A stretch of 54,714 nucleotides of DNA from a virus (taxonomy: Duplodnaviria; Caudoviricetes), in IMG/VR virus record IMGVR_UViG_3300042549_005982, positions 1-54,714 of that record; one strand, given 5' to 3'. Made by a program: the position numbers and the translations under genes. The notes beneath the pieces are model-generated. The model made no database searches. It saw nothing but the letters and a program-made list of their open reading frames with translations, and was not told where the DNA came from. Positions 1-54,714 of the stretch are shown here, one piece after another. Numbering within the stretch: position 1 is the stretch's first letter; each line of letters starts with the position of its first letter.

Positions 1-198
1 GATAGGCTGGAGCCCAATCGAGGAACGACTCTTGAAGGATGGACTGGTCGGCTGGAGTTATGAGGGGTGCCGTTCGTGCCGATTTCGGCGGGGCGTCCGC
101 CGATGCGCCGGTATGGGGGGTTTTTTGGCCGGTGGTTGCGTCTAAAAGGTCGTCTAGGGGGTTACTACCTTCCACCCCTTCAAGGGCGTCATTGGCCG
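1..198. repeat. Terminal direct repeat, left copy (assembly circularisation overlap)
   Basis: 1-198 matches 54517-54714 with 4 mismatches (positions 17, 26, 62, 71); the last 127 nt are identical. Confidence 0.95.
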
Positions 199-760
199 CC
201 GCTGTGGCGCTATGCAAAAGGTTGCTAACCGCGTCCGCCGCGACCCGTTCATCCTCTCTGGATATGAAGTTGTAGGCGCGGGTCGCAGACTCCATCATTC
301 GCACGTTATCGCGATGGAGTTCCTTGGCGACACGGCAGCATCGCTGCACCCACGCGGGGCTATAACCCAGATTGTCCGCGGTCTTCGTGTAGTTCCAGCT
401 ATCGCCGTGTTGCTGGCCCAGCACTTCATGGATCGAAGCCATCGCGAGACATTGATCCTGCCAGCCCAAATCTTTACGCCTCAAATTTTCTTCGAGTTCG
501 ACGACACGCTGTTCGATGGGCGAGAGGTCCGAAAGTAATCGGGCCGGGATGGTTTCGAGGTCTAACTGGCGAGATGCTGTGAAGCGCCGTTCGCCTGCGA
601 TCAATTTGTAAGGTTGGTTTGCGGGGCCAGTTTCGGCCACCAAAATGATCGGCACCAGCACTCCATTCCTCGGAATGCTTTCCAAAAGGTCGTCGATGAT
701 AATTTCTTTTCGCTGGCGTGACCCACGGTCAATCCAGATGTCTTTAAGGGAAATGTCCAT
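1..760 (-). CDS. ParB/Srx-like N-terminal domain + HTH-like segment; 5' part of a ParB-DNA methyltransferase fusion that continues at 54516-53843
   Basis: Manual translation from ATG 760: MDISLKDIWIDRGSRQRKEIIIDDLLESIPRNGVLVPIILV...YKLIAGERRFTA...ELEENLRRKDL (ParB GERR and EN motifs). The frame is open to the window edge and in frame with ORF 53843..54691. Missed by the ORF track. Confidence 0.85.
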   Translation of the reverse strand, partial: MDISLKDIWIDRGSRQRKEIIIDDLLESIPRNGVLVPIILVAETGPANQPYKLIAGERRFTASRQLDLETIPARLLSDLSPIEQRVVELEENLRRKDLGWQDQCLAMASIHEVLGQQHGDSWNYTKTADNLGYSPAWVQRCCRVAKELHRDNVRMMESATRAYNFISREDERVAADAVSNLLHSATAAANDALEGVEGSNPLDDLLDATTGQKTPHTGASADAPPKSARTAPLITPADQSILQESFLDWAPAY

Positions 761-816
761 GGTTCATCCTGCAAGGTGGTGGGAGGGCGCAAGGCCCTCC
801 CAGTTGTTGGATGCGA

Positions 817-1251
817 TTACTCGCCCTTCACGCTCTTGATGTTGTTACGCGGCGGATCATCCGGGCGTTCCGGGTTGAAACGCTGCGTGATGTAAGCAAG
901 AACGCTCTGGCCGACAGCCTCCGGGATCAGTTCGTCAAACGTCGAACCAGTCGTCTTGAGGCCAAGGGACTCCAGAAAGTCTTTCAAGCGGAAACGCGCA
1001 TCCGGCGTGAGGTAGAAGTCCGTGGACATCTTGCGAGTCGAAAGGTCGATCTCCGCCAAGTCCTTCGGGTCCACATCATCGCTCGCGGAGTGGAACTTCA
1101 AGCCAAAACGCACGTAAGGCGTCTTGTTCTTGTTGTTATCTCCGTATTCGAACGAAGCGATTGTGCCGTGATAAGTGCCTTCCGGCAGCGCCATCGGCGC
1201 TTTCACATCATCGAGATTTACAGCGAGGAGGTCTTTGAAATTAACAGCCAT
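817..1251 (-). CDS. Single-stranded DNA-binding protein (DUF669-like)
   Basis: LPEGTYHGTI...FYLT...RLKDFLESLG pattern; lies next to a Sak4-like ATPase. Confidence 0.65.
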   Translation of the reverse strand: MAVNFKDLLAVNLDDVKAPMALPEGTYHGTIASFEYGDNNKNKTPYVRFGLKFHSASDDVDPKDLAEIDLSTRKMSTDFYLTPDARFRLKDFLESLGLKTTGSTFDELIPEAVGQSVLAYITQRFNPERPDDPPRNNIKSVKGE

Positions 1252-1306
1252 TTTTTACTCCATAGTGAATAGACCCCGTGAAGGGCCAGTATTAGGACCT
1301 TTGGTC

Positions 1307-2110
1307 CTAATTTCGGACCGCTGCGAAATAGTCTGCTAGACCAGACTCGAGCGGATAAGACGCTTGAACTTTTGAAGGTGCTGTGTTTTTGCACTCAATC
1401 GTTCCTTGAGACGTGGTGAAGATCTGGCGTTTGAGATTTTGCCCGCGACCAGAAGACTGCGCAAGCAAGACCGTGTTGAAGTAACGGCCCACTTTCGGAG
1501 GGAGAGCTTTTCCCAAAGTGTTAGGATAGTAACGCTCCGGGCCACTTTCGTCTCCCATCGGTTTGATGTGGCAGTTGATTATCACGTTGCATTTTACGGA
1601 CTCGTCATACAACATGCGCAACAGGTTCTCGACGAGGACCTGAGCCAAGCCCCAGTCGCTTTGATGAGGATGCTGGCCGAGGCGACCGTTCATTGCCAAA
1701 ATGTAAGACAAAGCTGCGTCGGAAAGCATGGTGAGTGAGTCGATGACGAGAACTGTCTTGCTGTCCCATGTGGTGATCGCACCGAGGCTCGTGTCGCCGT
1801 CTTTCCAATCGCCCAACATGCTTGTCGTGCGCTGCCAAACGCTGGCCTTCGCGGGGATCAACTTGCCGCCCACGTTTTTCATTGGCTCCGTGATGGTCAC
1901 GTAATCCACGTTTGCGATGCTGTCTTTCGCGTAGCGGCCTGATGTCAAAAGGTCGCGCAGCACATCCACGCCGTTGTCGAGATCGAGGATGCGAATTTTG
2001 TAGTTCGCCGCCGCAAGGCTCGCAAGTGCGCCGGTCTTGCCTGATCCCGAGTCGCCCACGAACAACAGCTTTGTCGTGTCTGCGGAGTGATGGTCTTTAA
2101 GGGATGGCAT
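1307..2110 (-). CDS. Sak4-like / AAA_24 RecA-fold ATPase (single-strand annealing recombinase)
   Basis: Walker A GDSGSGKT, Walker B LVIDSLT; lies between SSB and exonuclease. Confidence 0.8.
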   Translation of the reverse strand: MPSLKDHHSADTTKLLFVGDSGSGKTGALASLAAANYKIRILDLDNGVDVLRDLLTSGRYAKDSIANVDYVTITEPMKNVGGKLIPAKASVWQRTTSMLGDWKDGDTSLGAITTWDSKTVLVIDSLTMLSDAALSYILAMNGRLGQHPHQSDWGLAQVLVENLLRMLYDESVKCNVIINCHIKPMGDESGPERYYPNTLGKALPPKVGRYFNTVLLAQSSGRGQNLKRQIFTTSQGTIECKNTAPSKVQASYPLESGLADYFAAVRN

Positions 2111-2262
2111 TATTGCATCTCCGCTTTAATAAGAAGCAAAAGGATAAGTTCAGCAGTTGCTTTGTTTTCGCACTCAGCAATTTTGCGATAAACGCCATCT
2201 CGATCTGCTTTGATGATGCAGAAAGTTGTGCCTTCTTCTATGTAAATTGCGTAAGAGGTCAT
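2110..2262 (-). CDS. Hypothetical protein, 50 aa (MTSYAIYIEEG...)
   Basis: Manual translation; TAATG/ATGA overlaps with both neighbours. Confidence 0.6.
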   Translation of the reverse strand: MTSYAIYIEEGTTFCIIKADRDGVYRKIAECENKATAELILLLLIKAEMQ

Positions 2263-2408
2263 GTCATGCTCCGTTGTAGTGCGACTGATATTTGTTTTGC
2301 CAAAAGTTCGTGCGGCGTTGTGGCGACTGCGATCCAGGTTTGTGATTTACGGTCGAAGACGATGATGATGTAACCGTCGTCTGAGTGGCGTACGATGTGG
2401 ACGCTCAT
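2259..2408 (-). CDS. Hypothetical protein, 49 aa (MSVHIVRHSDDG...)
   Basis: Manual translation; ATGA overlaps at both ends. Confidence 0.6.
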   Translation of the reverse strand: MSVHIVRHSDDGYIIIVFDRKSQTWIAVATTPHELLAKQISVALQRSMT

Positions 2409-3349
2409 ATGTCACCACGAACCTTCAAGGGGTCCCAAATTCTGCGCGTGAAATCAGCGCGAAGCCACTCGTGACGCACGGATGGGGGAAGGCCGCAGAT
2501 TTTGCGGAACGGGCAACCGCCATACATGCCGCAGGCTTTGTCGTTCATCGGCCAATAGTTTTGTGCAGCGTAAAGTTCTGCGGTCGCGATGTATTGGCCG
2601 AGGTCGAAATACCATTCTTCTAACCCAGACTCCGTGCGTGGAACGACGCCACGCAAGAAACGTGTGAAGGTCTGCGCGATCTGCGCACCGTCCACGATGA
2701 TGCCTTCGATCTGCACGTTGTAAACGATCTTGCCAGCGATGGCGTAAAGCGACATCTGGTTGTCGGGTGTGAACTTGTCGAAGAACGACTGGTTGATTGT
2801 GGACTTTGTGGTTTTGCGGTCAAGCACGAAGGCTTTGCCATTAAGCGTGGCGAGACGATCAAGATGCCCGCAGAGCAAAATACTTTCGCCTTGGCGTGAC
2901 GTGTAGCCGCTGTCGAAGCGGAACGAAAGTTCGACCGCAGGCTTGCCATTCGCGAGGCGCACAGTTTCAATCGGATCGTCTTTGAACTGATCGAGATACC
3001 AAACGATGCTGCGCAGAAGCGTCAGGCGGTTTTTGTTCGGGTCGTCTGAAATCCACGGACGATTTTTTTGCTCGTCCCAAGTGATTGTCAACACATATCT
3101 AACCACTTCACGCAGCGCTTCGTCATAACCCATGCCGCCGAAGCGCAGATGATCGTATTGTTCAAGCGCGGAGTGAAAGTGAAGGCCGAAAGTTAGGTGG
3201 ACGGAGATTTCTCTCGGCTGCCATCCCTCAAGAATGGAAAGCTGGTAATAGCGTGGGCACGTTTTGAAAGCGCCAATCGAGGTGCTGTCCCACGCAAATT
3301 GAAAGCGCGGAGTGATTAGCGAAAGTGAGTTGTTTACGACTTCTGACAT
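2405..3349 (-). CDS. PD-(D/E)XK exonuclease, Cas4/AddB-like with Fe-S cysteines
   Basis: N-terminal TCPRYY, catalytic GHLDRL...LDRKTT, C-terminal CGMYGGCPFRKIC; start taken at MSEVV. Confidence 0.85.
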   Translation of the reverse strand: MSEVVNNSLSLITPRFQFAWDSTSIGAFKTCPRYYQLSILEGWQPREISVHLTFGLHFHSALEQYDHLRFGGMGYDEALREVVRYVLTITWDEQKNRPWISDDPNKNRLTLLRSIVWYLDQFKDDPIETVRLANGKPAVELSFRFDSGYTSRQGESILLCGHLDRLATLNGKAFVLDRKTTKSTINQSFFDKFTPDNQMSLYAIAGKIVYNVQIEGIIVDGAQIAQTFTRFLRGVVPRTESGLEEWYFDLGQYIATAELYAAQNYWPMNDKACGMYGGCPFRKICGLPPSVRHEWLRADFTRRIWDPLKVRGDI

Positions 3350-3365
3350 GGGGCGTCCCTGTCTG

Positions 3366-3569
3366 TTAGGATTTGCGAGTGTCTGCACCGATCTGAACCA
3401 TGCGATAACCGTTCATCAGCATCGCTTGAATGTTGTCGTGATGTCCTCTCAAAAACATGGTGTGTGCGATGAGACGCTCGATCTTTTCACTTGCCTCATC
3501 CCCGAGCCATGTTGATGCCTGCTGCCGAATGTCCTGCACGAGTTGCTCAAGTTCTTCTTTGGTCAGCAT
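3366..3569 (-). CDS. Hypothetical protein
   Basis: ORF in operon orientation. Confidence 0.6.
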   Translation of the reverse strand: MLTKEELEQLVQDIRQQASTWLGDEASEKIERLIAHTMFLRGHHDNIQAMLMNGYRMVQIGADTRKS

Positions 3570-3577
3570 GGGGCACC

Positions 3578-3874
3578 TTAAAAGTTTAAGTCGATGTCTT
3601 TTAGAAGTTCGTCTGCGGAAAGGATCGGGCCTTTCTGGCGAGGCGCTTTTTTGGGCTTTGGTGCTGCTTCCTGTGCGGCAAACTTTTCCCGTTGCGCTCT
3701 CAAATAGTCGATGATCCTATCCGCCTCTGCGTCCGTGATCTGCGGGGCGCGGTTCATCAATTCTTCGAGGCTTGCAGGGGACGCCTCTTCTAAAATCTTT
3801 TCCCCGATATGCTCGGCATTAGCCGTCGTCGATGAGGGCTGTGATGCTGGGGTCGAAGGCGACTGACTTTGCAT
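3578..3874 (-). CDS. Hypothetical protein with acidic C-tail (ELLKDIDLNF)
   Basis: ORF in operon orientation. Confidence 0.65.
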   Translation of the reverse strand: MQSQSPSTPASQPSSTTANAEHIGEKILEEASPASLEELMNRAPQITDAEADRIIDYLRAQREKFAAQEAAPKPKKAPRQKGPILSADELLKDIDLNF

Positions 3875-4046
3875 GGGCTTTCCTCTTTATTTGCTGCAGA
3901 TACGCATGGATGATGAGTCGAAGAGCCTTGGACCTGCCGACCGTCCGAATGCCTTCGCGGCAAAAAAGCTGGTCGATTTCTTCCAGGTCCTTGGTGAAAA
4001 TGTGGAAGTGGATTTTTGTCGTGTCCTCAGAAAGCCGCGCGGCCAT
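3819..4046 (-). CDS. Hypothetical protein, possible ribbon-helix-helix DNA binder
   Basis: Short beta strand (KIHFHIF) followed by two helices (RSKALRLIIHAYL). Confidence 0.5.
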   Translation of the reverse strand: MAARLSEDTTKIHFHIFTKDLEEIDQLFCREGIRTVGRSKALRLIIHAYLQQIKRKAHAKSVAFDPSITALIDDG

Positions 4047-4047
4047 T

Positions 4048-4344
4048 TTAGTCGTCTCCTAACAAGTCGGCTAAGTTGTAAAGGGGGCCGTCTCCCTGTG
4101 GGTTTTGTTTAAGGGCTTCGCCCTGCGGGGGCGTGGACTGCACTTGCGGTTTGTCGGTTTTGACTATCCAAATATGTGTCGGAGAAGTGGGGGATCGGGA
4201 GATTTGAAGAATGTCGAGGTCAGGGTCTTTTCGTTTTGCTGCGTAAAGGCGCTGAAGTGACATCTGGTAATTGCCCAGAAGTTCGACTTCAATTCCGTAG
4301 TCGGAATGATAAGCCTCGTAGAGCAATTCCATTTCTTTCGACAT
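4048..4344 (-). CDS. Hypothetical protein (ends NLADLLGDD)
   Basis: ORF with AAGGT RBS. Confidence 0.65.
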   Translation of the reverse strand: MSKEMELLYEAYHSDYGIEVELLGNYQMSLQRLYAAKRKDPDLDILQISRSPTSPTHIWIVKTDKPQVQSTPPQGEALKQNPQGDGPLYNLADLLGDD

Positions 4345-4364
4345 TGCACCTTTTACCTTTTGGC

Positions 4365-4393
4365 AAAAAGAAAGCGGGGGCAGACCCCCCGCT
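4365..4393 (-). terminator. Rho-independent terminator
   Basis: Minus strand AGCGGGGG-GTCTG-CCCCCGCT followed by TTCTTTTT. Confidence 0.75.
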
Positions 4394-4470
4394 CGCCAGT
4401 AGTTTCAGAGGTCCATCGTCTGGCTGACGGACAAGCGGGGAAGGGAGGAAACGAAAACCCCGCTATTCAT
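4365..4470 (-). ncRNA. Candidate three-hairpin sRNA with anti-SD (UUUCCUCCCUU) loop
   Basis: Stems 4434-4440/4458-4464, 4395-4399/4420-4424 and the terminator hairpin. Confidence 0.35.
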
Positions 4471-4484
4471 GCAACGCGCAGGTA

Positions 4485-4958
4485 TTAGAAAAGGTCCGAA
4501 AGCAGGTCGCCAGCAATCTGGCGGGAAGAATTGACACGACGCTCGGCTTCCTCGCGGATTTCCGGCTTGTGCTGGAGAACCTTCGCGACGTATTCGGAAA
4601 TCTGCTCGGCGGAATAGTCCGAAGGATTGCCGCCCTTTTTGCGGATAGCCGCGAGAACCTGCTCCTTGGCGATCTTGTTCGCCTCTTTGGCGACCGGATC
4701 AGCGGCGGCTTTCGGGGCGCGGACAGTGAACGAATAGGCGTCAGCATACGCCTGAAACTCTTTCGACAGGGCCGTGGCGTCAATCTCACCAGCTTCCGCG
4801 AGCTTCTTAATCTTGGCGATCAGCGAGGTCCGCACGTTGTCCGCGAGGACATGGTTCAGCTTGTCCGCTTCGAGCGCGGTCAGCACATGGCCTTCAGCGT
4901 AGGGCTGCGCGACGGAGACGTTGACGCCATGCGGCAGCTTGAGAGCACGATTTGACAT
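4485..4958 (-). CDS. Hypothetical helical protein (ends GDLLSDLF), probable distant paralog of 16756..17310
   Basis: Strong RBS, own promoter-like motif and terminator. Confidence 0.8.
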   Translation of the reverse strand: MSNRALKLPHGVNVSVAQPYAEGHVLTALEADKLNHVLADNVRTSLIAKIKKLAEAGEIDATALSKEFQAYADAYSFTVRAPKAAADPVAKEANKIAKEQVLAAIRKKGGNPSDYSAEQISEYVAKVLQHKPEIREEAERRVNSSRQIAGDLLSDLF

Positions 4959-5004
4959 TTACTGGTTCCTTAAATTTTAGGATTGTGGGGGATGCCCCTT
5001 TGAC

Positions 5005-5038
5005 GGTTTAAGGTGCCATAAGGTTTGACCCATTGCAA
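5005..5038 (-). promoter_or_regulatory. Putative promoter TTGCAA-N17-CACCTTAAACC
   Basis: Same ACCTTAAACC element and similar -35 spacing as 17402-17434. Confidence 0.45.
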
Positions 5039-5109
5039 CTAAAAAGTCATGCACTGGGCAAAAAACTTAGGGCCATTTCATACCGTCTAGCAAAGGGGCC
5101 TAATCCCCG

Positions 5110-5652
5110 TCACCACCCGTGCCAGCCGCACAGCGCAATCAGCCTTCCGGGCTTTTTAACTTTCCATTTCGGGGCGGCCTTCTGGGCCTCAGTTAAAACA
5201 TTGGGCTTGGGTGCAGGACGCTTCGGCTCCGCCTGTCGGCCCATTTCCTGACGAGCGAGTGCGGCCTTTGCAGCGGACGCTCTTGTTGCCTTAACTTGTG
5301 CTTCGCGTTTTTGCCGCAGTCGATTGGCTTTTTGTTCTTCGGTGAGCACAGGTTTGTTTTTGGCGCGTCTCGCCCGCGCAAGTTCAAGTGTGCGTTCGCG
5401 AAATTCTGGATCATTTGTGTAGCGTTCCTTTGTGCGAGCTGCGCGTTGTTCTTTGTGTTCGCGGTTCCAACGTCGATTGATTTCTTTTCGTCGCTCGGCG
5501 CTTGCCGCTTTCTTTTCTTCGCGAAGGCGCTCAAGTTCCGCGAGGGTTTCTGGCGGAAGGTCGAGTCCTTTTTTGCGTAAGCGGTAACGAGCGGAATGTA
5601 ATCGCGCTTTCTCGCGGTTTTCCTCTCGCCACGATTTTTTATCGAAGGCCAT
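5110..5652 (-). CDS. Arg/Lys-rich hypothetical protein
   Basis: Start MAFDKK after GGAG; WREENREK-type charged helices. Confidence 0.65.
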   Translation of the reverse strand: MAFDKKSWREENREKARLHSARYRLRKKGLDLPPETLAELERLREEKKAASAERRKEINRRWNREHKEQRAARTKERYTNDPEFRERTLELARARRAKNKPVLTEEQKANRLRQKREAQVKATRASAAKAALARQEMGRQAEPKRPAPKPNVLTEAQKAAPKWKVKKPGRLIALCGWHGW

Positions 5653-5833
5653 GGAATAACTCCTTTGGAACGCAGGCGAAACCGATCTTATAACCAAGTC
5701 CGCCTTGCTCCGACACAACTTTTCCTGCGTTGTCACACGCTTCTTTTGATACAAATTCATGAGTGGTCGTGGCAACATTCGCACCGACGAACCAGATTAT
5801 CAAAACCCATGCAGGCATGTCATTCATCTCCAT
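5639..5833 (-). CDS. Small hypothetical protein with N-terminal hydrophobic segment
   Basis: AWVLIIWFVG; F.S.EAC..A...CVP pattern. Confidence 0.55.
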   Translation of the reverse strand: MEMNDMPAWVLIIWFVGANVATTTHEFVSKEACDNAGKVVSEQGGLGYKIGFACVPKELFHGLR

Positions 5834-6233
5834 CAGGTTCGAGTGATGCGTCGTGGGAAAGGGCTTGATAGGCTCGTTTCACGCGAACGCGGTTGAGGAT
5901 GTTCGCGACGCTGCCCGGTTCGACGCCGACAGCTTCTGCAACTTGCTTTCGAGTCTTGCCGTCGTTCACAAGTTTTTCCACGAGCAATTCGCGATCAGTA
6001 ATAGGTAAAGCCTGGACTTCTTTCACCCAATGCGCGCTGTGTGATGGGTTCTCGATGTGCGGGACTGCTTCAGGAGATTTGTATTTATGGTAGAAATCTG
6101 TTCCTTCACCCTCGAGCCATTTCAAGCGTGGGATGGAAAGAAGCATGTGGCGCTGTGTGCTTCCCGCAGCGACACCTTCCGATTTGAGCCCCGTGACGAC
6201 CGGGACATATCTGCTAACCTTCTCGATCTTCAT
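5820..6233 (-). CDS. HTH DNA-binding protein (LuxR/sigma region 4-like C-terminus)
   Basis: ITDRELLVEKLVNDGKTRKQVAEAVGVEPGSVANILNR. Confidence 0.65.
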   Translation of the reverse strand: MKIEKVSRYVPVVTGLKSEGVAAGSTQRHMLLSIPRLKWLEGEGTDFYHKYKSPEAVPHIENPSHSAHWVKEVQALPITDRELLVEKLVNDGKTRKQVAEAVGVEPGSVANILNRVRVKRAYQALSHDASLEPDGDE

Positions 6234-6447
6234 CTTTCAAGGCTTTCGTTGCGTAAAGGACTGGAAGGGGTTCGATGAGAATAAGGTTGGGTTGGAGAGG
6301 AAGTTTGTCACCTTCCCAATAGGTGGATAAATCTGCGAAAGGTTTGAGTGCGGATTTAAGTTCCGCGATGCAGACGTCGCGCTTTGCTATGGTCGCGTTC
6401 GCTAATTTTTGAAGTTCCATGATAATTTCGGTTTGGTCGTCACTCAT
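6214..6447 (-). CDS. Hypothetical mosaic micro-protein (IAELKSALKPFAD)
   Basis: ATGA-coupled to upstream gene. Confidence 0.6.
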   Translation of the reverse strand: MSDDQTEIIMELQKLANATIAKRDVCIAELKSALKPFADLSTYWEGDKLPLQPNLILIEPLPVLYATKALKDEDREG

Positions 6448-6635
6448 TCCTTATCTCCCCTATAAGCGGCGCGGGCAGAACCCATCCACGGTTTAGAAAT
6501 TGCCTTTTTCAGTTCTTCGTTCTCGGCTTCAAGTTCCGCGATGCGGGCGCGTAGCGCCAGCGTTTCATCAGCGCGGATTTCATGAACCGCTTGGTGTTCG
6601 GCCATCAAAGGCGGCCCGTTCCCAACCCCACTCAT
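6444..6635 (-). CDS. Hypothetical mosaic micro-protein (RARIAELEA...RAAYRGDKE)
   Basis: ATGA-coupled start MSGVG. Confidence 0.6.
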   Translation of the reverse strand: MSGVGNGPPLMAEHQAVHEIRADETLALRARIAELEAENEELKKAISKPWMGSARAAYRGDKE

Positions 6636-6835
6636 TCTTTCTCCCCCAGATAAGCGGCGCTCCACTGATTCAAACAATCCATCAAATGCTCTAGGTCAAT
6701 ATTAGTGTGCTCATTCCCGCTGCAATTATAAGCGCGGATTACAATTCTGCCTTTATAAAGCCAAACCTCTACAGGTCCGCCTTCGCCAAGTTCATTGACG
6801 GAATATAATTGAGAAATCTTTGTGTCAGTTGTCAT
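6632..6835 (-). CDS. Hypothetical micro-protein (ends AAYLGEKE)
   Basis: ATGA-coupled. Confidence 0.6.
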   Translation of the reverse strand: MTTDTKISQLYSVNELGEGGPVEVWLYKGRIVIRAYNCSGNEHTNIDLEHLMDCLNQWSAAYLGEKE

Positions 6836-7059
6836 AGTTTATTCTCTCCCAGATAAGCGGCGCGGGCGGCGCGGAGGTCGTCTATATTAATCTGCCACCG
6901 CCATGTTTCTTTCTCATCCCATGCGTCAGAAAATGGCTTTAGCGCCTCCATCAATTTCTCAATCACGTCGGCTGCGTCGCAAAATTCGTCGCGCTTACTG
7001 ATGATTGCGAAAGCCCGTAGCTTCTCACACAAGTCGGCATACCGATTATAGTCCATCAT
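6832..7059 (-). CDS. Hypothetical micro-protein (ALKPFSD...DLRAARAAYLGENKL)
   Basis: ORF with shared motifs. Confidence 0.6.
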   Translation of the reverse strand: MMDYNRYADLCEKLRAFAIISKRDEFCDAADVIEKLMEALKPFSDAWDEKETWRWQINIDDLRAARAAYLGENKL

Positions 7060-7122
7060 GACGTATCCATACTGCGATTGTAATACCTAACAAGCAAAGC
7101 CACATAGCGACGAGATTATGGG

Positions 7123-7398
7123 TTACGTCTCTGATAGCCTCAACAATGAGCCTAGCCCTTCGTCGTGCGCTTCGATGTAGTTGATGCGCGCTTCAAGTTC
7201 CGCGATGCGGGCGCGGGCTGTCTTGTATTCGCTGTGCATCATGTCAGCTTCTTTACGCAAGTCAGCGATACGCTTCTCTTGGCTACGGATAAGGCTCATC
7301 GCCTGATGACACGCGCCAGCCTCGCCCGTGTAGCCTTTGGCGTTGAGCCAATCTTCGACGTTCACAAGGTCGGGGTAGGTGTTGGTGTGGTCAGTCAT
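7123..7398 (-). CDS. Hypothetical coiled-coil protein
   Basis: Start MTDHT coupled to upstream stop. Confidence 0.6.
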   Translation of the reverse strand: MTDHTNTYPDLVNVEDWLNAKGYTGEAGACHQAMSLIRSQEKRIADLRKEADMMHSEYKTARARIAELEARINYIEAHDEGLGSLLRLSET

Positions 7399-7637
7399 TC
7401 TTCGCCTACAAGGTTGGAGGAAGAGCCTGCGTAAGAGCCTTCGGAGTTGTAGTAAGTTGTGTATCCGCCGAGAGAGTTGGCGCTCCCAGCATACTGCCCT
7501 TGTGGCCCGTAAAATGTCGAGTAGCCTGCGATGGTGTTGGCCGATCCGGCTAACTGGCCTTGAGGGCCGTAGAAAGTCGTGTAGCCGTCGCACAGGCCAA
7601 TGCACAAACACAGGATCGAGATTGCATTGCGCGTCAT
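7395..7637 (-). CDS. Putative exported small protein with three ~20-aa repeats (GYTTFYGPQGQxAGSAN)
   Basis: Hydrophobic/Cys N-terminus followed by tandem repeats. Confidence 0.6.
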   Translation of the reverse strand: MTRNAISILCLCIGLCDGYTTFYGPQGQLAGSANTIAGYSTFYGPQGQYAGSANSLGGYTTYYNSEGSYAGSSSNLVGEE

Positions 7638-7638
7638 G

Positions 7639-7998
7639 TCAGAAGTCTCCGAGTAGATCGTTAAGGTCGAGGGTAGGCGTTGCGCTAGGTGTTGCCCCTT
7701 GGGGCAACGGCACCCATCCAAATTCGCGTTCCGCCACGCCTTCGGGGTCTGCCAACCAGCGTGTCCAGAACGCTGCAAAACAATCCGCACGGATTGTTAG
7801 GACCTTGCGGGTCGAACGGTTGGGGCCGGATGAGAAGAACCCGGAGATTTCGACTTCCGTGCCATCGCCTATCGGCGAGCAGTAAAGGCCGGGGATGATC
7901 GAGAGTCCACCGGGGTTCATGTCGGTGCGGAACGCGGGGAGCCCGGAGATGCGTGGGCGCTCGGGCGCAAGGAAATGTAGAGGAGCAGTGTTTGTCAT
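7639..7998 (-). CDS. Hypothetical protein (ends DLNDLLGDF)
   Basis: TGATG overlap with helicase stop. Confidence 0.65.
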   Translation of the reverse strand: MTNTAPLHFLAPERPRISGLPAFRTDMNPGGLSIIPGLYCSPIGDGTEVEISGFFSSGPNRSTRKVLTIRADCFAAFWTRWLADPEGVAEREFGWVPLPQGATPSATPTLDLNDLLGDF

Positions 7999-9494
7999 CA
8001 CGAAAAATCCTTTAGGTTTGCCAGAATTAAAGTGTGCTTGGTGCGCGTTTCGAGCACGTATTGTAAGTTGTGCTCCTGTTTGATCTCGTCGTCTTTCTTG
8101 GCCCATTTGGAAGGGATGCGCCACGGATCGAGATGCACAACGGTATCCCATTCGAGGCCCTTTGCTTTGTGGCCTGTCGCGAGTGTGACGAGGCCGGAGT
8201 CCTTCGCGAACAAATTGTCAAGTTCAGACACAAGGGCGCGGACTGTGCTGGGCGATCGGTTTTCGATCACCGACACAATACACTCATAACGATCTGTCAC
8301 GGAGTCGATCTTGCTCGCGTCGTCGTTCGCTTCCGCTTTTGATCGTTCGGTTTCAAACCAACTTTCGAGCTTTTGTTTGAAAACGTCGATGGTCGTTGAT
8401 TGATCTGCGGAGAGTTTTTTGCAAAGCGCCGAAAGACCACGGCCAATGTCACGACCGAGCATGTTCACGCCCATGCCTTGGCGCAGCAATTTGAAGGCCA
8501 TGCTTAAAAGCGGCGCGTTGTTTCGACAGAGGATCGCAACGTCGCCTTGCGAAAGGTCTTCGATCTTGCTCCAATCCCACGGTTCGCCTCGCATAAATGT
8601 GTTGACGGAACCTTTCGGGTTGGAAGGCGCTGCACGGTAGTCCGGGGCGTGAATGTGTTGGCGCTCGACCACAGACTGCGGACAGCGGAACGTGGTGTTG
8701 AGCGGGAGTTCGATCCATTCGGATTTGAGGGTTTTGAGGTTGGTCATGCTGTTATGGTCTGCGCCGCGAAAAGCGTAGATGGCTTGGCGGGGATCGCCCA
8801 CAACGATCAATTTACCAGCAGCCACTTTGCGGAGCATTTGGTGATTGAGGGGTGAAAGGTCCTGGGCCTCGTCAACCAGCACAATGTTGAAACGCGGGAA
8901 CGCTCCCGAAAACACGACTGGGAGATAAATTTGGTCGTCGTAAGAAATGCAGCCGTTCATTCCTTCTTCGATGGACGAGATGAGAACCCTGCGCGCAAGT
9001 TTGCGCTCGTCAGCGGTGAGGTTTAGATCAAGTTCGTAGTCAAGTTTTTCCCATGTTTCGGGGGTGTCGGGAACGAGCGATTTGGCATGTTGGAATTGCG
9101 ACGGGACGAGTCCGCGCTGCATCGCCATGACCACAAGTGTGCGGATCGCTGACCATTCCCCTTTGCTTTCGGGAAAAGGTTTGAGCGCGTCAGTTGTGAG
9201 GCGTCCGATTTTGTTCGCGTCGATCAGCATTTTCTTTTTGTTGATCGTAAAAGACCATGCGCGATGGCCGAGGCCGTTCATGGTCATTACGCTGAAGTTT
9301 TTGGGAAAGCGTTTTTCTAACTCTTCCTTAATTTTCTTGTTGAAGGCGAGGGCAAGGGCTGGCTCGGGGGGCAAAGCCTTGGCGAGCATGGTGAGGGTTG
9401 TGGTCTTGCCGGTGCCTGCGAGCGCGTTTACCATGAGCGACTGAGGCTGCGTGGCCGCGTGAATGATGGCGGCTTGTTCGGGAGTTGGTTTCAT
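7998..9494 (-). CDS. UvrD/Rep-like SF1 DNA helicase
   Basis: ALAGTGKTT, VDEAQD, VGDPRQAIYAFRGA, TFRCP, HKAKGLEW, YVLETR. Confidence 0.92.
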   Translation of the reverse strand: MKPTPEQAAIIHAATQPQSLMVNALAGTGKTTTLTMLAKALPPEPALALAFNKKIKEELEKRFPKNFSVMTMNGLGHRAWSFTINKKKMLIDANKIGRLTTDALKPFPESKGEWSAIRTLVVMAMQRGLVPSQFQHAKSLVPDTPETWEKLDYELDLNLTADERKLARRVLISSIEEGMNGCISYDDQIYLPVVFSGAFPRFNIVLVDEAQDLSPLNHQMLRKVAAGKLIVVGDPRQAIYAFRGADHNSMTNLKTLKSEWIELPLNTTFRCPQSVVERQHIHAPDYRAAPSNPKGSVNTFMRGEPWDWSKIEDLSQGDVAILCRNNAPLLSMAFKLLRQGMGVNMLGRDIGRGLSALCKKLSADQSTTIDVFKQKLESWFETERSKAEANDDASKIDSVTDRYECIVSVIENRSPSTVRALVSELDNLFAKDSGLVTLATGHKAKGLEWDTVVHLDPWRIPSKWAKKDDEIKQEHNLQYVLETRTKHTLILANLKDFS

Positions 9495-9514
9495 AACGAC
9501 ATATCCTTGCAGAT

Positions 9515-9757
9515 TTAAGCGATACGATGAATAAGCAGGCCGAAGCCTTTTGTGTTGTGGGTAGATCGGACTGTTATTCTAAATCCAGGTTGATGTTTTT
9601 CGCGAAAGCGGCGAGCCGCGTTGTGGACTTGTGTGGAGCAGTTCGGCCTCATGTCACGAGGGCAAGGCATGAAAAACGCATCCCCAATCTCCATGCGAAG
9701 AAAGGGGTATTGCGTGAGCGGCTCAGGCTTTTTGCCTTTCAAGATTTTGAATTGCAT
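9515..9757 (-). CDS. Small putative DNA-binding protein (YPFxxMEIGDxFF type)
   Basis: Recurring phage motif; basic. Confidence 0.55.
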   Translation of the reverse strand: MQFKILKGKKPEPLTQYPFLRMEIGDAFFMPCPRDMRPNCSTQVHNAARRFREKHQPGFRITVRSTHNTKGFGLLIHRIA

Positions 9758-9767
9758 GGTGCGCTCG

Positions 9768-10202
9768 TCAAAGGTTGAAGATAACCGCAGGCTGGCCCGA
9801 GCCTGTAAACGACAGTTTGCACGGGAAACCACTCCATAGAAAACCTTCTCCTGAAACCGCAGCATCTTCGTTGTGGCCTTCGATTATCATGGCGACTCGT
9901 TCTTGGTGGATCGCAGCGTGTTCTTTTGCGAGATAGCCAAGCTGCCAAAAGCGTTGGGAAAGAAGGTCTTCGAGGTTTCCACCGTTCGCGGGGAGCGTGG
10001 CCTCGAGTTCCTCTTTTGCGTCGGGCGAGAGGTGTGAGGCATCGAACCAGACCGCGACGGCGTTGGGGTCGTAAGGGTTAGACGGCTCGGGGCGAAGTTC
10101 GAGCGTGTAACCGGCGGGAAGAGATTGAATGATCGTCTTCGCCGGGGGGCGGAAATGTGCGCCGACGAGAGGGACGACGAAGGTATTGGAGTTGGAAAGC
10201 AT
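9768..10202 (-). CDS. HIRAN domain protein
   Basis: LVGAHFR...LELRPEPSNPYDPNAVAVW...LGYL. Confidence 0.8.
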   Translation of the reverse strand: MLSNSNTFVVPLVGAHFRPPAKTIIQSLPAGYTLELRPEPSNPYDPNAVAVWFDASHLSPDAKEELEATLPANGGNLEDLLSQRFWQLGYLAKEHAAIHQERVAMIIEGHNEDAAVSGEGFLWSGFPCKLSFTGSGQPAVIFNL

Positions 10203-10238
10203 GTGGCACCTTTCGGGTTTGCGGTTTGGGGTTTGCGG

Positions 10239-10463
10239 TTAGTTTAGAGTCGTGCCTTGCGGCGCGGGGTTAAAGCCGTCGATCAGCATGTTCATCATGT
10301 CGATCTGATTTTCAGTCGATACGTTTGAAATGGAGCATATTTTGAGGCCGCCGGGCATGTCGAAACCTGCGACAACCATACAAGGATGATCCTGGAGAAT
10401 TTCGCGAGCAGCGTCCATAGCGCGTTGCATAAGGGCGCGCTGCTCGTTGTCGTCATGCGTCAT
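10239..10463 (-). CDS. Hypothetical protein
   Basis: ORF in operon. Confidence 0.55.
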   Translation of the reverse strand: MTHDDNEQRALMQRAMDAAREILQDHPCMVVAGFDMPGGLKICSISNVSTENQIDMMNMLIDGFNPAPQGTTLN

Positions 10464-10782
10464 ATTTCGCTCTTTCGGCTGGAGTCATGTTTGTGTATTC
10501 CGCAGCAATGTTGAAACCTTTTTGCATAAGGTCAAACTCTTTGTTCATGGCTTCGCGCCATACGTCGAGAAGTTTTGCGGGAGGCACTTCGCCACATTCC
10601 AAACGTGCGGAGCAATAAAGCATGAGGAAGGCTGCAGACATGGATGATGATGCGACGACTGCGAGCATGGAAGGCTGTCGTCCGAATGTGTCGCAGATGC
10701 GGTTGATGGACTCGATTGTTCGGTCGTATGCGAGCTTTTGCACGTCTCGTTTTATGTGCTTTGGGATGTCGGGGTCAGTCAT
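10453..10782 (-). CDS. Hypothetical protein
   Basis: ORF in operon. Confidence 0.55.
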   Translation of the reverse strand: MTDPDIPKHIKRDVQKLAYDRTIESINRICDTFGRQPSMLAVVASSSMSAAFLMLYCSARLECGEVPPAKLLDVWREAMNKEFDLMQKGFNIAAEYTNMTPAERAKYDA

Positions 10783-10990
10783 GTTTGCACTCTGTGAGTT
10801 TTTGTTCGATGAATTGAATGATCTCGTCGATTTCGACGGGGGTGAAGCGGGACGCTTTGCCTTTGGCGTGTAGGTTTAGTTTGCGAGTCCAGTGGGCGAG
10901 GAGTTGGCGTAGGATCGGTGCTATGTGTTGCGGGGGATAGTGAGCGCACAAGGCGCTCACTTCTTTCAGAATGTCATCGACGCGACTCAC
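10775..10990 (-). CDS. Hypothetical protein
   Basis: GTGA overlap with upstream gene. Confidence 0.5.
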   Translation of the reverse strand: MSRVDDILKEVSALCAHYPPQHIAPILRQLLAHWTRKLNLHAKGKASRFTPVEIDEIIQFIEQKLTECKHD

Positions 10991-11262
10991 GCGACTTCCT
11001 CGGGGGCAGAGAGCAACGGGAGGTTGAGGGTTTTGGCGACGGTCTTGGAGTTCATCAGGGTGTCGAATTTTTCGAAAGCGAGGCGCAAGGCTTCGTCCCC
11101 GTCAGCAGCGTTGCAGCGCACTTTGATTTCCGTCCCGTCGTTGTCAACGGTGATGCTGCATCCCCAGCGCTCAGGCGTCTCGGTGTAGCGATAGTTGTTG
11201 CGAAGCAGCGCGACTTCAGCGTTGAAAGCGTTAAGTTTGGCGAAGATCTGGGAAAGGGTCAT
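10987..11262 (-). CDS. Hypothetical protein
   Basis: AGGAG RBS before MTLSQ. Confidence 0.6.
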   Translation of the reverse strand: MTLSQIFAKLNAFNAEVALLRNNYRYTETPERWGCSITVDNDGTEIKVRCNAADGDEALRLAFEKFDTLMNSKTVAKTLNLPLLSAPEEVA

Positions 11263-11340
11263 TTTGATTGCTCCTGCGTGATAGGTGTTAGGTGTTAGGC
11301 ACATTGTGGATTGAGTAGCAGATGGGGTTAGCCCGTAGGG

Positions 11341-11712
11341 CTAAAATTCAAAGTTCGGGTCGTTGAACAGTTCCTCCATGTCTTTCAGTTTTTCGGTGAG
11401 AGGTTTGCGTGCAAAGCGTTCCTTCTCGGCGCGTTCGCGGGCGCGTTCGGCTTTTGCTTCGGCGTTGGGGTCACGAGCCCAGGAATTGACGACATGCTGG
11501 ATCGGCATGGTCGGGCCTGCTATGCGGTGCGGCTGGGTTGCCCCGGCCATCTCGCGTTCACGCAGGACTCGCATGAGCGCTGCCATGCCTCCGGGTGTGG
11601 CGGGGAAGGAAAGCTCTTGCGTGTAGCCTTTTGTGGCGCGGAGTTGGAGGTAAATGAAATCGCCTTCTGAGTAGATGGCGGTGGCAGCGTGGAACGGGGC
11701 GGTTCGTGACAT
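11341..11712 (-). CDS. Hypothetical protein (ends EELFNDPNFEF)
   Basis: GGAG RBS before MSRTA. Confidence 0.65.
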   Translation of the reverse strand: MSRTAPFHAATAIYSEGDFIYLQLRATKGYTQELSFPATPGGMAALMRVLREREMAGATQPHRIAGPTMPIQHVVNSWARDPNAEAKAERARERAEKERFARKPLTEKLKDMEELFNDPNFEF

Positions 11713-11809
11713 GGCAGGCTCCGAGGTAACGTAGGGTAACAGGGGACAACTCACATATTATAGTCGCACAACGGGCGGGAAAATGCAACAAAAAAGTCCA
11801 CGGCTGCGA

Positions 11810-11992
11810 TCATTCGTCGTAAATAATGGCCCGATACAATCCTTTCGGACAAATCGCTTTCCGAGTCTCGTCGTCCCAGAGGCAAAAATACGAAAATATC
11901 AACGAGCCATAAATCAGCGTGTAAGCCGCGATTGAAAAGAAAAGCCACGCCATGAGAAAAGCTGAAAGCGTGAACAATGCAGCGAATAGCAT
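11810..11992 (-). CDS. Small membrane protein
   Basis: Long hydrophobic N-terminus. Confidence 0.45.
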   Translation of the reverse strand: MLFAALFTLSAFLMAWLFFSIAAYTLIYGSLIFSYFCLWDDETRKAICPKGLYRAIIYDE

Positions 11993-11993
11993 G

Positions 11994-12284
11994 TCAATAA
12001 TCCTTTTCTTCGAGCGGACGGAGGTGGAGTTCCACTTTGCCGGGAGTGAGGCAAATGATCTGCGCCCAGAAGTTTTGGGGTTTGTATGCGCGGATCAAGT
12101 CGAACGCCTCGTCCATGTCCGCGCAGTTGAATGTCAGGGTTTGGCGCTTGCCCTCTGGGTTTAGAGGTGCGGAGATGCAGTCATCGGTCACGGTAATAAT
12201 CCTCATCTGGATAGGAGTCCTCATCTTCGCCCCACTCCCCGATGTAATCAAGGATCGCGTCGTCAACTGCGCGATGAGTTGCAA
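11994..12284 (-). CDS. Hypothetical protein (true start probably further downstream)
   Basis: ORF in operon. Confidence 0.4.
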   Translation of the reverse strand: MQLIAQLTTRSLITSGSGAKMRTPIQMRIITVTDDCISAPLNPEGKRQTLTFNCADMDEAFDLIRAYKPQNFWAQIICLTPGKVELHLRPLEEKDY

Positions 12285-12504
12285 GGAGTTCGAGCAGCGC
12301 GCCAGTTGCTTTGAAGAGCGGGGCGTCCGGTTTGTCTGGGTCGTCGAGTTTGAGATGGATCGAGTTGACTTCCCATTCCGGGTCGTCTCCCTCGTAGCAA
12401 TCCTCCGGCGGGCCGTAGAGTTGGGGTTTGGTGCCGGGATGGGTTAAAGTCCAGTCGATGTCGAGGATGAAATCGTGGCCCATGAAATAAAGTCCGGTCT
12501 GCAT
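12181..12504 (-). CDS. Acidic hypothetical protein
   Basis: YGPPEDCYEGDDPEWEV motif; very acidic C-terminus. Confidence 0.6.
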   Translation of the reverse strand: MQTGLYFMGHDFILDIDWTLTHPGTKPQLYGPPEDCYEGDDPEWEVNSIHLKLDDPDKPDAPLFKATGALLELLATHRAVDDAILDYIGEWGEDEDSYPDEDYYRDR

Positions 12505-12508
12505 GATT

Positions 12509-12742
12509 TTAGCCTTTCGAAGGAGCAAACATGATGCTGCTGGAGTATCCATCGCAGAGGGGGAACGATCGCTCTTTGATGCCGGAAGCGAGCAGTCCTT
12601 TGCGTAGGTCATCGAAAACGCCGCGAGGTGAGAGGGATGGATCGCCTCCGATGTTGTTGCATACGAAGGCCAGCACTTCAGCTTCGTATTCGGAGATAGT
12701 TATGGTGACTTCGATGGCTGTAGCTTGAGAAGTGATTTTCAT
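12509..12742 (-). CDS. Hypothetical protein
   Basis: GGAG RBS. Confidence 0.55.
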   Translation of the reverse strand: MKITSQATAIEVTITISEYEAEVLAFVCNNIGGDPSLSPRGVFDDLRKGLLASGIKERSFPLCDGYSSSIMFAPSKG

Positions 12743-12802
12743 GTTGGGACTCCGTGTTGAGGGGTAGAACCGCAGGTGCGTGGAGGTGAAAGGGGTTGCC
12801 CG

Positions 12803-13219
12803 CTAGGGCAACGGCCAGACGTAGGGAAGGTCGGGGCTTTCGATCCATCCAAACTGGCGATAGTGTTCGGGTAATTTGCGAAGCAAATTGGAGCGGTGGG
12901 ATGCGTGGAAGTCGGCGTTGCCGAGCCATTTCGGGGGTGAAACGGCTTCGCCGTTTGGCATGTGTGCGGCGATTTTGGCAGCGCATGTGTCGTTGAACCC
13001 GCGTTTTTTCCATTCATCACATATCGCCAGACCATACAAAACGAGGTGGGCGATGTGGCCGCGCCACATTTTGACTGCGGGATGGTTTTGCCAACCATAA
13101 GAGGGATTGGTGAGCGCGTTGAGGATTTGCAGCGTTTCGACGCGCTGCTTTCCAAGTCTGCGATTGTCGAGAGATCGGGCGGACATGGGGAAGTCGCTGT
13201 AAGGTAAGAAGGTTTGCAT
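12803..13219 (-). CDS. Pyrimidine-dimer DNA glycosylase / endonuclease V-like (MSMEG_6728-type)
   Basis: MQTFLPY...LDNRRLGKQRVETLQI...NHPAVKMWRG...HRSNLLRK...YVWP. Confidence 0.85.
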   Translation of the reverse strand: MQTFLPYSDFPMSARSLDNRRLGKQRVETLQILNALTNPSYGWQNHPAVKMWRGHIAHLVLYGLAICDEWKKRGFNDTCAAKIAAHMPNGEAVSPPKWLGNADFHASHRSNLLRKLPEHYRQFGWIESPDLPYVWPLP

Positions 13220-13221
13220 GG

Positions 13222-13416
13222 TCAGCCTCCTGAATAAGAGTTGCGTAAAAGCCATTGGCGTTCGGCCTCGTTGTCGAGACATTCTTGCAGATCGGAGATG
13301 AATTGTTCGAGATCCAGCCTCTCGTCTTTTGTGATTTTGAAATTGGGGTTTTGCAGGTTGGCGACGAGAACGCGAATGGCTGTTTGCGCGCCGTCTGGGT
13401 AAAGTTCTGCGATCAT
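13222..13416 (-). CDS. Hypothetical protein
   Basis: GGAGGA RBS before MIAEL. Confidence 0.55.
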   Translation of the reverse strand: MIAELYPDGAQTAIRVLVANLQNPNFKITKDERLDLEQFISDLQECLDNEAERQWLLRNSYSGG

Positions 13417-13586
13417 TCTGAGTCCTCCATGATGTAGTCGATGAATGTGGAGCGGCGGAAAGTGCTGGATGCAGCCGCACAAACGTCTGCGATGTTGTTG
13501 ACGAGCAGTTTGAACGCGAGAGGGTTCATATGCTGGCGGGATTCACGGAGCGCCTTTGCGAGTGCTATGAAATGTTTCTTGCTCAT
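13413..13586 (-). CDS. Hypothetical protein, 57 aa (MSKKHFIALAKAL...)
   Basis: Manual translation; fills the gap with ATGA coupling. Confidence 0.6.
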   Translation of the reverse strand: MSKKHFIALAKALRESRQHMNPLAFKLLVNNIADVCAAASSTFRRSTFIDYIMEDSE

Positions 13587-13589
13587 GGT

Positions 13590-13877
13590 TCACCAAGTGT
13601 AGTTCTGGGTTTTGAGAATGTCTCTAAGTTCCTGCTTGATGCGCCTTGCGTGTTCTCCGCGCCATGTGGCAGCGTTTGCCAGGAAGTAGGCCACAACGCT
13701 GACGCCAGAATCCAGGCCATACATTTCTCCGATCTGGTTGAGCGAGCGCATGGCGTATATGTAAGGGAAAGCCGCAAAATGCGGCTTGGGCCAGTTTTGG
13801 CGTATGTCCGCAGCGATGATGTAGAGGGGGCGGTGCCTTTCGGCTGGAGCGCCTTCGGCGGGAGATGTCTGAGTCAT
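13590..13877 (-). CDS. Conserved-type phage hypothetical protein (RPLYIIAADIRQNW...FLANAATWRGE)
   Basis: Motif recalled from other phages' early genes. Confidence 0.65.
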   Translation of the reverse strand: MTQTSPAEGAPAERHRPLYIIAADIRQNWPKPHFAAFPYIYAMRSLNQIGEMYGLDSGVSVVAYFLANAATWRGEHARRIKQELRDILKTQNYTW

Positions 13878-13878
13878 G

Positions 13879-14169
13879 TCATTCGTCCGAGGTGATGGGC
13901 AGGGCGGACTGCATGGTGGCGATCCAGATGGTGAGGTCGTCGATTGCCATTGCAGCCTGGGTTCGTTTGTATTTGGTGTTTGTGATCTCGCCCGCAGCGC
14001 GCAGCATGTTGGTGATGCCCATGCCGCGAGTTGGGATGACCTGCCCGTTGGTTTTGATGTAGAGCTGCAGGGCGGAGCGCAGTGAGCGGGCGCGGAAGTA
14101 TGCAACAGCGTCGGGGCCGGAATAGCTGACTGCGCCAGATTTGCCGATGTGAATTGATGACTCTGACAT
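13879..14169 (-). CDS. Hypothetical protein
   Basis: ORF in operon. Confidence 0.6.
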   Translation of the reverse strand: MSESSIHIGKSGAVSYSGPDAVAYFRARSLRSALQLYIKTNGQVIPTRGMGITNMLRAAGEITNTKYKRTQAAMAIDDLTIWIATMQSALPITSDE

Positions 14170-14180
14170 GGGACTGCCTG

Positions 14181-14396
14181 TTAGTTGGAAATGGTCTGGA
14201 TGACGAAGCGGCGGTTGTCTCGCACAAGCCACTTGGTGCCGCGCCAGACGTTGATGGCTGACGCGACTGGCCAGAGTGGTGTTTGGAAGCGAAAACGCTT
14301 TCCAGCGCGTGTGCGGCCAGTGACGAGGTAGAGGTCGCCGGGGGCGGGAGTCCAGACAACTGCGCCGTTGGGGGAGCGGGTGAGAGGGGATTGCAT
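14181..14396 (-). CDS. Hypothetical basic protein
   Basis: GGAG RBS. Confidence 0.55.
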   Translation of the reverse strand: MQSPLTRSPNGAVVWTPAPGDLYLVTGRTRAGKRFRFQTPLWPVASAINVWRGTKWLVRDNRRFVIQTISN

Positions 14397-14429
14397 GGTT
14401 TTGGCTCCGTTGGTGAAAGGGGACGATCG

Positions 14430-14666
14430 TTAGAGCGTCGGGGTGATGAAAATGCAGATGGGGTTGTTGACTAAATCCAGACGTAAAAGATCGCCCCAGT
14501 CTGTTGTGCGGTGACGGCAGGGAGAAAGGCCCAGAGCCTTTTTGGCTCGGCGGATTAGGGTTTGGCTTGTGGCGTCAGCGGGCGCGTCGATTTCGACTCG
14601 ATGCACCCAGCAGTAGTTGGCTTCGCCTCCGAAAGTATCGGTCATTTCGACTGAGTAACGGCACAT
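14430..14666 (-). CDS. Phage hypothetical protein (TDTFGGEANYCWV motif)
   Basis: GGAG RBS before MCRYS; recurring phage motif. Confidence 0.6.
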   Translation of the reverse strand: MCRYSVEMTDTFGGEANYCWVHRVEIDAPADATSQTLIRRAKKALGLSPCRHRTTDWGDLLRLDLVNNPICIFITPTL

Positions 14667-14703
14667 GGTAGGGCTCCAGGTTTGGGGGTGCAGAGGTGCA
14701 GAA

Positions 14704-14934
14704 TTAGAGTGTGGGGAAAGCGCCGGAAAGCTGCGTCCAGAAGCAGGACAGCATAACGTCGTGTGAATAGCCTGCGTCCTCGAACAGGCGGATCTCCTTG
14801 TCGAGATCGAGTGCATCGTCACCCTGGATGAAAAGGTCGGAGCGAGAGATGCGATTGTAAAGAGTGTAAGCTGATCCATTGCCGTGGGAGTAGAGGTGGA
14901 AATGGTCTGTGGTGATGGAGAGGCTGGTTTGCAT
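14704..14934 (-). CDS. Hypothetical protein
   Basis: AAGGAG RBS. Confidence 0.6.
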   Translation of the reverse strand: MQTSLSITTDHFHLYSHGNGSAYTLYNRISRSDLFIQGDDALDLDKEIRLFEDAGYSHDVMLSCFWTQLSGAFPTL

Positions 14935-14954
14935 GGGAAGGCTCCTTGCAGATG

Positions 14955-15272
14955 TTAGAAAAGGTCTGAGAGGTCGTCAGCGGTGATGACTGCGACAGCT
15001 TTGCCACGCTTGGTGGTTACGCGCTGTGCAGCGTCTTGGACGGCTGGATGATCAGCGCCCCAGATGTTGCGGAGGTTCGCGAGGTAACGCTTGTGCGCCT
15101 CGGCAAAGCCAGAAAAGTGGTCGTTGTAAGAGGCAGGCCAGAGGTTTTCGGGGAAGTCTTGGAAGAGCTTGCGGGTAGCCGCAGGCTGCGCGTCGTAATA
15201 GGCAAAGAGCTGGGCTTTGTCTTTGCGGATTGTCTGCTGGTAGCGGTTGCGGGAGTTGTTTGTGGCTGGCAT
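14955..15272 (-). CDS. Hypothetical protein (ends ADDLSDLF)
   Basis: AGGA RBS. Confidence 0.65.
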   Translation of the reverse strand: MPATNNSRNRYQQTIRKDKAQLFAYYDAQPAATRKLFQDFPENLWPASYNDHFSGFAEAHKRYLANLRNIWGADHPAVQDAAQRVTTKRGKAVAVITADDLSDLF

Positions 15273-15377
15273 TGCAAGAGTCCTGACTGCGCTGGTGCAG
15301 TGTGCGGGGTTGCGTCTGGATGACGAGTGAAAAACAAATCACCCGTCATCCTTTTGTTGCATATAATGGGCCTAAGG

Positions 15378-15530
15378 TCAATCCAAAAAACGTCGAGCGG
15401 TTGAAGGATCGGCGGCGATTAAAAGCTCCAAAAAGTCAGCGTATCGGTGCTGGTTTGCTTCTCGCATCAGTTTAATAGCGAGTCTCAAAACGGCGCGGAG
15501 ATGGATGATTGTATCGTCTTTGGCTGACAT
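15378..15530 (-). CDS. Hypothetical protein, 50 aa (MSAKDDTIIHL...)
   Basis: Manual translation; TAATG overlap. Confidence 0.5.
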   Translation of the reverse strand: MSAKDDTIIHLRAVLRLAIKLMREANQHRYADFLELLIAADPSTARRFLD

Positions 15531-16213
15531 TAGAAAACTCCTTCGTCGTCAGTTGGAAGGCCGAGGTGAATTTTGTGGTCGAGTGAAAGGGGCTCGTCGT
15601 CGTTGTAGAGGTCTGGAAACGGCGCGGGTTGGCCGAGAGCAGTCCAGGCTTGGTTGATTGCGTGTTTTTGGTCAGCGAGTTCAATGTTCATGTGTTGGGA
15701 AAGCTGGCGATCGGAGAGGGTTTTGTTGTAGCGAGCTGCTGCGCCGTAGTGGGTTGGGGTTGCAGGTATTGGGTCTTTGGGGACTGCGAGAACAGTGGAT
15801 TTGTCGAAGTATTGTGAAAAGCCTTCTGGCGTTTTTGTGCCGATTGCGGCAGGCGCGGTTTTGCCGGGGGTGAGATATTCGGCTGGAGGAGCTTCGCCGG
15901 GAAGGAGTTTGTAGGGTGTTGGAGTGGCGTGGCGTTTTGCGCGATTGCGGAGCATTTGACGAGTATTGCGCTGCGCGTTGAGTTTGAAATGAGCGTTTTC
16001 GTTCGCGAGAATTTCGAGCGCCTGCGGATTGATGGTGATGAGGTTGGTGATGGCCTGGATGGTTTGGATGGTGGAGAGGAGTTCATCGGGAGTTGGTTGA
16101 GGTGGGAGGGCGCGGATTGCGTCGGAGATGTTGCGGTGGGTGGAGAGAAGTAGGTCTTTGAAATCGCTGGATATTTTGAGGAGTGCGAGCATTCGGGTTT
16201 GTGATATTGCCAT
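15530..16213 (-). CDS. Hypothetical protein adjacent to origin-like locus (ends PTDDEGVF)
   Basis: AAGGAG RBS, 227 aa. Confidence 0.7.
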   Translation of the reverse strand: MAISQTRMLALLKISSDFKDLLLSTHRNISDAIRALPPQPTPDELLSTIQTIQAITNLITINPQALEILANENAHFKLNAQRNTRQMLRNRAKRHATPTPYKLLPGEAPPAEYLTPGKTAPAAIGTKTPEGFSQYFDKSTVLAVPKDPIPATPTHYGAAARYNKTLSDRQLSQHMNIELADQKHAINQAWTALGQPAPFPDLYNDDEPLSLDHKIHLGLPTDDEGVF

Positions 16214-16274
16214 GGAAAGGGCTCCTTTGGCGATGTGTTAGGGTGAACAATGCACCCGTTGTATCACGCGGATG

Positions 16275-16546
16275 AGTCCGTGCATATAAATCAAGTGGGT
16301 GTTGCTCGCGTTTTTGGGTTATGGGTGGGTTTAAGGTTGTGGGTGGGATAGCTGGGGGCCTAGTTGACATTCGATTTTTAAAAAAAAATATATAATTAAG
16401 GAGTTAAAAGGGCTCTAACCTTTTAAAATATATATTTAGAGAAAAGGTTAGGCCCACAATATACTGGCTATAGAGTGGGTTTAAGGTTAAGGCCACCATT
16501 GCCGTCCCAGAGGGCGTAAAGGGTAGGTGATTTATATGCACGGACT
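16275..16546. repeat. Perfect 19-bp inverted repeat (AGTCCGTGCATATAAATCA; 16275-16293 / 16528-16546) enclosing 14-bp direct repeats and an AT-rich core
   Basis: Direct comparison; GTGGGTTTAAGGTT at 16325 and 16475; CTAACCTTTT/AAAAGGTTAG IR at 16415/16442. Confidence 0.9.
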
Positions 16547-16592
16547 GATTGCCGGGAAACAATGCCGGTAACATCGCCGCTGCCGCTCTGCC

Positions 16593-16666
16593 ACCATTTC
16601 CCTACCATTTCTCCTGCCACCATTTACCATTTCTCCAACCATTTGCTGACCATTTTCCTACCATTT
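16593..16666. repeat. Seven ACCATTT heptamers, mostly ~11-bp spaced (iteron-like)
   Basis: Copies at 16593, 16604, 16619, 16626, 16638, 16649, 16660. Confidence 0.9.
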
Positions 16667-16717
16667 GAAATCAGCGAAAAAATTTAGCATCTGGTCGTGA
16701 TGGCAAAACGCAGAGCC

Positions 16718-16750
16718 AAAAAAGCCCCGCCAGAATGACCCGGCGGGGCT
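16718..16750 (-). terminator. Rho-independent terminator
   Basis: AGCCCCGCC/GGCGGGGCT stem followed by a T tract on minus. Confidence 0.8.
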
Positions 16751-16755
16751 GTTGA

Positions 16756-17310
16756 TTAGAATATATCTGCGAAATCGTCGGACTGTTTCGCTGCTTTGCG
16801 CTTGCGGTCGGAAAATTCCTTTTCGACTGCGGCAGCGAATTTTGCGTTTTGCAAGGCATTGGCAAGGAAAGTCTCAAACGCCTCCTTTTCCTCCGGCTTG
16901 CTGCGCTTTGGCAGCGCTTTGCCTTTTGCTTTGGCGACATTCTCCAAAAGCTCGATAGCAATAGCGCGGCGCATTTTATCATCGTCTGACATGCGCGGGG
17001 ACGAGGCGCGACTCTTGCGTGCGACTCCCGAAACAATGCTTTCAAACATTTCTCGTTGAATCGCCGCGCAAATTTTCGCGGCTGTTTCCTCGTCCCGACC
17101 GCCGCCAGTTATGGCGAGGCGGTTACATTCGGCGGCAATATCGTCATCTGACCAAGGGTTAGCCCCATTGCCCATAATACCTGCCTTCACCCCCGCAATC
17201 GAGTTCTTGATTGCCGTCGAAAATCCCAACTGCATAAGATGTGCGATGGAATTTTCAGGAAGGTTAGCGCTGTTGACGTTAAAACCGGCGAACGAAAGAT
17301 GATACGACAT
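16756..17310 (-). CDS. Hypothetical helical protein, first leftward gene (ends SDDFADIF)
   Basis: GGAG RBS; monocistronic with terminator. Confidence 0.8.
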   Translation of the reverse strand: MSYHLSFAGFNVNSANLPENSIAHLMQLGFSTAIKNSIAGVKAGIMGNGANPWSDDDIAAECNRLAITGGGRDEETAAKICAAIQREMFESIVSGVARKSRASSPRMSDDDKMRRAIAIELLENVAKAKGKALPKRSKPEEKEAFETFLANALQNAKFAAAVEKEFSDRKRKAAKQSDDFADIF

Positions 17311-17695
17311 AACATTGACTCCATGTTATGCCCTATCGGGTTTTACGATTTCAAACAGCAAGAACCCGGTAGGGCTCAAATCGAATCGAATTGATTCGAT
17401 GGGTTTAAGGTAACAGAAAAAAACTGCATTACAAGCGGTTTTTTCGTTTTTTCAAAAAAAAAGTTAGGCCCATTTGTCAACTCGTCACACATGCGCGAAA
17501 GGCGATGGGGTGGGGGATATATAGCGGCGACTCGTTTCGTGCATGGGCGGGCGTTTTTGGGGCGTTTAAGGGCTATGAAAGAAAATCGCGCCAATGTGTT
17601 TTTTCTTGCTTTGGGGTAATTGACACGGTGGGCCTAACATGAAATAAACGGGCATACCCGAAACGGGTAGGGCTTTTTGACATTGTGAGGAACCA
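17311..17695. promoter_or_regulatory. Divergent promoter/control region
   Basis: Strand switch; TTGACA at 17475-17480 (-) and 17620-17625 (+), each followed by TGGGCCTAAC; boxA-like elements at 17348-17360 (-) and 17672-17683 (+). Confidence 0.65.
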
Positions 17696-17842
17696 ATGAC
17701 CGTTCATGAACTGGTGACAGCGCTTTTGGACATGAACCCGGACGCGCAGGTATATGTGAAAGGGCCAGCTTTTGAGGAAGAAGGGCTGACCGACCCCAAA
17801 CTGAAAATTATAGGAACTGGGGATTATATTTGGATTGAATAA
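17696..17842 (+). CDS. Hypothetical protein, 48 aa (MTVHELVTALLDMNPDAQV...)
   Basis: Manual translation; GAGGA RBS; common MTVxELxxxL..P.A.V phage pattern. Confidence 0.6.
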   Translation: MTVHELVTALLDMNPDAQVYVKGPAFEEEGLTDPKLKIIGTGDYIWIE

Positions 17843-18076
17843 ACGCTGGGGCAAATGCCCCAGCTATCCGACCGCAAAAGCTGCCAAGCGCCAGATGCCG
17901 GGGGACTGGCCCAGCGGGGGATTGGAGTAATGCTTTGCCGAACCCACATTTGTCTGAGCGAAAAATAAAGTGATGGGTCTATTTCACGACTTTCCCCCTT
18001 GCCCTTGCAGTAATTGCCAAGCAGTCAGACCCATGATATACTCAGTCCAAGATGGTGTTAACCCCTTGGAGCCAGC

Positions 18077-18940
18077 ATGTATATCGCCCCGCCCGGAAAA
18101 GGCCGCAGACCCGCCCCGATCACCTACGGGGTGCCACGGCACCTCTCGGAAGCCGACATCGCCTCGATGTGGGATCACATGGGGAGCGGGCAAAAGGGGG
18201 TGCCGCGGATCAAAACGCTCCGCTACAACCACCATCTGCTGGCGAAAGCGGTGGCCTCGGGCAAAAGCCTGCTGGAATGTTCAAACCTCTGCGGCCTCAC
18301 CGTGGCCCGCATCTCTGACCTCAAAAACGACCCAGCCTTCCAAGAACTGGTAAGTTTCTATGCAGAGGAACTGAACGAGGTTTACGTGGACGTGCATCAA
18401 CGCATGGCCGCGCTTGGCACCAGCGTGCTCGAAGAACTTCAGGAGCGTTTCGAGGCGGAGCCAGAAAAGTTCACGAAGCGCGAACTTATGGACCTGTTCA
18501 CGACCATGGCCGATCGCAGCATCGCCACGGCCAAGGGCGGACCCAACCCTCAACAGGTGATCGCAACTGGCAACGGTGCGGGACTCGCACTCCAGATAAA
18601 CTTTGTTTCTCCCGCATCAGGCGAGCCCGAAACCCTCGACGCAACCCTCATCCCCGCACCTCAAACCCAGGCGCCCGCGGCTCTGCCCACATTCGCACAA
18701 GACGAGCGCGAAGTGGTCAGGTCCCCTCTTGCCGAGTCTTTCGGCTTTCCCCCCGGTATCGACATTGACGGGGAGCCTATCGTCCCCCACACTCCCGTTC
18801 CAGTCCCGACCTCTGCCGAAATCCAACAGGCGCGATTTGACGCGACGGGCGAGGCGGTCGCAAAACGGGAAGCGGACGCAGCGGCGCGGGACGCACTTCG
18901 CGCAGAATACATGGCGAAAGGGCGAAACCATCATGGCTAA
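18077..18940 (+). CDS. HTH protein, candidate terminase small subunit
   Basis: HTH-like GKSLLECSNLCGLTVARISDLKNDPAFQEL followed by helices; no other TerS candidate seen. Confidence 0.45.
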   Translation: MYIAPPGKGRRPAPITYGVPRHLSEADIASMWDHMGSGQKGVPRIKTLRYNHHLLAKAVASGKSLLECSNLCGLTVARISDLKNDPAFQELVSFYAEELNEVYVDVHQRMAALGTSVLEELQERFEAEPEKFTKRELMDLFTTMADRSIATAKGGPNPQQVIATGNGAGLALQINFVSPASGEPETLDATLIPAPQTQAPAALPTFAQDEREVVRSPLAESFGFPPGIDIDGEPIVPHTPVPVPTSAEIQQARFDATGEAVAKREADAAARDALRAEYMAKGRNHHG

Positions 18941-19208
18941 AACCCCAGCGTGGCAACGGGCCGAAGGCAAAAACCCAGCGGGGGGCCTGAACGCCAAAGG
19001 GCGCGCGTCTTATAACGCGAAAGCGAAAGCCGAGGGCAAACCGGGGCTAAAACCTCCCGCCCCGCACCCCAAATCTGAAGCGGAAGCTGGACGGAAAAAG
19101 TCATTTTGTGCCCGGATGTCTGGGATGAAGAAAAAGCTCACGAGCGAAAAGACAGCCCGCGATCCGAACTCGCGGATCAACAAATCGTTAAAAGCGTGGA
19201 ACTGCTGA
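18933..19208 (+). CDS. Basic conserved phage protein (DUF6321-like)
   Basis: AWQRAEGKNPAGGLNAKGRASY...RKKSFCARM...SLKAWNC. Confidence 0.7.
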   Translation: MAKTPAWQRAEGKNPAGGLNAKGRASYNAKAKAEGKPGLKPPAPHPKSEAEAGRKKSFCARMSGMKKKLTSEKTARDPNSRINKSLKAWNC

Positions 19209-19209
19209 G

Positions 19210-19374
19210 ATGACTTCGCACAAAAAAGAGGTGTGGGAAAAACCCCGGCCCAAGGCGTTAGGCAAGCCCAAAGCCCTCTCTGCAAAGCAAAAGGCGGGCG
19301 CGAAAGCTGCAGCGAAAGCGGCGGGGCGGCCTTATCCGAACCTTGTGGACAATATGCGGGCGAGCACGAAATGA
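19210..19374 (+). CDS. Lys/Ala-rich micro-protein (…AAGRPYPNLVDNM…)
   Basis: Manual translation; ATGA overlap with endolysin. Confidence 0.65.
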   Translation: MTSHKKEVWEKPRPKALGKPKALSAKQKAGAKAAAKAAGRPYPNLVDNMRASTK

Positions 19375-19943
19375 ACGAGGCGTATTTTTTCGAGCGAGTC
19401 CGCAGGGCGGTTTTCGGCGGGCGGCTAACGGCCCGTCAGGTGGACGGCATCAACCAGATCCTTGCTTATCGCGAGGCCAAATGGCCGAAAATGTCCGACG
19501 CCGAACTCGCATACCTGCTCGCCACTGTCGTGCACGAAACGGCGTTCGAAATGCAGCCCATTCGCGAGCGGGGCGGACAAAAATACCTGCAATCAAAGCC
19601 TTACTTCCCGTTTTATGGCCGAGGCCTCGTGCAAATCACCTGGGAACGCAATTACAAACTTTTCAAAGTTGATCCGGCGGATAAGGCGCTGGAATGGCCG
19701 ACTGCGCTCGACATTGCCTTTCGGGGCATGGTGCTGGGCATGTTCACGGGCAAGAAACTGTCGGATTACATCGGCCCCGGCAAGTGCGATTACGTGGCGG
19801 CGCGGCGCATTATCAACGGCAAGGACCGCGCCCGCCTGATCGCGGGATACGCTCGATCTTTTCAGGACGCCCTCAAACAGGCCAATCAGACCGTGGCCGC
19901 GCCCTCCGCGCCTGCGGCTCTACCAGTGAAGAAGTCCGCTTAA
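19371..19943 (+). CDS. Endolysin, glycoside hydrolase family 19-like
   Basis: LAYLLATVVHET, FYGRGLVQITWERNY, ARRIING. Confidence 0.85.
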   Translation: MNEAYFFERVRRAVFGGRLTARQVDGINQILAYREAKWPKMSDAELAYLLATVVHETAFEMQPIRERGGQKYLQSKPYFPFYGRGLVQITWERNYKLFKVDPADKALEWPTALDIAFRGMVLGMFTGKKLSDYIGPGKCDYVAARRIINGKDRARLIAGYARSFQDALKQANQTVAAPSAPAALPVKKSA

Positions 19944-19970
19944 ATGTCCGCTTCAACGAAGGGGCGTGAA

Positions 19971-20129
19971 ATGCTGCAAGAGGCTGTAAGATTTGTGATT
20001 TGCGCCATGCTGGCGTGTTTGGTGCTGTTCGGGACGGCTATGCTGCTGGCCGGATGCCAAAGCACTCATGATGATGCGAAGTTTGTGGAATGCTGGCTAC
20101 GGGACGGCACGTCCCGTCCGTGTAACTAG
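19971..20129 (+). CDS. Small lipoprotein
   Basis: Signal peptide ending in LLAGC lipobox. Confidence 0.55.
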   Translation: MLQEAVRFVICAMLACLVLFGTAMLLAGCQSTHDDAKFVECWLRDGTSRPCN

Positions 20130-20159
20130 GCGGGCTGCCTTAACCTTTTGGAGAGTAAA

Positions 20160-20333
20160 ATGTTTACGAATTGGATGACGACACTGCCGGGAATTTTTAC
20201 GTTGATTTCGGTTTTGGCTCATGCGTGGCAGACGAAAGACATCAACTGGGTTGATCTGCAGAACGCGCTGATCGGCGTTGGTCTTTTGGCGGCGAAAGAT
20301 TGGAACGTCACTGGCGGGACGAAGGGTCAGTGA
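20160..20333 (+). CDS. Holin candidate
   Basis: NWMTTLPGI...GLLAAKD, two hydrophobic segments, next to endolysin. Confidence 0.65.
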   Translation: MFTNWMTTLPGIFTLISVLAHAWQTKDINWVDLQNALIGVGLLAAKDWNVTGGTKGQ

Positions 20334-20566
20334 TCCCCGCGCTTTTGACCGTGCTGGGCGCTTTGTTCAGCGCGGTCGGGAAGATTTTCGAGTTCCTCTA
20401 CGCTCGAAATCTGGCAAATGCGGGAAAAGTGCAGGAGCAACTGGATGCGCTTAGACGCCAAGTCAAAGACGCGCAGATCGCCGTCGCGGCGCGGGAAGCT
20501 GTGCGGGCTTCTATTGCTGCCAACCCTGACGGCGTGTCAGACGACGACCCCTTTAGACGGGACTGA
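20330..20566 (+). CDS. Rz-like inner-membrane spanin
   Basis: N-terminal TM, coiled coil, ends DDDPFRRD; GTG start coupled to holin. Confidence 0.65.
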   Translation: MIPALLTVLGALFSAVGKIFEFLYARNLANAGKVQEQLDALRRQVKDAQIAVAAREAVRASIAANPDGVSDDDPFRRD

Positions 20567-20726
20567 TGCGACGCAAGGGGTGTCGTTTTGTCAGGCGGCT
20601 CGGGCGATTTACTATTCAAAGCACGACACGCCCCCGACGATTGCGCAGATCAAAGAGCATAACGCAGTCGGCATGGCGCTGAAATGCGGGTGGCTTCCAG
20701 CCAACAAGCAAAAGGTGTCGAAATGA
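20445..20726 (+). CDS. Rz1-like outer-membrane lipoprotein spanin
   Basis: Overlaps Rz in another frame; LTAC lipobox; Cys-containing mature part. Confidence 0.65.
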   Translation: MRLDAKSKTRRSPSRRGKLCGLLLLPTLTACQTTTPLDGTDATQGVSFCQAARAIYYSKHDTPPTIAQIKEHNAVGMALKCGWLPANKQKVSK

Positions 20727-21010
20727 TTGAAGATGGCTTTGCGGCTGCGGAAGATTATTTGACGCTGCATTTTAGTCGCGAAACAGCGATAGGTTTGGTG
20801 GATAGACTTCGCCGGGAAAATGTGCAATATTTCAAGGTGAAAGATATTTTTCGGGCAGCAAAAATGGAATATCGGCAGTTCACGGGAGCGGAACAGGTTG
20901 TGCTGCTGGTGCGGGCAAGTAACGGGCTGATTATCGCGGACGGGTATGAATTTGTTTGTGAGGCGTGGCTGGAAAATAAAGAAAAGTTGATTGCGTGTAA
21001 GATTGTTTAG
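20723..21010 (+). CDS. Hypothetical protein
   Basis: ORF in operon. Confidence 0.5.
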   Translation: MIEDGFAAAEDYLTLHFSRETAIGLVDRLRRENVQYFKVKDIFRAAKMEYRQFTGAEQVVLLVRASNGLIIADGYEFVCEAWLENKEKLIACKIV

Positions 21011-21024
21011 GAAAGGGATGAAAG

Positions 21025-21900
21025 ATGACATTTCCGCAACCGTTCGACTTTGGGAAGCGCCTGCAGGATGGGCAGGATTTGGACGGGGCGCTGGCGAACC
21101 CGGTGTGGTCGTATAGCAGGCCCCTGACGGCCACGATAGGCGGGACGCGGGCGACGAGCACGAAGATCACTGAGGCGATTGCGAATGTCGCGACGGTCGG
21201 GGCGACGGGCGCAGGCGTGACTTTGCCGGTGGCGCTTCCGGGTAAAGTCGTGCTGGTTTACAATAATTCCGCCACGGACATGCGGGTTTTTGCGGACGGC
21301 GGGTCAGCAATCGACGGCACAACGGGCGATGTGGGGATTTCGCAGCGCGCAAGCACGGCGTGTTTGTTTGTGGCGCAGGAACTTCGGAAATGGACTTACT
21401 CGTTTATTCCGATTTCGTTGGCCCCGTCAAGCGATTACATATCCGCGTATGACACGACAATCCAGCCAGCGGTTCCCCCGGCGACGGCGGCGAATGAACA
21501 GATTATGACGTTCAACACGGTGGACTCGTCGTTGGGCATTAGCATTGTGGGGGGCTCGCAGATCACTGTCACGCGAGCGGGAGTTTATAATCTGCAGTTC
21601 TCTGCGCAGTTTGATAAAACGGACTCCGGGCAGGACACGTTTGAAATTTGGCTGAAAAAGAACGGGCAACCGTTGGCGTGGTCGAACACGACGAGTGATG
21701 CGAACAATAATAACGCGAAAGTCGTGGCGGCGTGGAATTTTGTGCTGCCGTTGGCGGCAGGGGATTTTTTGGAATTGGCGTGGTGGTCGCTGGATGTGAA
21801 TATGAGGTTGTTTGCACAGGCAGCGCAACCGGCGGTTCCGGGCGTGAGCCCTGCGCGCCCCGCGATCCCGTCTGTGATTGTGACGATGCAAGGAGTTTGA
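21025..21900 (+). CDS. Virion protein: shared N-terminal module + C1q/TNF-like jelly-roll C-terminus
   Basis: GKRLQDG..ANPVW module; ITVTRAGVYNLQFSAQF...IWLKKNG...GDFLELAW. Confidence 0.65.
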   Translation: MTFPQPFDFGKRLQDGQDLDGALANPVWSYSRPLTATIGGTRATSTKITEAIANVATVGATGAGVTLPVALPGKVVLVYNNSATDMRVFADGGSAIDGTTGDVGISQRASTACLFVAQELRKWTYSFIPISLAPSSDYISAYDTTIQPAVPPATAANEQIMTFNTVDSSLGISIVGGSQITVTRAGVYNLQFSAQFDKTDSGQDTFEIWLKKNGQPLAWSNTTSDANNNNAKVVAAWNFVLPLAAGDFLELAWWSLDVNMRLFAQAAQPAVPGVSPARPAIPSVIVTMQGV

Positions 21901-21901
21901 T

Positions 21902-22063
21902 ATGCCCGCGAAAAGCAAAGCGCAAGCAAAACTCATGGCGATGGTGGCGCATGACCCGAAGGCTGCGAAGCGGTTGTGCATCCCGCAGAGCGTGGGCAAA
22001 GAATTTGAGGTTAAAGGCAAAGGTGCGCTCAAGCGATTGCCCGCAAAAGTGAAGAAGAAATGA
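21902..22063 (+). CDS. Lys-rich micro-protein (MPAKSKAQAKLMAMVAHDP...)
   Basis: Manual translation; AGGAG RBS. Confidence 0.65.
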   Translation: MPAKSKAQAKLMAMVAHDPKAAKRLCIPQSVGKEFEVKGKGALKRLPAKVKKK

Positions 22064-22269
22064 CTCGGTATCGGCTTGGAGTGTTTGAAGGGCTGCTGGA
22101 AATTGAAGCGGTGGAAAGCGGCCCTTTTCCACTCCGGGCGTATGGGTTTTTGCAGTTTTCCCCGAAAGATCATCCGAACGGCGAATTGATGCTGGAGGTG
22201 AGGGGAAAGGAAATCTGGGTTTGGGTTGCGGAGAAAAGACATGGCGAAGATGCAAACAAAAGCGTGTAA
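22060..22269 (+). CDS. Hypothetical protein
   Basis: ATGA coupling. Confidence 0.45.
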   Translation: MTRYRLGVFEGLLEIEAVESGPFPLRAYGFLQFSPKDHPNGELMLEVRGKEIWVWVAEKRHGEDANKSV

Positions 22270-22384
22270 GAACGGCAAAGCGATGGGCGGGGGCGATGCG
22301 AAAGGCAAAGCTGTTGCGGTTAAAGCGGCGAAAAAGGCTGGAATGAAAATCGGTGAAAAGAAAGCGCCTTACGCGAAGGGATAA
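22241..22384 (+). CDS. Lys/Ala/Gly-rich micro-protein (MAKMQTKACKNGK...)
   Basis: Manual translation; GGAG RBS. Confidence 0.55.
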   Translation: MAKMQTKACKNGKAMGGGDAKGKAVAVKAAKKAGMKIGEKKAPYAKG

Positions 22385-22386
22385 AG

Positions 22387-22857
22387 GTGTATCATCGCGC
22401 AGTGGTCGGGCTGGTTTATGCGGCGAGGTGTTTGCGCCCCGCCCATATCCCGAAAAGCAGGCCGAAAGGGTCGAAAGCGGCAGGCTTGCGCTATGAAAAG
22501 GCGTTAAGCGCGGCGATCCCGCGAGCGGAACACGGGCAGTGGTTTGAATTTAAGGATTTGAACGGGCCTGGACATTGCCAGATGGACTTGATTATTGAAG
22601 GGCAAAAGCGGATTGTGGTGATTGAATGCAAGTTGACTGATGTTGACCAAGGCATGAGACAGCTGCATGAATTGTATTTTCCGATTGTGGAGAAGGTCTG
22701 GCCGGATAAAAAGCCTCTTGGGATCGTGGCCGCGAGACATTTAAGCAAATGCCCTGATACAAAACTGGTCGAAACCAGCTTGAAGGGGGCGATTTTGCGG
22801 GCGGAAACGCAAGGCGTCATCCCGGTGCTGCATTGGATGGAGCGAATGCCGATTTGA
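22387..22857 (+). CDS. PD-(D/E)XK nuclease (possible Holliday-junction resolvase)
   Basis: GLRYE...QMDLII...VVIECKL. Confidence 0.65.
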   Translation: MYHRAVVGLVYAARCLRPAHIPKSRPKGSKAAGLRYEKALSAAIPRAEHGQWFEFKDLNGPGHCQMDLIIEGQKRIVVIECKLTDVDQGMRQLHELYFPIVEKVWPDKKPLGIVAARHLSKCPDTKLVETSLKGAILRAETQGVIPVLHWMERMPI

Positions 22858-22874
22858 CGGCGAAAGGTGGGCAA

Positions 22875-22994
22875 ATGTTACCGCCAGACTGGGAATTTTT
22901 CCTGTATTTCGCTATCCGGCTGGTTGGGCTGGGAATTGTGACGATTGTTTTGCACAATGTTTTGAAATTGGTGTTAGGTCAGAGCCATTTTTGA
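22875..22994 (+). CDS. Small membrane peptide, 39 aa (MLPPDWEFFLYF...)
   Basis: Manual translation; AAGGTGG RBS. Confidence 0.4.
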   Translation: MLPPDWEFFLYFAIRLVGLGIVTIVLHNVLKLVLGQSHF

Positions 22995-23117
22995 CTATTT
23001 TTAGAGGCAAAAAGCATTGACGGCTTGCGGCAAAGGGGCCAGTATGCTCGCAGGCCAAGGCCCGTAAGCGCCTCGGGCAGCATACGCTTAGAAGGCGGCG
23101 CTTGCGCCGATGAGAAA

Positions 23118-23390
23118 ATGGCAAATGGCAAGAACAGCGGAAAAGTAATTGCGGAACGCCCGCTCCGTGGCGTGAACACAAGCCGCACTCAGCACTCGAC
23201 GGAATATAAATACGACGAGAAGACTGGGACTTTCGGCAAAGAAGCTCGCAAGGGCAATGCAAATTATCAGGCCCCGGACAGATTTGTGCCGGGAAATCCT
23301 GATTTTGAGTCTGGCGTCACCCAGAATGTTGGAAATCCCGTGCAGAGTGACGGACTGCGCGGAGCTATCTCGCTCATAAGAGGCAAATGA
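23118..23390 (+). CDS. Hypothetical protein
   Basis: ORF, ATGA-coupled to next gene. Confidence 0.55.
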   Translation: MANGKNSGKVIAERPLRGVNTSRTQHSTEYKYDEKTGTFGKEARKGNANYQAPDRFVPGNPDFESGVTQNVGNPVQSDGLRGAISLIRGK

Positions 23391-24019
23391 TGAAAAAGGT
23401 TGCTCTTGTCGGCGGACTGCTTGCGCTTCTGGGTGCGGGCTCCGCCTATGCTGCTGGTCAGTTTCCGGGTTATCCGCTTTCTACGTCCCCGCTGACTGGT
23501 TTTGAATACATCCCTGCGGACACGGGCGCTGTTGCGTCTGGCGCGAGCTTCACGGGCTCGATTTCTGGAACGACGCTGACGGCGACGAGCATCACCGGCA
23601 ATATTTATGTCGGACAGAACATCGTTGGCGCGAATGTCGCTCCGGGCACGGCGATTGTGTCGGGTTCGGGCGGAACGTGGACTGTTAGCGTTTCGCAGAC
23701 CGTCGCTTCGACTGCGATGACTTCGGGTGGCGGCGGCGTCAATCCGCAGACCGAAATGATCCAGGTTCAGCAGCTGCGTTCGTATGTGCTGTCGGCTGGT
23801 GGTTCGGTTTCGACCTACATCAAGCTGCCGTCTTCGACGATTGCGGCGCTGCCGACTTGCGATGCGACGACGCTGGGTTCGCTGGCGACCGTCACGAATG
23901 GCACGGCGTATGGCACCGGCACGTATGGCTCGGCTGTTAGCGCGACGGGCGCTGTTTCGCGCACGGTTATGTGCACGAACACTGGCGGCGCGACGACTTA
24001 TGCGTGGGCGTATAACTAA
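23387..24019 (+). CDS. Thr/Gly/Ser-rich protein with N-terminal signal-like peptide
   Basis: MKKVALVGGLLALLGAGSAYA; FTGSISGTTLT beta-rich motif. Confidence 0.65.
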   Translation: MMKKVALVGGLLALLGAGSAYAAGQFPGYPLSTSPLTGFEYIPADTGAVASGASFTGSISGTTLTATSITGNIYVGQNIVGANVAPGTAIVSGSGGTWTVSVSQTVASTAMTSGGGGVNPQTEMIQVQQLRSYVLSAGGSVSTYIKLPSSTIAALPTCDATTLGSLATVTNGTAYGTGTYGSAVSATGAVSRTVMCTNTGGATTYAWAYN

Positions 24020-24028
24020 GAATTGCGC

Positions 24029-24054
24029 GAGGGGCCTAGTGCCCCTCACCTTTT
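24029..24054 (+). terminator. Probable terminator
   Basis: GAGGGGC/GCCCCTC stem followed by ACCTTTT. Confidence 0.5.
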
Positions 24055-24087
24055 AGGCAATTTGCTTGAAGATTTGAGGAACAGATC

Positions 24088-24363
24088 ATGGCGATCACCC
24101 CTGACGCAAAAATGTATGATTATCAGACGGGCGTGGCGACAAAGCTCGTTCCGATGTCTGATGGACAGGGCACTTATGCCCCGGCGGTTGTGGCGTTTCA
24201 GCCGTTAAGTCCTGCGGAATACGATTATATCTCGTGTTCTTACACGGGAAGCAATTTAACGACTGTGGTGTATAAGTTGGGTGGGGCGAGCGGCACGATA
24301 GTCACCACGTTGACGATGACGTATGATGGTTCGGGTAATCTGCTGACCGTGACGCGGAGTTAA
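24088..24363 (+). CDS. Probable virion/tail-associated protein
   Basis: [19 protein letters not shown]...[11 protein letters not shown]. Confidence 0.6.
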
Positions 24364-24367
24364 AATC

Positions 24368-25354
24368 ATGGCATGGGTTTTCAATCCGTTCACAGGGACG
24401 TTTGATTATTCGACTACTCCGGCAAGCGGAGGAGTTACGACGTTTAGCGCGGGAACAACTGGACTTACCCCTGCTGTCGCGACAAACGGGGCGATTGTGC
24501 TCGGTGGAACGCTGGCCGTTACGAATGGCGGCACGGGTTTGACGACTTTGGCGGCAGGGCGCATTCCGTATGGAAATGCCACAAGTGCTTTTAATTCGTC
24601 AGCCACGTTTGTTTTTGATGGCACGGTGTTAGCTGTCGGATATACGCCGTTTGCGTGGGTGGGAAAAGCTGTCCAAATTGGAACTTTGACCGCTGTTGCG
24701 CAGGCATCTTCCGGCGCAGCATTGCATACTTTTAACTGTTATCAAAACAGTGCCGGTAATTATATTTACAACTCCACAGCGGCTGCTGCGAAGTATGAAT
24801 GTGGGTTGAATGGCACGGCAACCCATGCTTGGTTTATTGCAGGCTCAGGCACTGCGGGTAATGTTGTTAGTTTTACGCAGGCATTGACGCTAGATGCTTC
24901 TGGCCACCTTGGACTGGCCGCAACGCCGAATGCTTGGTCCACCGATTACAAGTCATTGGACATTGGCATAAGCTCTTCATTTTATGGGCGTGTAGCCACT
25001 AAATCCACTGGATTTTCCGAAAACGCTTACAGAAACACTGCCGGTAACTGGATTTATAAAAATACTGACTACGCAAGCCGAAATGAAACCGGAAGCGGTG
25101 GTTTTCAATGGTACACCGCACCCTCCGGCACCGCAGGAAATACCGCCACATTTACGCAGATAATGACGCTCGACGCGAACGGCAATTTGCTAGTGGGCGT
25201 TACCAATGCTGCCACAACTTCCGCTAAGACCATCAACATCTCGAACGGCACCGCGCCAACAGCCAACATTACAGGCGGCATTTTGTATGTTGAAGCAGGT
25301 GCTCTGAAATACCGTGGTTCTGGTGGAACTATTACGACACTTGGCGCAGCATAA
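24368..25354 (+). CDS. Tail fibre protein with two internal repeats
   Basis: [12 protein letters not shown]; repeats (W)xxAxSGTAGNxxxFTQxxTLDAxG. Confidence 0.75.
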
Positions 25355-25363
25355 GGAATTATC

Positions 25364-25690
25364 ATGGCTAACACCTACACTTGGCTCATCTCGGCACTTG
25401 AGTGCTATCCTGAACAGGACGGCAAGGAAGATGTTGTGTTCACCGTCCATTGGCGTCGTCAGGCGACGGACGGCACTTACAATGCCGGCATCTATGGCGC
25501 GCAGCCCGTGACGCTTGATCCCGAAGCGCCGTTCACGCCTTACGCTGCTTTGACTGAAGAGCTGGTCATCGGCTGGCTTGAAGATGCTTTCGGCCCTGAA
25601 CTGCTTTCGGCGCAGGTTGAGGCGCTTGACCAGCAGATTGCTAATCAGATCAATCCGCCCGTGGTGAGTCCACCGCTGCCGTGGGAATGA
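25364..25690 (+). CDS. Tail-fibre-associated (chaperone-like) protein
   Basis: FTPYAALTEELVIGWL...PPLPW, typical downstream of such fibres. Confidence 0.6.
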   Translation: MANTYTWLISALECYPEQDGKEDVVFTVHWRRQATDGTYNAGIYGAQPVTLDPEAPFTPYAALTEELVIGWLEDAFGPELLSAQVEALDQQIANQINPPVVSPPLPWE

Positions 25691-25708
25691 GTGTGGAAGG
25701 AGCCAAAA

Positions 25709-25891
25709 ATGGAAAAGTTGATTAAAATTGAATTGACCATTGCAAAATGGAATGTGGTGATGAAGGGTGTAGGAAATCTGCCGTTCGTGGAAGTTTCTGA
25801 GATTATCGCGGAAATGAAACAGCAGGCTGATCCGCAGTTGCTGCCGGAGGGAATGCAGACCCCGGAAACGTCAGAAGTTCAGCCTTCGTAA
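25709..25891 (+). CDS. Small tail-associated hypothetical protein
   Basis: AAGGAG RBS; LPFVEVSEII motif. Confidence 0.55.
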   Translation: MEKLIKIELTIAKWNVVMKGVGNLPFVEVSEIIAEMKQQADPQLLPEGMQTPETSEVQPS

Positions 25892-25902
25892 AGGAATAAA
25901 AG

Positions 25903-28431
25903 ATGACGACGCCTGATCCGTTCGCCCCTGGGTATCGACTGACTGACGGAAATCAGTTGAATGATCGAGTTGCAAATCCGCAATGGTCTACGACTTCAAG
26001 TCTGGCGGCGAAAGCGGGTGGAACGGTTTTAACGTCGTCAAAGATCGTTGATACTGTTACGCAGATCACAGCGGCGTCCGCTCCGAATGCGGGTGTGGTG
26101 ATTGAACAGGCGCTTCCGGGGCGGCTGCTGTGGATCGTGAATGATGCTCCGAATACTGTCGTGGTGTTTGCGGAAGGCGGATCGACGATTGACGGAGTTC
26201 CGGGTGATGTTGGTATTTATCTGGGCGCTGGGGATAGTGTTTATTTCATCGCCACAGATGTGAATACGTGGCAATCGTTTGCTGCACTGCCTGTTGGTGG
26301 ATTGAATGGCGTTGTTAATATTATAACGAATATTGCGGCACTTCAGGCGTGGAATAAACCGGCGGCTAATAGCCCTGAAATTTTTGCGCTGGTTTATAAC
26401 ACGGTGTTGGGCGATGGCGGTGGACTTTTCTATCTTGACGCTGCGGATCATACGACGCCGGATAACGGCACGACTGTGATTGTGGATGCGCAGGGTAATC
26501 GCTGGAAACGTGAACTTGTTCAAGCGACTTATATCGCAAATACTCCGGCAGGCAATATCGCAGCGACGACGGTGCAGGGCGCGCTTAACGAACTTGACAC
26601 GGAAAAAGTGTCCTATGCTGCGCTGGCGGCAAGCAGTGGGTCTTCGCTGGTTGGATATACGCAGGGTGGCGCTGGCGCTGTTACGGAAACAGTGCAGACT
26701 AAACTACGTCAAAGCGTGAGTGTTGATGACTTTGGTGGAAACGGTAATGGCGTTGCGAATAATACTGCAGCGTTTGCGGCGGCGATGGCAGCTTCCACGT
26801 CGGTGTATGTGCCAGTTGGAACTTATGCGATTGGCTCGTATATTACGCTCCCGGCGAATACTAAGTTGTATGGCCCCGGCACGATAAAAGCCGCAGCGGG
26901 TTATGCTGATAATTTCTTAGTGCTGTTGAGTGCGAACTCGACGCTGGAAGTGAATAAACTAGACGGCACGGGGATGCCGGTTCCGGTGGCGGATTGGACT
27001 GGCGGTGGTGCAGGGCTCGTTAGATCGCCGATCGGTAGTGCTGTTTTTGTGAATGGAGCAGTCGGTTCTTCAGTTGACAACGTGACTATTCGGAATGTGA
27101 CGTTCACAAATTTTCCGAGCGGCCCTGTTTGCACGTTTTATGCGGCTAATCTTCTCGTTGATGGCTGTCTGGCGCTCAACTCACAGACCGCTGTGGCGAC
27201 GAAACCGAATGCGGTGTTTAATATTCAAAGTTCGAACCATGTTCGACTGGTGAATAGTCACGCGCAAAATTATAACGTGAAGGTGTTTTATTTCGGAAAT
27301 TGTTATAATGGATTGATGCAAGGCTGCGCCTGCACGTCTGCGAGTATTGCTTGGCCGGGATTTTCCGCATCGCACTATATCTCTGGTGGATTTTCCCATG
27401 TCATTTCGGGATGTCAGAGTGAATATTCGTTTGGCGTGAAATTAACGCAGACGAGCGATGTCGCTGTAGTTGGATATACCAGCCTTAATCCGGCATACGG
27501 TGGAATGATTATTCAGTCTTCAACCGATATTGAGATTAGTAATTGTTTGTTTAGACTCACGCCGACTGGCGGCGCGGATACGCCGTATGGGATTGGATTT
27601 GTTGCGCCGCAGACTGAAAGCGATGTTCGCCGCGTTACCGTATCCAACTGCAATATCATATATGCCTCGCCGGGAACGTCGATAAATAATTCCGGTTTCC
27701 TTTTCCAGTTGGTTAACGACTCGGCACCGCCGGTAGGATTGACGGTAAATATCGACGATATTCAGATTAATAACTGCACCGTCACGTCGCCGTATGTCGG
27801 AGTAAAGATGGACCCGTTTACTGGAACCTGGACAAGTGGCACGATTTCGAGAGTGAAGATTAATAATTGTTCGATTTATAATCCTGTGCTGTATGGCATT
27901 TTGTCGTATTGTGCGAGCTTGGAAGTAAGCGGCTGTCTGATGCAGGGTATGGGTGCGGGAGTTACGCAGCCATTGGCGGCCCTTTATACCCAACCGAATG
28001 ATACGCTCGCGTATTTGCGGGTTGTGAATAACATAACCCGTGCGGTGGATGCGGCTACAGTTCATTGGGATATTGCACAAGGTGGCAGCGCGAATAACGG
28101 TAAATTTGCTACGATAGAGTTTAGCAACAACCACGCAGATTATGGCACATATTGTATGCGCTATGATGGAGGTCTTGCGGGATCGACTTTGAACACGTTT
28201 GTTGTTCAGAATAATATCGGCAGTTTCCAAAGCGCGGCTGATGCGATTTCTATGACGATGATCCCGGCCCCTGGTAACACATTTTCCGTCTGCCTACAGG
28301 GCAATTCGCTCGTTGATTCAGCGGCAAGGCGGAATTTGAAAGTTATTAATTCTGCCGCGATCACCAATATTGTTGATGGCGGTGCGACTGGTAATAACGT
28401 CAACACCGGCCAGCCGGTTTATGTCCCGTAA
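25903..28431 (+). CDS. Tailspike 1, parallel beta-helix (pectate-lyase-like) depolymerase
   Basis: GDGGGLFY..DNG, TVQTKLRQSVSVDDFG, VYVPVGTY, Asn-ladder repeats. Confidence 0.85.
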   Translation: MTTPDPFAPGYRLTDGNQLNDRVANPQWSTTSSLAAKAGGTVLTSSKIVDTVTQITAASAPNAGVVIEQALPGRLLWIVNDAPNTVVVFAEGGSTIDGVPGDVGIYLGAGDSVYFIATDVNTWQSFAALPVGGLNGVVNIITNIAALQAWNKPAANSPEIFALVYNTVLGDGGGLFYLDAADHTTPDNGTTVIVDAQGNRWKRELVQATYIANTPAGNIAATTVQGALNELDTEKVSYAALAASSGSSLVGYTQGGAGAVTETVQTKLRQSVSVDDFGGNGNGVANNTAAFAAAMAASTSVYVPVGTYAIGSYITLPANTKLYGPGTIKAAAGYADNFLVLLSANSTLEVNKLDGTGMPVPVADWTGGGAGLVRSPIGSAVFVNGAVGSSVDNVTIRNVTFTNFPSGPVCTFYAANLLVDGCLALNSQTAVATKPNAVFNIQSSNHVRLVNSHAQNYNVKVFYFGNCYNGLMQGCACTSASIAWPGFSASHYISGGFSHVISGCQSEYSFGVKLTQTSDVAVVGYTSLNPAYGGMIIQSSTDIEISNCLFRLTPTGGADTPYGIGFVAPQTESDVRRVTVSNCNIIYASPGTSINNSGFLFQLVNDSAPPVGLTVNIDDIQINNCTVTSPYVGVKMDPFTGTWTSGTISRVKINNCSIYNPVLYGILSYCASLEVSGCLMQGMGAGVTQPLAALYTQPNDTLAYLRVVNNITRAVDAATVHWDIAQGGSANNGKFATIEFSNNHADYGTYCMRYDGGLAGSTLNTFVVQNNIGSFQSAADAISMTMIPAPGNTFSVCLQGNSLVDSAARRNLKVINSAAITNIVDGGATGNNVNTGQPVYVP

Positions 28432-28444
28432 TTTGGAGAAAACA

Positions 28445-28678
28445 ATGCCAATGCACCCAGATCATTCGACGCCCGATCTTGTTGGGGCATTGTTTACGAC
28501 GACAAATGAAAAGGTAGGAGGGGTTGTTGCGGGGGCGGCGATAACGTCACCGATGTGGTTGCAACAGATAAAGCCGTATTCAGATGTCGCGGCGATTTTC
28601 GTCCCGATTTTGGGTTGCATTTATCTGACGTTGCAGATTACGTTTAAGTTGTGGGATCGGACAAGAAAGGAAGACTGA
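28445..28678 (+). CDS. Small membrane protein (holin-like)
   Basis: Two hydrophobic segments, basic C-terminus. Confidence 0.5.
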   Translation: MPMHPDHSTPDLVGALFTTTNEKVGGVVAGAAITSPMWLQQIKPYSDVAAIFVPILGCIYLTLQITFKLWDRTRKED

Positions 28679-28679
28679 T

Positions 28680-28853
28680 ATGAAAAAGTGTTGTGACCAT
28701 AAACGCCCGGATCGTGAAAGTCATGTTATGGGCATGAAGCATGACATGGGTAAACTGATGTCTGCGAAGGCGAACAAAGGCGGTATCGCCCCGAATACGC
28801 AGCAGAAAGAATTGAAAAGTCTGAAGTCCAGCAAGCAGCCGGGAGGTAATTGA
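28680..28853 (+). CDS. Lys-rich micro-protein (MKKCCDHKRP...)
   Basis: Manual translation. Confidence 0.5.
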   Translation: MKKCCDHKRPDRESHVMGMKHDMGKLMSAKANKGGIAPNTQQKELKSLKSSKQPGGN

Positions 28854-28854
28854 T

Positions 28855-29022
28855 TTGGCGAAGGGCAAAATGACGATGGCTGAGTGGGAACGCTCGCCGA
28901 TGGACAAGAAAAAGGACGCAGCGCTCAAGAAAAAGGGCGTGAAAGAAGGCTCTGCCAAGGACAAGGCGATGGACAAAAAGGGCCTTGCTGCTTACAATGC
29001 CAAGGTCGGCAAGAAGAAATAA
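28855..29022 (+). CDS. Lys-rich micro-protein (…EWERSPMDKKKDAALKKKGVKEGS…)
   Basis: TTG start after GGAGGT; manual translation. Confidence 0.6.
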   Translation: MAKGKMTMAEWERSPMDKKKDAALKKKGVKEGSAKDKAMDKKGLAAYNAKVGKKK

Positions 29023-29045
29023 GCCCACTACGGATTGCGTATAAG

Positions 29046-30410
29046 ATGGACTTAACCGCACAAAATGCAAAAGTGATTGAGTGGCCGGAAAAGCTGCAAT
29101 GCTTGTTCTGGCCGCAGGTCAATGGTTTGCCTGTGCGTTATCGAGTTTTATATGGCGGTCGTGGTGGCGCGAAGTCATGGGGAATTGCGAGGGCACTGGT
29201 GCTGCTTGCGGCAAAAAAGACCCTTCGCATTCTCTGTGCTCGTGAATTACAAAACTCAATTCGTGACTCGGTGCACAGAGTTTTAAGTGACCAGATTGAT
29301 CTTTTAGGACTGCAAGGTTTTTATCAGATCGAGCAGGCAAGAATTTATTGCCCGTCTACAGGCTCGGAATTTTCTTTCGAGGGCATTCGAAACAATGTCA
29401 CGAAGATTAAGTCATATGAAGGTGTGGACATTTGCTGGGTGGAAGAAGCGAATAAAGTCACGAAGACCTCGTGGGACGTGCTTATTCCGACGATCCGTAA
29501 GGAAGGTTCTGAAATCTGGGCTTCGTTTAACCCGGAGCTTGAGAGCGATGATACGTATGTGAGATTTGTGCTGCAGCCGCCGAAGAACGCGATTGTGCAG
29601 AAGATTTCATGGCGCGATAATCCGTGGTTTCCGCAGGTTTTGAAGCAGGAAATGCTCGATCTTAAAGTCCGCGACCGCGATGCGTATTTGCATGTGTGGG
29701 AAGGGGAGTGCCGAAAAAGTCTGGAAGGAGCGGTTTATGCGGACGAACTTCGTGACTGCGCTGAAGAAGGTCGTATCACACACGTTCCTCACCATTCTAG
29801 CTCTGCTGTTAATTTGTATTTCGATCTTGGCCGGTCAGACAGCACGGCAATTATCTTCGAGCAATACGTCGGAATGCAACGACGAGTCGTGGACTTTTAC
29901 GAGAATCGACTCAAAGGGCTAGATCATTACATTCATGTGCTGCGCACACGCAGGGGCTCCACGGGCGAACTTTATGACTATGGTATCTGCTGGTTGCCGC
30001 ATGACGCTCGGGCCAAGACATTAGGTTCGAAGAAGTCGATAGAAGAGCAGATGCGTGATGCGGGTTTTCAGGTTCGGATCGTGCCGAGGTTGAGCAAGTT
30101 CGACGGGATTATTGCGGCGAGAAGCATTTTCCCGACATGCTGGTTTGATGCCGCAAAATGTGAGAAGGGGCTTTTACACGCTCTTCGGCATTATCATTAC
30201 GAAGAAAACCCCGTGACTGAGACGTTCAGCGCGGAACCTGTGCATGATTGGTCGTCTCATGCTGCTGACGCTTTTCGATACATGGCTATTGCCTCGAACG
30301 AAGGCGGATCGGATGGGCGCAGTCGTAAGGTGGCGGGGGCGCTAAAGCGTCAAAGCGGGTTAATGGGTAAGCTGCAGAATTTGGGCGAAAGCCTGGGATG
30401 GATGGGATAA
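29046..30410 (+). CDS. terL: Terminase large subunit (PBSX/Terminase_3-like)
   Basis: YGGRGGAKS, CARELQNSI, WVEEA, FNP, FDLG, HAADAFRY. Confidence 0.93.
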   Translation: MDLTAQNAKVIEWPEKLQCLFWPQVNGLPVRYRVLYGGRGGAKSWGIARALVLLAAKKTLRILCARELQNSIRDSVHRVLSDQIDLLGLQGFYQIEQARIYCPSTGSEFSFEGIRNNVTKIKSYEGVDICWVEEANKVTKTSWDVLIPTIRKEGSEIWASFNPELESDDTYVRFVLQPPKNAIVQKISWRDNPWFPQVLKQEMLDLKVRDRDAYLHVWEGECRKSLEGAVYADELRDCAEEGRITHVPHHSSSAVNLYFDLGRSDSTAIIFEQYVGMQRRVVDFYENRLKGLDHYIHVLRTRRGSTGELYDYGICWLPHDARAKTLGSKKSIEEQMRDAGFQVRIVPRLSKFDGIIAARSIFPTCWFDAAKCEKGLLHALRHYHYEENPVTETFSAEPVHDWSSHAADAFRYMAIASNEGGSDGRSRKVAGALKRQSGLMGKLQNLGESLGWMG

Positions 30411-32612
30411 ATGGCACGGCAAGCAGTTGACAGCGATAAATTCCAGAAAGTCCTGAAACGTGCGCAAGAGCGTTTTAAGCGTTGCGAAGGCTGGGAAAGC
30501 TACGCCCGCAGATTGTTCATGGATGACATTCGTTTTGCGAATGCGGACGCTGACAATAAATATCAGTGGCCGACGCGCATGTGGAATGATCGGCAGCGCG
30601 ATGAGCGTCCTGCCTTAACGATCAACAAGACCCGTCAGCATAATCTGAACATCATTAACGATGCGAAGATGAATAAGCCGGGAATTAAGTATCGTGCTGC
30701 TGGTAATGGTGCGACAGCGGAAAGTGCTCGAATTTGGGACGGAATCGCGAGACACATTGAGTATCAGTCAAATGCCCCGGCGCACTACGATTACGCCACG
30801 CGCTTTCAGGTCGAAGCTGGCATCGGCTATCTGCGTGTCAACACGGACTACGTGGACGAGAACTCGTTCGATCAGGAAATTTATATCACGAGTATCGCAG
30901 ACCCGCTGACGGTTTATATTGACCCGGACGCGAAGGCTCCGGCGAAAGAAGATGCGCGCTTTGCGTTTATCTTCGAAGACATGCCGAAAGATTTGTTCGA
31001 CCAGAAATATCCGCAGTATAAGCAGTTTGCTGGGCAGGAAGTTCTTGTTGGCGAAAAAGGCTGGTATGACGAGGACCATGTTCGCGTTGCGGAATATTTT
31101 GAAGCGGAAGACGTGAACGATGAACTGCTGATGTTCGATGGTCCGAATGGTCAGCCAATGACGCTTATGGCCTCGGACTTGCGGAAGGTCGATCCGAAAA
31201 GTAAAATTTTTGATGATCCCCAGACCCGTAAACGTGACGTGACTCGCCGTGTGATCCATTACCACTTTATTGTTGGTAATCATGTGGTGCAGGAAGAAGA
31301 AAAGGTTTGGATTGGCAAGACCATTCCGATTATTCCAGTTGTTGGTGAGGAAACGATTATTGAGGGAAGGCTGGACCGTAAAGGTCACACCCGTGCGTTA
31401 AAAGACCCTCAGCGTATGTATAACTATTGGGCGTCTGCTGCAGTAGAATACGGAGCCTTGCAGTCCAAAACTCCATGGATCGTTGGAGTGGAAAGCGTAG
31501 AAGGCTTTGAGGAATACTGGGCTACGGCGAATCGCCAAAATCATGCGTATCTGCCTTATAAGTCTGTTGGAGATGATGGTAAGCCTTTGCCTCCACCTTC
31601 TCGTATTGAACCACCTGTGCCGTCGCCGGTCGCGCTAAAAGGCATGGAAGTGGCGAATGTTGAAATGCAGATGGTTTCCGGGCAATACGAAAACCAACTG
31701 GGTATGCAGGGAAATGAACGCACGGGGAAAGCCATAGCCGAAAGGCAACGGCAGGGAGATCGTGCGACTTATCATTTTATCGACCATCTGGCGATTGCTA
31801 TTCGGCAGGTTGGTAAGATCATTCTTGATCTCGTGCCGAAAGTTTACGACACCAACCGTGTTGTGATGATTTTGGCTGAGAACAATGAGAGTCTGGAAGT
31901 CAAGCTCGATCCGCAGTTGCAGCAAGCGCATATGCTGGAATTGAATGAGAATAATGAAGTGATCGGGCGGGTGCTGAACCCGGCGGTCGGAAGTTATGAA
32001 GTGCTGGCTGATGTGGGTCCGGGCTATGCGACGAGACGTGAGGAAGCGTTTAATGCGCTGACTCTGATCCTGACGCAGAACCCTGCGCTGACGAGCGTTA
32101 TTGGCGACATCATGTTCCGCGCTGGCGACTTCCCGATGGCGGAAGAAGCGGCAGAGCGTCTGAAGCGCATGGTTCCCCCGCAGGCGCTCGGTCAAGGCCC
32201 GTCGCAAAACGAGCAGATGCTTGCCGCACAACTTCAGCAGATGCAGCAGGCCCTTCAAGCCTCTATGGATGAGTTGGCGAAGGAAAAAGGCAAATCCCAG
32301 GCGAGACTCGAAAAAAGAGAGGTCGAGGTTTACGACGCGATCACTAAACGTCTGGACATTCTACTCAAGAATGTGGGAATGTCGCCGCAGCAGAACGCGC
32401 AAATTACCGATCAGGCTGTGCAGGAAAGCACCGAAGTCCCGATCAGCGATACCTACGAAGGGCACGAAGATCAGATGCCGGGACGGCAGATGGCGTTGCC
32501 GCTTGAGGATCACGAAATGCCAGAAGGCGCGTTTCGTGGAGAAGATGGACATGCTTATGCGCCACACCCGGAAATGCCCGGAATGATGGCCCGCGTTACG
32601 AAGGAGAGTTGA
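30411..32612 (+). CDS. Portal protein, P22-like
   Basis: 733 aa directly after TerL; QWP...RPALTINK, KDPQRMYNY, DVGPGYATRREEA. Confidence 0.9.
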   Translation: MARQAVDSDKFQKVLKRAQERFKRCEGWESYARRLFMDDIRFANADADNKYQWPTRMWNDRQRDERPALTINKTRQHNLNIINDAKMNKPGIKYRAAGNGATAESARIWDGIARHIEYQSNAPAHYDYATRFQVEAGIGYLRVNTDYVDENSFDQEIYITSIADPLTVYIDPDAKAPAKEDARFAFIFEDMPKDLFDQKYPQYKQFAGQEVLVGEKGWYDEDHVRVAEYFEAEDVNDELLMFDGPNGQPMTLMASDLRKVDPKSKIFDDPQTRKRDVTRRVIHYHFIVGNHVVQEEEKVWIGKTIPIIPVVGEETIIEGRLDRKGHTRALKDPQRMYNYWASAAVEYGALQSKTPWIVGVESVEGFEEYWATANRQNHAYLPYKSVGDDGKPLPPPSRIEPPVPSPVALKGMEVANVEMQMVSGQYENQLGMQGNERTGKAIAERQRQGDRATYHFIDHLAIAIRQVGKIILDLVPKVYDTNRVVMILAENNESLEVKLDPQLQQAHMLELNENNEVIGRVLNPAVGSYEVLADVGPGYATRREEAFNALTLILTQNPALTSVIGDIMFRAGDFPMAEEAAERLKRMVPPQALGQGPSQNEQMLAAQLQQMQQALQASMDELAKEKGKSQARLEKREVEVYDAITKRLDILLKNVGMSPQQNAQITDQAVQESTEVPISDTYEGHEDQMPGRQMALPLEDHEMPEGAFRGEDGHAYAPHPEMPGMMARVTKES

Positions 32613-32613
32613 G

Positions 32614-34026
32614 ATGGCTTACTGGGATGAAGTGCTCGGCAATGTGCCGGAAGGTTTAATGGGTTCCGCGCAGGGCATGTATGATGTAGCCACAAATCCT
32701 CTCCAGGCTGCGCAGGGTGTTGGTTATTATGCAATGCACCCGCAAGAGGCAGCAGCTCGTGCTTATGGGCATTATGCCAGACGTTATAAAAATTTGCCGA
32801 CTGCGATGGAAACATTTCGGCAGAATCCTGTAAGTGTTGCGGAGGACCTTTTGCCTCTGGCGGCGCTGAGAGGACTTGCAAAAAAAGGTGCAAAAGCTGG
32901 GGCCAAAAAAGGAGCGCAGGAAGCGGCTCGCCGTGAAATTGCAGGGCCTGCGGCTATCGAAGGGGAAGTGCTTCCCCCTAGACCGCAAATTGGCTATATG
33001 CCCCCGGAGCCTGTTCCGGCTGCGCCGTATTATCGCAATGTCCCGCCGGAAATGGGCACGTCGATGCGTCCGATGACGCCGTTCCAGCAGAACCAAGTCG
33101 GCCTTTCGACTGGGCGGTTTGGTATGCAGGGTTATGCGCCGGAAATGGCTGTCACGGACTTTGAGTCGTATGCTCCGGGTGGCATGGGCCGCACGACTAC
33201 TGGTCCGACGCCGATGAACAAGTTCGATCAGAACATGATGGACGCTTATCGCCGTGGTCGAATGAGCACAGGTGCTTCACGCGGAATGTATGGCGAATAC
33301 ACTCCGGAGGAAATGGGCTCCGCAGTTGCGCCGTATCGGCAGGGTGGACTGGTTTATGAGCCTGTCGGCCCGCAGGGTGCAGCTCCTCGTCAGATTGGCG
33401 GTCCGCAGGGTGCGCCGCGTTTGGGCTATGAGCGAGGCCCGATTGAGGGTGAATGGTCGGAAGTCTATGGCATCGGTGGCCCGCAGGGTCGTCCGGGTTA
33501 TGGCGGCGAAACGTCGATGGGTTCTCGCATGGCTGCGGGGGCATATCCCTATGTCTCAAATGCTGGACGCGGAGGGCTGCCGTGGGGCACGATGGCCGGA
33601 ATTGGTGCCGCTGGTGCAGCTTTTCCAATGGCGATGGATTATTTTTCGAATAATCCATTGCAGCCTACAAATGCGCCGGAAGCTGCAGCTCTGCATCCGA
33701 CTTTCCATGGTCAGATGGGGCCAGTGGAATTGCCGAGCGAACGCCGAGTTGCGCAACTTCCGCCTTTAGATATTTATTCACGTCGAGGGGGCGCTGCTGC
33801 GGCTCCTTCCGCACCGACAGGTAAATCACAAAAAGGAGCAAGAGGTGCTGGACAGAAGGGTGCACCGTTGCCGCCAACTCGCCCGGAAGAATATAATGCA
33901 GGTCAGTTTGAACCTAACCTGAATTACCAGTTTACTGCTGCGCTTGATGCGTTATTTGGACAGCGAGAAGCCAAACGTGGCCGCAACACTCAAGAATATT
34001 ACGCCACAAACCCGTGGCCGTATTAA
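32614..34026 (+). CDS. Low-complexity Gly/Pro/Tyr/Met-rich protein, possible internal virion protein
   Basis: 470 aa with GPQG repeats, between portal and scaffold. Confidence 0.6.
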   Translation: MAYWDEVLGNVPEGLMGSAQGMYDVATNPLQAAQGVGYYAMHPQEAAARAYGHYARRYKNLPTAMETFRQNPVSVAEDLLPLAALRGLAKKGAKAGAKKGAQEAARREIAGPAAIEGEVLPPRPQIGYMPPEPVPAAPYYRNVPPEMGTSMRPMTPFQQNQVGLSTGRFGMQGYAPEMAVTDFESYAPGGMGRTTTGPTPMNKFDQNMMDAYRRGRMSTGASRGMYGEYTPEEMGSAVAPYRQGGLVYEPVGPQGAAPRQIGGPQGAPRLGYERGPIEGEWSEVYGIGGPQGRPGYGGETSMGSRMAAGAYPYVSNAGRGGLPWGTMAGIGAAGAAFPMAMDYFSNNPLQPTNAPEAAALHPTFHGQMGPVELPSERRVAQLPPLDIYSRRGGAAAAPSAPTGKSQKGARGAGQKGAPLPPTRPEEYNAGQFEPNLNYQFTAALDALFGQREAKRGRNTQEYYATNPWPY

Positions 34027-34028
34027 CA

Positions 34029-34049
34029 GAAGGGGGAACTTCCCCCTTC
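34029..34049 (+). terminator. Perfect hairpin, possible terminator or processing site
   Basis: GAAGGGGGAA-C-TTCCCCCTTC; no clear U tract. Confidence 0.35.
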
Positions 34050-34067
34050 ACACTATAGGAGCCAAGA

Positions 34068-34400
34068 ATGTCAAGAGAGCCGTTGATTAGGTTGCCGGGA
34101 AAAGGCGCACATGCCCATAAACTGGTGGCGAAAACTGCGATGGAAATGGCGCAGGAAGTCTATGAAAAGAATGCTGGACGCTCAAACGATTTTTATGAAA
34201 AGTATCCAGATCGTGAAGCGTATGTTTCAAGTTGCTGGGCGCTTTATCTTGATGCTGCTAGGACCACTTTGACGCAGTTATTGACTACGAACATGGATGA
34301 CAACTTGAAGCAAGAGATATATGATGCCTTGGTGAAAGACGCTACGTTGCGTCGAGGACGTGAGGGCGTCCTTCAAATGAAACACGGTGCAGGAGCCTAA
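34068..34400 (+). CDS. Hypothetical protein
   Basis: AGGAG RBS. Confidence 0.7.
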   Translation: MSREPLIRLPGKGAHAHKLVAKTAMEMAQEVYEKNAGRSNDFYEKYPDREAYVSSCWALYLDAARTTLTQLLTTNMDDNLKQEIYDALVKDATLRRGREGVLQMKHGAGA

Positions 34401-34401
34401 C

Positions 34402-35172
34402 ATGAAAACTTTGATGCTGAATTTTTGGGAAGGCGCGATGCGCCAAAGTGACGGAGAGCAGGGCGCGGCACCGCCAGAGGCACCAGCCGCTGTCGAGGCT
34501 CCCGTTGTGGCCGATGCTGGTCAAGAAACGGTAGCAGATAGCGTTCCCCACGATGCTGCTCCCGATGAAAGCTCTGCGAAACCCCCGCAGGGCCTGCTTG
34601 ACCGCATCGGCCAGCTTACTCGCCAAAAGCGTGAACTTGAAGAACGACTGCAGCAGGTTCAATACTATCAGCAGCCGCAGGCTTATGAACAGCCGCAGGA
34701 TGCTGGTTACGATCCTCGCACCGTGCAGTTGGAAATTCACCGGCAGGCCCAGGAACTCGCCAAACATCAGGCTTGGAAAGATACGACTGACAAGATTTGG
34801 AATGAGGGCCTGAACAAGTTTGGCGATTGGGCTCCGCAGCTTAACAACATGGCTCAGATTTTAGGTGGTATTCCGACCACGCTGACAGAAGCTGCGATTG
34901 AAACTGGAAATCCGCAGGACGTGCTTTATCATCTGGCAAAGAACCCTGATGAAGCAGCGCGGATTGCGATGCTTCCGCCGACAAGGCAGGCGGTGGCGGT
35001 CGCAAAATTAGCGAGTGGATTGAACGCACCGAAACGTGTTTCGTCTGCTCCTCCGCCCATTACTCCGAAAGTGCAGGGTATTGGGTCTGCTCCGGCGACC
35101 CTTGACGATCCCAACATTTCTATGGAAGAATGGGCAAGATTACGCAACGAGGCAACTCGTCGCAGAAGGTAG
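34402..35172 (+). CDS. Scaffolding protein
   Basis: Acidic N-terminus, coiled coil, YHLAKNPDEAARIA, basic C-terminus; precedes coat. Confidence 0.75.
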   Translation: MKTLMLNFWEGAMRQSDGEQGAAPPEAPAAVEAPVVADAGQETVADSVPHDAAPDESSAKPPQGLLDRIGQLTRQKRELEERLQQVQYYQQPQAYEQPQDAGYDPRTVQLEIHRQAQELAKHQAWKDTTDKIWNEGLNKFGDWAPQLNNMAQILGGIPTTLTEAAIETGNPQDVLYHLAKNPDEAARIAMLPPTRQAVAVAKLASGLNAPKRVSSAPPPITPKVQGIGSAPATLDDPNISMEEWARLRNEATRRRR

Positions 35173-35174
35173 GC

Positions 35175-35333
35175 GGGATCACCTTACGATCCCCCCTCTC
35201 TGGCCGCAGGGTAAGTGGTCTGGGCTGGCCCGACAAAGTGACGGACGCGGGCACCGTCGAAACGCAGAGGACTCCCTCCTGCTTTTGGCTTTTGAACAGC
35301 GCGTCCGCGCACTTACTAGGAGGGCCGTAGGCC
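35175..35333 (+). promoter_or_regulatory. Structured 5' leader of the coat gene
   Basis: Nested stems GTAAGTG/CACTTAC and CGGACGCG/CGCGTCCG plus internal hairpins, ending next to AGGAGG. Confidence 0.5.
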
Positions 35334-36545
35334 ATGTCGAATACAATTCTTACAATTAACATGATTACCCGTGAGGCCGTTCGCCTCTGGGTCAATACCA
35401 ACTCGTTCCTGCAGCATATCGACACGCAGTATGACGATCAGTTCGCCATTACCGGCGCGAAGATCGGCCAGAGCCTGCGTATCCGCCTGCCGAACGACTA
35501 CACCGTTCGCACGGGTCCGGTCGCGCAGATTCAGGATACGGCGGAAACCAGCACCACGCTGACGCTCGCCACCCAGAAGGGCGTTGACGTGTCGTTCAAC
35601 TCTGCCGAGCGCACGATGTCCTTGGACGATTACTCCAAGCGCATTCTTGCTCCGGCGGTGAACAATCTGGTCGGCGCGGTTGCGGCGGACGTTATGTCTG
35701 GCGTTGAAGGCGGCGTTTCGAACCTTGTTGGCAACTTTGACGCTGCTGGCAATCTGCTGCGTCCGACGCTCGACACTTGGCTGCAGGCTAAGGCGCTGTT
35801 GTCCTTGCGTTCGGCCCCCACGGATAACCGCAAGTTCATTCTTGATCCGGTTTCCATGGCCCGCACGGTGCAGAACCTGTCCGGTCTTCTCAATCCTGCG
35901 ACGGAAATCTCCGAGCAGTATCGCAAGGGTGAAGTTTATAACGCGATTGGCTTCGACTGGTTCGAAGATCAGACCGTTATTAAGCACACGACTGGCACGT
36001 ATGTCGCTGGTGTTTCTCCGACCGTCAACGGTGCGAACCAGACGGGCACGAGCATCAACATCACGATTGGCGCTTCGTCGTTCACCGTTGGCGACATCAT
36101 CACCTTTGCTGGCGTGAACGCGGTCAACCGCATCACCAAGGTTTCGACGGGTGAACTGCAGCAGTTCGTTGTGACGAGCTACGCTGGCGGTGTGCTGGGT
36201 ATCTATCCGGCTATCGTTCCGCCGTCCGGTGGTAATCCGGTTCAGTATCAGACGGTTACTGCTTCGCCTGCGAACGGCGCGCAGATCAACAGCCTGACGC
36301 TGACGGGCACGGTTTATCGCAAGAACCTTGCGTTTATTCCCGATGCCGTCACGATGGCGACCGCCGATCTGGAAATGCCGAAGAACATGCAGGAAGTCGC
36401 TCGTGAGCGTATGGACGGCGTGTCTCTCCGTATGGTCACTGGCTTCGACATTAAGTCGGATCAGTTCATCACCCGTCTGGACGTTCTTTACGGTTATCTC
36501 TGGGTTCGCCCGGAGTGGGCCGTGGTTGTCGCGGACATCATCTAA
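35334..36545 (+). CDS. Major capsid protein, P22 gp5-like
   Basis: MSNTILTINMITREA...KIGQSLRIRLP...RLDVLYG. Confidence 0.9.
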   Translation: MSNTILTINMITREAVRLWVNTNSFLQHIDTQYDDQFAITGAKIGQSLRIRLPNDYTVRTGPVAQIQDTAETSTTLTLATQKGVDVSFNSAERTMSLDDYSKRILAPAVNNLVGAVAADVMSGVEGGVSNLVGNFDAAGNLLRPTLDTWLQAKALLSLRSAPTDNRKFILDPVSMARTVQNLSGLLNPATEISEQYRKGEVYNAIGFDWFEDQTVIKHTTGTYVAGVSPTVNGANQTGTSINITIGASSFTVGDIITFAGVNAVNRITKVSTGELQQFVVTSYAGGVLGIYPAIVPPSGGNPVQYQTVTASPANGAQINSLTLTGTVYRKNLAFIPDAVTMATADLEMPKNMQEVARERMDGVSLRMVTGFDIKSDQFITRLDVLYGYLWVRPEWAVVVADII

Positions 36546-36554
36546 TCGCAAAAA

Positions 36555-36582
36555 GCTGGGGGCTTCGGCCCCCGGCATCTTT
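36555..36582 (+). terminator. Terminator after coat gene
   Basis: GCTGGGGGC-TTCG-GCCCCCGGC followed by ATCTTT. Confidence 0.7.
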
Positions 36583-36595
36583 AAGGAGCATGGAA

Positions 36596-36922
36596 ATGGC
36601 TAAAACAAGACAGCAGTATCTCGGTGTTTACGAGAATATGGATTTCCCTGATTATAAGTTTGAGGAATATCCGAAAGTTGTTGGTTATCGGGACGAGAAA
36701 AAGACGATCCCGATTATTGTTGGGAACGCGAAAGAGGAAGTGGAATTTATCACCACTGGTTCTCCGGGCGCGCATATTTCCCGAGAAGATGAACTTCAGG
36801 CTGAACTTGATCGTAAGGCTATGGAGTTGGAAGTTGCGAAAAAGCAACTTGCGGAACTCAAGGCAGGACAGGAAAAGGCGAAAGCATCTTTGCCGCTCCC
36901 TGCTGGTAAAAAAGAAGGTTAA
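36596..36922 (+). CDS. Hypothetical head-associated protein
   Basis: YKFEEYPK motif, downstream of coat. Confidence 0.65.
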   Translation: MAKTRQQYLGVYENMDFPDYKFEEYPKVVGYRDEKKTIPIIVGNAKEEVEFITTGSPGAHISREDELQAELDRKAMELEVAKKQLAELKAGQEKAKASLPLPAGKKEG

Positions 36923-36927
36923 GAAGT

Positions 36928-36959
36928 TTGGTGGTTTGAAATATAACCACCAACTTTTT
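36928..36959 (+). terminator. Probable terminator
   Basis: TTGGTGGTT/AACCACCAA stem followed by CTTTTT. Confidence 0.55.
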
Positions 36960-36974
36960 GTATAAGGCGAGACG

Positions 36975-37229
36975 ATGGGATCGAAAGTTTCAAGACAACA
37001 GTTTCTTGCGGCAGCGGCTGCAAACGGAAACGCTGAGACTTTCTTTCAAGCCGTGTCTGCGGATAAAGCCAATCCGAATTGGATACAATACAATTCTGCG
37101 GTTTGCATCAGCAACACGGACTCTCTTGCAAGTCTGTATCAAGTTCTATTCGGACTTGATGACATGAACATGATAGAATTTTTCCAGCAAGCTGCGAAGT
37201 TGCCTGGTGGAAATAAAAGCTGCAATTAA
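36975..37229 (+). CDS. Small protein paralogous to the N-terminal ~85 aa of 39558..40559
   Basis: VSRQQF...FQAVSADKAxPxWxQ(F/Y)N...LPG..SC in both. Confidence 0.7.
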   Translation: MGSKVSRQQFLAAAAANGNAETFFQAVSADKANPNWIQYNSAVCISNTDSLASLYQVLFGLDDMNMIEFFQQAAKLPGGNKSCN

Positions 37230-37241
37230 AGGATTGGTGAA

Positions 37242-39542
37242 ATGGTCGCTCCGACGCAGATCAGTTTAGGCATAGATCAGGCCACGCAGCAGATTTATCT
37301 GAATACTGCGGGGGTTTGGAACCCTATTGAACTGCCTGTTGGCGTTGCGCTGTTTGCCGATCTAGCTGCTTTGCCCCCAGTGTCGGGTGAAGTCGTGACT
37401 GTGGCAGGATATAATGTTGTCGGTGATGGCGGAGGCGGGCAATTTTATGGCGTGACGGGAGCGCCTGCTGGCACTTATGTCGATAATGGCGGCACAATCA
37501 TTTTACCGACTGGTGGTGATGGATCGGCAGCATGGTTGCGAGTGTATGACGGTAATTTGAATGTTAAGTGGTTTGGAGCAGTTGGTGATGGAGTTGCCGA
37601 TGATGCAGCTGCCATTCAACTTGCTGTAGATGCGTTGCCTACTGACGGGACATTAGAATTTCCGCAAGGAACTTATGTCCTAACTTCTTCTAGCACTACA
37701 ACGTCTGCGGTTGTGTTTGCGGGAAAATCAGGAATTACGCTTCTAGGTTACGGAGCGACTATCAAAGGAACTGCGACTCGAGTTAAGTCGTATTTTGATT
37801 TTTCGTCCACCAGCGGTGTGAAAATTTTTGGTTTCAACTTTGATATGATGTTTGGAACTTTGGCGCAGTATTTTGGCGCTGATTATCCGACAAATTACAA
37901 TGTTGCGGTTTATACTGCTACATCTGCGACAAACATTGAAGTGTATTACTGCTCTTTTGAAAATCTTTATACAAATGCGGTGTATTGTTATAGTGCTGCT
38001 GGATCGCTGATTGTCGATCATTGCCAGTTTACGTCACCTGCACAAGATCAGGGATATAACTGTCAGCACATTCAAGCGGTGACGTGGCAGAATATAAATG
38101 TCACTAACAGCACTTTCTTGAACACCCCGTTTCCGACTGCATCTGTCGGGGTGCCATCTATCTTGTTAGCAGCTATCACTGGCGAAGTGTTGGTTGCGGA
38201 TAACAATATAGATCACTCTGGTCGTGATAATACTTTTAGTCATCGACTTGGAGCTATCGACTTTTATCAGAGTGTGCCGAAATTCACCGTTCGTAATAAT
38301 GTTGTTACGAATTGCGCTGAATCCATCATGCGAATTGACTCAGTGAAAGAAGGTCGTATTGACGGCAATTATTTCACAATCGCTGGAAATGCTACGCTTA
38401 GTTATAACGGCATTTACTTGCAAGGTTATTATGCAGGTTCTTGCGAAAATATTGTCATTTGTAACAATGTGCTCGAAGACCCCTTTAATCGCCTTGGGGT
38501 TGGAATTTCTGTGCTTGCTTATAACTGGCAGCAACCTTCGAAAAATATCGAAATTTATTCGAATGTGATTAGCGGAGTTGATACTGCCTTTTTGGTGTAT
38601 AATGCTTTCCAGAATATTGCATTCCGAAATAATAATGTGTTCGGGTTCAACAGTCGTATTACTGTTGGAATGACTTATACGCCTCCAGATACTGTATATG
38701 GGGTTGGTAATGAAGCCACGGGAGCCATGGAAAATCTCGTAATCGAAGGAAACTCTGTGAATGGGGCTGCTTCGATAAACGTAAATCAAGTTGGTTTTCA
38801 GGGATATGCTTCTACGCCATATTCGCAGACTGGCGCTGTTGCCGTCACGATTGACGCACCGTATCAGACTTTTGTGGTTGGCAGTTCTGTGGCTCTTAGA
38901 TTTTTCAAAACAAGCGGCCCTGATCCGGTGCCGGTGAGTGGCACATATGTGGTGGCAAGCATGATTGATGCCGGTTTGGCAACTGCCGCTTTTACTGTTA
39001 CATCTGGATTGGCTGGGACTTCTGCGGGTGTTGTGGATGTTGGTTTTCGTGGAACTATAAATGATATATCTGTTAAAAATAACAGAATTATCGGAACAGG
39101 TTTAGTAGGATCAATAGGTGTGTATATTGACGGGCTGGGGCCAACTGTAACCGCATTCGCATATCTTGAAGGCAACAAAACTATCAATCTTTATACTCAT
39201 TATTTTGTGCGAAATACTTATCGCACAGATTTATTCCACAATGCAGCTGGCGGTTCCTTCACTAATTATTTTTATGATGGTGGCGGAAATAATTATGTGC
39301 AACGAAGATTTAATTCTGTTTCGCAGGAAAGACGGCAGGGCACAGCAGTTCTTGTTGCAGGCACTTGCACTGTTATAACTGCTGAAATTTTAGCGGGCGA
39401 TACGGTGATTGTTTCCAGAGGCACGGCTGGCGGCGTGTTAGGCAACTTGTCGGTTAGCAATATTGTGGCTGGAACTTCTTTCGACATTGATTCCAGCAGC
39501 GCCACAGATACTTCGACTGTTTTTTGGGAAATTGTGCATTAA
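37242..39542 (+). CDS. Tailspike 2, parallel beta-helix depolymerase
   Basis: GDGGGGQFY..DNGG, NVKWFGAVGDGVADDAAAIQ, FPQGTY; AT-richer than neighbours. Confidence 0.85.
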   Translation: MVAPTQISLGIDQATQQIYLNTAGVWNPIELPVGVALFADLAALPPVSGEVVTVAGYNVVGDGGGGQFYGVTGAPAGTYVDNGGTIILPTGGDGSAAWLRVYDGNLNVKWFGAVGDGVADDAAAIQLAVDALPTDGTLEFPQGTYVLTSSSTTTSAVVFAGKSGITLLGYGATIKGTATRVKSYFDFSSTSGVKIFGFNFDMMFGTLAQYFGADYPTNYNVAVYTATSATNIEVYYCSFENLYTNAVYCYSAAGSLIVDHCQFTSPAQDQGYNCQHIQAVTWQNINVTNSTFLNTPFPTASVGVPSILLAAITGEVLVADNNIDHSGRDNTFSHRLGAIDFYQSVPKFTVRNNVVTNCAESIMRIDSVKEGRIDGNYFTIAGNATLSYNGIYLQGYYAGSCENIVICNNVLEDPFNRLGVGISVLAYNWQQPSKNIEIYSNVISGVDTAFLVYNAFQNIAFRNNNVFGFNSRITVGMTYTPPDTVYGVGNEATGAMENLVIEGNSVNGAASINVNQVGFQGYASTPYSQTGAVAVTIDAPYQTFVVGSSVALRFFKTSGPDPVPVSGTYVVASMIDAGLATAAFTVTSGLAGTSAGVVDVGFRGTINDISVKNNRIIGTGLVGSIGVYIDGLGPTVTAFAYLEGNKTINLYTHYFVRNTYRTDLFHNAAGGSFTNYFYDGGGNNYVQRRFNSVSQERRQGTAVLVAGTCTVITAEILAGDTVIVSRGTAGGVLGNLSVSNIVAGTSFDIDSSSATDTSTVFWEIVH

Positions 39543-39557
39543 GCGCAGGGGTAAAAC

Positions 39558-40559
39558 ATGGCAGTAACAGTTTCACGTCAGCAATTTTTCGAGGCTGTTG
39601 CTCAACAGGCGAGCCTTGAAATTTTGTTTCAAGCGGTTTCGGCGGATAAAGCTGACCCGTCGTGGGTGCAGTTTAACGCTGCGACTTGCGTTGCAGAAAC
39701 AGATGCTTTGGCGTTGCTGGCGCAGACGACTTTTGGATGGACGGCTGCGCAGCTTACCGCTTGCTTTGCCTTGGCTGAAACTCTGCCGGGATCGACAAGT
39801 TGCTGTGGCGCGACTGTCCCTACGCCTTTTTCGTCTTACACAGCTTTGGACATTATCAATCTGGCGTATAAAGACGCTGGTGTGCTCGGCGTTGGTCAGA
39901 CGCTTTTGGCTGAAGACGTGAACGACGCGCTTATCCGCCTCAACATGATGATCGCACAGTGGCGTATGAAACGCTGGCTGATCTGGCATCTTGTCGATAA
40001 AAGCGTGGTGAGCACGGGAGCGCAGAGTTACACTGTCGGTCCTGGCTGCGATATTGATGTGTCGGTTCGCCCGGATAAACTTGAAACTGCGTATTTCCGC
40101 ATGTTGGCGGGCTCGAACAATTCACAAAACGTGGATTACCCGCTTCAAATTTTGTTCTCATACGAGGACTACGCGAGGATCACGCTGAAAAGTCTGGTGT
40201 CGTTTTCGCAATGTATCTTTTATGACTCCGCGTGGCCGGTTGGGCGCATTTATCCTTGGCCGCTTCCGCAGGCAAACCTTTACGAAGTCCATATCGTGCT
40301 CAAAGACGTGTTGAGCATGTTTGATAATTTGACTTCGTTGTATGTGTTTCCGCCGGAATATCTCGCTGCGATCCATTACAATCTTGTGATACGGACGCGC
40401 GCCGCTTATCGCCTGCCGCCTGACCAAACGTATGAAGGGTTAGCTGCAGATGCGCTCCAAACAATTCGGTCTGCGAATGCGCAGATACCGAGCCTTGTGA
40501 TGCCGGATAACTTGGTCCGTCCGGGCGTCTATAATATTTACTCGGACCAGACGAGGTAA
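39558..40559 (+). CDS. Head-tail adaptor (P22 gp4-like) with N-terminal extra domain
   Basis: TALDIINLAYKDAGVLG...DALIRLNMMIAQW...PPEYLAAIHYNL. Confidence 0.7.
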   Translation: MAVTVSRQQFFEAVAQQASLEILFQAVSADKADPSWVQFNAATCVAETDALALLAQTTFGWTAAQLTACFALAETLPGSTSCCGATVPTPFSSYTALDIINLAYKDAGVLGVGQTLLAEDVNDALIRLNMMIAQWRMKRWLIWHLVDKSVVSTGAQSYTVGPGCDIDVSVRPDKLETAYFRMLAGSNNSQNVDYPLQILFSYEDYARITLKSLVSFSQCIFYDSAWPVGRIYPWPLPQANLYEVHIVLKDVLSMFDNLTSLYVFPPEYLAAIHYNLVIRTRAAYRLPPDQTYEGLAADALQTIRSANAQIPSLVMPDNLVRPGVYNIYSDQTR

Positions 40560-40563
40560 TATC

Positions 40564-40959
40564 ATGGCTATCCCGAATCGTTTTCAGTCTGGTTTTCGTC
40601 TTGAAGATGGTGATGCGATTAACAAAGCGTTGGCTACTCCGCAGTGGCAGACGAATTATGGTATCACTGCTTTGGCTGGCGGTGCGCGTAATTCTTCTAC
40701 ACCTGTTCTGGTGCTCGGTGCGAATACGGTTACGACTGTTGCGACGGCGGCTGACAGCGTTGTTCTTCCGGTAGCGGTTGCAGGCAGCGTTGTGTGGCTT
40801 CGTAACGCTGACGCTGCGGACGCTGTGCAGGTGTTTGCCAATGGTTCGGACACGATCAACGGCACGGCGGGCGCGACTGGTATCAGCGTTGCGAATAGCA
40901 AAACTGTGCTGTTTGTCGCCGCTACGAACAACGTGTGGTTCTCGCTGCTTACCGCGTAA
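40564..40959 (+). CDS. Virion protein consisting only of the shared N-terminal module
   Basis: GFRLEDG...ATPQW, paralogous to the N-termini of 21025 and 25903. Confidence 0.65.
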   Translation: MAIPNRFQSGFRLEDGDAINKALATPQWQTNYGITALAGGARNSSTPVLVLGANTVTTVATAADSVVLPVAVAGSVVWLRNADAADAVQVFANGSDTINGTAGATGISVANSKTVLFVAATNNVWFSLLTA

Positions 40960-40968
40960 GGGTTTAAG

Positions 40969-42384
40969 ATGCCTCAGATTCAGTTAGTTCAAGGTGCGTA
41001 TGAAGCGCGAAGCGTTATCGCTAACGCCCAGCGTTGCATAAACTTATACCCGGAACTAAACACGAAGGACGCTGAGGTTCCTTATACGCATTACTGCACT
41101 CCAGGGCTGGTGACGCTTACGCAAGGAAATGTTGCGGAAGTGCGCCAGCTCTATACAGCAAGCAATGGTTTGCTTTTTGCGGTCATCGGTGACACTGTTT
41201 ATTATGTGCCGGATAGTTTTGTGTTGCAGCCTTTGGGCAACATCGCTACGCAGTCTGGCCAAGTCAGCATGTATGATAATAAGATCACGCTGATTGTTCT
41301 GGATGGTTCGCTTTTTGGCTGGAGTGTGGATTTGGGCACTCTGGCATTTGCGCCGTTTAGCCCTGCGGAATTTCTAGGCGGAAATCAAATCCGCTACATC
41401 GACACGTTCCTTGTGTCGAGCACACAGAATGGTAACATTCAGTCGAGCAACTCTGGGTTGGAAACTTATCCGGCCCTTGGCTACGCCACGATCTCTGGCG
41501 ATGCGGACCAGTTGCAAATTATTGACGTGGTGCATAAAGAAATCTGGGCTTTCGGTCGGCGGACTACGGAAGTCTGGAGTAATGTCGGGACTTACCCATT
41601 TCCTTTTGCTCCGATCCCCGGTGTGTTTTTGCAGCATGGAATTGCTGCGCAACGGTCGCTGGCGAAATGGGGCCTGAATATTTTCTTCTTGTCGCAGGAT
41701 AATAACGGCGAAGCGTTGGTGATGATGGGCACAGCTTACAAGGCTGACATCATCTCGACTCCTGCGATCAGCGATGCCATCGGTGGATACGAAACGATCA
41801 GTGATGCGATCGGTTTCACGTATCAGCAAGGGTCGCACATTTTCTATGTGCTGACTTTCCCCTCTGCCGATCATACTTGGGTTTACGATTTGTCCACGCA
41901 GCTTTGGCATGAGCGGGCCTGGCTCGACAACAACGGGGCGTTGCATCGTCACCGGGCGAACTGCGTTGCGTTTGCTTACGGCAAAACGATCTGCGGCGAT
42001 TGGCAAAACGGAAAACTCTACAACTGGGACCTGCACACCTATACAGACGACGGCGCGGCGATTTTGAAGTTGCGGTCTTTCCCGCACATTGTCAGCAGTC
42101 TGGATCGTATTAGCTATCGACAATTCATGGCCGATATTGAAGTCGGCACGGAGCCGATCCCCGGCATCAATCCGCAATTAACGCTGCGTTGGAGCGATGA
42201 TCGTGGAGTGACGTTTGGAAATGGTGTGCATCAGTCTTTGGGCAAAGGCGGTCAATACAAGGCAATCCCATCTTGGAACAGATTAGGGTTCGCCCGTGAC
42301 CGCGTATTTGAATTATCATGGACTGCCGCTTGCGCCTCGGCGTTAAATGGTGCATTCATTGATGTTGAGAAGATGGAGACGTAA
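40969..42384 (+). CDS. Tail hub / packaged-DNA stabilisation protein (P22 gp10-like)
   Basis: CINLYPE, TPGL, YDLSTQLWHER, LRWSDDRG, WNRLG..RDRVFE. Confidence 0.85.
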   Translation: MPQIQLVQGAYEARSVIANAQRCINLYPELNTKDAEVPYTHYCTPGLVTLTQGNVAEVRQLYTASNGLLFAVIGDTVYYVPDSFVLQPLGNIATQSGQVSMYDNKITLIVLDGSLFGWSVDLGTLAFAPFSPAEFLGGNQIRYIDTFLVSSTQNGNIQSSNSGLETYPALGYATISGDADQLQIIDVVHKEIWAFGRRTTEVWSNVGTYPFPFAPIPGVFLQHGIAAQRSLAKWGLNIFFLSQDNNGEALVMMGTAYKADIISTPAISDAIGGYETISDAIGFTYQQGSHIFYVLTFPSADHTWVYDLSTQLWHERAWLDNNGALHRHRANCVAFAYGKTICGDWQNGKLYNWDLHTYTDDGAAILKLRSFPHIVSSLDRISYRQFMADIEVGTEPIPGINPQLTLRWSDDRGVTFGNGVHQSLGKGGQYKAIPSWNRLGFARDRVFELSWTAACASALNGAFIDVEKMET

Positions 42385-42636
42385 ATGCTACGTGCTCTCG
42401 TCCCTAACTCTTTGAAAAACTTAATTCAGCCGGACGGATCAATTTCGCGCCAGTTGCAGTTGCTTCTTTCCGCACTTGTTCAAAACACTGTGCCGACGAC
42501 GCAAGATGCAACCACTGGAGCGCCCTTGGCGGGGGCGGTATTGCTGCCCGACGCCGCGCTTATTCCGAATGGCTGGACACAGATCGACACAATCGTGATA
42601 GGTGCTAACACCTACAAAGTAATCACGCTGGTTTAG
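42385..42636 (+). CDS. Hypothetical virion protein
   Basis: ORF abutting gp10-like gene. Confidence 0.6.
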   Translation: MLRALVPNSLKNLIQPDGSISRQLQLLLSALVQNTVPTTQDATTGAPLAGAVLLPDAALIPNGWTQIDTIVIGANTYKVITLV

Positions 42637-42645
42637 GAGAGTATT

Positions 42646-43533
42646 ATGGACCCTTTGACTATGGGACTTTTGTATGGAGGGGGATCGTTACTCTCCGGTG
42701 TTGGCGGAATGTTGGGCTCGCAGACGCAGGCTAATGCAGCGCGATCTGCCGGTCAGATGGGATGGCTCGGCTCGGTTCTAGCAGCAAATGCTGCGGAAAC
42801 TGGTTATGGCCGTGCAAAAGAAGCACTTTCTCCATATGCGATTGCCGGTTCTAAGTCCCTTGGCATCCTTACCGATGCTTTAACTGGCACAGGCGCGTTA
42901 AAAGCTGGTATCGGTGGTGGCGGCAACACTTTAATGTCCACCTTTGCTCCGACTCAGCAGCAGTTGGAAGGAACTCCGGGTTATCAGTGGGCTCGGGAAC
43001 AGGCGCTTGGCGGTATGGCGAATACTGGCGCAGCGCGTGGGATGGGGCTTTCCGGTAATGTCATTCAGGACATTGGAAAAACTGCCACGGGTCTAGCATC
43101 TCAGACTTTTCAGCAGCAGCTTCAAAATTACATGCTGCAAAATCAGCAAGCCTTTAACATGCTGTTTGATCCGGCAAAAATGGGCCTGGGCGCTGCTGGT
43201 AGTATTGCAAATGCCGCGACAGGAGCGGCTGGACAAATTGGTAGTGCAGCTATGGGTGCAGGCAATGCACTGGGTCAAAGCATTTATAATGCTGGCACAT
43301 CGCTTGGTGCAGGAACAAATGCTCTCTTTGGCGCGGCGGGATCGGCAATGCAGGTGCCTTATTTGGCATCTCTTTATTCAAAGCGTAATGATCCCTCTCC
43401 TGCTGCCAGCAGCAGTTCCACATTTACACAAATGCTGCCTGACTTTTTGCGATATGGTTTCGGGAGTAGCGGTAATTTACCGTCAAATGTAGTAGGCGGC
43501 CTGGGTGATCGCCCAATCCCGACTTACTACTAA
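42646..43533 (+). CDS. DNA ejection/pilot protein (P22 gp7-like)
   Basis: Gly/Ala/Gln-rich, PGYQW..EQ, AARG..LSG; position. Confidence 0.7.
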   Translation: MDPLTMGLLYGGGSLLSGVGGMLGSQTQANAARSAGQMGWLGSVLAANAAETGYGRAKEALSPYAIAGSKSLGILTDALTGTGALKAGIGGGGNTLMSTFAPTQQQLEGTPGYQWAREQALGGMANTGAARGMGLSGNVIQDIGKTATGLASQTFQQQLQNYMLQNQQAFNMLFDPAKMGLGAAGSIANAATGAAGQIGSAAMGAGNALGQSIYNAGTSLGAGTNALFGAAGSAMQVPYLASLYSKRNDPSPAASSSSTFTQMLPDFLRYGFGSSGNLPSNVVGGLGDRPIPTYY

Positions 43534-43551
43534 GAAGGTTTGGAGAATAAG

Positions 43552-45087
43552 ATGGCTGACGGAATTACTTACGCGGCTCCGGTCGCCGGACAAAACACGC
43601 AGAACCCGCTTCAAAATATGCAGCAGATGCAGGCTATGGGCCTTCGCGCTGCGGAGATGGAACGGACGCAACAGGCGACTGAACAGCAGGCGATGTCGTT
43701 TGCTGGCAAGCAGGCGCTTGGTGCGATCATGCAGAAGCATTTCAATCCTGAAAATGGCGAGTTCGATCACGTCGGGGCTTTTGGTGATTTAGCCTCCCAC
43801 AAAGAACTTGCGCCAGTTTTAGCTGAATACATGCCCACATTGTTACAAATGCCGGGTGTGCAGGCTGACTCTTTGGATAAACAATTAAATCATCAACTGC
43901 ATCTTACTGAAGCAAACTCCAGATTAAGTGCAGATGCGTTTAATAAATTGCAGGTTGGCGGGGCAGACCCGTCCGCTATTGCAACTGATCTTGTCGCACA
44001 GCAAGCACGAATTGGATATATTGACCGCAAGCAGTTGCCTGCATATACAGCGCAATTAGTTGATCTTGCAAAAAAGAATCCAAAAGCCTTTCAACAGCAA
44101 TTATATTCTTCTGCGCAATTCGGAAAAGAAGCGCAAGAATCGCTGCAGCGCACTAAATCTGATCTTGGGTATCTGAGAGAAGAAGTTGATACATATGGGC
44201 AGGACCCAAATGATTTTGCAACTTACGGTAAAAAAATAACGATGCCTCGTTTTATGGCTGGCACTGTATCTCCTATTTTGCAGAATGTGTTAGGAGAACA
44301 ACAGATGCCAGCCCAACAGGATGCTACGCTCGGTGGGTCGGCTCCTCCTACCGGCGGTGTAGCTAGGCAGGGAGAGTCACCCTCGGCTCTCCCTGCCGGT
44401 CGTCTTGCTGAAGCTCCTACGAGTTTTACGCGCGAACAAGAAGCGCAAAAACCTGAAAGTGCTTGGGGGAAAATGCGAGAAAGCATCGGTGAGGAGGCTG
44501 ATGGCGCTGCGGCATCACAGCAAGCCATTACAGAAACACGCTCGTTGATTAATGATCTACAAAATCTCGGTAAAACCGGCACAGGGCCAACTGCGAAAAT
44601 ACGAGCACAGGCTGTTAAGTTGTTAAATGAGACTCAAGGGCTGTTGGACAATTTGCCAGAAAAATCGCCTTTGAAAAAATTGGCAATTCCTTTCTTCGAA
44701 TCTGCCAGTAAAGCTGTAGCGGGGTCGGATGATCCAAGCAAATGGGTTGGAGCGGCGGAAGCTCTAGAAAAACTTGGAGCTATTACCGCTATTGGCGGTT
44801 TGCGCCGAGCCGTTGGGTCTGGAAATAAAGTCACTCAACAAGAAGTGATGAAATTTATTGATATTTTCCCTGGGCTCACATCTTCTCCGGGAGGTGTGAA
44901 ACGAATGCTCGATTATATGGAAAAGGTGAATAAATCTGTGCTAGAACGTCAGAAATTTTTCAACTTTTTCGAACGAGAAAACAGGGGACACCGCACTAAA
45001 GGTTTTAATCCAAGTGTGTTTGATGAAGAATGGAATGAAATTCTTCGCAAAAGCGGCGCAATAAAGTTTGAGCAGCAAGGAGAATAG
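43552..45087 (+). CDS. DNA ejection protein (gp20-like position)
   Basis: Helical and Gln-rich; follows pilot protein. Confidence 0.6.
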   Translation: MADGITYAAPVAGQNTQNPLQNMQQMQAMGLRAAEMERTQQATEQQAMSFAGKQALGAIMQKHFNPENGEFDHVGAFGDLASHKELAPVLAEYMPTLLQMPGVQADSLDKQLNHQLHLTEANSRLSADAFNKLQVGGADPSAIATDLVAQQARIGYIDRKQLPAYTAQLVDLAKKNPKAFQQQLYSSAQFGKEAQESLQRTKSDLGYLREEVDTYGQDPNDFATYGKKITMPRFMAGTVSPILQNVLGEQQMPAQQDATLGGSAPPTGGVARQGESPSALPAGRLAEAPTSFTREQEAQKPESAWGKMRESIGEEADGAAASQQAITETRSLINDLQNLGKTGTGPTAKIRAQAVKLLNETQGLLDNLPEKSPLKKLAIPFFESASKAVAGSDDPSKWVGAAEALEKLGAITAIGGLRRAVGSGNKVTQQEVMKFIDIFPGLTSSPGGVKRMLDYMEKVNKSVLERQKFFNFFERENRGHRTKGFNPSVFDEEWNEILRKSGAIKFEQQGE

Positions 45088-45089
45088 TC

Positions 45090-47486
45090 ATGGTCGATCT
45101 TGAAAATACATGGCTAGAAATGTATGGAAAAGGGGGTCAAAAAGCTGCTCCCCCGGCAAGTGGCGCACCTGCGGAGACGCCCGTTGCTCCGATGAGTGAT
45201 ACAGAACGCACTTGGCATGAAATGTATGGCAAGTCTGTTCCGGCGCAATCAGCAACTACTGCTCCGCCTCCTCCTACTTCCACACCTATGGAAGCAAGAG
45301 CGATTGAGGCGTCAAAGCAAGGCAAAAAACACTGGAATGTGAATGAAGCCTATAGGGGCAGCGAAGATCCGGCACGAGCGCAATACAATAGCTTAATTCA
45401 ACTCGGCGCTTCACCCAAAGAAGCGTTGTTTTTGACCGGCGCCGCAGCTTCTGAAAGCAATTTTGATCCAACTGCCGTGCACGATCAAGGCACTGGTTAC
45501 GGCCTTTACGGACACAGACTTGATCGTTTAACTGCTATGCGAAAATTTGCTGGCACGGAATATCCGTCGCAAATACAGCAAAATGCTTTTGCCTTGCAGG
45601 AACTTCGTTCTCGTCCTGAATGGGATATGATTAATAATGCGAAAAATGCAAGAGAACTTGCTATCGCTCAAATGCACTATGAACGTCCTCAAGGCTATAC
45701 CCCGTCTGATCCGACAGGTGGATTAAATTTTGCTGGACGTTTAGGGACGCTTAATAAATTTTCGTCGTTTATGGGTGAAGGCGAAAAGATTGCTCCCGGT
45801 GAATTGGCTCCTGAGTGGGGGGCCATGCAATCTGCTGCGAGTGGCGCGGCGTTTGGTTTTGGCCCGCAGATTCGAGCTGCTTATAAAGCGGGAGGTTTAT
45901 CTGGACCTCAATATGAAGCCTATTTGCACGATCTTCAACGGCAAGAACAACTATATAAAGAGCAAAATCCGTTGTCTGGTTATGGCGCGGAAGCTGTTGG
46001 CACAATGGTTTCGCCCGGAATGTTATTGCGTGGGGCAAAAGTTGTGGCTCCGTTTGCTGCTCCGTATCTTGCGCCAATTACATCAAGAATAACTGGATAC
46101 TTGGCTCCAAAAGTTGCGCCAGTTATTACTGCGGCGGAACCCTATTTGCAAACTGCTGGTGAATTGTTAGGACCGACTGGGGTTGCAGGAGTCGAAGGCG
46201 CTGGGCAGGCTGCGCTTCAAACTGGACTTGAAGCTGGTAGTCAGGCACTTGGCGGAACACTTGGGGATACTGAAACTCCTTTCGCAGAGCAGTTTAAAAG
46301 AAATGTTTTGACAGGAGGTGTGCTTGGTGCAGGCCTGAGTAAAGCATTGACACCTAAAGCTGGTGGGGTGTTTGCTCCTGAATGGGAAGGGAATGCACGC
46401 GCTCTCGGACAAGCGGCATTTGATAAATATAAAATCCCCGTCAGTCCGGGCCAATTTGCGAAGGGTGAGGCTAAACAATTCTTTGAAAAAACTGCATCGC
46501 AAGGAAATCTTGACGCTCAAGCTAAACGCTATTCAGAAGAATTGGCGAAAAGCATTGGTGCAAAAGATTTAACGCCTGCAGGTTGGGATGCTGCAAAAAA
46601 AGCAGCGGGTAAAGAATATGATACGTTTGCAGCTTCTGTTGGAACATTAGCGCCCACGCCAACAGCTGGACGGAAGTTCTATGACATTTACACTTCTGCG
46701 TATGGCATCCGCGATCCAAATATTCGAAACACTGTCATGGATATTCTTACAAAAATTGGAGATGATTTAAGAACTGGGCGCATGAACGGCACCATGTATC
46801 GGAATTATGTAAAGAGCGGAGAAATTATCGACAACAAACTTTTAGGCCTGGATAATGCCACTAAAAAGCATTTTGGTGGAAAAATCCGAGATGCGCTCGA
46901 TACTCTTGTGCGGGATAATTTTCCTGCTGAAGCTGATCAGCTAATCGCTTTGAACTCTCGTTATCGCGATATTAAAACTTTGGAAAAATTGACAACCACA
47001 AGTGGGATTGTTAATCCAAAAGCTGTGGCGAAAAAAGTTAAAAGCAAGGGGGCGTCCGCTAACTCTCCGTTGCAAGAACTTGGTCCAATCGGTGAGTTTT
47101 TGCCGAAAGTTAATGAAGCGGGTGAAGCCGTTATGAAAAAGCCCGCTGAAACTGGCGTGATGGCGGCTCTTGGAAGATATGGCATGTATGGCGGCGGTTA
47201 TGCCTATCTTGCATCCGAGTTGCCCATAGTGAATTCGTTCCTTCAGGCGGGTGGCCCATTATTTGCACAAGCAGTGCCTTATGCTGCGGGCGGTGTAGCT
47301 GCCGCAGGGGCTACAATAGCTGGCAAACGGGCGTTGACTGAGTTAGCTTCTCAACCTGAATGGATGAAGCGCGCCATCTTTGAACAAAAAGTTGGAAAAA
47401 CTATGAAAACTGGTGCGAGAAAAGCTGTGAGGCCGCTGCTTCATGCGGGAATTAGTTATAATCCTTTGACTGGAGTTCAAGAATGA
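45090..47486 (+). CDS. Large ejection protein with lysozyme-like (phage tail lysozyme) domain
   Basis: ESNFDPTAVHDQGTGYGL...R..., QQNAFALQEL, YERP. Confidence 0.7.
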   Translation: MVDLENTWLEMYGKGGQKAAPPASGAPAETPVAPMSDTERTWHEMYGKSVPAQSATTAPPPPTSTPMEARAIEASKQGKKHWNVNEAYRGSEDPARAQYNSLIQLGASPKEALFLTGAAASESNFDPTAVHDQGTGYGLYGHRLDRLTAMRKFAGTEYPSQIQQNAFALQELRSRPEWDMINNAKNARELAIAQMHYERPQGYTPSDPTGGLNFAGRLGTLNKFSSFMGEGEKIAPGELAPEWGAMQSAASGAAFGFGPQIRAAYKAGGLSGPQYEAYLHDLQRQEQLYKEQNPLSGYGAEAVGTMVSPGMLLRGAKVVAPFAAPYLAPITSRITGYLAPKVAPVITAAEPYLQTAGELLGPTGVAGVEGAGQAALQTGLEAGSQALGGTLGDTETPFAEQFKRNVLTGGVLGAGLSKALTPKAGGVFAPEWEGNARALGQAAFDKYKIPVSPGQFAKGEAKQFFEKTASQGNLDAQAKRYSEELAKSIGAKDLTPAGWDAAKKAAGKEYDTFAASVGTLAPTPTAGRKFYDIYTSAYGIRDPNIRNTVMDILTKIGDDLRTGRMNGTMYRNYVKSGEIIDNKLLGLDNATKKHFGGKIRDALDTLVRDNFPAEADQLIALNSRYRDIKTLEKLTTTSGIVNPKAVAKKVKSKGASANSPLQELGPIGEFLPKVNEAGEAVMKKPAETGVMAALGRYGMYGGGYAYLASELPIVNSFLQAGGPLFAQAVPYAAGGVAAAGATIAGKRALTELASQPEWMKRAIFEQKVGKTMKTGARKAVRPLLHAGISYNPLTGVQE

Positions 47487-48844
47487 AAAAGGTAAGTGGA
47501 GCCCTTGCGGCCTTTTTGTATAGCACATCTGCACTCTGGGGCGCGACCTTGCTGCCTAACGGGCAACAGCAATTCGTCGATGCGACGGGCAAGCCCTATG
47601 CTGCTGGCAAGGTGTATTTCTACAGCAATTACCCGACATGCACGGTTCTGAAAAATACTTATCAGAATGAAGCTGGGACGCAGCTTAACACGAACCCGAT
47701 TATTCTGGATGCTGCGGGTCGTGCCACGATTTTTGGTTCGGGCGCGTATTGCCAGGTTTTGAAAGACGCGAACAATAACACAATCTGGACGAAATATACG
47801 TCTGATACGTCGTCTGCGAGTAATTTGGGATGGGGTGGGACGAGTGGCGGAACGGCTAACGCCCAGACCGTGACGGTTTCGGCCTTTTCAAATGTGAATG
47901 GACAGACTTTTTACTTCAAAGCTGGCGCTACAAACACGTCTGCCTTAACGCTTACAGTCAACGGCGGTTCTGCGATTAGCGTGGTGCGTGATACGCCGAC
48001 CGGAACGGTTGCGCTGACGGGTGGTGAGGTGGTGTCGGGCAACATCATCGGCGTGACCTATGACAGTGGCACAGGTGTTTTCCATCTTGTGACCAACAAC
48101 TCACGGCTGTTTGGTTATGCGAATGCGGTGCCTGCTGCCATCACCATGGACCTGAACGCTTCAAGTTCGCACGTCGTGAACGTCACAGGGTCTGGCGTCA
48201 GCATTTCAAGTTTTGGCGCAGGCGGTGCGTCTGCGGCTGCGAACACGATTTTCTTTCTGCAGTTTAACGGCACGAACACTGTCGTAGCTGGGGCGAATAT
48301 CACCACGCCGTCTGGTGGTAATATTGTTGTGTCGAGTGGCGCGTCTTTGACTGTGTTGTATCAAGGCGCAAACTCTTGGCGAGTGCTGCAAGTCACTGGC
48401 GGTTCGAGCAGTGCGATTGGGCAAATTGCCGCATTTGCGACAAGCACTTGTCCGACTGGCTGGCTAAAAGCAAACGGAGCCACTCCTGCGCAAGCGACTT
48501 ATCCAGGTTTGTATGCGGCTATCGGCACGACTTGGGGACCGGCGGCTGCGGGCAACTTCACGCTTCCTGATTTCCGTGGAATGTTCCTGCGCGGGATCAC
48601 CGATGGCCGTGCAACTGATCCGAATGGCGGGGCTCTTACAGCACAAGCCCTTGCTGCTTTTGTGGACGATCAGTTTGAAAGCCACACACACACTTATACC
48701 GCAGGAGGGTCTTCGACGATTGCCCTTTCGGCAGGCGGTGTTCCAGTCAATCAGTCGGCACCTTCTAGCACAAATACTGGCGCAACTGGCGGAACGGAAA
48801 CAAACCCGAAGAACGAAGGTGTGCTTTACTGTATTCAGTATTAA
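47483..48844 (+). CDS. Tail fibre with C-terminal tail-collar domain
   Basis: QFVDATGKPYAAGKVYFY...NTNPIILDAAGRA; CPTGWLKANG...FTLPDFRGMFLRG...ETNPKN. Confidence 0.8.
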   Translation: MKKVSGALAAFLYSTSALWGATLLPNGQQQFVDATGKPYAAGKVYFYSNYPTCTVLKNTYQNEAGTQLNTNPIILDAAGRATIFGSGAYCQVLKDANNNTIWTKYTSDTSSASNLGWGGTSGGTANAQTVTVSAFSNVNGQTFYFKAGATNTSALTLTVNGGSAISVVRDTPTGTVALTGGEVVSGNIIGVTYDSGTGVFHLVTNNSRLFGYANAVPAAITMDLNASSSHVVNVTGSGVSISSFGAGGASAAANTIFFLQFNGTNTVVAGANITTPSGGNIVVSSGASLTVLYQGANSWRVLQVTGGSSSAIGQIAAFATSTCPTGWLKANGATPAQATYPGLYAAIGTTWGPAAAGNFTLPDFRGMFLRGITDGRATDPNGGALTAQALAAFVDDQFESHTHTYTAGGSSTIALSAGGVPVNQSAPSSTNTGATGGTETNPKNEGVLYCIQY

Positions 48845-48873
48845 GCCCACTTGATAGCTAGTGCGGGGTGGGA

Positions 48874-50064
48874 TTAACCTGCCCCGTGCATTTCCCTAGC
48901 CAGCGGAACGTAAGTTTCTGTCCCCGCTTGACGCTGAATAATCCCCGCCTTTTCCATTAAATTCATAATACGCTCCGCTTTTTCGGCGGGAGTGCGCTGT
49001 GATAAAAACCGTAAGATTGTTGCCGCAGCAATCGGGGCGCGGTGCTTCACATAAATGCTGAATAAATACTGAAATGTTTCTTCGATCACTTGATCGTCGG
49101 AGCGCATAATCATGTCGCGGAAGATTTGCGGCATCAATTCTTCAATCTCAAGCAACCAGCCTCTCGCCCGTTCGACATCTTGCATTCGAATAGCGAGTTC
49201 TTCGCCGCGAGCCATGGCGGAAGTCATCGCGAGTTTAACGGCAAAGATTGTTCCTCGACGTGGAATGTAGTTGGCGAGTTTCGGATGATCGGGAACTGGT
49301 CCCCATTTATCTTTGCGCCAGCGCTCCATGTCCGCAATAGCTTTCGCGTCCCATTTCATTTCGCCGTAATAGTCTGCGCAGGCATCTAACTTTTGAACAA
49401 GTTTTTTCTGCTCCGCGTCCATGTTTTTGTATTCGCCAAACAGCGGGACATCGGGCATGGACGAGGAATAGACCATTAAAAGGCGAGAGGTCCAGCCCAT
49501 TGTCCATGCGGCCTCGGGAAGCAACGTCGCCAAGAAACCGGGCTGTGATCCGACGAGCAGCGTGGTCATGGGATTGTGAATTTCAATCGGGTCTTTCAAA
49601 CTGTGGCGGCGTTCCTCACGGTATGTTGCTTTGTGGTCGAACAACTCGTTAATGATGGACAGAAAGTTTAGATCGTGAGCGTTAATAAAAACCCCTAGCT
49701 CTGCGGCGAAGACGAACAGGTGGTTGTAATCGAGGACTCCAGAATTGTTGGGTTTGAGCACTGATCGTGCCGACCGACCCAGCGCGTCAATGTATGAGGC
49801 GGCTGTCACGCTGTTGGGCGCGATGTGAAATTTCTTCGTGGCCTTGAGCAGCGCTTCGGCAGGGTTGATCGCTTGCGATTTGCCGATGCCCGGAGGGGCC
49901 ACGAGCATTGTGTAGAGGTTCGCATATTGCGGACCTGCTTTTGTCATGCACCAAACACGTTTTTCTAACGCGCCAGAAAGCGTGGTGATCGCCGCCCATT
50001 TACGGAAAATTTCTGGTGACGGGCGCTCGTCAGTGAACGCCACAAAAGAATCAACAAAGTCCAC
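48874..50064 (-). CDS. DUF3987-like P-loop ATPase, probable replicative helicase
   Basis: NLYTMLVAPPGIGKS, AAELG, GWTSRL; directly downstream of PolA. Confidence 0.65.
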   Translation of the reverse strand: MDFVDSFVAFTDERPSPEIFRKWAAITTLSGALEKRVWCMTKAGPQYANLYTMLVAPPGIGKSQAINPAEALLKATKKFHIAPNSVTAASYIDALGRSARSVLKPNNSGVLDYNHLFVFAAELGVFINAHDLNFLSIINELFDHKATYREERRHSLKDPIEIHNPMTTLLVGSQPGFLATLLPEAAWTMGWTSRLLMVYSSSMPDVPLFGEYKNMDAEQKKLVQKLDACADYYGEMKWDAKAIADMERWRKDKWGPVPDHPKLANYIPRRGTIFAVKLAMTSAMARGEELAIRMQDVERARGWLLEIEELMPQIFRDMIMRSDDQVIEETFQYLFSIYVKHRAPIAAATILRFLSQRTPAEKAERIMNLMEKAGIIQRQAGTETYVPLAREMHGAG

Positions 50065-50099
50065 CCCAGGCTCCCTGCATTTCTAAAAGCAAATTGCTA

Positions 50100-51581
50100 T
50101 TAAAGTTTTTGTGAGAGCAGAGGTGTTCTTCTGCGCTCGTCCTTTTTGTTTTTCCACTTAGCCAAACCATCGGGATTGGAGTCTGGGTCGAAGTTGCCCC
50201 AGTTCCATCCGACTTTCGCTTCGCCGGGGACGACTAACTGATGACCGTCTTTTTCAAATGCGAGATCGAAATGTGAAAGAGCCTCGGAGATGATGTCAAC
50301 TTCGTTAAGGTGTTCGGGGTATTGAAAGTAAAGAGCGTCGTGGACTTGGGCAATTAACTGCACTTGCGGCATGTGTTTCCAAACTCTCCACAAAACCAGG
50401 TTCAGCCTCTCCGCCGTCGCGCTCTGTGGTGAAAACGCAATCGCCTCGCGGAGCGTCGAGTCATCGTTCGCTCGTCCGAAGAACGTGCGCTCTCGTCCGA
50501 AAGGTGTGATGATACGGTTTGAAGTTTGGAGTTGTTGGGCGACCCATCTATGCCATTTTGGTATTCCTGAGAAACGCTCGAAGTATCGGGTTTGGAATTG
50601 TTCGGCGACGACAACGGGGAGTTTGGCATGTCGGGCCATGGTCGGAGGTAATCCGCGATAATTGCTTCCGTGCCCGAGTTTCTTCGCCATGTCGCGGTAG
50701 GTGAGGTGACGGTAGAAGGGAGTGTCTGCGATTTTACGGTCGGCCTTTGGATCGTCTGTCCATCCCAATTCGGGCCAAGCAGTCCTTGCCACAAGAGTGT
50801 GAAGGTCGCCACTATAGCAGGCGTCCAGATAAGACCAATCACCGCAGATGGTGCCTGAAAGCCATCCCACTTCTCTACTTTCTGCCTGTTCCAAATCAAT
50901 CCCGCAGAGTTTGTAACCGGGATCGGCGACAAACATTTTTCGCAGAGATGAAGTAATGTTCTGTAAATTCGTGCCGGTGCCGAAAGCGTTTGTGCTGGAT
51001 GAAAAGCGTCCTGTTTCTGTTCCTGCGACATTGTAAGAAGTCCTCATGCGACCGTCGCTGTCCACTTCCGTGTTGAGCACGGAGAGTTGTTTCACAGCGT
51101 CTCGTATAGCCAGTATGGTTGCCACCATTGGACGGGCGTGAAAGTAGTTGTCGAGTTTTTCAAGAGCCTCTCGGTCCATGGACAATTTGCGCTCCCCCTT
51201 CTTCGAAGTCCAGATTTCGGGGATACGCATGTGTTGAAAGAAAAATTCTTGCAGCATTTTTGGGGAATTGGCTTTGAGGGGCTTGTCCCAAACGGCATAA
51301 GCAAAACGATTGAGCAAACCAGTAAGGCGCTGGATTTCGACAGTAAGCGTGTCAATGCCTTTTTGCCTTTCGTAGCTGTCAATGCGGAAGCCCCGCTGCA
51401 TCATGTCCATAACAGGGGCCTGGAGCGCGCGGGTGAAATTGTAAATGCGGGGCGCAGGGCCGATTGCACGAATAGCGTCGAGCACTTCGTGTGTGATGCA
51501 GCAATCCAGACCGTTGTAAAGCTGTTCGTTTTCTGCGAGCACAATGCCTTCTTGCAGCGTGGAGGTGTCGATGATTGGCAT
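50100..51581 (-). CDS. DNA polymerase family A (ExoIII + polymerase domain)
   Basis: YNGLD, TETGRFSS, NLQN, DLEQAE (motif A), RDMAKKLGHGSNY (motif B), QVHDA (motif C). Confidence 0.92.
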   Translation of the reverse strand: MPIIDTSTLQEGIVLAENEQLYNGLDCCITHEVLDAIRAIGPAPRIYNFTRALQAPVMDMMQRGFRIDSYERQKGIDTLTVEIQRLTGLLNRFAYAVWDKPLKANSPKMLQEFFFQHMRIPEIWTSKKGERKLSMDREALEKLDNYFHARPMVATILAIRDAVKQLSVLNTEVDSDGRMRTSYNVAGTETGRFSSSTNAFGTGTNLQNITSSLRKMFVADPGYKLCGIDLEQAESREVGWLSGTICGDWSYLDACYSGDLHTLVARTAWPELGWTDDPKADRKIADTPFYRHLTYRDMAKKLGHGSNYRGLPPTMARHAKLPVVVAEQFQTRYFERFSGIPKWHRWVAQQLQTSNRIITPFGRERTFFGRANDDSTLREAIAFSPQSATAERLNLVLWRVWKHMPQVQLIAQVHDALYFQYPEHLNEVDIISEALSHFDLAFEKDGHQLVVPGEAKVGWNWGNFDPDSNPDGLAKWKNKKDERRRTPLLSQKL

Positions 51582-51694
51582 TAGAGCACCATGCCGCAAG
51601 CAACAAACAGCACCCAAACGGCTAACGCTTTTTCAGAACCAGTCACGATGTAATATGTGAAAGGCACGAACGAGAGGATGAGCGGTGAAAGCAT
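51581..51694 (-). CDS. Hydrophobic micro-protein, 37 aa
   Basis: TAATG overlaps at both ends. Confidence 0.45.
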   Translation of the reverse strand: MLSPLILSFVPFTYYIVTGSEKALAVWVLFVACGMVL

Positions 51695-51915
51695 TAGAGC
51701 AAACCTTTCATATGCAGATGGTTGAACACTCTGCGCCATGCGTAGCTCCTTACAATACTTACAATGGTAAAGATCGCGGTGAGGCTGATGTTTTCTTGGA
51801 GTGAAGGGTGTAGGTTGAACCATGGGAACACCAGCCATTGCGTCAAAAGGGAAGTTACAAATCCAGAAGCGGTGTTTAGAAAAGCCTCCAGAAAGGAATG
51901 TTTGCGTGATTGCAT
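51694..51915 (-). CDS. Small two-TM membrane protein (MQSRKHSFLEA...RSYAWRRVF)
   Basis: Recurring phage family pattern; coupled to upstream stop. Confidence 0.7.
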   Translation of the reverse strand: MQSRKHSFLEAFLNTASGFVTSLLTQWLVFPWFNLHPSLQENISLTAIFTIVSIVRSYAWRRVFNHLHMKGLL

Positions 51916-52971
51916 TTAATCATCCTTTTTCATCTCCGTGATTTTCTTCCCGCGCATTGTTTTCCACGCGGGTTCGGAAGTATAAACGCTGCCTAAAAAG
52001 CCCAGCCCCTTTTGCATTTCAGGATAAAGGGCGTGGTGATAAAGCATTGTGTCTTCGAGGCACGAACGAGGACGATAACCTTCTTTCATTAAATATTGCA
52101 AGTCATAAAGACCGTTCTGGAAGATTTTAACAACGAACGGATTTTCGAGAATTGAACGCACCACGTTTCGAGCATCTCGTTCTAAGTTCGCCGTTGACCA
52201 GTAATTTCCGCCTTTCGAGCGGTCCCAGAATGGAACGACCATTGCGTTTTCAGCGTCGGCGCTAAATCCGATCATCTCGATCATTCCGTATTTTGTTTCG
52301 ATGTCGCAGGCGCTCTCAGCACGAATGTGTTGCGCGATCCATTCGTGGCATTCTGCGATTGTCGGGTTGACTAAAATTCTGCGAGAGGGTCTTTTGATTT
52401 CTGGGAAAAGACTTTCGCGTTTGGCCTTCATTAAATCCGCGAGGGTAATCGGCCTATTGGCCCAATTACGCAGGACTGCCGAAGGGTGATAGGTCGGGAG
52501 GACTTTGCCGCCAGCAAGAGTTCCTGTTGCCACTGTCCCGCGTAGGCTTCCAAGGCCATTAGTGCCAAGCAAAGCCCAACAAGCTGTAGCCCCCAAAGCG
52601 ACAGTGATATTAGGGCGAACTTCTTCCAATTCGACACGGAGGCGCTCCAGTTCTGACAGGTATTCGGGGCGAAGGTATTGTCCGACTTTACCTAAATGCG
52701 GGTGGAGATAGTCTTCTCCGCACTCAGCCTTTTTGCAACAAAGCGCGGTGAAGTCGTTGTTCGGGGGACGCAGCGCCAACACATTTGTAAGAAAGCAATC
52801 TTTTCGAGCAATCCCTGCCTCTTTCAGCATACGAGTCAGTTCTTGACCTGCGTAGCCTTGGAAGGGCTTTCCGACCATTGCCTCTTGCTCACCCCAGGCT
52901 TCACCGACAAACGCAATCTTTGCGTCTTTCGGACCAGAAGAATGAGCGAATGCTGGCGCTGCGTTGTGCAT
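51916..52971 (-). CDS. Uracil-DNA glycosylase (family 4-like) fused to partial 3'-5' exonuclease
   Basis: VGEAWGEQE..GKPFQG, TNV..RPPNN, TYHPSAVLR; then CDIET (ExoI), FQNGLYDL (ExoII), DTML. Confidence 0.85.
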   Translation of the reverse strand: MHNAAPAFAHSSGPKDAKIAFVGEAWGEQEAMVGKPFQGYAGQELTRMLKEAGIARKDCFLTNVLALRPPNNDFTALCCKKAECGEDYLHPHLGKVGQYLRPEYLSELERLRVELEEVRPNITVALGATACWALLGTNGLGSLRGTVATGTLAGGKVLPTYHPSAVLRNWANRPITLADLMKAKRESLFPEIKRPSRRILVNPTIAECHEWIAQHIRAESACDIETKYGMIEMIGFSADAENAMVVPFWDRSKGGNYWSTANLERDARNVVRSILENPFVVKIFQNGLYDLQYLMKEGYRPRSCLEDTMLYHHALYPEMQKGLGFLGSVYTSEPAWKTMRGKKITEMKKDD

Positions 52972-52972
52972 G

Positions 52973-53215
52973 TTACTGCTGCTTTGCGGTTAGAGCTTTG
53001 ACAAGCCACATGGCTCCGGCTTCGAACGAAGTAATTGCTTGGCCGTAAAGCCGCAGTTCTTCGTCTTTAAGTTCGGTGCCAGCGCCGTCCGGCATCATGT
53101 CGTAGCAAAAGTCGATCAACTCTGCCGCAAGACGCTTTGCTTCTTTCACGTCTGCTTGTTCGGAAGGGTTGAAGGACTTGCGGACGATCTTTTCGCCGAA
53201 TGATAACTCAGGCAT
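52973..53215 (-). CDS. Acb2/Tad1-like helical hairpin protein (candidate immune-signal sponge)
   Basis: GEKIVRKSFNPS...AAELID...AITSFEAGAMWLVKALT. Confidence 0.5.
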   Translation of the reverse strand: MPELSFGEKIVRKSFNPSEQADVKEAKRLAAELIDFCYDMMPDGAGTELKDEELRLYGQAITSFEAGAMWLVKALTAKQQ

Positions 53216-53217
53216 GA

Positions 53218-53439
53218 TTATACCTTTCCTTGCGGATTGATTAGAATTGCCGGAGCGTGGTTGCCTTTGAACTGCAAGTTGGAGGCGATTGTTCGAATAG
53301 CCTCCGCATTGTGTTCTGCGGCTTTCGCAAGTGCGACAACAGCATTTACAAAATCGGCATCGACTTTGATTGTGGCATCAAAAGTGCAATTCGAGATTGT
53401 GGTGCCGCTGTCAGGTGTGGGTTTGGTGCGAGGGGCCAT
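53218..53439 (-). CDS. Hypothetical protein
   Basis: TGATG coupling. Confidence 0.6.
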   Translation of the reverse strand: MAPRTKPTPDSGTTISNCTFDATIKVDADFVNAVVALAKAAEHNAEAIRTIASNLQFKGNHAPAILINPQGKV

Positions 53440-53846
53440 CAGCGGTTTTCCTCTGCGACGATAGCGAGCAGCAGCAAGCTGTAAACCACCATGTCGTCGA
53501 TGCGACCTTCGATTGGCTCGCTTCGCGAACGGGCTTTGCCCTCACGAACGTCCTTCACATACTGCGTGATCGAGTCGAGGTGTTTGCCTGCGAGAAAGAA
53601 CCACGCGGTTGACATCGGAACGCCCTGCTGCGCAGCGAGGCGACGGAAGTTCGCAAGGATGTCGCCGCTATCGCCGTATTCAGCATTCTTCGTCGCGAAC
53701 AAATGTTCGGCGCGAGCAATCGCATTCGTGATGGTGGTGTGCTGGGAGTTAGCGGGAGGTGCGGGGATCATGTAAGGCTCCTGTTTAAGATCAGCGATGG
53801 TTTCGTAAAGTTCGTGGATGTCGATTTTTTCAGAAAGTTCACTCAT
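53439..53846 (-). CDS. All-alpha NTP-pyrophosphatase/MazG-like (DUF1599-like) protein
   Basis: KNAEYG...ANF...KH....EPIEGRIDDMVVY. Confidence 0.55.
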   Translation of the reverse strand: MSELSEKIDIHELYETIADLKQEPYMIPAPPANSQHTTITNAIARAEHLFATKNAEYGDSGDILANFRRLAAQQGVPMSTAWFFLAGKHLDSITQYVKDVREGKARSRSEPIEGRIDDMVVYSLLLLAIVAEENR

Positions 53847-54714
53847 GCAGTTTGCTCCTTTTGCATGGACGATGCTTTTCGCAGCACACGCGATTGATTG
53901 AGGGCTCGTCTCGCGTTTGTCACGTATTCATCGTTAATCTCGAGGCCGATAACATGATCCGCTCCGAGGGCTTCTGCGGCCCGCAGCGATGACCCACCAC
54001 CGCATGTCGGATCGAGAAAACGAGTGTTCGAATCGACGAACATTTGTAAAAAGTGCTTGAGGACTGGTTCGGGTTTGGTGTGAGGGTGATGCTCCTTGTT
54101 GGTTGGGGAGGCGATTGCGTTGCTGACGGGCTTCACAAGCAGGCGATCCTCGCGGCTTGCAATCAGGGCCGTCTCGTAAATGCGTCTGGGTTCGCGCTTG
54201 GGGTCCGGCACAATTCCCACGTTGTCACTCTTGACCCACACAAGGGGGAAATTGCAGAACGACAAATTGGGCGCGAGGTCGGAAAACATCTCCAGGGTTC
54301 TGGCTTGGATTTTGATGTCGCCGGAAAGCCAAAACACCAGATGCCCGGAATGAGCCATGATGCGGTCGAGGTTGGCGCACAAGCATTCAATTAGTTTGAT
54401 GTAAACGTCTGCGCCGTCGTCGTAGCCAGATGTGGTGCGCTTGCCAGACCATGCGCCTCCGAAGACATTCACGCCGTAAGGAAAGTCGCAGTGGATCAGG
54501 TTGAAGGGTTCGCCCCGATAGGCTGGAGCCCAGTCGAGGAAGGACTCTTGAAGGATGGACTGGTCGGCTGGAGTTATAAGGGGTGCTGTTCGTGCCGATT
54601 TCGGCGGGGCGTCCGCCGATGCGCCGGTATGGGGGGTTTTTTGGCCGGTGGTTGCGTCTAAAAGGTCGTCTAGGGGGTTACTACCTTCCACCCCTTCAAG
54701 GGCGTCATTGGCCG
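53843..54714 (-). CDS. N6A/N4C DNA methyltransferase domain (3' part of ParB-MTase fusion, ~477 aa in total)
   Basis: HCDFPY (DPPY-like), LVWVK, HPHTKP, FLDPTCGGGS, GLEIN; beta-class motif order. Confidence 0.88.
   Translation of the reverse strand, partial: ANDALEGVEGSNPLDDLLDATTGQKTPHTGASADAPPKSARTAPLITPADQSILQESFLDWAPAYRGEPFNLIHCDFPYGVNVFGGAWSGKRTTSGYDDGADVYIKLIECLCANLDRIMAHSGHLVFWLSGDIKIQARTLEMFSDLAPNLSFCNFPLVWVKSDNVGIVPDPKREPRRIYETALIASREDRLLVKPVSNAIASPTNKEHHPHTKPEPVLKHFLQMFVDSNTRFLDPTCGGGSSLRAAEALGADHVIGLEINDEYVTNARRALNQSRVLRKASSMQKEQTA
54517..54714. repeat. Terminal direct repeat, right copy
   Basis: Matches 1-198. Confidence 0.95.

Follow-up and report, generated by a model that had tools for sequence, protein, structure and literature searches.

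Short acidic, leucine-rich C-terminal tails recur on unrelated early proteins of a tailed phage and may act as docking peptides

The window analysed here (the whole stretch of 54,714 nucleotides, positions 1 to 54,714 of the Caudoviricetes record IMGVR_UViG_3300042549_005982) carries nine minus-strand genes between positions 3578 and 17,310 whose products end in a short tail. Translation of the ORFs gives ELLKDIDLNF (3578), NLADLLGDD (4048), GDLLSDLF (4485), DLNDLLGDF (7639), EELFNDPNFEF (11341), ADDLSDLF (14955), PTDDEGVF (15530) and SDDFADIF (16756), in exact agreement with all eight C-termini read in the first-pass annotation, and a ninth tailed family lies at 3819–4046. Among these nine tails, eight are acidic and seven are Phe-ended. 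We scored a tail as present if the protein ends in F, has at least 2 D/E in its last 8 residues and lacks K/R in its last 6. By this test, whose criteria are post hoc and were set once the data had been seen, tails occur in 7 of 50 early-strand ORFs and 0 of 39 late ORFs (both sets stem from greedy calling of the longest ORFs, and some of their short members are doubtful), and in 2 of 398 other, non-gene ORFs of at least 40 aa. Residue shuffles of the early proteins (n = 2000) yielded a mean of 0.19 passing and a maximum of 3, such that early ends are enriched both over late ones and over shuffled controls, and the earlier observation that late and virion proteins are without the tail is upheld. 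A PSSM scan took these same tails as its training set.

Beginning at the left of the region, p3578 (3578..3874; 98 aa) consists of a low-complexity N-terminus, a short conserved helix region, a Pro/Lys linker and the tail ...KGPILSADELLKDIDLNF, which 42 of 43 related contigs retain (the sole exception being one truncated ORF), although these contigs, like those behind the other orthologue counts given here, belong to a single phage lineage and are not independent events. Its spellings among relatives include ...SVDELLSGLD, ...SADEILSSLDI and ...ELLSDILGD. Overlapping p3578 by 56 nt is p3819 (3819..4046; 75 aa), whose basic body resembles a ribbon-helix-helix on visual inspection and whose tail, ...FDPSITALIDDG, is weaker; its codon score is ambiguous, and orthologues in 5 related genomes are 66–76% identical and end ...SITDLIGE, ...SITELLDS or ...TIADIIA. 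The neighbouring p4048 (4048..4344; 98 aa) joins a small domain of ~62 aa to the tail ...GDGPLYNLADLLGDD via a linker of variable length, and the tail is present in 43/43 contigs. An alignment of 25 sequences places indels in the linker and invariant columns in the tail (L88, L91, D93, G96 and D97), and F-ended relatives number 0/25. The p4048 body is a member of a widespread family of ~65–75 aa that is mostly tail-less: among the best 150 of 232 remote matches at E <= 0.001, 5 pass the tail pattern, in ~12 a linker and an end of the kind [ST]-L-x-[DE]-[IL]-L are visible by eye, and the remaining homologues end just past the domain. Helical p4485 (4485..4958; 157 aa) ends ...RQIAGDLLSDLF and retains its tail in 43/43 contigs; its cluster representatives in a large protein collection all possess [DE]-hydrophobic-hydrophobic within the last 10 residues (74/74), with 14/74 F-ended and 47/74 AA-ended (...DLFDEAA).

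Further along, p7639 (7639..7998; ~119 aa) bears a Pro/Thr/Ala linker and the tail ...TLDLNDLLGDF, and most likely starts at ATG 7998 (in a TGATG overlap with the UvrD stop) or GTG 8001, rather than at 8151. Its tail is kept in all 23 contigs covering the gene (...LDFDDLLEGLE, ...LDLDELLRDL, ...ADDLLEDLL), and conservation is poor in the linker columns and high in the tail columns. A basic helical C-terminal region precedes the tail ...MEELFNDPNFEF of p11341 (11341..11712; ~123 aa), for which the final F is found in 15/15 contigs covering the gene (...LFDDPDFDF, ...LDALLDLTF, ...ELEQLFENF). With a basic body, p14955 (14955..15272; 105 aa) ends ...ITADDLSDLF, and its orthologues end ...DADDLLSDF, ...DADDLLANF, ...LNDLDDFDF and ...MLTIDDLDL (3/4 F-ended). 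Here the coding frame is 14955–15272, with a codon score of +0.159 and tailed orthologues; an overlapping ORF at 15017–15349 was rejected, scoring -0.073. The weakest member is p15530 (15530..16213; 227 aa; ...GLPTDDEGVF), whose orthologues (...PTPPSSSLF, ...TAMGDAELF, ...PVLSDDELF) have a terminal [LV]F in 4/4 cases and a variable acidic stretch. Lastly, p16756 (16756..17310; 184 aa) ends ...KQSDDFADIF, and of its representatives in the large collection 104/114 have [DE]-hydrophobic-hydrophobic within the last 10 residues and 55/114 are F-ended, with ends that include ...DGLDDIF, ...GLDDLID, ...FDLDDII and ...GLDDLFA.

Across all 36 pairs of the nine families hhalign probability stays below 16%, and the top-scoring pairs align tails only (e.g. 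p3578 79–94 with p7639 105–120), so that no kinship is detectable between any two bodies, in line with the earlier reading for all but one pair. The one exception made by the first-pass annotation, a relationship between the 4485 and 16756 proteins, does not hold (BLASTP E = 28; hhalign probability 0.3%). No Pfam or PHROG family was assigned to any tailed protein. Computed pI places six bodies on the basic side (p3819, p4485, p11341, p14955, p15530 and p16756; pI 8.8–9.9), and the acidic bodies of p3578, p4048 and p7639 (pI 5.2–5.8) bear the best-conserved tails of the nine. Flexible linkers, reported earlier for several of the tails, are indeed found in the 3578, 4048 and 7639 proteins, where they are rich in Pro/Ala/Lys/Gln, whereas the p4485 tail ends a predicted long helix (residues 133–156 of an AF2 model with pLDDT 84.7, for which Foldseek returned no PDB match at E <= 0.001).

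Alignments of relatives display an island-like pattern, in which near-invariant tail columns sit beside a variable, indel-bearing linker: orthologues in the 43 contigs retain their tails while the linkers differ in length and sequence. Short acidic, Leu-rich ends thus appear to be kept while the remainder of each carrier drifts. The conserved core is [DE][DE]-[LI]-hydrophobic close to the C-terminus, and what is conserved extends beyond charge alone to two hydrophobic positions and their spacing. Tail codons vary from family to family, and a comparison of G001 with its relative G005 over the final 11 codons in four families (44 codons in all) gives 9 synonymous and 2 Asp/Glu changes; because codons vary among families and synonymous changes dominate, selection on the tails is indicated to be purifying and to act on the peptide rather than the DNA. 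In the G001/G005 clade p3578 (...LLSGLD) and p7639 (...LLEGLE) even share a clade-specific spelling, encoded by different codons. The terminal Phe, by contrast, fails as a shared feature, given the F-ended counts above for relatives of p4485 and p16756; Phe-less ends such as ...DLFDEAA, ...LLGDD and ...LLSGLD occur among relatives, and in the G001-type clade the last residue of both p3578 and p7639 is D or E. Judging by these ends, most families can do without a C-terminal Phe and its free carboxylate.

A motif that is early-enriched, family-independent and under purifying selection therefore exists in this phage lineage, and we think it somewhat better than an even bet that the tails are portable short linear docking motifs which tether their carriers to one or more partners. 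The earlier proposal of an addressing tag on early effectors is strengthened in this respect, since the motif is conserved behind variable linkers on unrelated bodies, its codons vary by family under purifying selection, and late proteins are tail-less. Binding, its target and the existence of a single reader are what we infer beyond this. The motif would be an acidic Leu/Ile/Phe peptide with the core [DE]-[DE]-[LI]-hydrophobic, often with x-[DG]-hydrophobic-(F) after it. It would probably fold as an amphipathic helix of one or two turns, no more than ~10 residues from the C-terminus and, in several carriers, at the tip of a flexible linker of variable length. Appended in this lineage to nine or more unrelated early proteins, it would anchor them as accessory factors at a common surface of a single partner, or of a small number of partners, and each body would do its work at that site. 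By analogy with T4 and T7, the partner most likely belongs to the machinery of replication, recombination or transcription. On the phage side, PolA, Sak4, the DUF3987 primase-helicase and the OB-fold SSB-like protein are candidates, as are, on the host side, an SSB-partner enzyme, the beta clamp, and RNA polymerase or sigma region 4. The motif is loose, and p15530 and p3819 are weak members, so two classes of tail or several readers are possible instead of one. Acidic hydrophobic C-termini could also have roles besides docking.

Among the closest parallels is the clamp epitope of T4, a short hydrophobic-acidic extreme C-terminus that is shared by unrelated proteins of one phage (gp43, gp33 and gp55) and read by gp45. 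As in the tails described here, the T4 linkers are divergent and of varying length; linker and interchangeability are described in a review (PMC2988020). The p4048 end S/N-L-A-D-L-L-G-D-D resembles T4 S-L-D-F-L-[FY] at positions 1, 2, 5 and 6, and the acidic extension past the motif in gp55 (...SLDFLYEAND) is comparable with ...DLLSDLFDEAA in p4485 relatives. However, the nine carriers are small proteins without assigned function rather than polymerase- or sigma-like factors, their tails are spelled differently, and a Pfam scan of 81 window proteins detected no gp45-like clamp or clamp loader. In T7, gp2.5 ends ...EDGDF and gp4 ends ...NDTDF, which recall ...LLGDF (p7639) and ...LLSDF (p14955 orthologues), and both tails contact the family A DNA polymerase of T7, as PMC12339929 describes for gp2.5. 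This phage encodes a family A polymerase (PF00476), as does T7. Yet T7 tails are long acidic runs on the SSB and helicase, whereas in this phage neither the OB-fold SSB-like protein nor the DUF3987 helicase-primase has one, and the tails of the nine carriers have a defined Leu-Leu core and a losable Phe.

Among peptides of other systems, the C-terminus of E. coli CheZ (...QVDDLLDSLGF, past a flexible linker) and the FliM N-terminus MGDSILSQAEIDALL are close in sequence to the phage ends ...AGDLLSDLF, ...SVDELLSGLD and ...GPILSADELLKD. Both dock on CheY. A Pfam scan of window proteins found no receiver domain in the phage, we know of no reason for nine early proteins to bind a chemotaxis regulator, and the resemblance lies in the kind of peptide, without implying that the partner is shared. 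More speculatively, the beta-flap tip of E. coli RpoB (...TPEEKLLRAIFGEK), a helix that binds sigma region 4, has acids followed by hydrophobics at i, i+1, i+4 and i+5, as in D-L-L-S-D-L-F, but is internal rather than C-terminal and places a Lys between the acids and Leu-Leu.

The OB-fold SSB-like protein (817..1251, minus strand; 144 aa; PrgE/DUF669-like) ends NIKSVKGE and lacks an acidic tail, as previously read. Its AF2 model (pLDDT 91.9) has PrgE 8s4s_B as best Foldseek match (E 6.7e-5; TM 0.59/0.64), 9 of 19 family members show weak DUF669 matches (best E 0.0038), and identity throughout the clade is 78–99%. It adjoins an AAA_24/Sak4 gene (1307–2110). A link between the tails and this tail-less SSB is weakened, as distant phages with the same DUF669-like SSB and Sak4 are almost without neighbouring tails.

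An alternative explanation is that the tails imitate the bacterial SSB tip (D-D-D-[IL]-P-F), occupying the tip pockets of host repair or replication enzymes, or of the phage Sak4, and thereby recruiting or blocking them. The SSB tip, too, is an acidic and hydrophobic C-terminal end borne on a flexible linker and serving many partners, and the acidic and Phe-ended majority among the window tails, together with the Phe kept by p11341 and p15530 orthologues, is in keeping with such mimicry. Moreover, HK620 Sak4 requires the last six residues of its cognate SSB, NDYPPF (PMC5928155), and many DUF669 SSBs (not that at 817..1251) have acidic flexible C-terminal regions, some with DDDIPF (PMC13687109). 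A distant relative (L097) encodes at 1003–1293 a 96-aa helical, non-SSB protein ending ...PPLPDDEIPF. However, the polarity is reversed here, with many carriers tailed and the SSB-like protein not, and no window tail has a penultimate Pro (0/9). Complexes with the SSB tip are anchored mainly through the C-terminal Phe and its carboxylate; since terminal Phe is not conserved, with p4048 relatives never F-ended (0/25), D/E ends in the G001-type clade and DEAA following the motif in p4485 relatives, which leaves them no free Phe carboxylate, strict mimicry is disfavoured and we regard it as unlikely. A still smaller chance attaches to divergent clamp-binding motifs that would bring early proteins to the sliding clamp of the host, or block it. 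The T4-like architecture fits, the undetected phage clamp in the Pfam scan means that a clamp reader would be the host's, and ...SDLF in p4485 and p14955 is similar to the final part of the QL[SD]LF consensus; against this, none of the tails has Gln at motif position 1 followed by x-L-x-L-F, ...LLGDD, ...LLSGLD and ...DDLID match neither clamp consensus, and the phage polymerase belongs to family A, whose members are not known to rely on beta clamps.

The tails could also lack a common reader. Acidic tails act in cis in SSB, T7 gp2.5 and HMGB1, and the phage tails could similarly inhibit their own DNA- or RNA-binding early proteins by mimicking nucleic acid, or be convergent acidic caps. Six basic bodies and the helix-borne p4485 tail agree with this, but the best-conserved tails belong to acidic bodies, hydrophobic positions and spacing are conserved in addition to charge, and variable linker length suggests reach in trans, and we consider the idea improbable. 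We are more doubtful that the tails mark early proteins for a short life, as C-terminal degrons of a host AAA+ protease or as docking sites for its adaptors: their strictly C-terminal position and the frequent Ala-Ala ends of p4485 relatives, which recall ssrA-type ClpX signals, would suit such a role, yet D, E or F is the last residue of most tails, ...GDD-like ends resemble the classical non-degradable 'DD' ssrA variant, and a basic or non-polar C-terminal class signal is absent. Finally, a short, degenerate motif scored by post hoc criteria invites explanation by chance or composition, which is scarcely credible in view of the shuffle and non-gene ORF controls, the conservation among orthologues and the synonymous excess.

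At least nine of the early genes (1-17,950 and 48,874-54,714, minus strand, with the late genes between these two blocks on the plus strand) share a short acidic, Leu/Ile/Phe-containing C-terminal peptide, here termed the tail, which is independent of protein family, confined to early genes and under purifying selection. Its carriers are named below by their window coordinate (p3578, p4048 and so on). Eight of these C-termini had been spelled out in the first-pass annotation, and translating the ORFs returned every one of them exactly, together with the tail-less end, NIKSVKGE, that had been read for the OB-fold SSB-like protein encoded at 817-1251 (minus strand). The same annotation had seen no such tail on late proteins, and the counts agree: our criterion, set post hoc, asks for a C-terminal F and two or more D/E among the final eight residues, with K/R absent from the final six. 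It picks out 7 of the 50 early ORFs, none of the 39 late ones and 2 of the 398 remaining ORFs of at least 40 aa, the early and late sets being taken from a greedy ORF call that includes a few doubtful short ORFs. When the residues of the early proteins were shuffled 2000 times, a shuffled set yielded 0.19 passes on average and 3 at most. For a PSSM derived from the tails, the five top-scoring sites in the window (14.7-21 bits) are all C-terminal, with the best internal site reaching 9.7, although this scoring is circular for the sites on which the matrix was trained.

A ninth tailed family, p3819 (3819-4046, ending ...FDPSITALIDDG), had been missed in the first pass, and the ends of its orthologues include ...SITDLIGE and ...TIADIIA. 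Codon-usage scores favour seven of the eight tailed frames initially described. The exception, p7639, scores poorly, but three observations favour it: its start overlaps the stop of the UvrD-type helicase gene (TGATG), orthologues occur in five related genomes, and its body and tail are conserved on either side of a linker that varies. For p14955, the coding frame is 14955-15272 and not the overlapping 15017-15349. Two gene junctions in this region may be mentioned separately. At 7996-8001 (minus strand) the helicase stop (TGA, 8000-7998) shares one base with the next ATG (GTGATG), a spacing that suggests translational coupling of UvrD and p7639; and at 3819-3874 the end of p3819, tail included, overlaps the start of p3578 by 56 nt in a different frame, which is possibly the reason why the p3578 N-terminus is conserved.

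Relatives were fetched as 42 loci via p4485 and 68 via the OB-fold protein, with five long relatives retrieved in full. The shared tail proposed from the window alone holds among orthologues: across 43 related contigs it is present in p4048 (43/43), p4485 (43/43) and p3578 (42/43, the one contig without it carrying a truncated ORF), and it is kept in every contig that spans p7639 (23/23) or p11341 (15/15). In a large protein collection, an acidic residue with two hydrophobics directly after it falls within the last ten positions in 74/74 cluster representatives of p4485 and 104/114 of p16756, compared with 1.7% and 12.7%, respectively, of the internal 10-residue windows of these sets. The description of the tail as Phe-terminated does not survive this wider sampling, as F is the last residue in only 14/74 p4485 and 55/114 p16756 relatives, and in 0/25 relatives of p4048, which invariably end ...LLGD[DEN] or ...LFGD[DE]. 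Further variants include 47 of the 74 p4485 representatives (P0001-P0074), where ...DLF or ...DLL is extended by DEAA to an Ala-Ala end (the window copy stops at ...DLF), and the clade of the related genome G001, in which p3578 ends ...ELLSGLD and p7639 ends ...DLLEGLE, with D or E last. Consequently, terminal Phe is optional, and the conserved core is better written as [DE]-[DE]-[LI]-hydrophobic, in many cases extended by x-[DG]-hydrophobic, near the C-terminus. Phe is retained in p11341 (15/15) and p15530 (4/4), and there may be a second flavour of tail that is more a matter of acid plus Phe.

Several features are those of a tethered and selected linear motif. p4048 hardly changes over its 62-residue domain and again over its final 13 residues; the stretch joining the two differs in both sequence and length, with insertions that reach about 13 residues. 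p7639 and p3578 show the same profile. In a comparison of the related genomes G001 and G005, four families have 9 synonymous and 2 Asp/Glu changes over their final 11 codons (44 codons in all). The families encode their tails with different codons; the tails therefore did not arise as recent DNA copies of each other, and we rule out copying from gene to gene at the DNA level. The clade-specific spelling ...LLxGL[DE] is common to p3578 and p7639, again in different codons, and this single case would fit co-adaptation to one reader, that is, a putative protein partner that recognises the tail.

The bodies of the carriers are not detectably related. No Pfam or PHROG family was found for any of the nine tailed proteins, and all 36 profile-profile comparisons among the nine families fall below 16% probability, the best of them aligning just the C-terminal 14-21 residues. 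The one pair whose bodies had been thought related, p4485 and p16756, gave a BLASTP E value of 28 and an hhalign probability of 0.3%, and we have discarded their paralogy. The p4485 body is predicted to be elongated and helical (pLDDT 84.7), with the tail forming the end of a modelled helix at 133-156; Foldseek returned no PDB match for this model at E <= 0.001, and a search of the ESM Atlas for body functions found unnamed viral clusters only (scores <= 0.85). By its 62-aa body (hallmark ...SP.NP..LWIVK), p4048 falls into a large family, as yet unannotated, of proteins of about 65-75 aa, with 232 profile matches at E <= 0.001; neither a Pfam family (34 scanned) nor a PHROG family (23 scanned) was found for its remote homologues (P0079-P0228). 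Among the best 150 of these 232 matches, most are 60-90 residues long and stop just past the domain, and five pass the tail pattern. By eye, about a dozen of the same 150 have a linker and a similar end (...LFSLGDILKEK, ...GPSLSEILKEE, ...DLTLQDILDFKA, ...ELTLADILGSM and ...TITLESILGETQPA). Tailed remote homologues include P0081, P0115, P0146 and P0179, two of which are encoded on contigs of 55-59 kb. Since the body is mostly tail-less in remote relatives, a small domain that already existed has acquired the tail as a module. Single-protein scans for an independent lineage with tailed p4048 homologues gave nothing usable, and one apparent case, locus L117, was rejected as a spurious match within a 654-aa ORF without tails.

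The OB-fold protein is relevant here as the phage's own SSB-like product. Its AF2 model is an OB fold (pLDDT 91.9), closest among solved structures to PrgE of plasmid pCF10 (Foldseek 8s4s_B, E 6.7e-5, TM 0.59/0.64), with other OB-fold SSBs and ssDNA binders, RPA and PriB ranking below; its family profile found nothing meaningful among PDB sequences. The window copy has no match to PF05037 (DUF669) at E <= 0.01, and 9 of 19 family members match weakly (best E 0.0038). Its gene adjoins that of the Sak4-like protein (1307-2110, AAA_24, E 2e-12), and pairing of a DUF669 SSB with an AAA recombinase is an arrangement that has been reported (PMC13687109). The DUF669 protein of that report has an acidic, flexible C-terminal region, and prophage copies have DDDIPF ends (PMC13687109), so the lack of a tail at 817-1251 sets this protein genuinely apart from many others of its family. 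Phages further afield that share the tail-less OB-fold protein and Sak4 (14 loci among L095-L110, 37-47% identity) have few tail-like ends nearby, several on the opposite strand; a tail-less SSB alone thus does not predict tails, and the two are not tightly coupled. In one of these phages, a 96-aa helical protein with a Pro/Glu-rich linker (locus L097, 1003-1293, plus strand) ends ...PPLPDDEIPF, the canonical SSB-tip spelling on a protein that is not an SSB. Since PrgE oligomerises via its N-terminal tail (PMC11137577), and the same has been predicted for a DUF669 protein (PMC13687109), we also considered that the tails might imitate the SSB N-terminus (MAVNFKDLL...), an idea dropped because this segment lies outside the 40 best tail-PSSM sites of the window proteome.

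Three known types of docking peptide invite comparison. The bacterial SSB tip terminates a disordered linker on an OB-fold SSB and has an invariant C-terminal Phe with a free carboxylate and a penultimate Pro ([IL]-P-F), whereas the carriers here belong to no OB-fold or SSB family, terminal Phe is optional, and the Pro is found in 0/9 window tails. It has been reported that the Sak4 of HK620 requires the SSB tip (PMC5928155). The closest architecture is that of phage T4, where gp43 (...SLDFLFG) and gp55 (...SLDFLYEAND) likewise illustrate a short hydrophobic, acidic C-terminal peptide common to unrelated proteins of one phage; the divergent, variable-length linker of the T4 clamp epitope is also seen in p4048, p7639 and p3578, but not in p4485, whose tail is predicted to lie within a helix. 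Exchange of epitopes between carriers is described for T4 in a review (PMC2988020). T4, however, has a gp45-like clamp and its loader, and here none was detected among 41 + 40 window proteins (Pfam, E <= 0.01, a search that a divergent clamp could escape). The beta-clamp-binding consensus is QL[SD]LF or QLxLxL, and 0/9 tails fit either pattern, with Gln at position 1 and hydrophobics at 2, 4 and 5 (or 6). Phage T7 offers a second precedent in the ends of gp2.5 (...EDGDF) and gp4 (...NDTDF). These sit on an SSB and a replicative helicase, whereas the OB-fold protein and the DUF3987 protein (48874-50064, ending ...REMHGAG) have no tails here. The gp2.5 tail is reported to contact a basic patch on the family A polymerase (PMC12339929), and a family A DNA polymerase is present in the window as a putative reader (50100-51617, PF00476, E 4.6e-34). 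In spelling, the nearest verified peptides lie at the CheY-binding ends of CheZ (...QVDDLLDSLGF) and FliM (MGDSILSQAEIDALL) of E. coli, and the RpoB flap-tip helix (...EEKLLRAIFGEK) has hydrophobic spacing equal to that of the tails; CheZ and FliM bind CheY and the flap tip binds sigma region 4, and these likenesses illustrate a type of peptide, not a partner.

The feature is real and selected, and the most likely role for it would be that of a docking peptide tethering these small early proteins to a common surface. Scanning 81 window proteins against Pfam brought up neither a clamp nor a receiver domain, nor anything else that would be an evident reader, and a complex prediction combining the OB-fold protein, Sak4 and residues 62-98 of p4048 scored 0.00, which speaks neither for nor against binding. 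In a rough and unnormalised ranking, which is not a partition, we place the phage replication and recombination proteins, taken together, at the head as a serious possibility short of probable, and a host machine after them as a somewhat less favoured one; the rest goes to several readers or to none. The boldest form of the docking proposal is a phage-wide address code, in which nine or more unrelated accessory proteins of the early set, in a lineage of uncultured phages with a P22-type coat and a PolA/Sak4/DUF669 early module, would all be marked by one C-terminal peptide for a single reader surface, and this we consider rather unlikely. Were it to apply, the reader might be the phage's own replication-recombination machinery, in a sort of inverted SSB interactome with the acidic tip on the partners and its pocket on the tail-less OB-fold SSB or on Sak4, or it might be a central host machine. 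A single reader surface, if it exists, would mean that the peptide defines a whole set of host-takeover effectors along with their common target.

A C-terminal docking epitope shared within one phage is a known kind of feature, and what is unusual here is the number and anonymity of its carriers. Our literature search for multi-protein acidic tail systems in phages returned the T4, T7 and SSB cases and nothing on this motif or these families. Early phage genes are mostly orphans without a functional handle, and a shared docking peptide supplies one: the common target of nine unknown proteins, be it a hub of replication or recombination or a host machine, could be reached via one peptide, and genes usually counted as dark matter would sort into one pathway. 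The principle known from T4 and T7, of a few replisome proteins with a shared C-terminal epitope, would thereby extend to a much larger accessory set, by way of a motif of about ten residues grafted onto pre-existing small domains, as the widespread tail-less body of p4048 illustrates.

The window is a linear, whole viral record of 54,714 bases with a completeness rating of 98%, and 0 tRNA genes were found in it. Early genes recognised by Pfam encode ParB_N, AAA_24 (Sak4-like, 1307-2110), PD-(D/E)XK nuclease, UvrD-type helicase, HIRAN, pyrimidine-dimer glycosylase, DUF3987, family A DNA polymerase, a UDG-plus-exonuclease protein, an Acb2/Tad1-hairpin protein and an N6/N4 methylase, and the late set includes a P22-type portal and coat, terminase and two beta-helix tailspike-like proteins. 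We found no cultured phage with the same early region, as megablast of 3000-17500 gave only two 0.5-kb matches and tblastn with the OB-fold protein gave 0 matches. The coat shares 56% identity with its counterpart in a temperate P22-like Pseudomonas phage that has unrelated early genes, and coat matches are restricted to P22-like phages with unrelated early regions (e.g. PAE2). The only match in a species-genome collection is a 2818-base contig (L113), binned in a 'Burkholderiaceae bacterium' MAG and encoding a p4048 relative, which gives a weak hint of a Burkholderiaceae host.

Other early and late products merit brief mention. The Sak4-like protein (1307-2110, minus strand) and its relatives end ...GLADYF[AKR][AD][VI]R, an end that persists at 44% identity and is therefore a family feature separate from the tails, and a 143-aa protein (12181-12612, minus strand; 97% and 91% identity in two relatives, 37-39% in two others) has a different, Tyr-rich acidic end, ...EDEDSYPDEDYYRDR. 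The polymerase gene (50100-51617, minus strand, 505 aa) encodes the polymerase domain alone, and a separate gene upstream (51916-52971, minus strand) combines a UDG-superfamily domain (E 9.8e-25) with a weak 3'-5' exonuclease match (E 9.6e-4), so that an editing function may have been split off from the polymerase. An 80-aa protein (52973-53215, minus strand) matches the Acb2/Tad1 hairpin domain (PF24729, E 3.6e-7) and may, on this domain match, act as a sponge for the cyclic-nucleotide signals of defence systems. On the plus strand, 25903-28431 and 37242-39542 each encode a large beta-helix protein of the pectate-lyase-like type, the latter with a K1-lyase domain at its C-terminus (E 7.9e-19), and the two are probably tailspike depolymerases that differ from each other.
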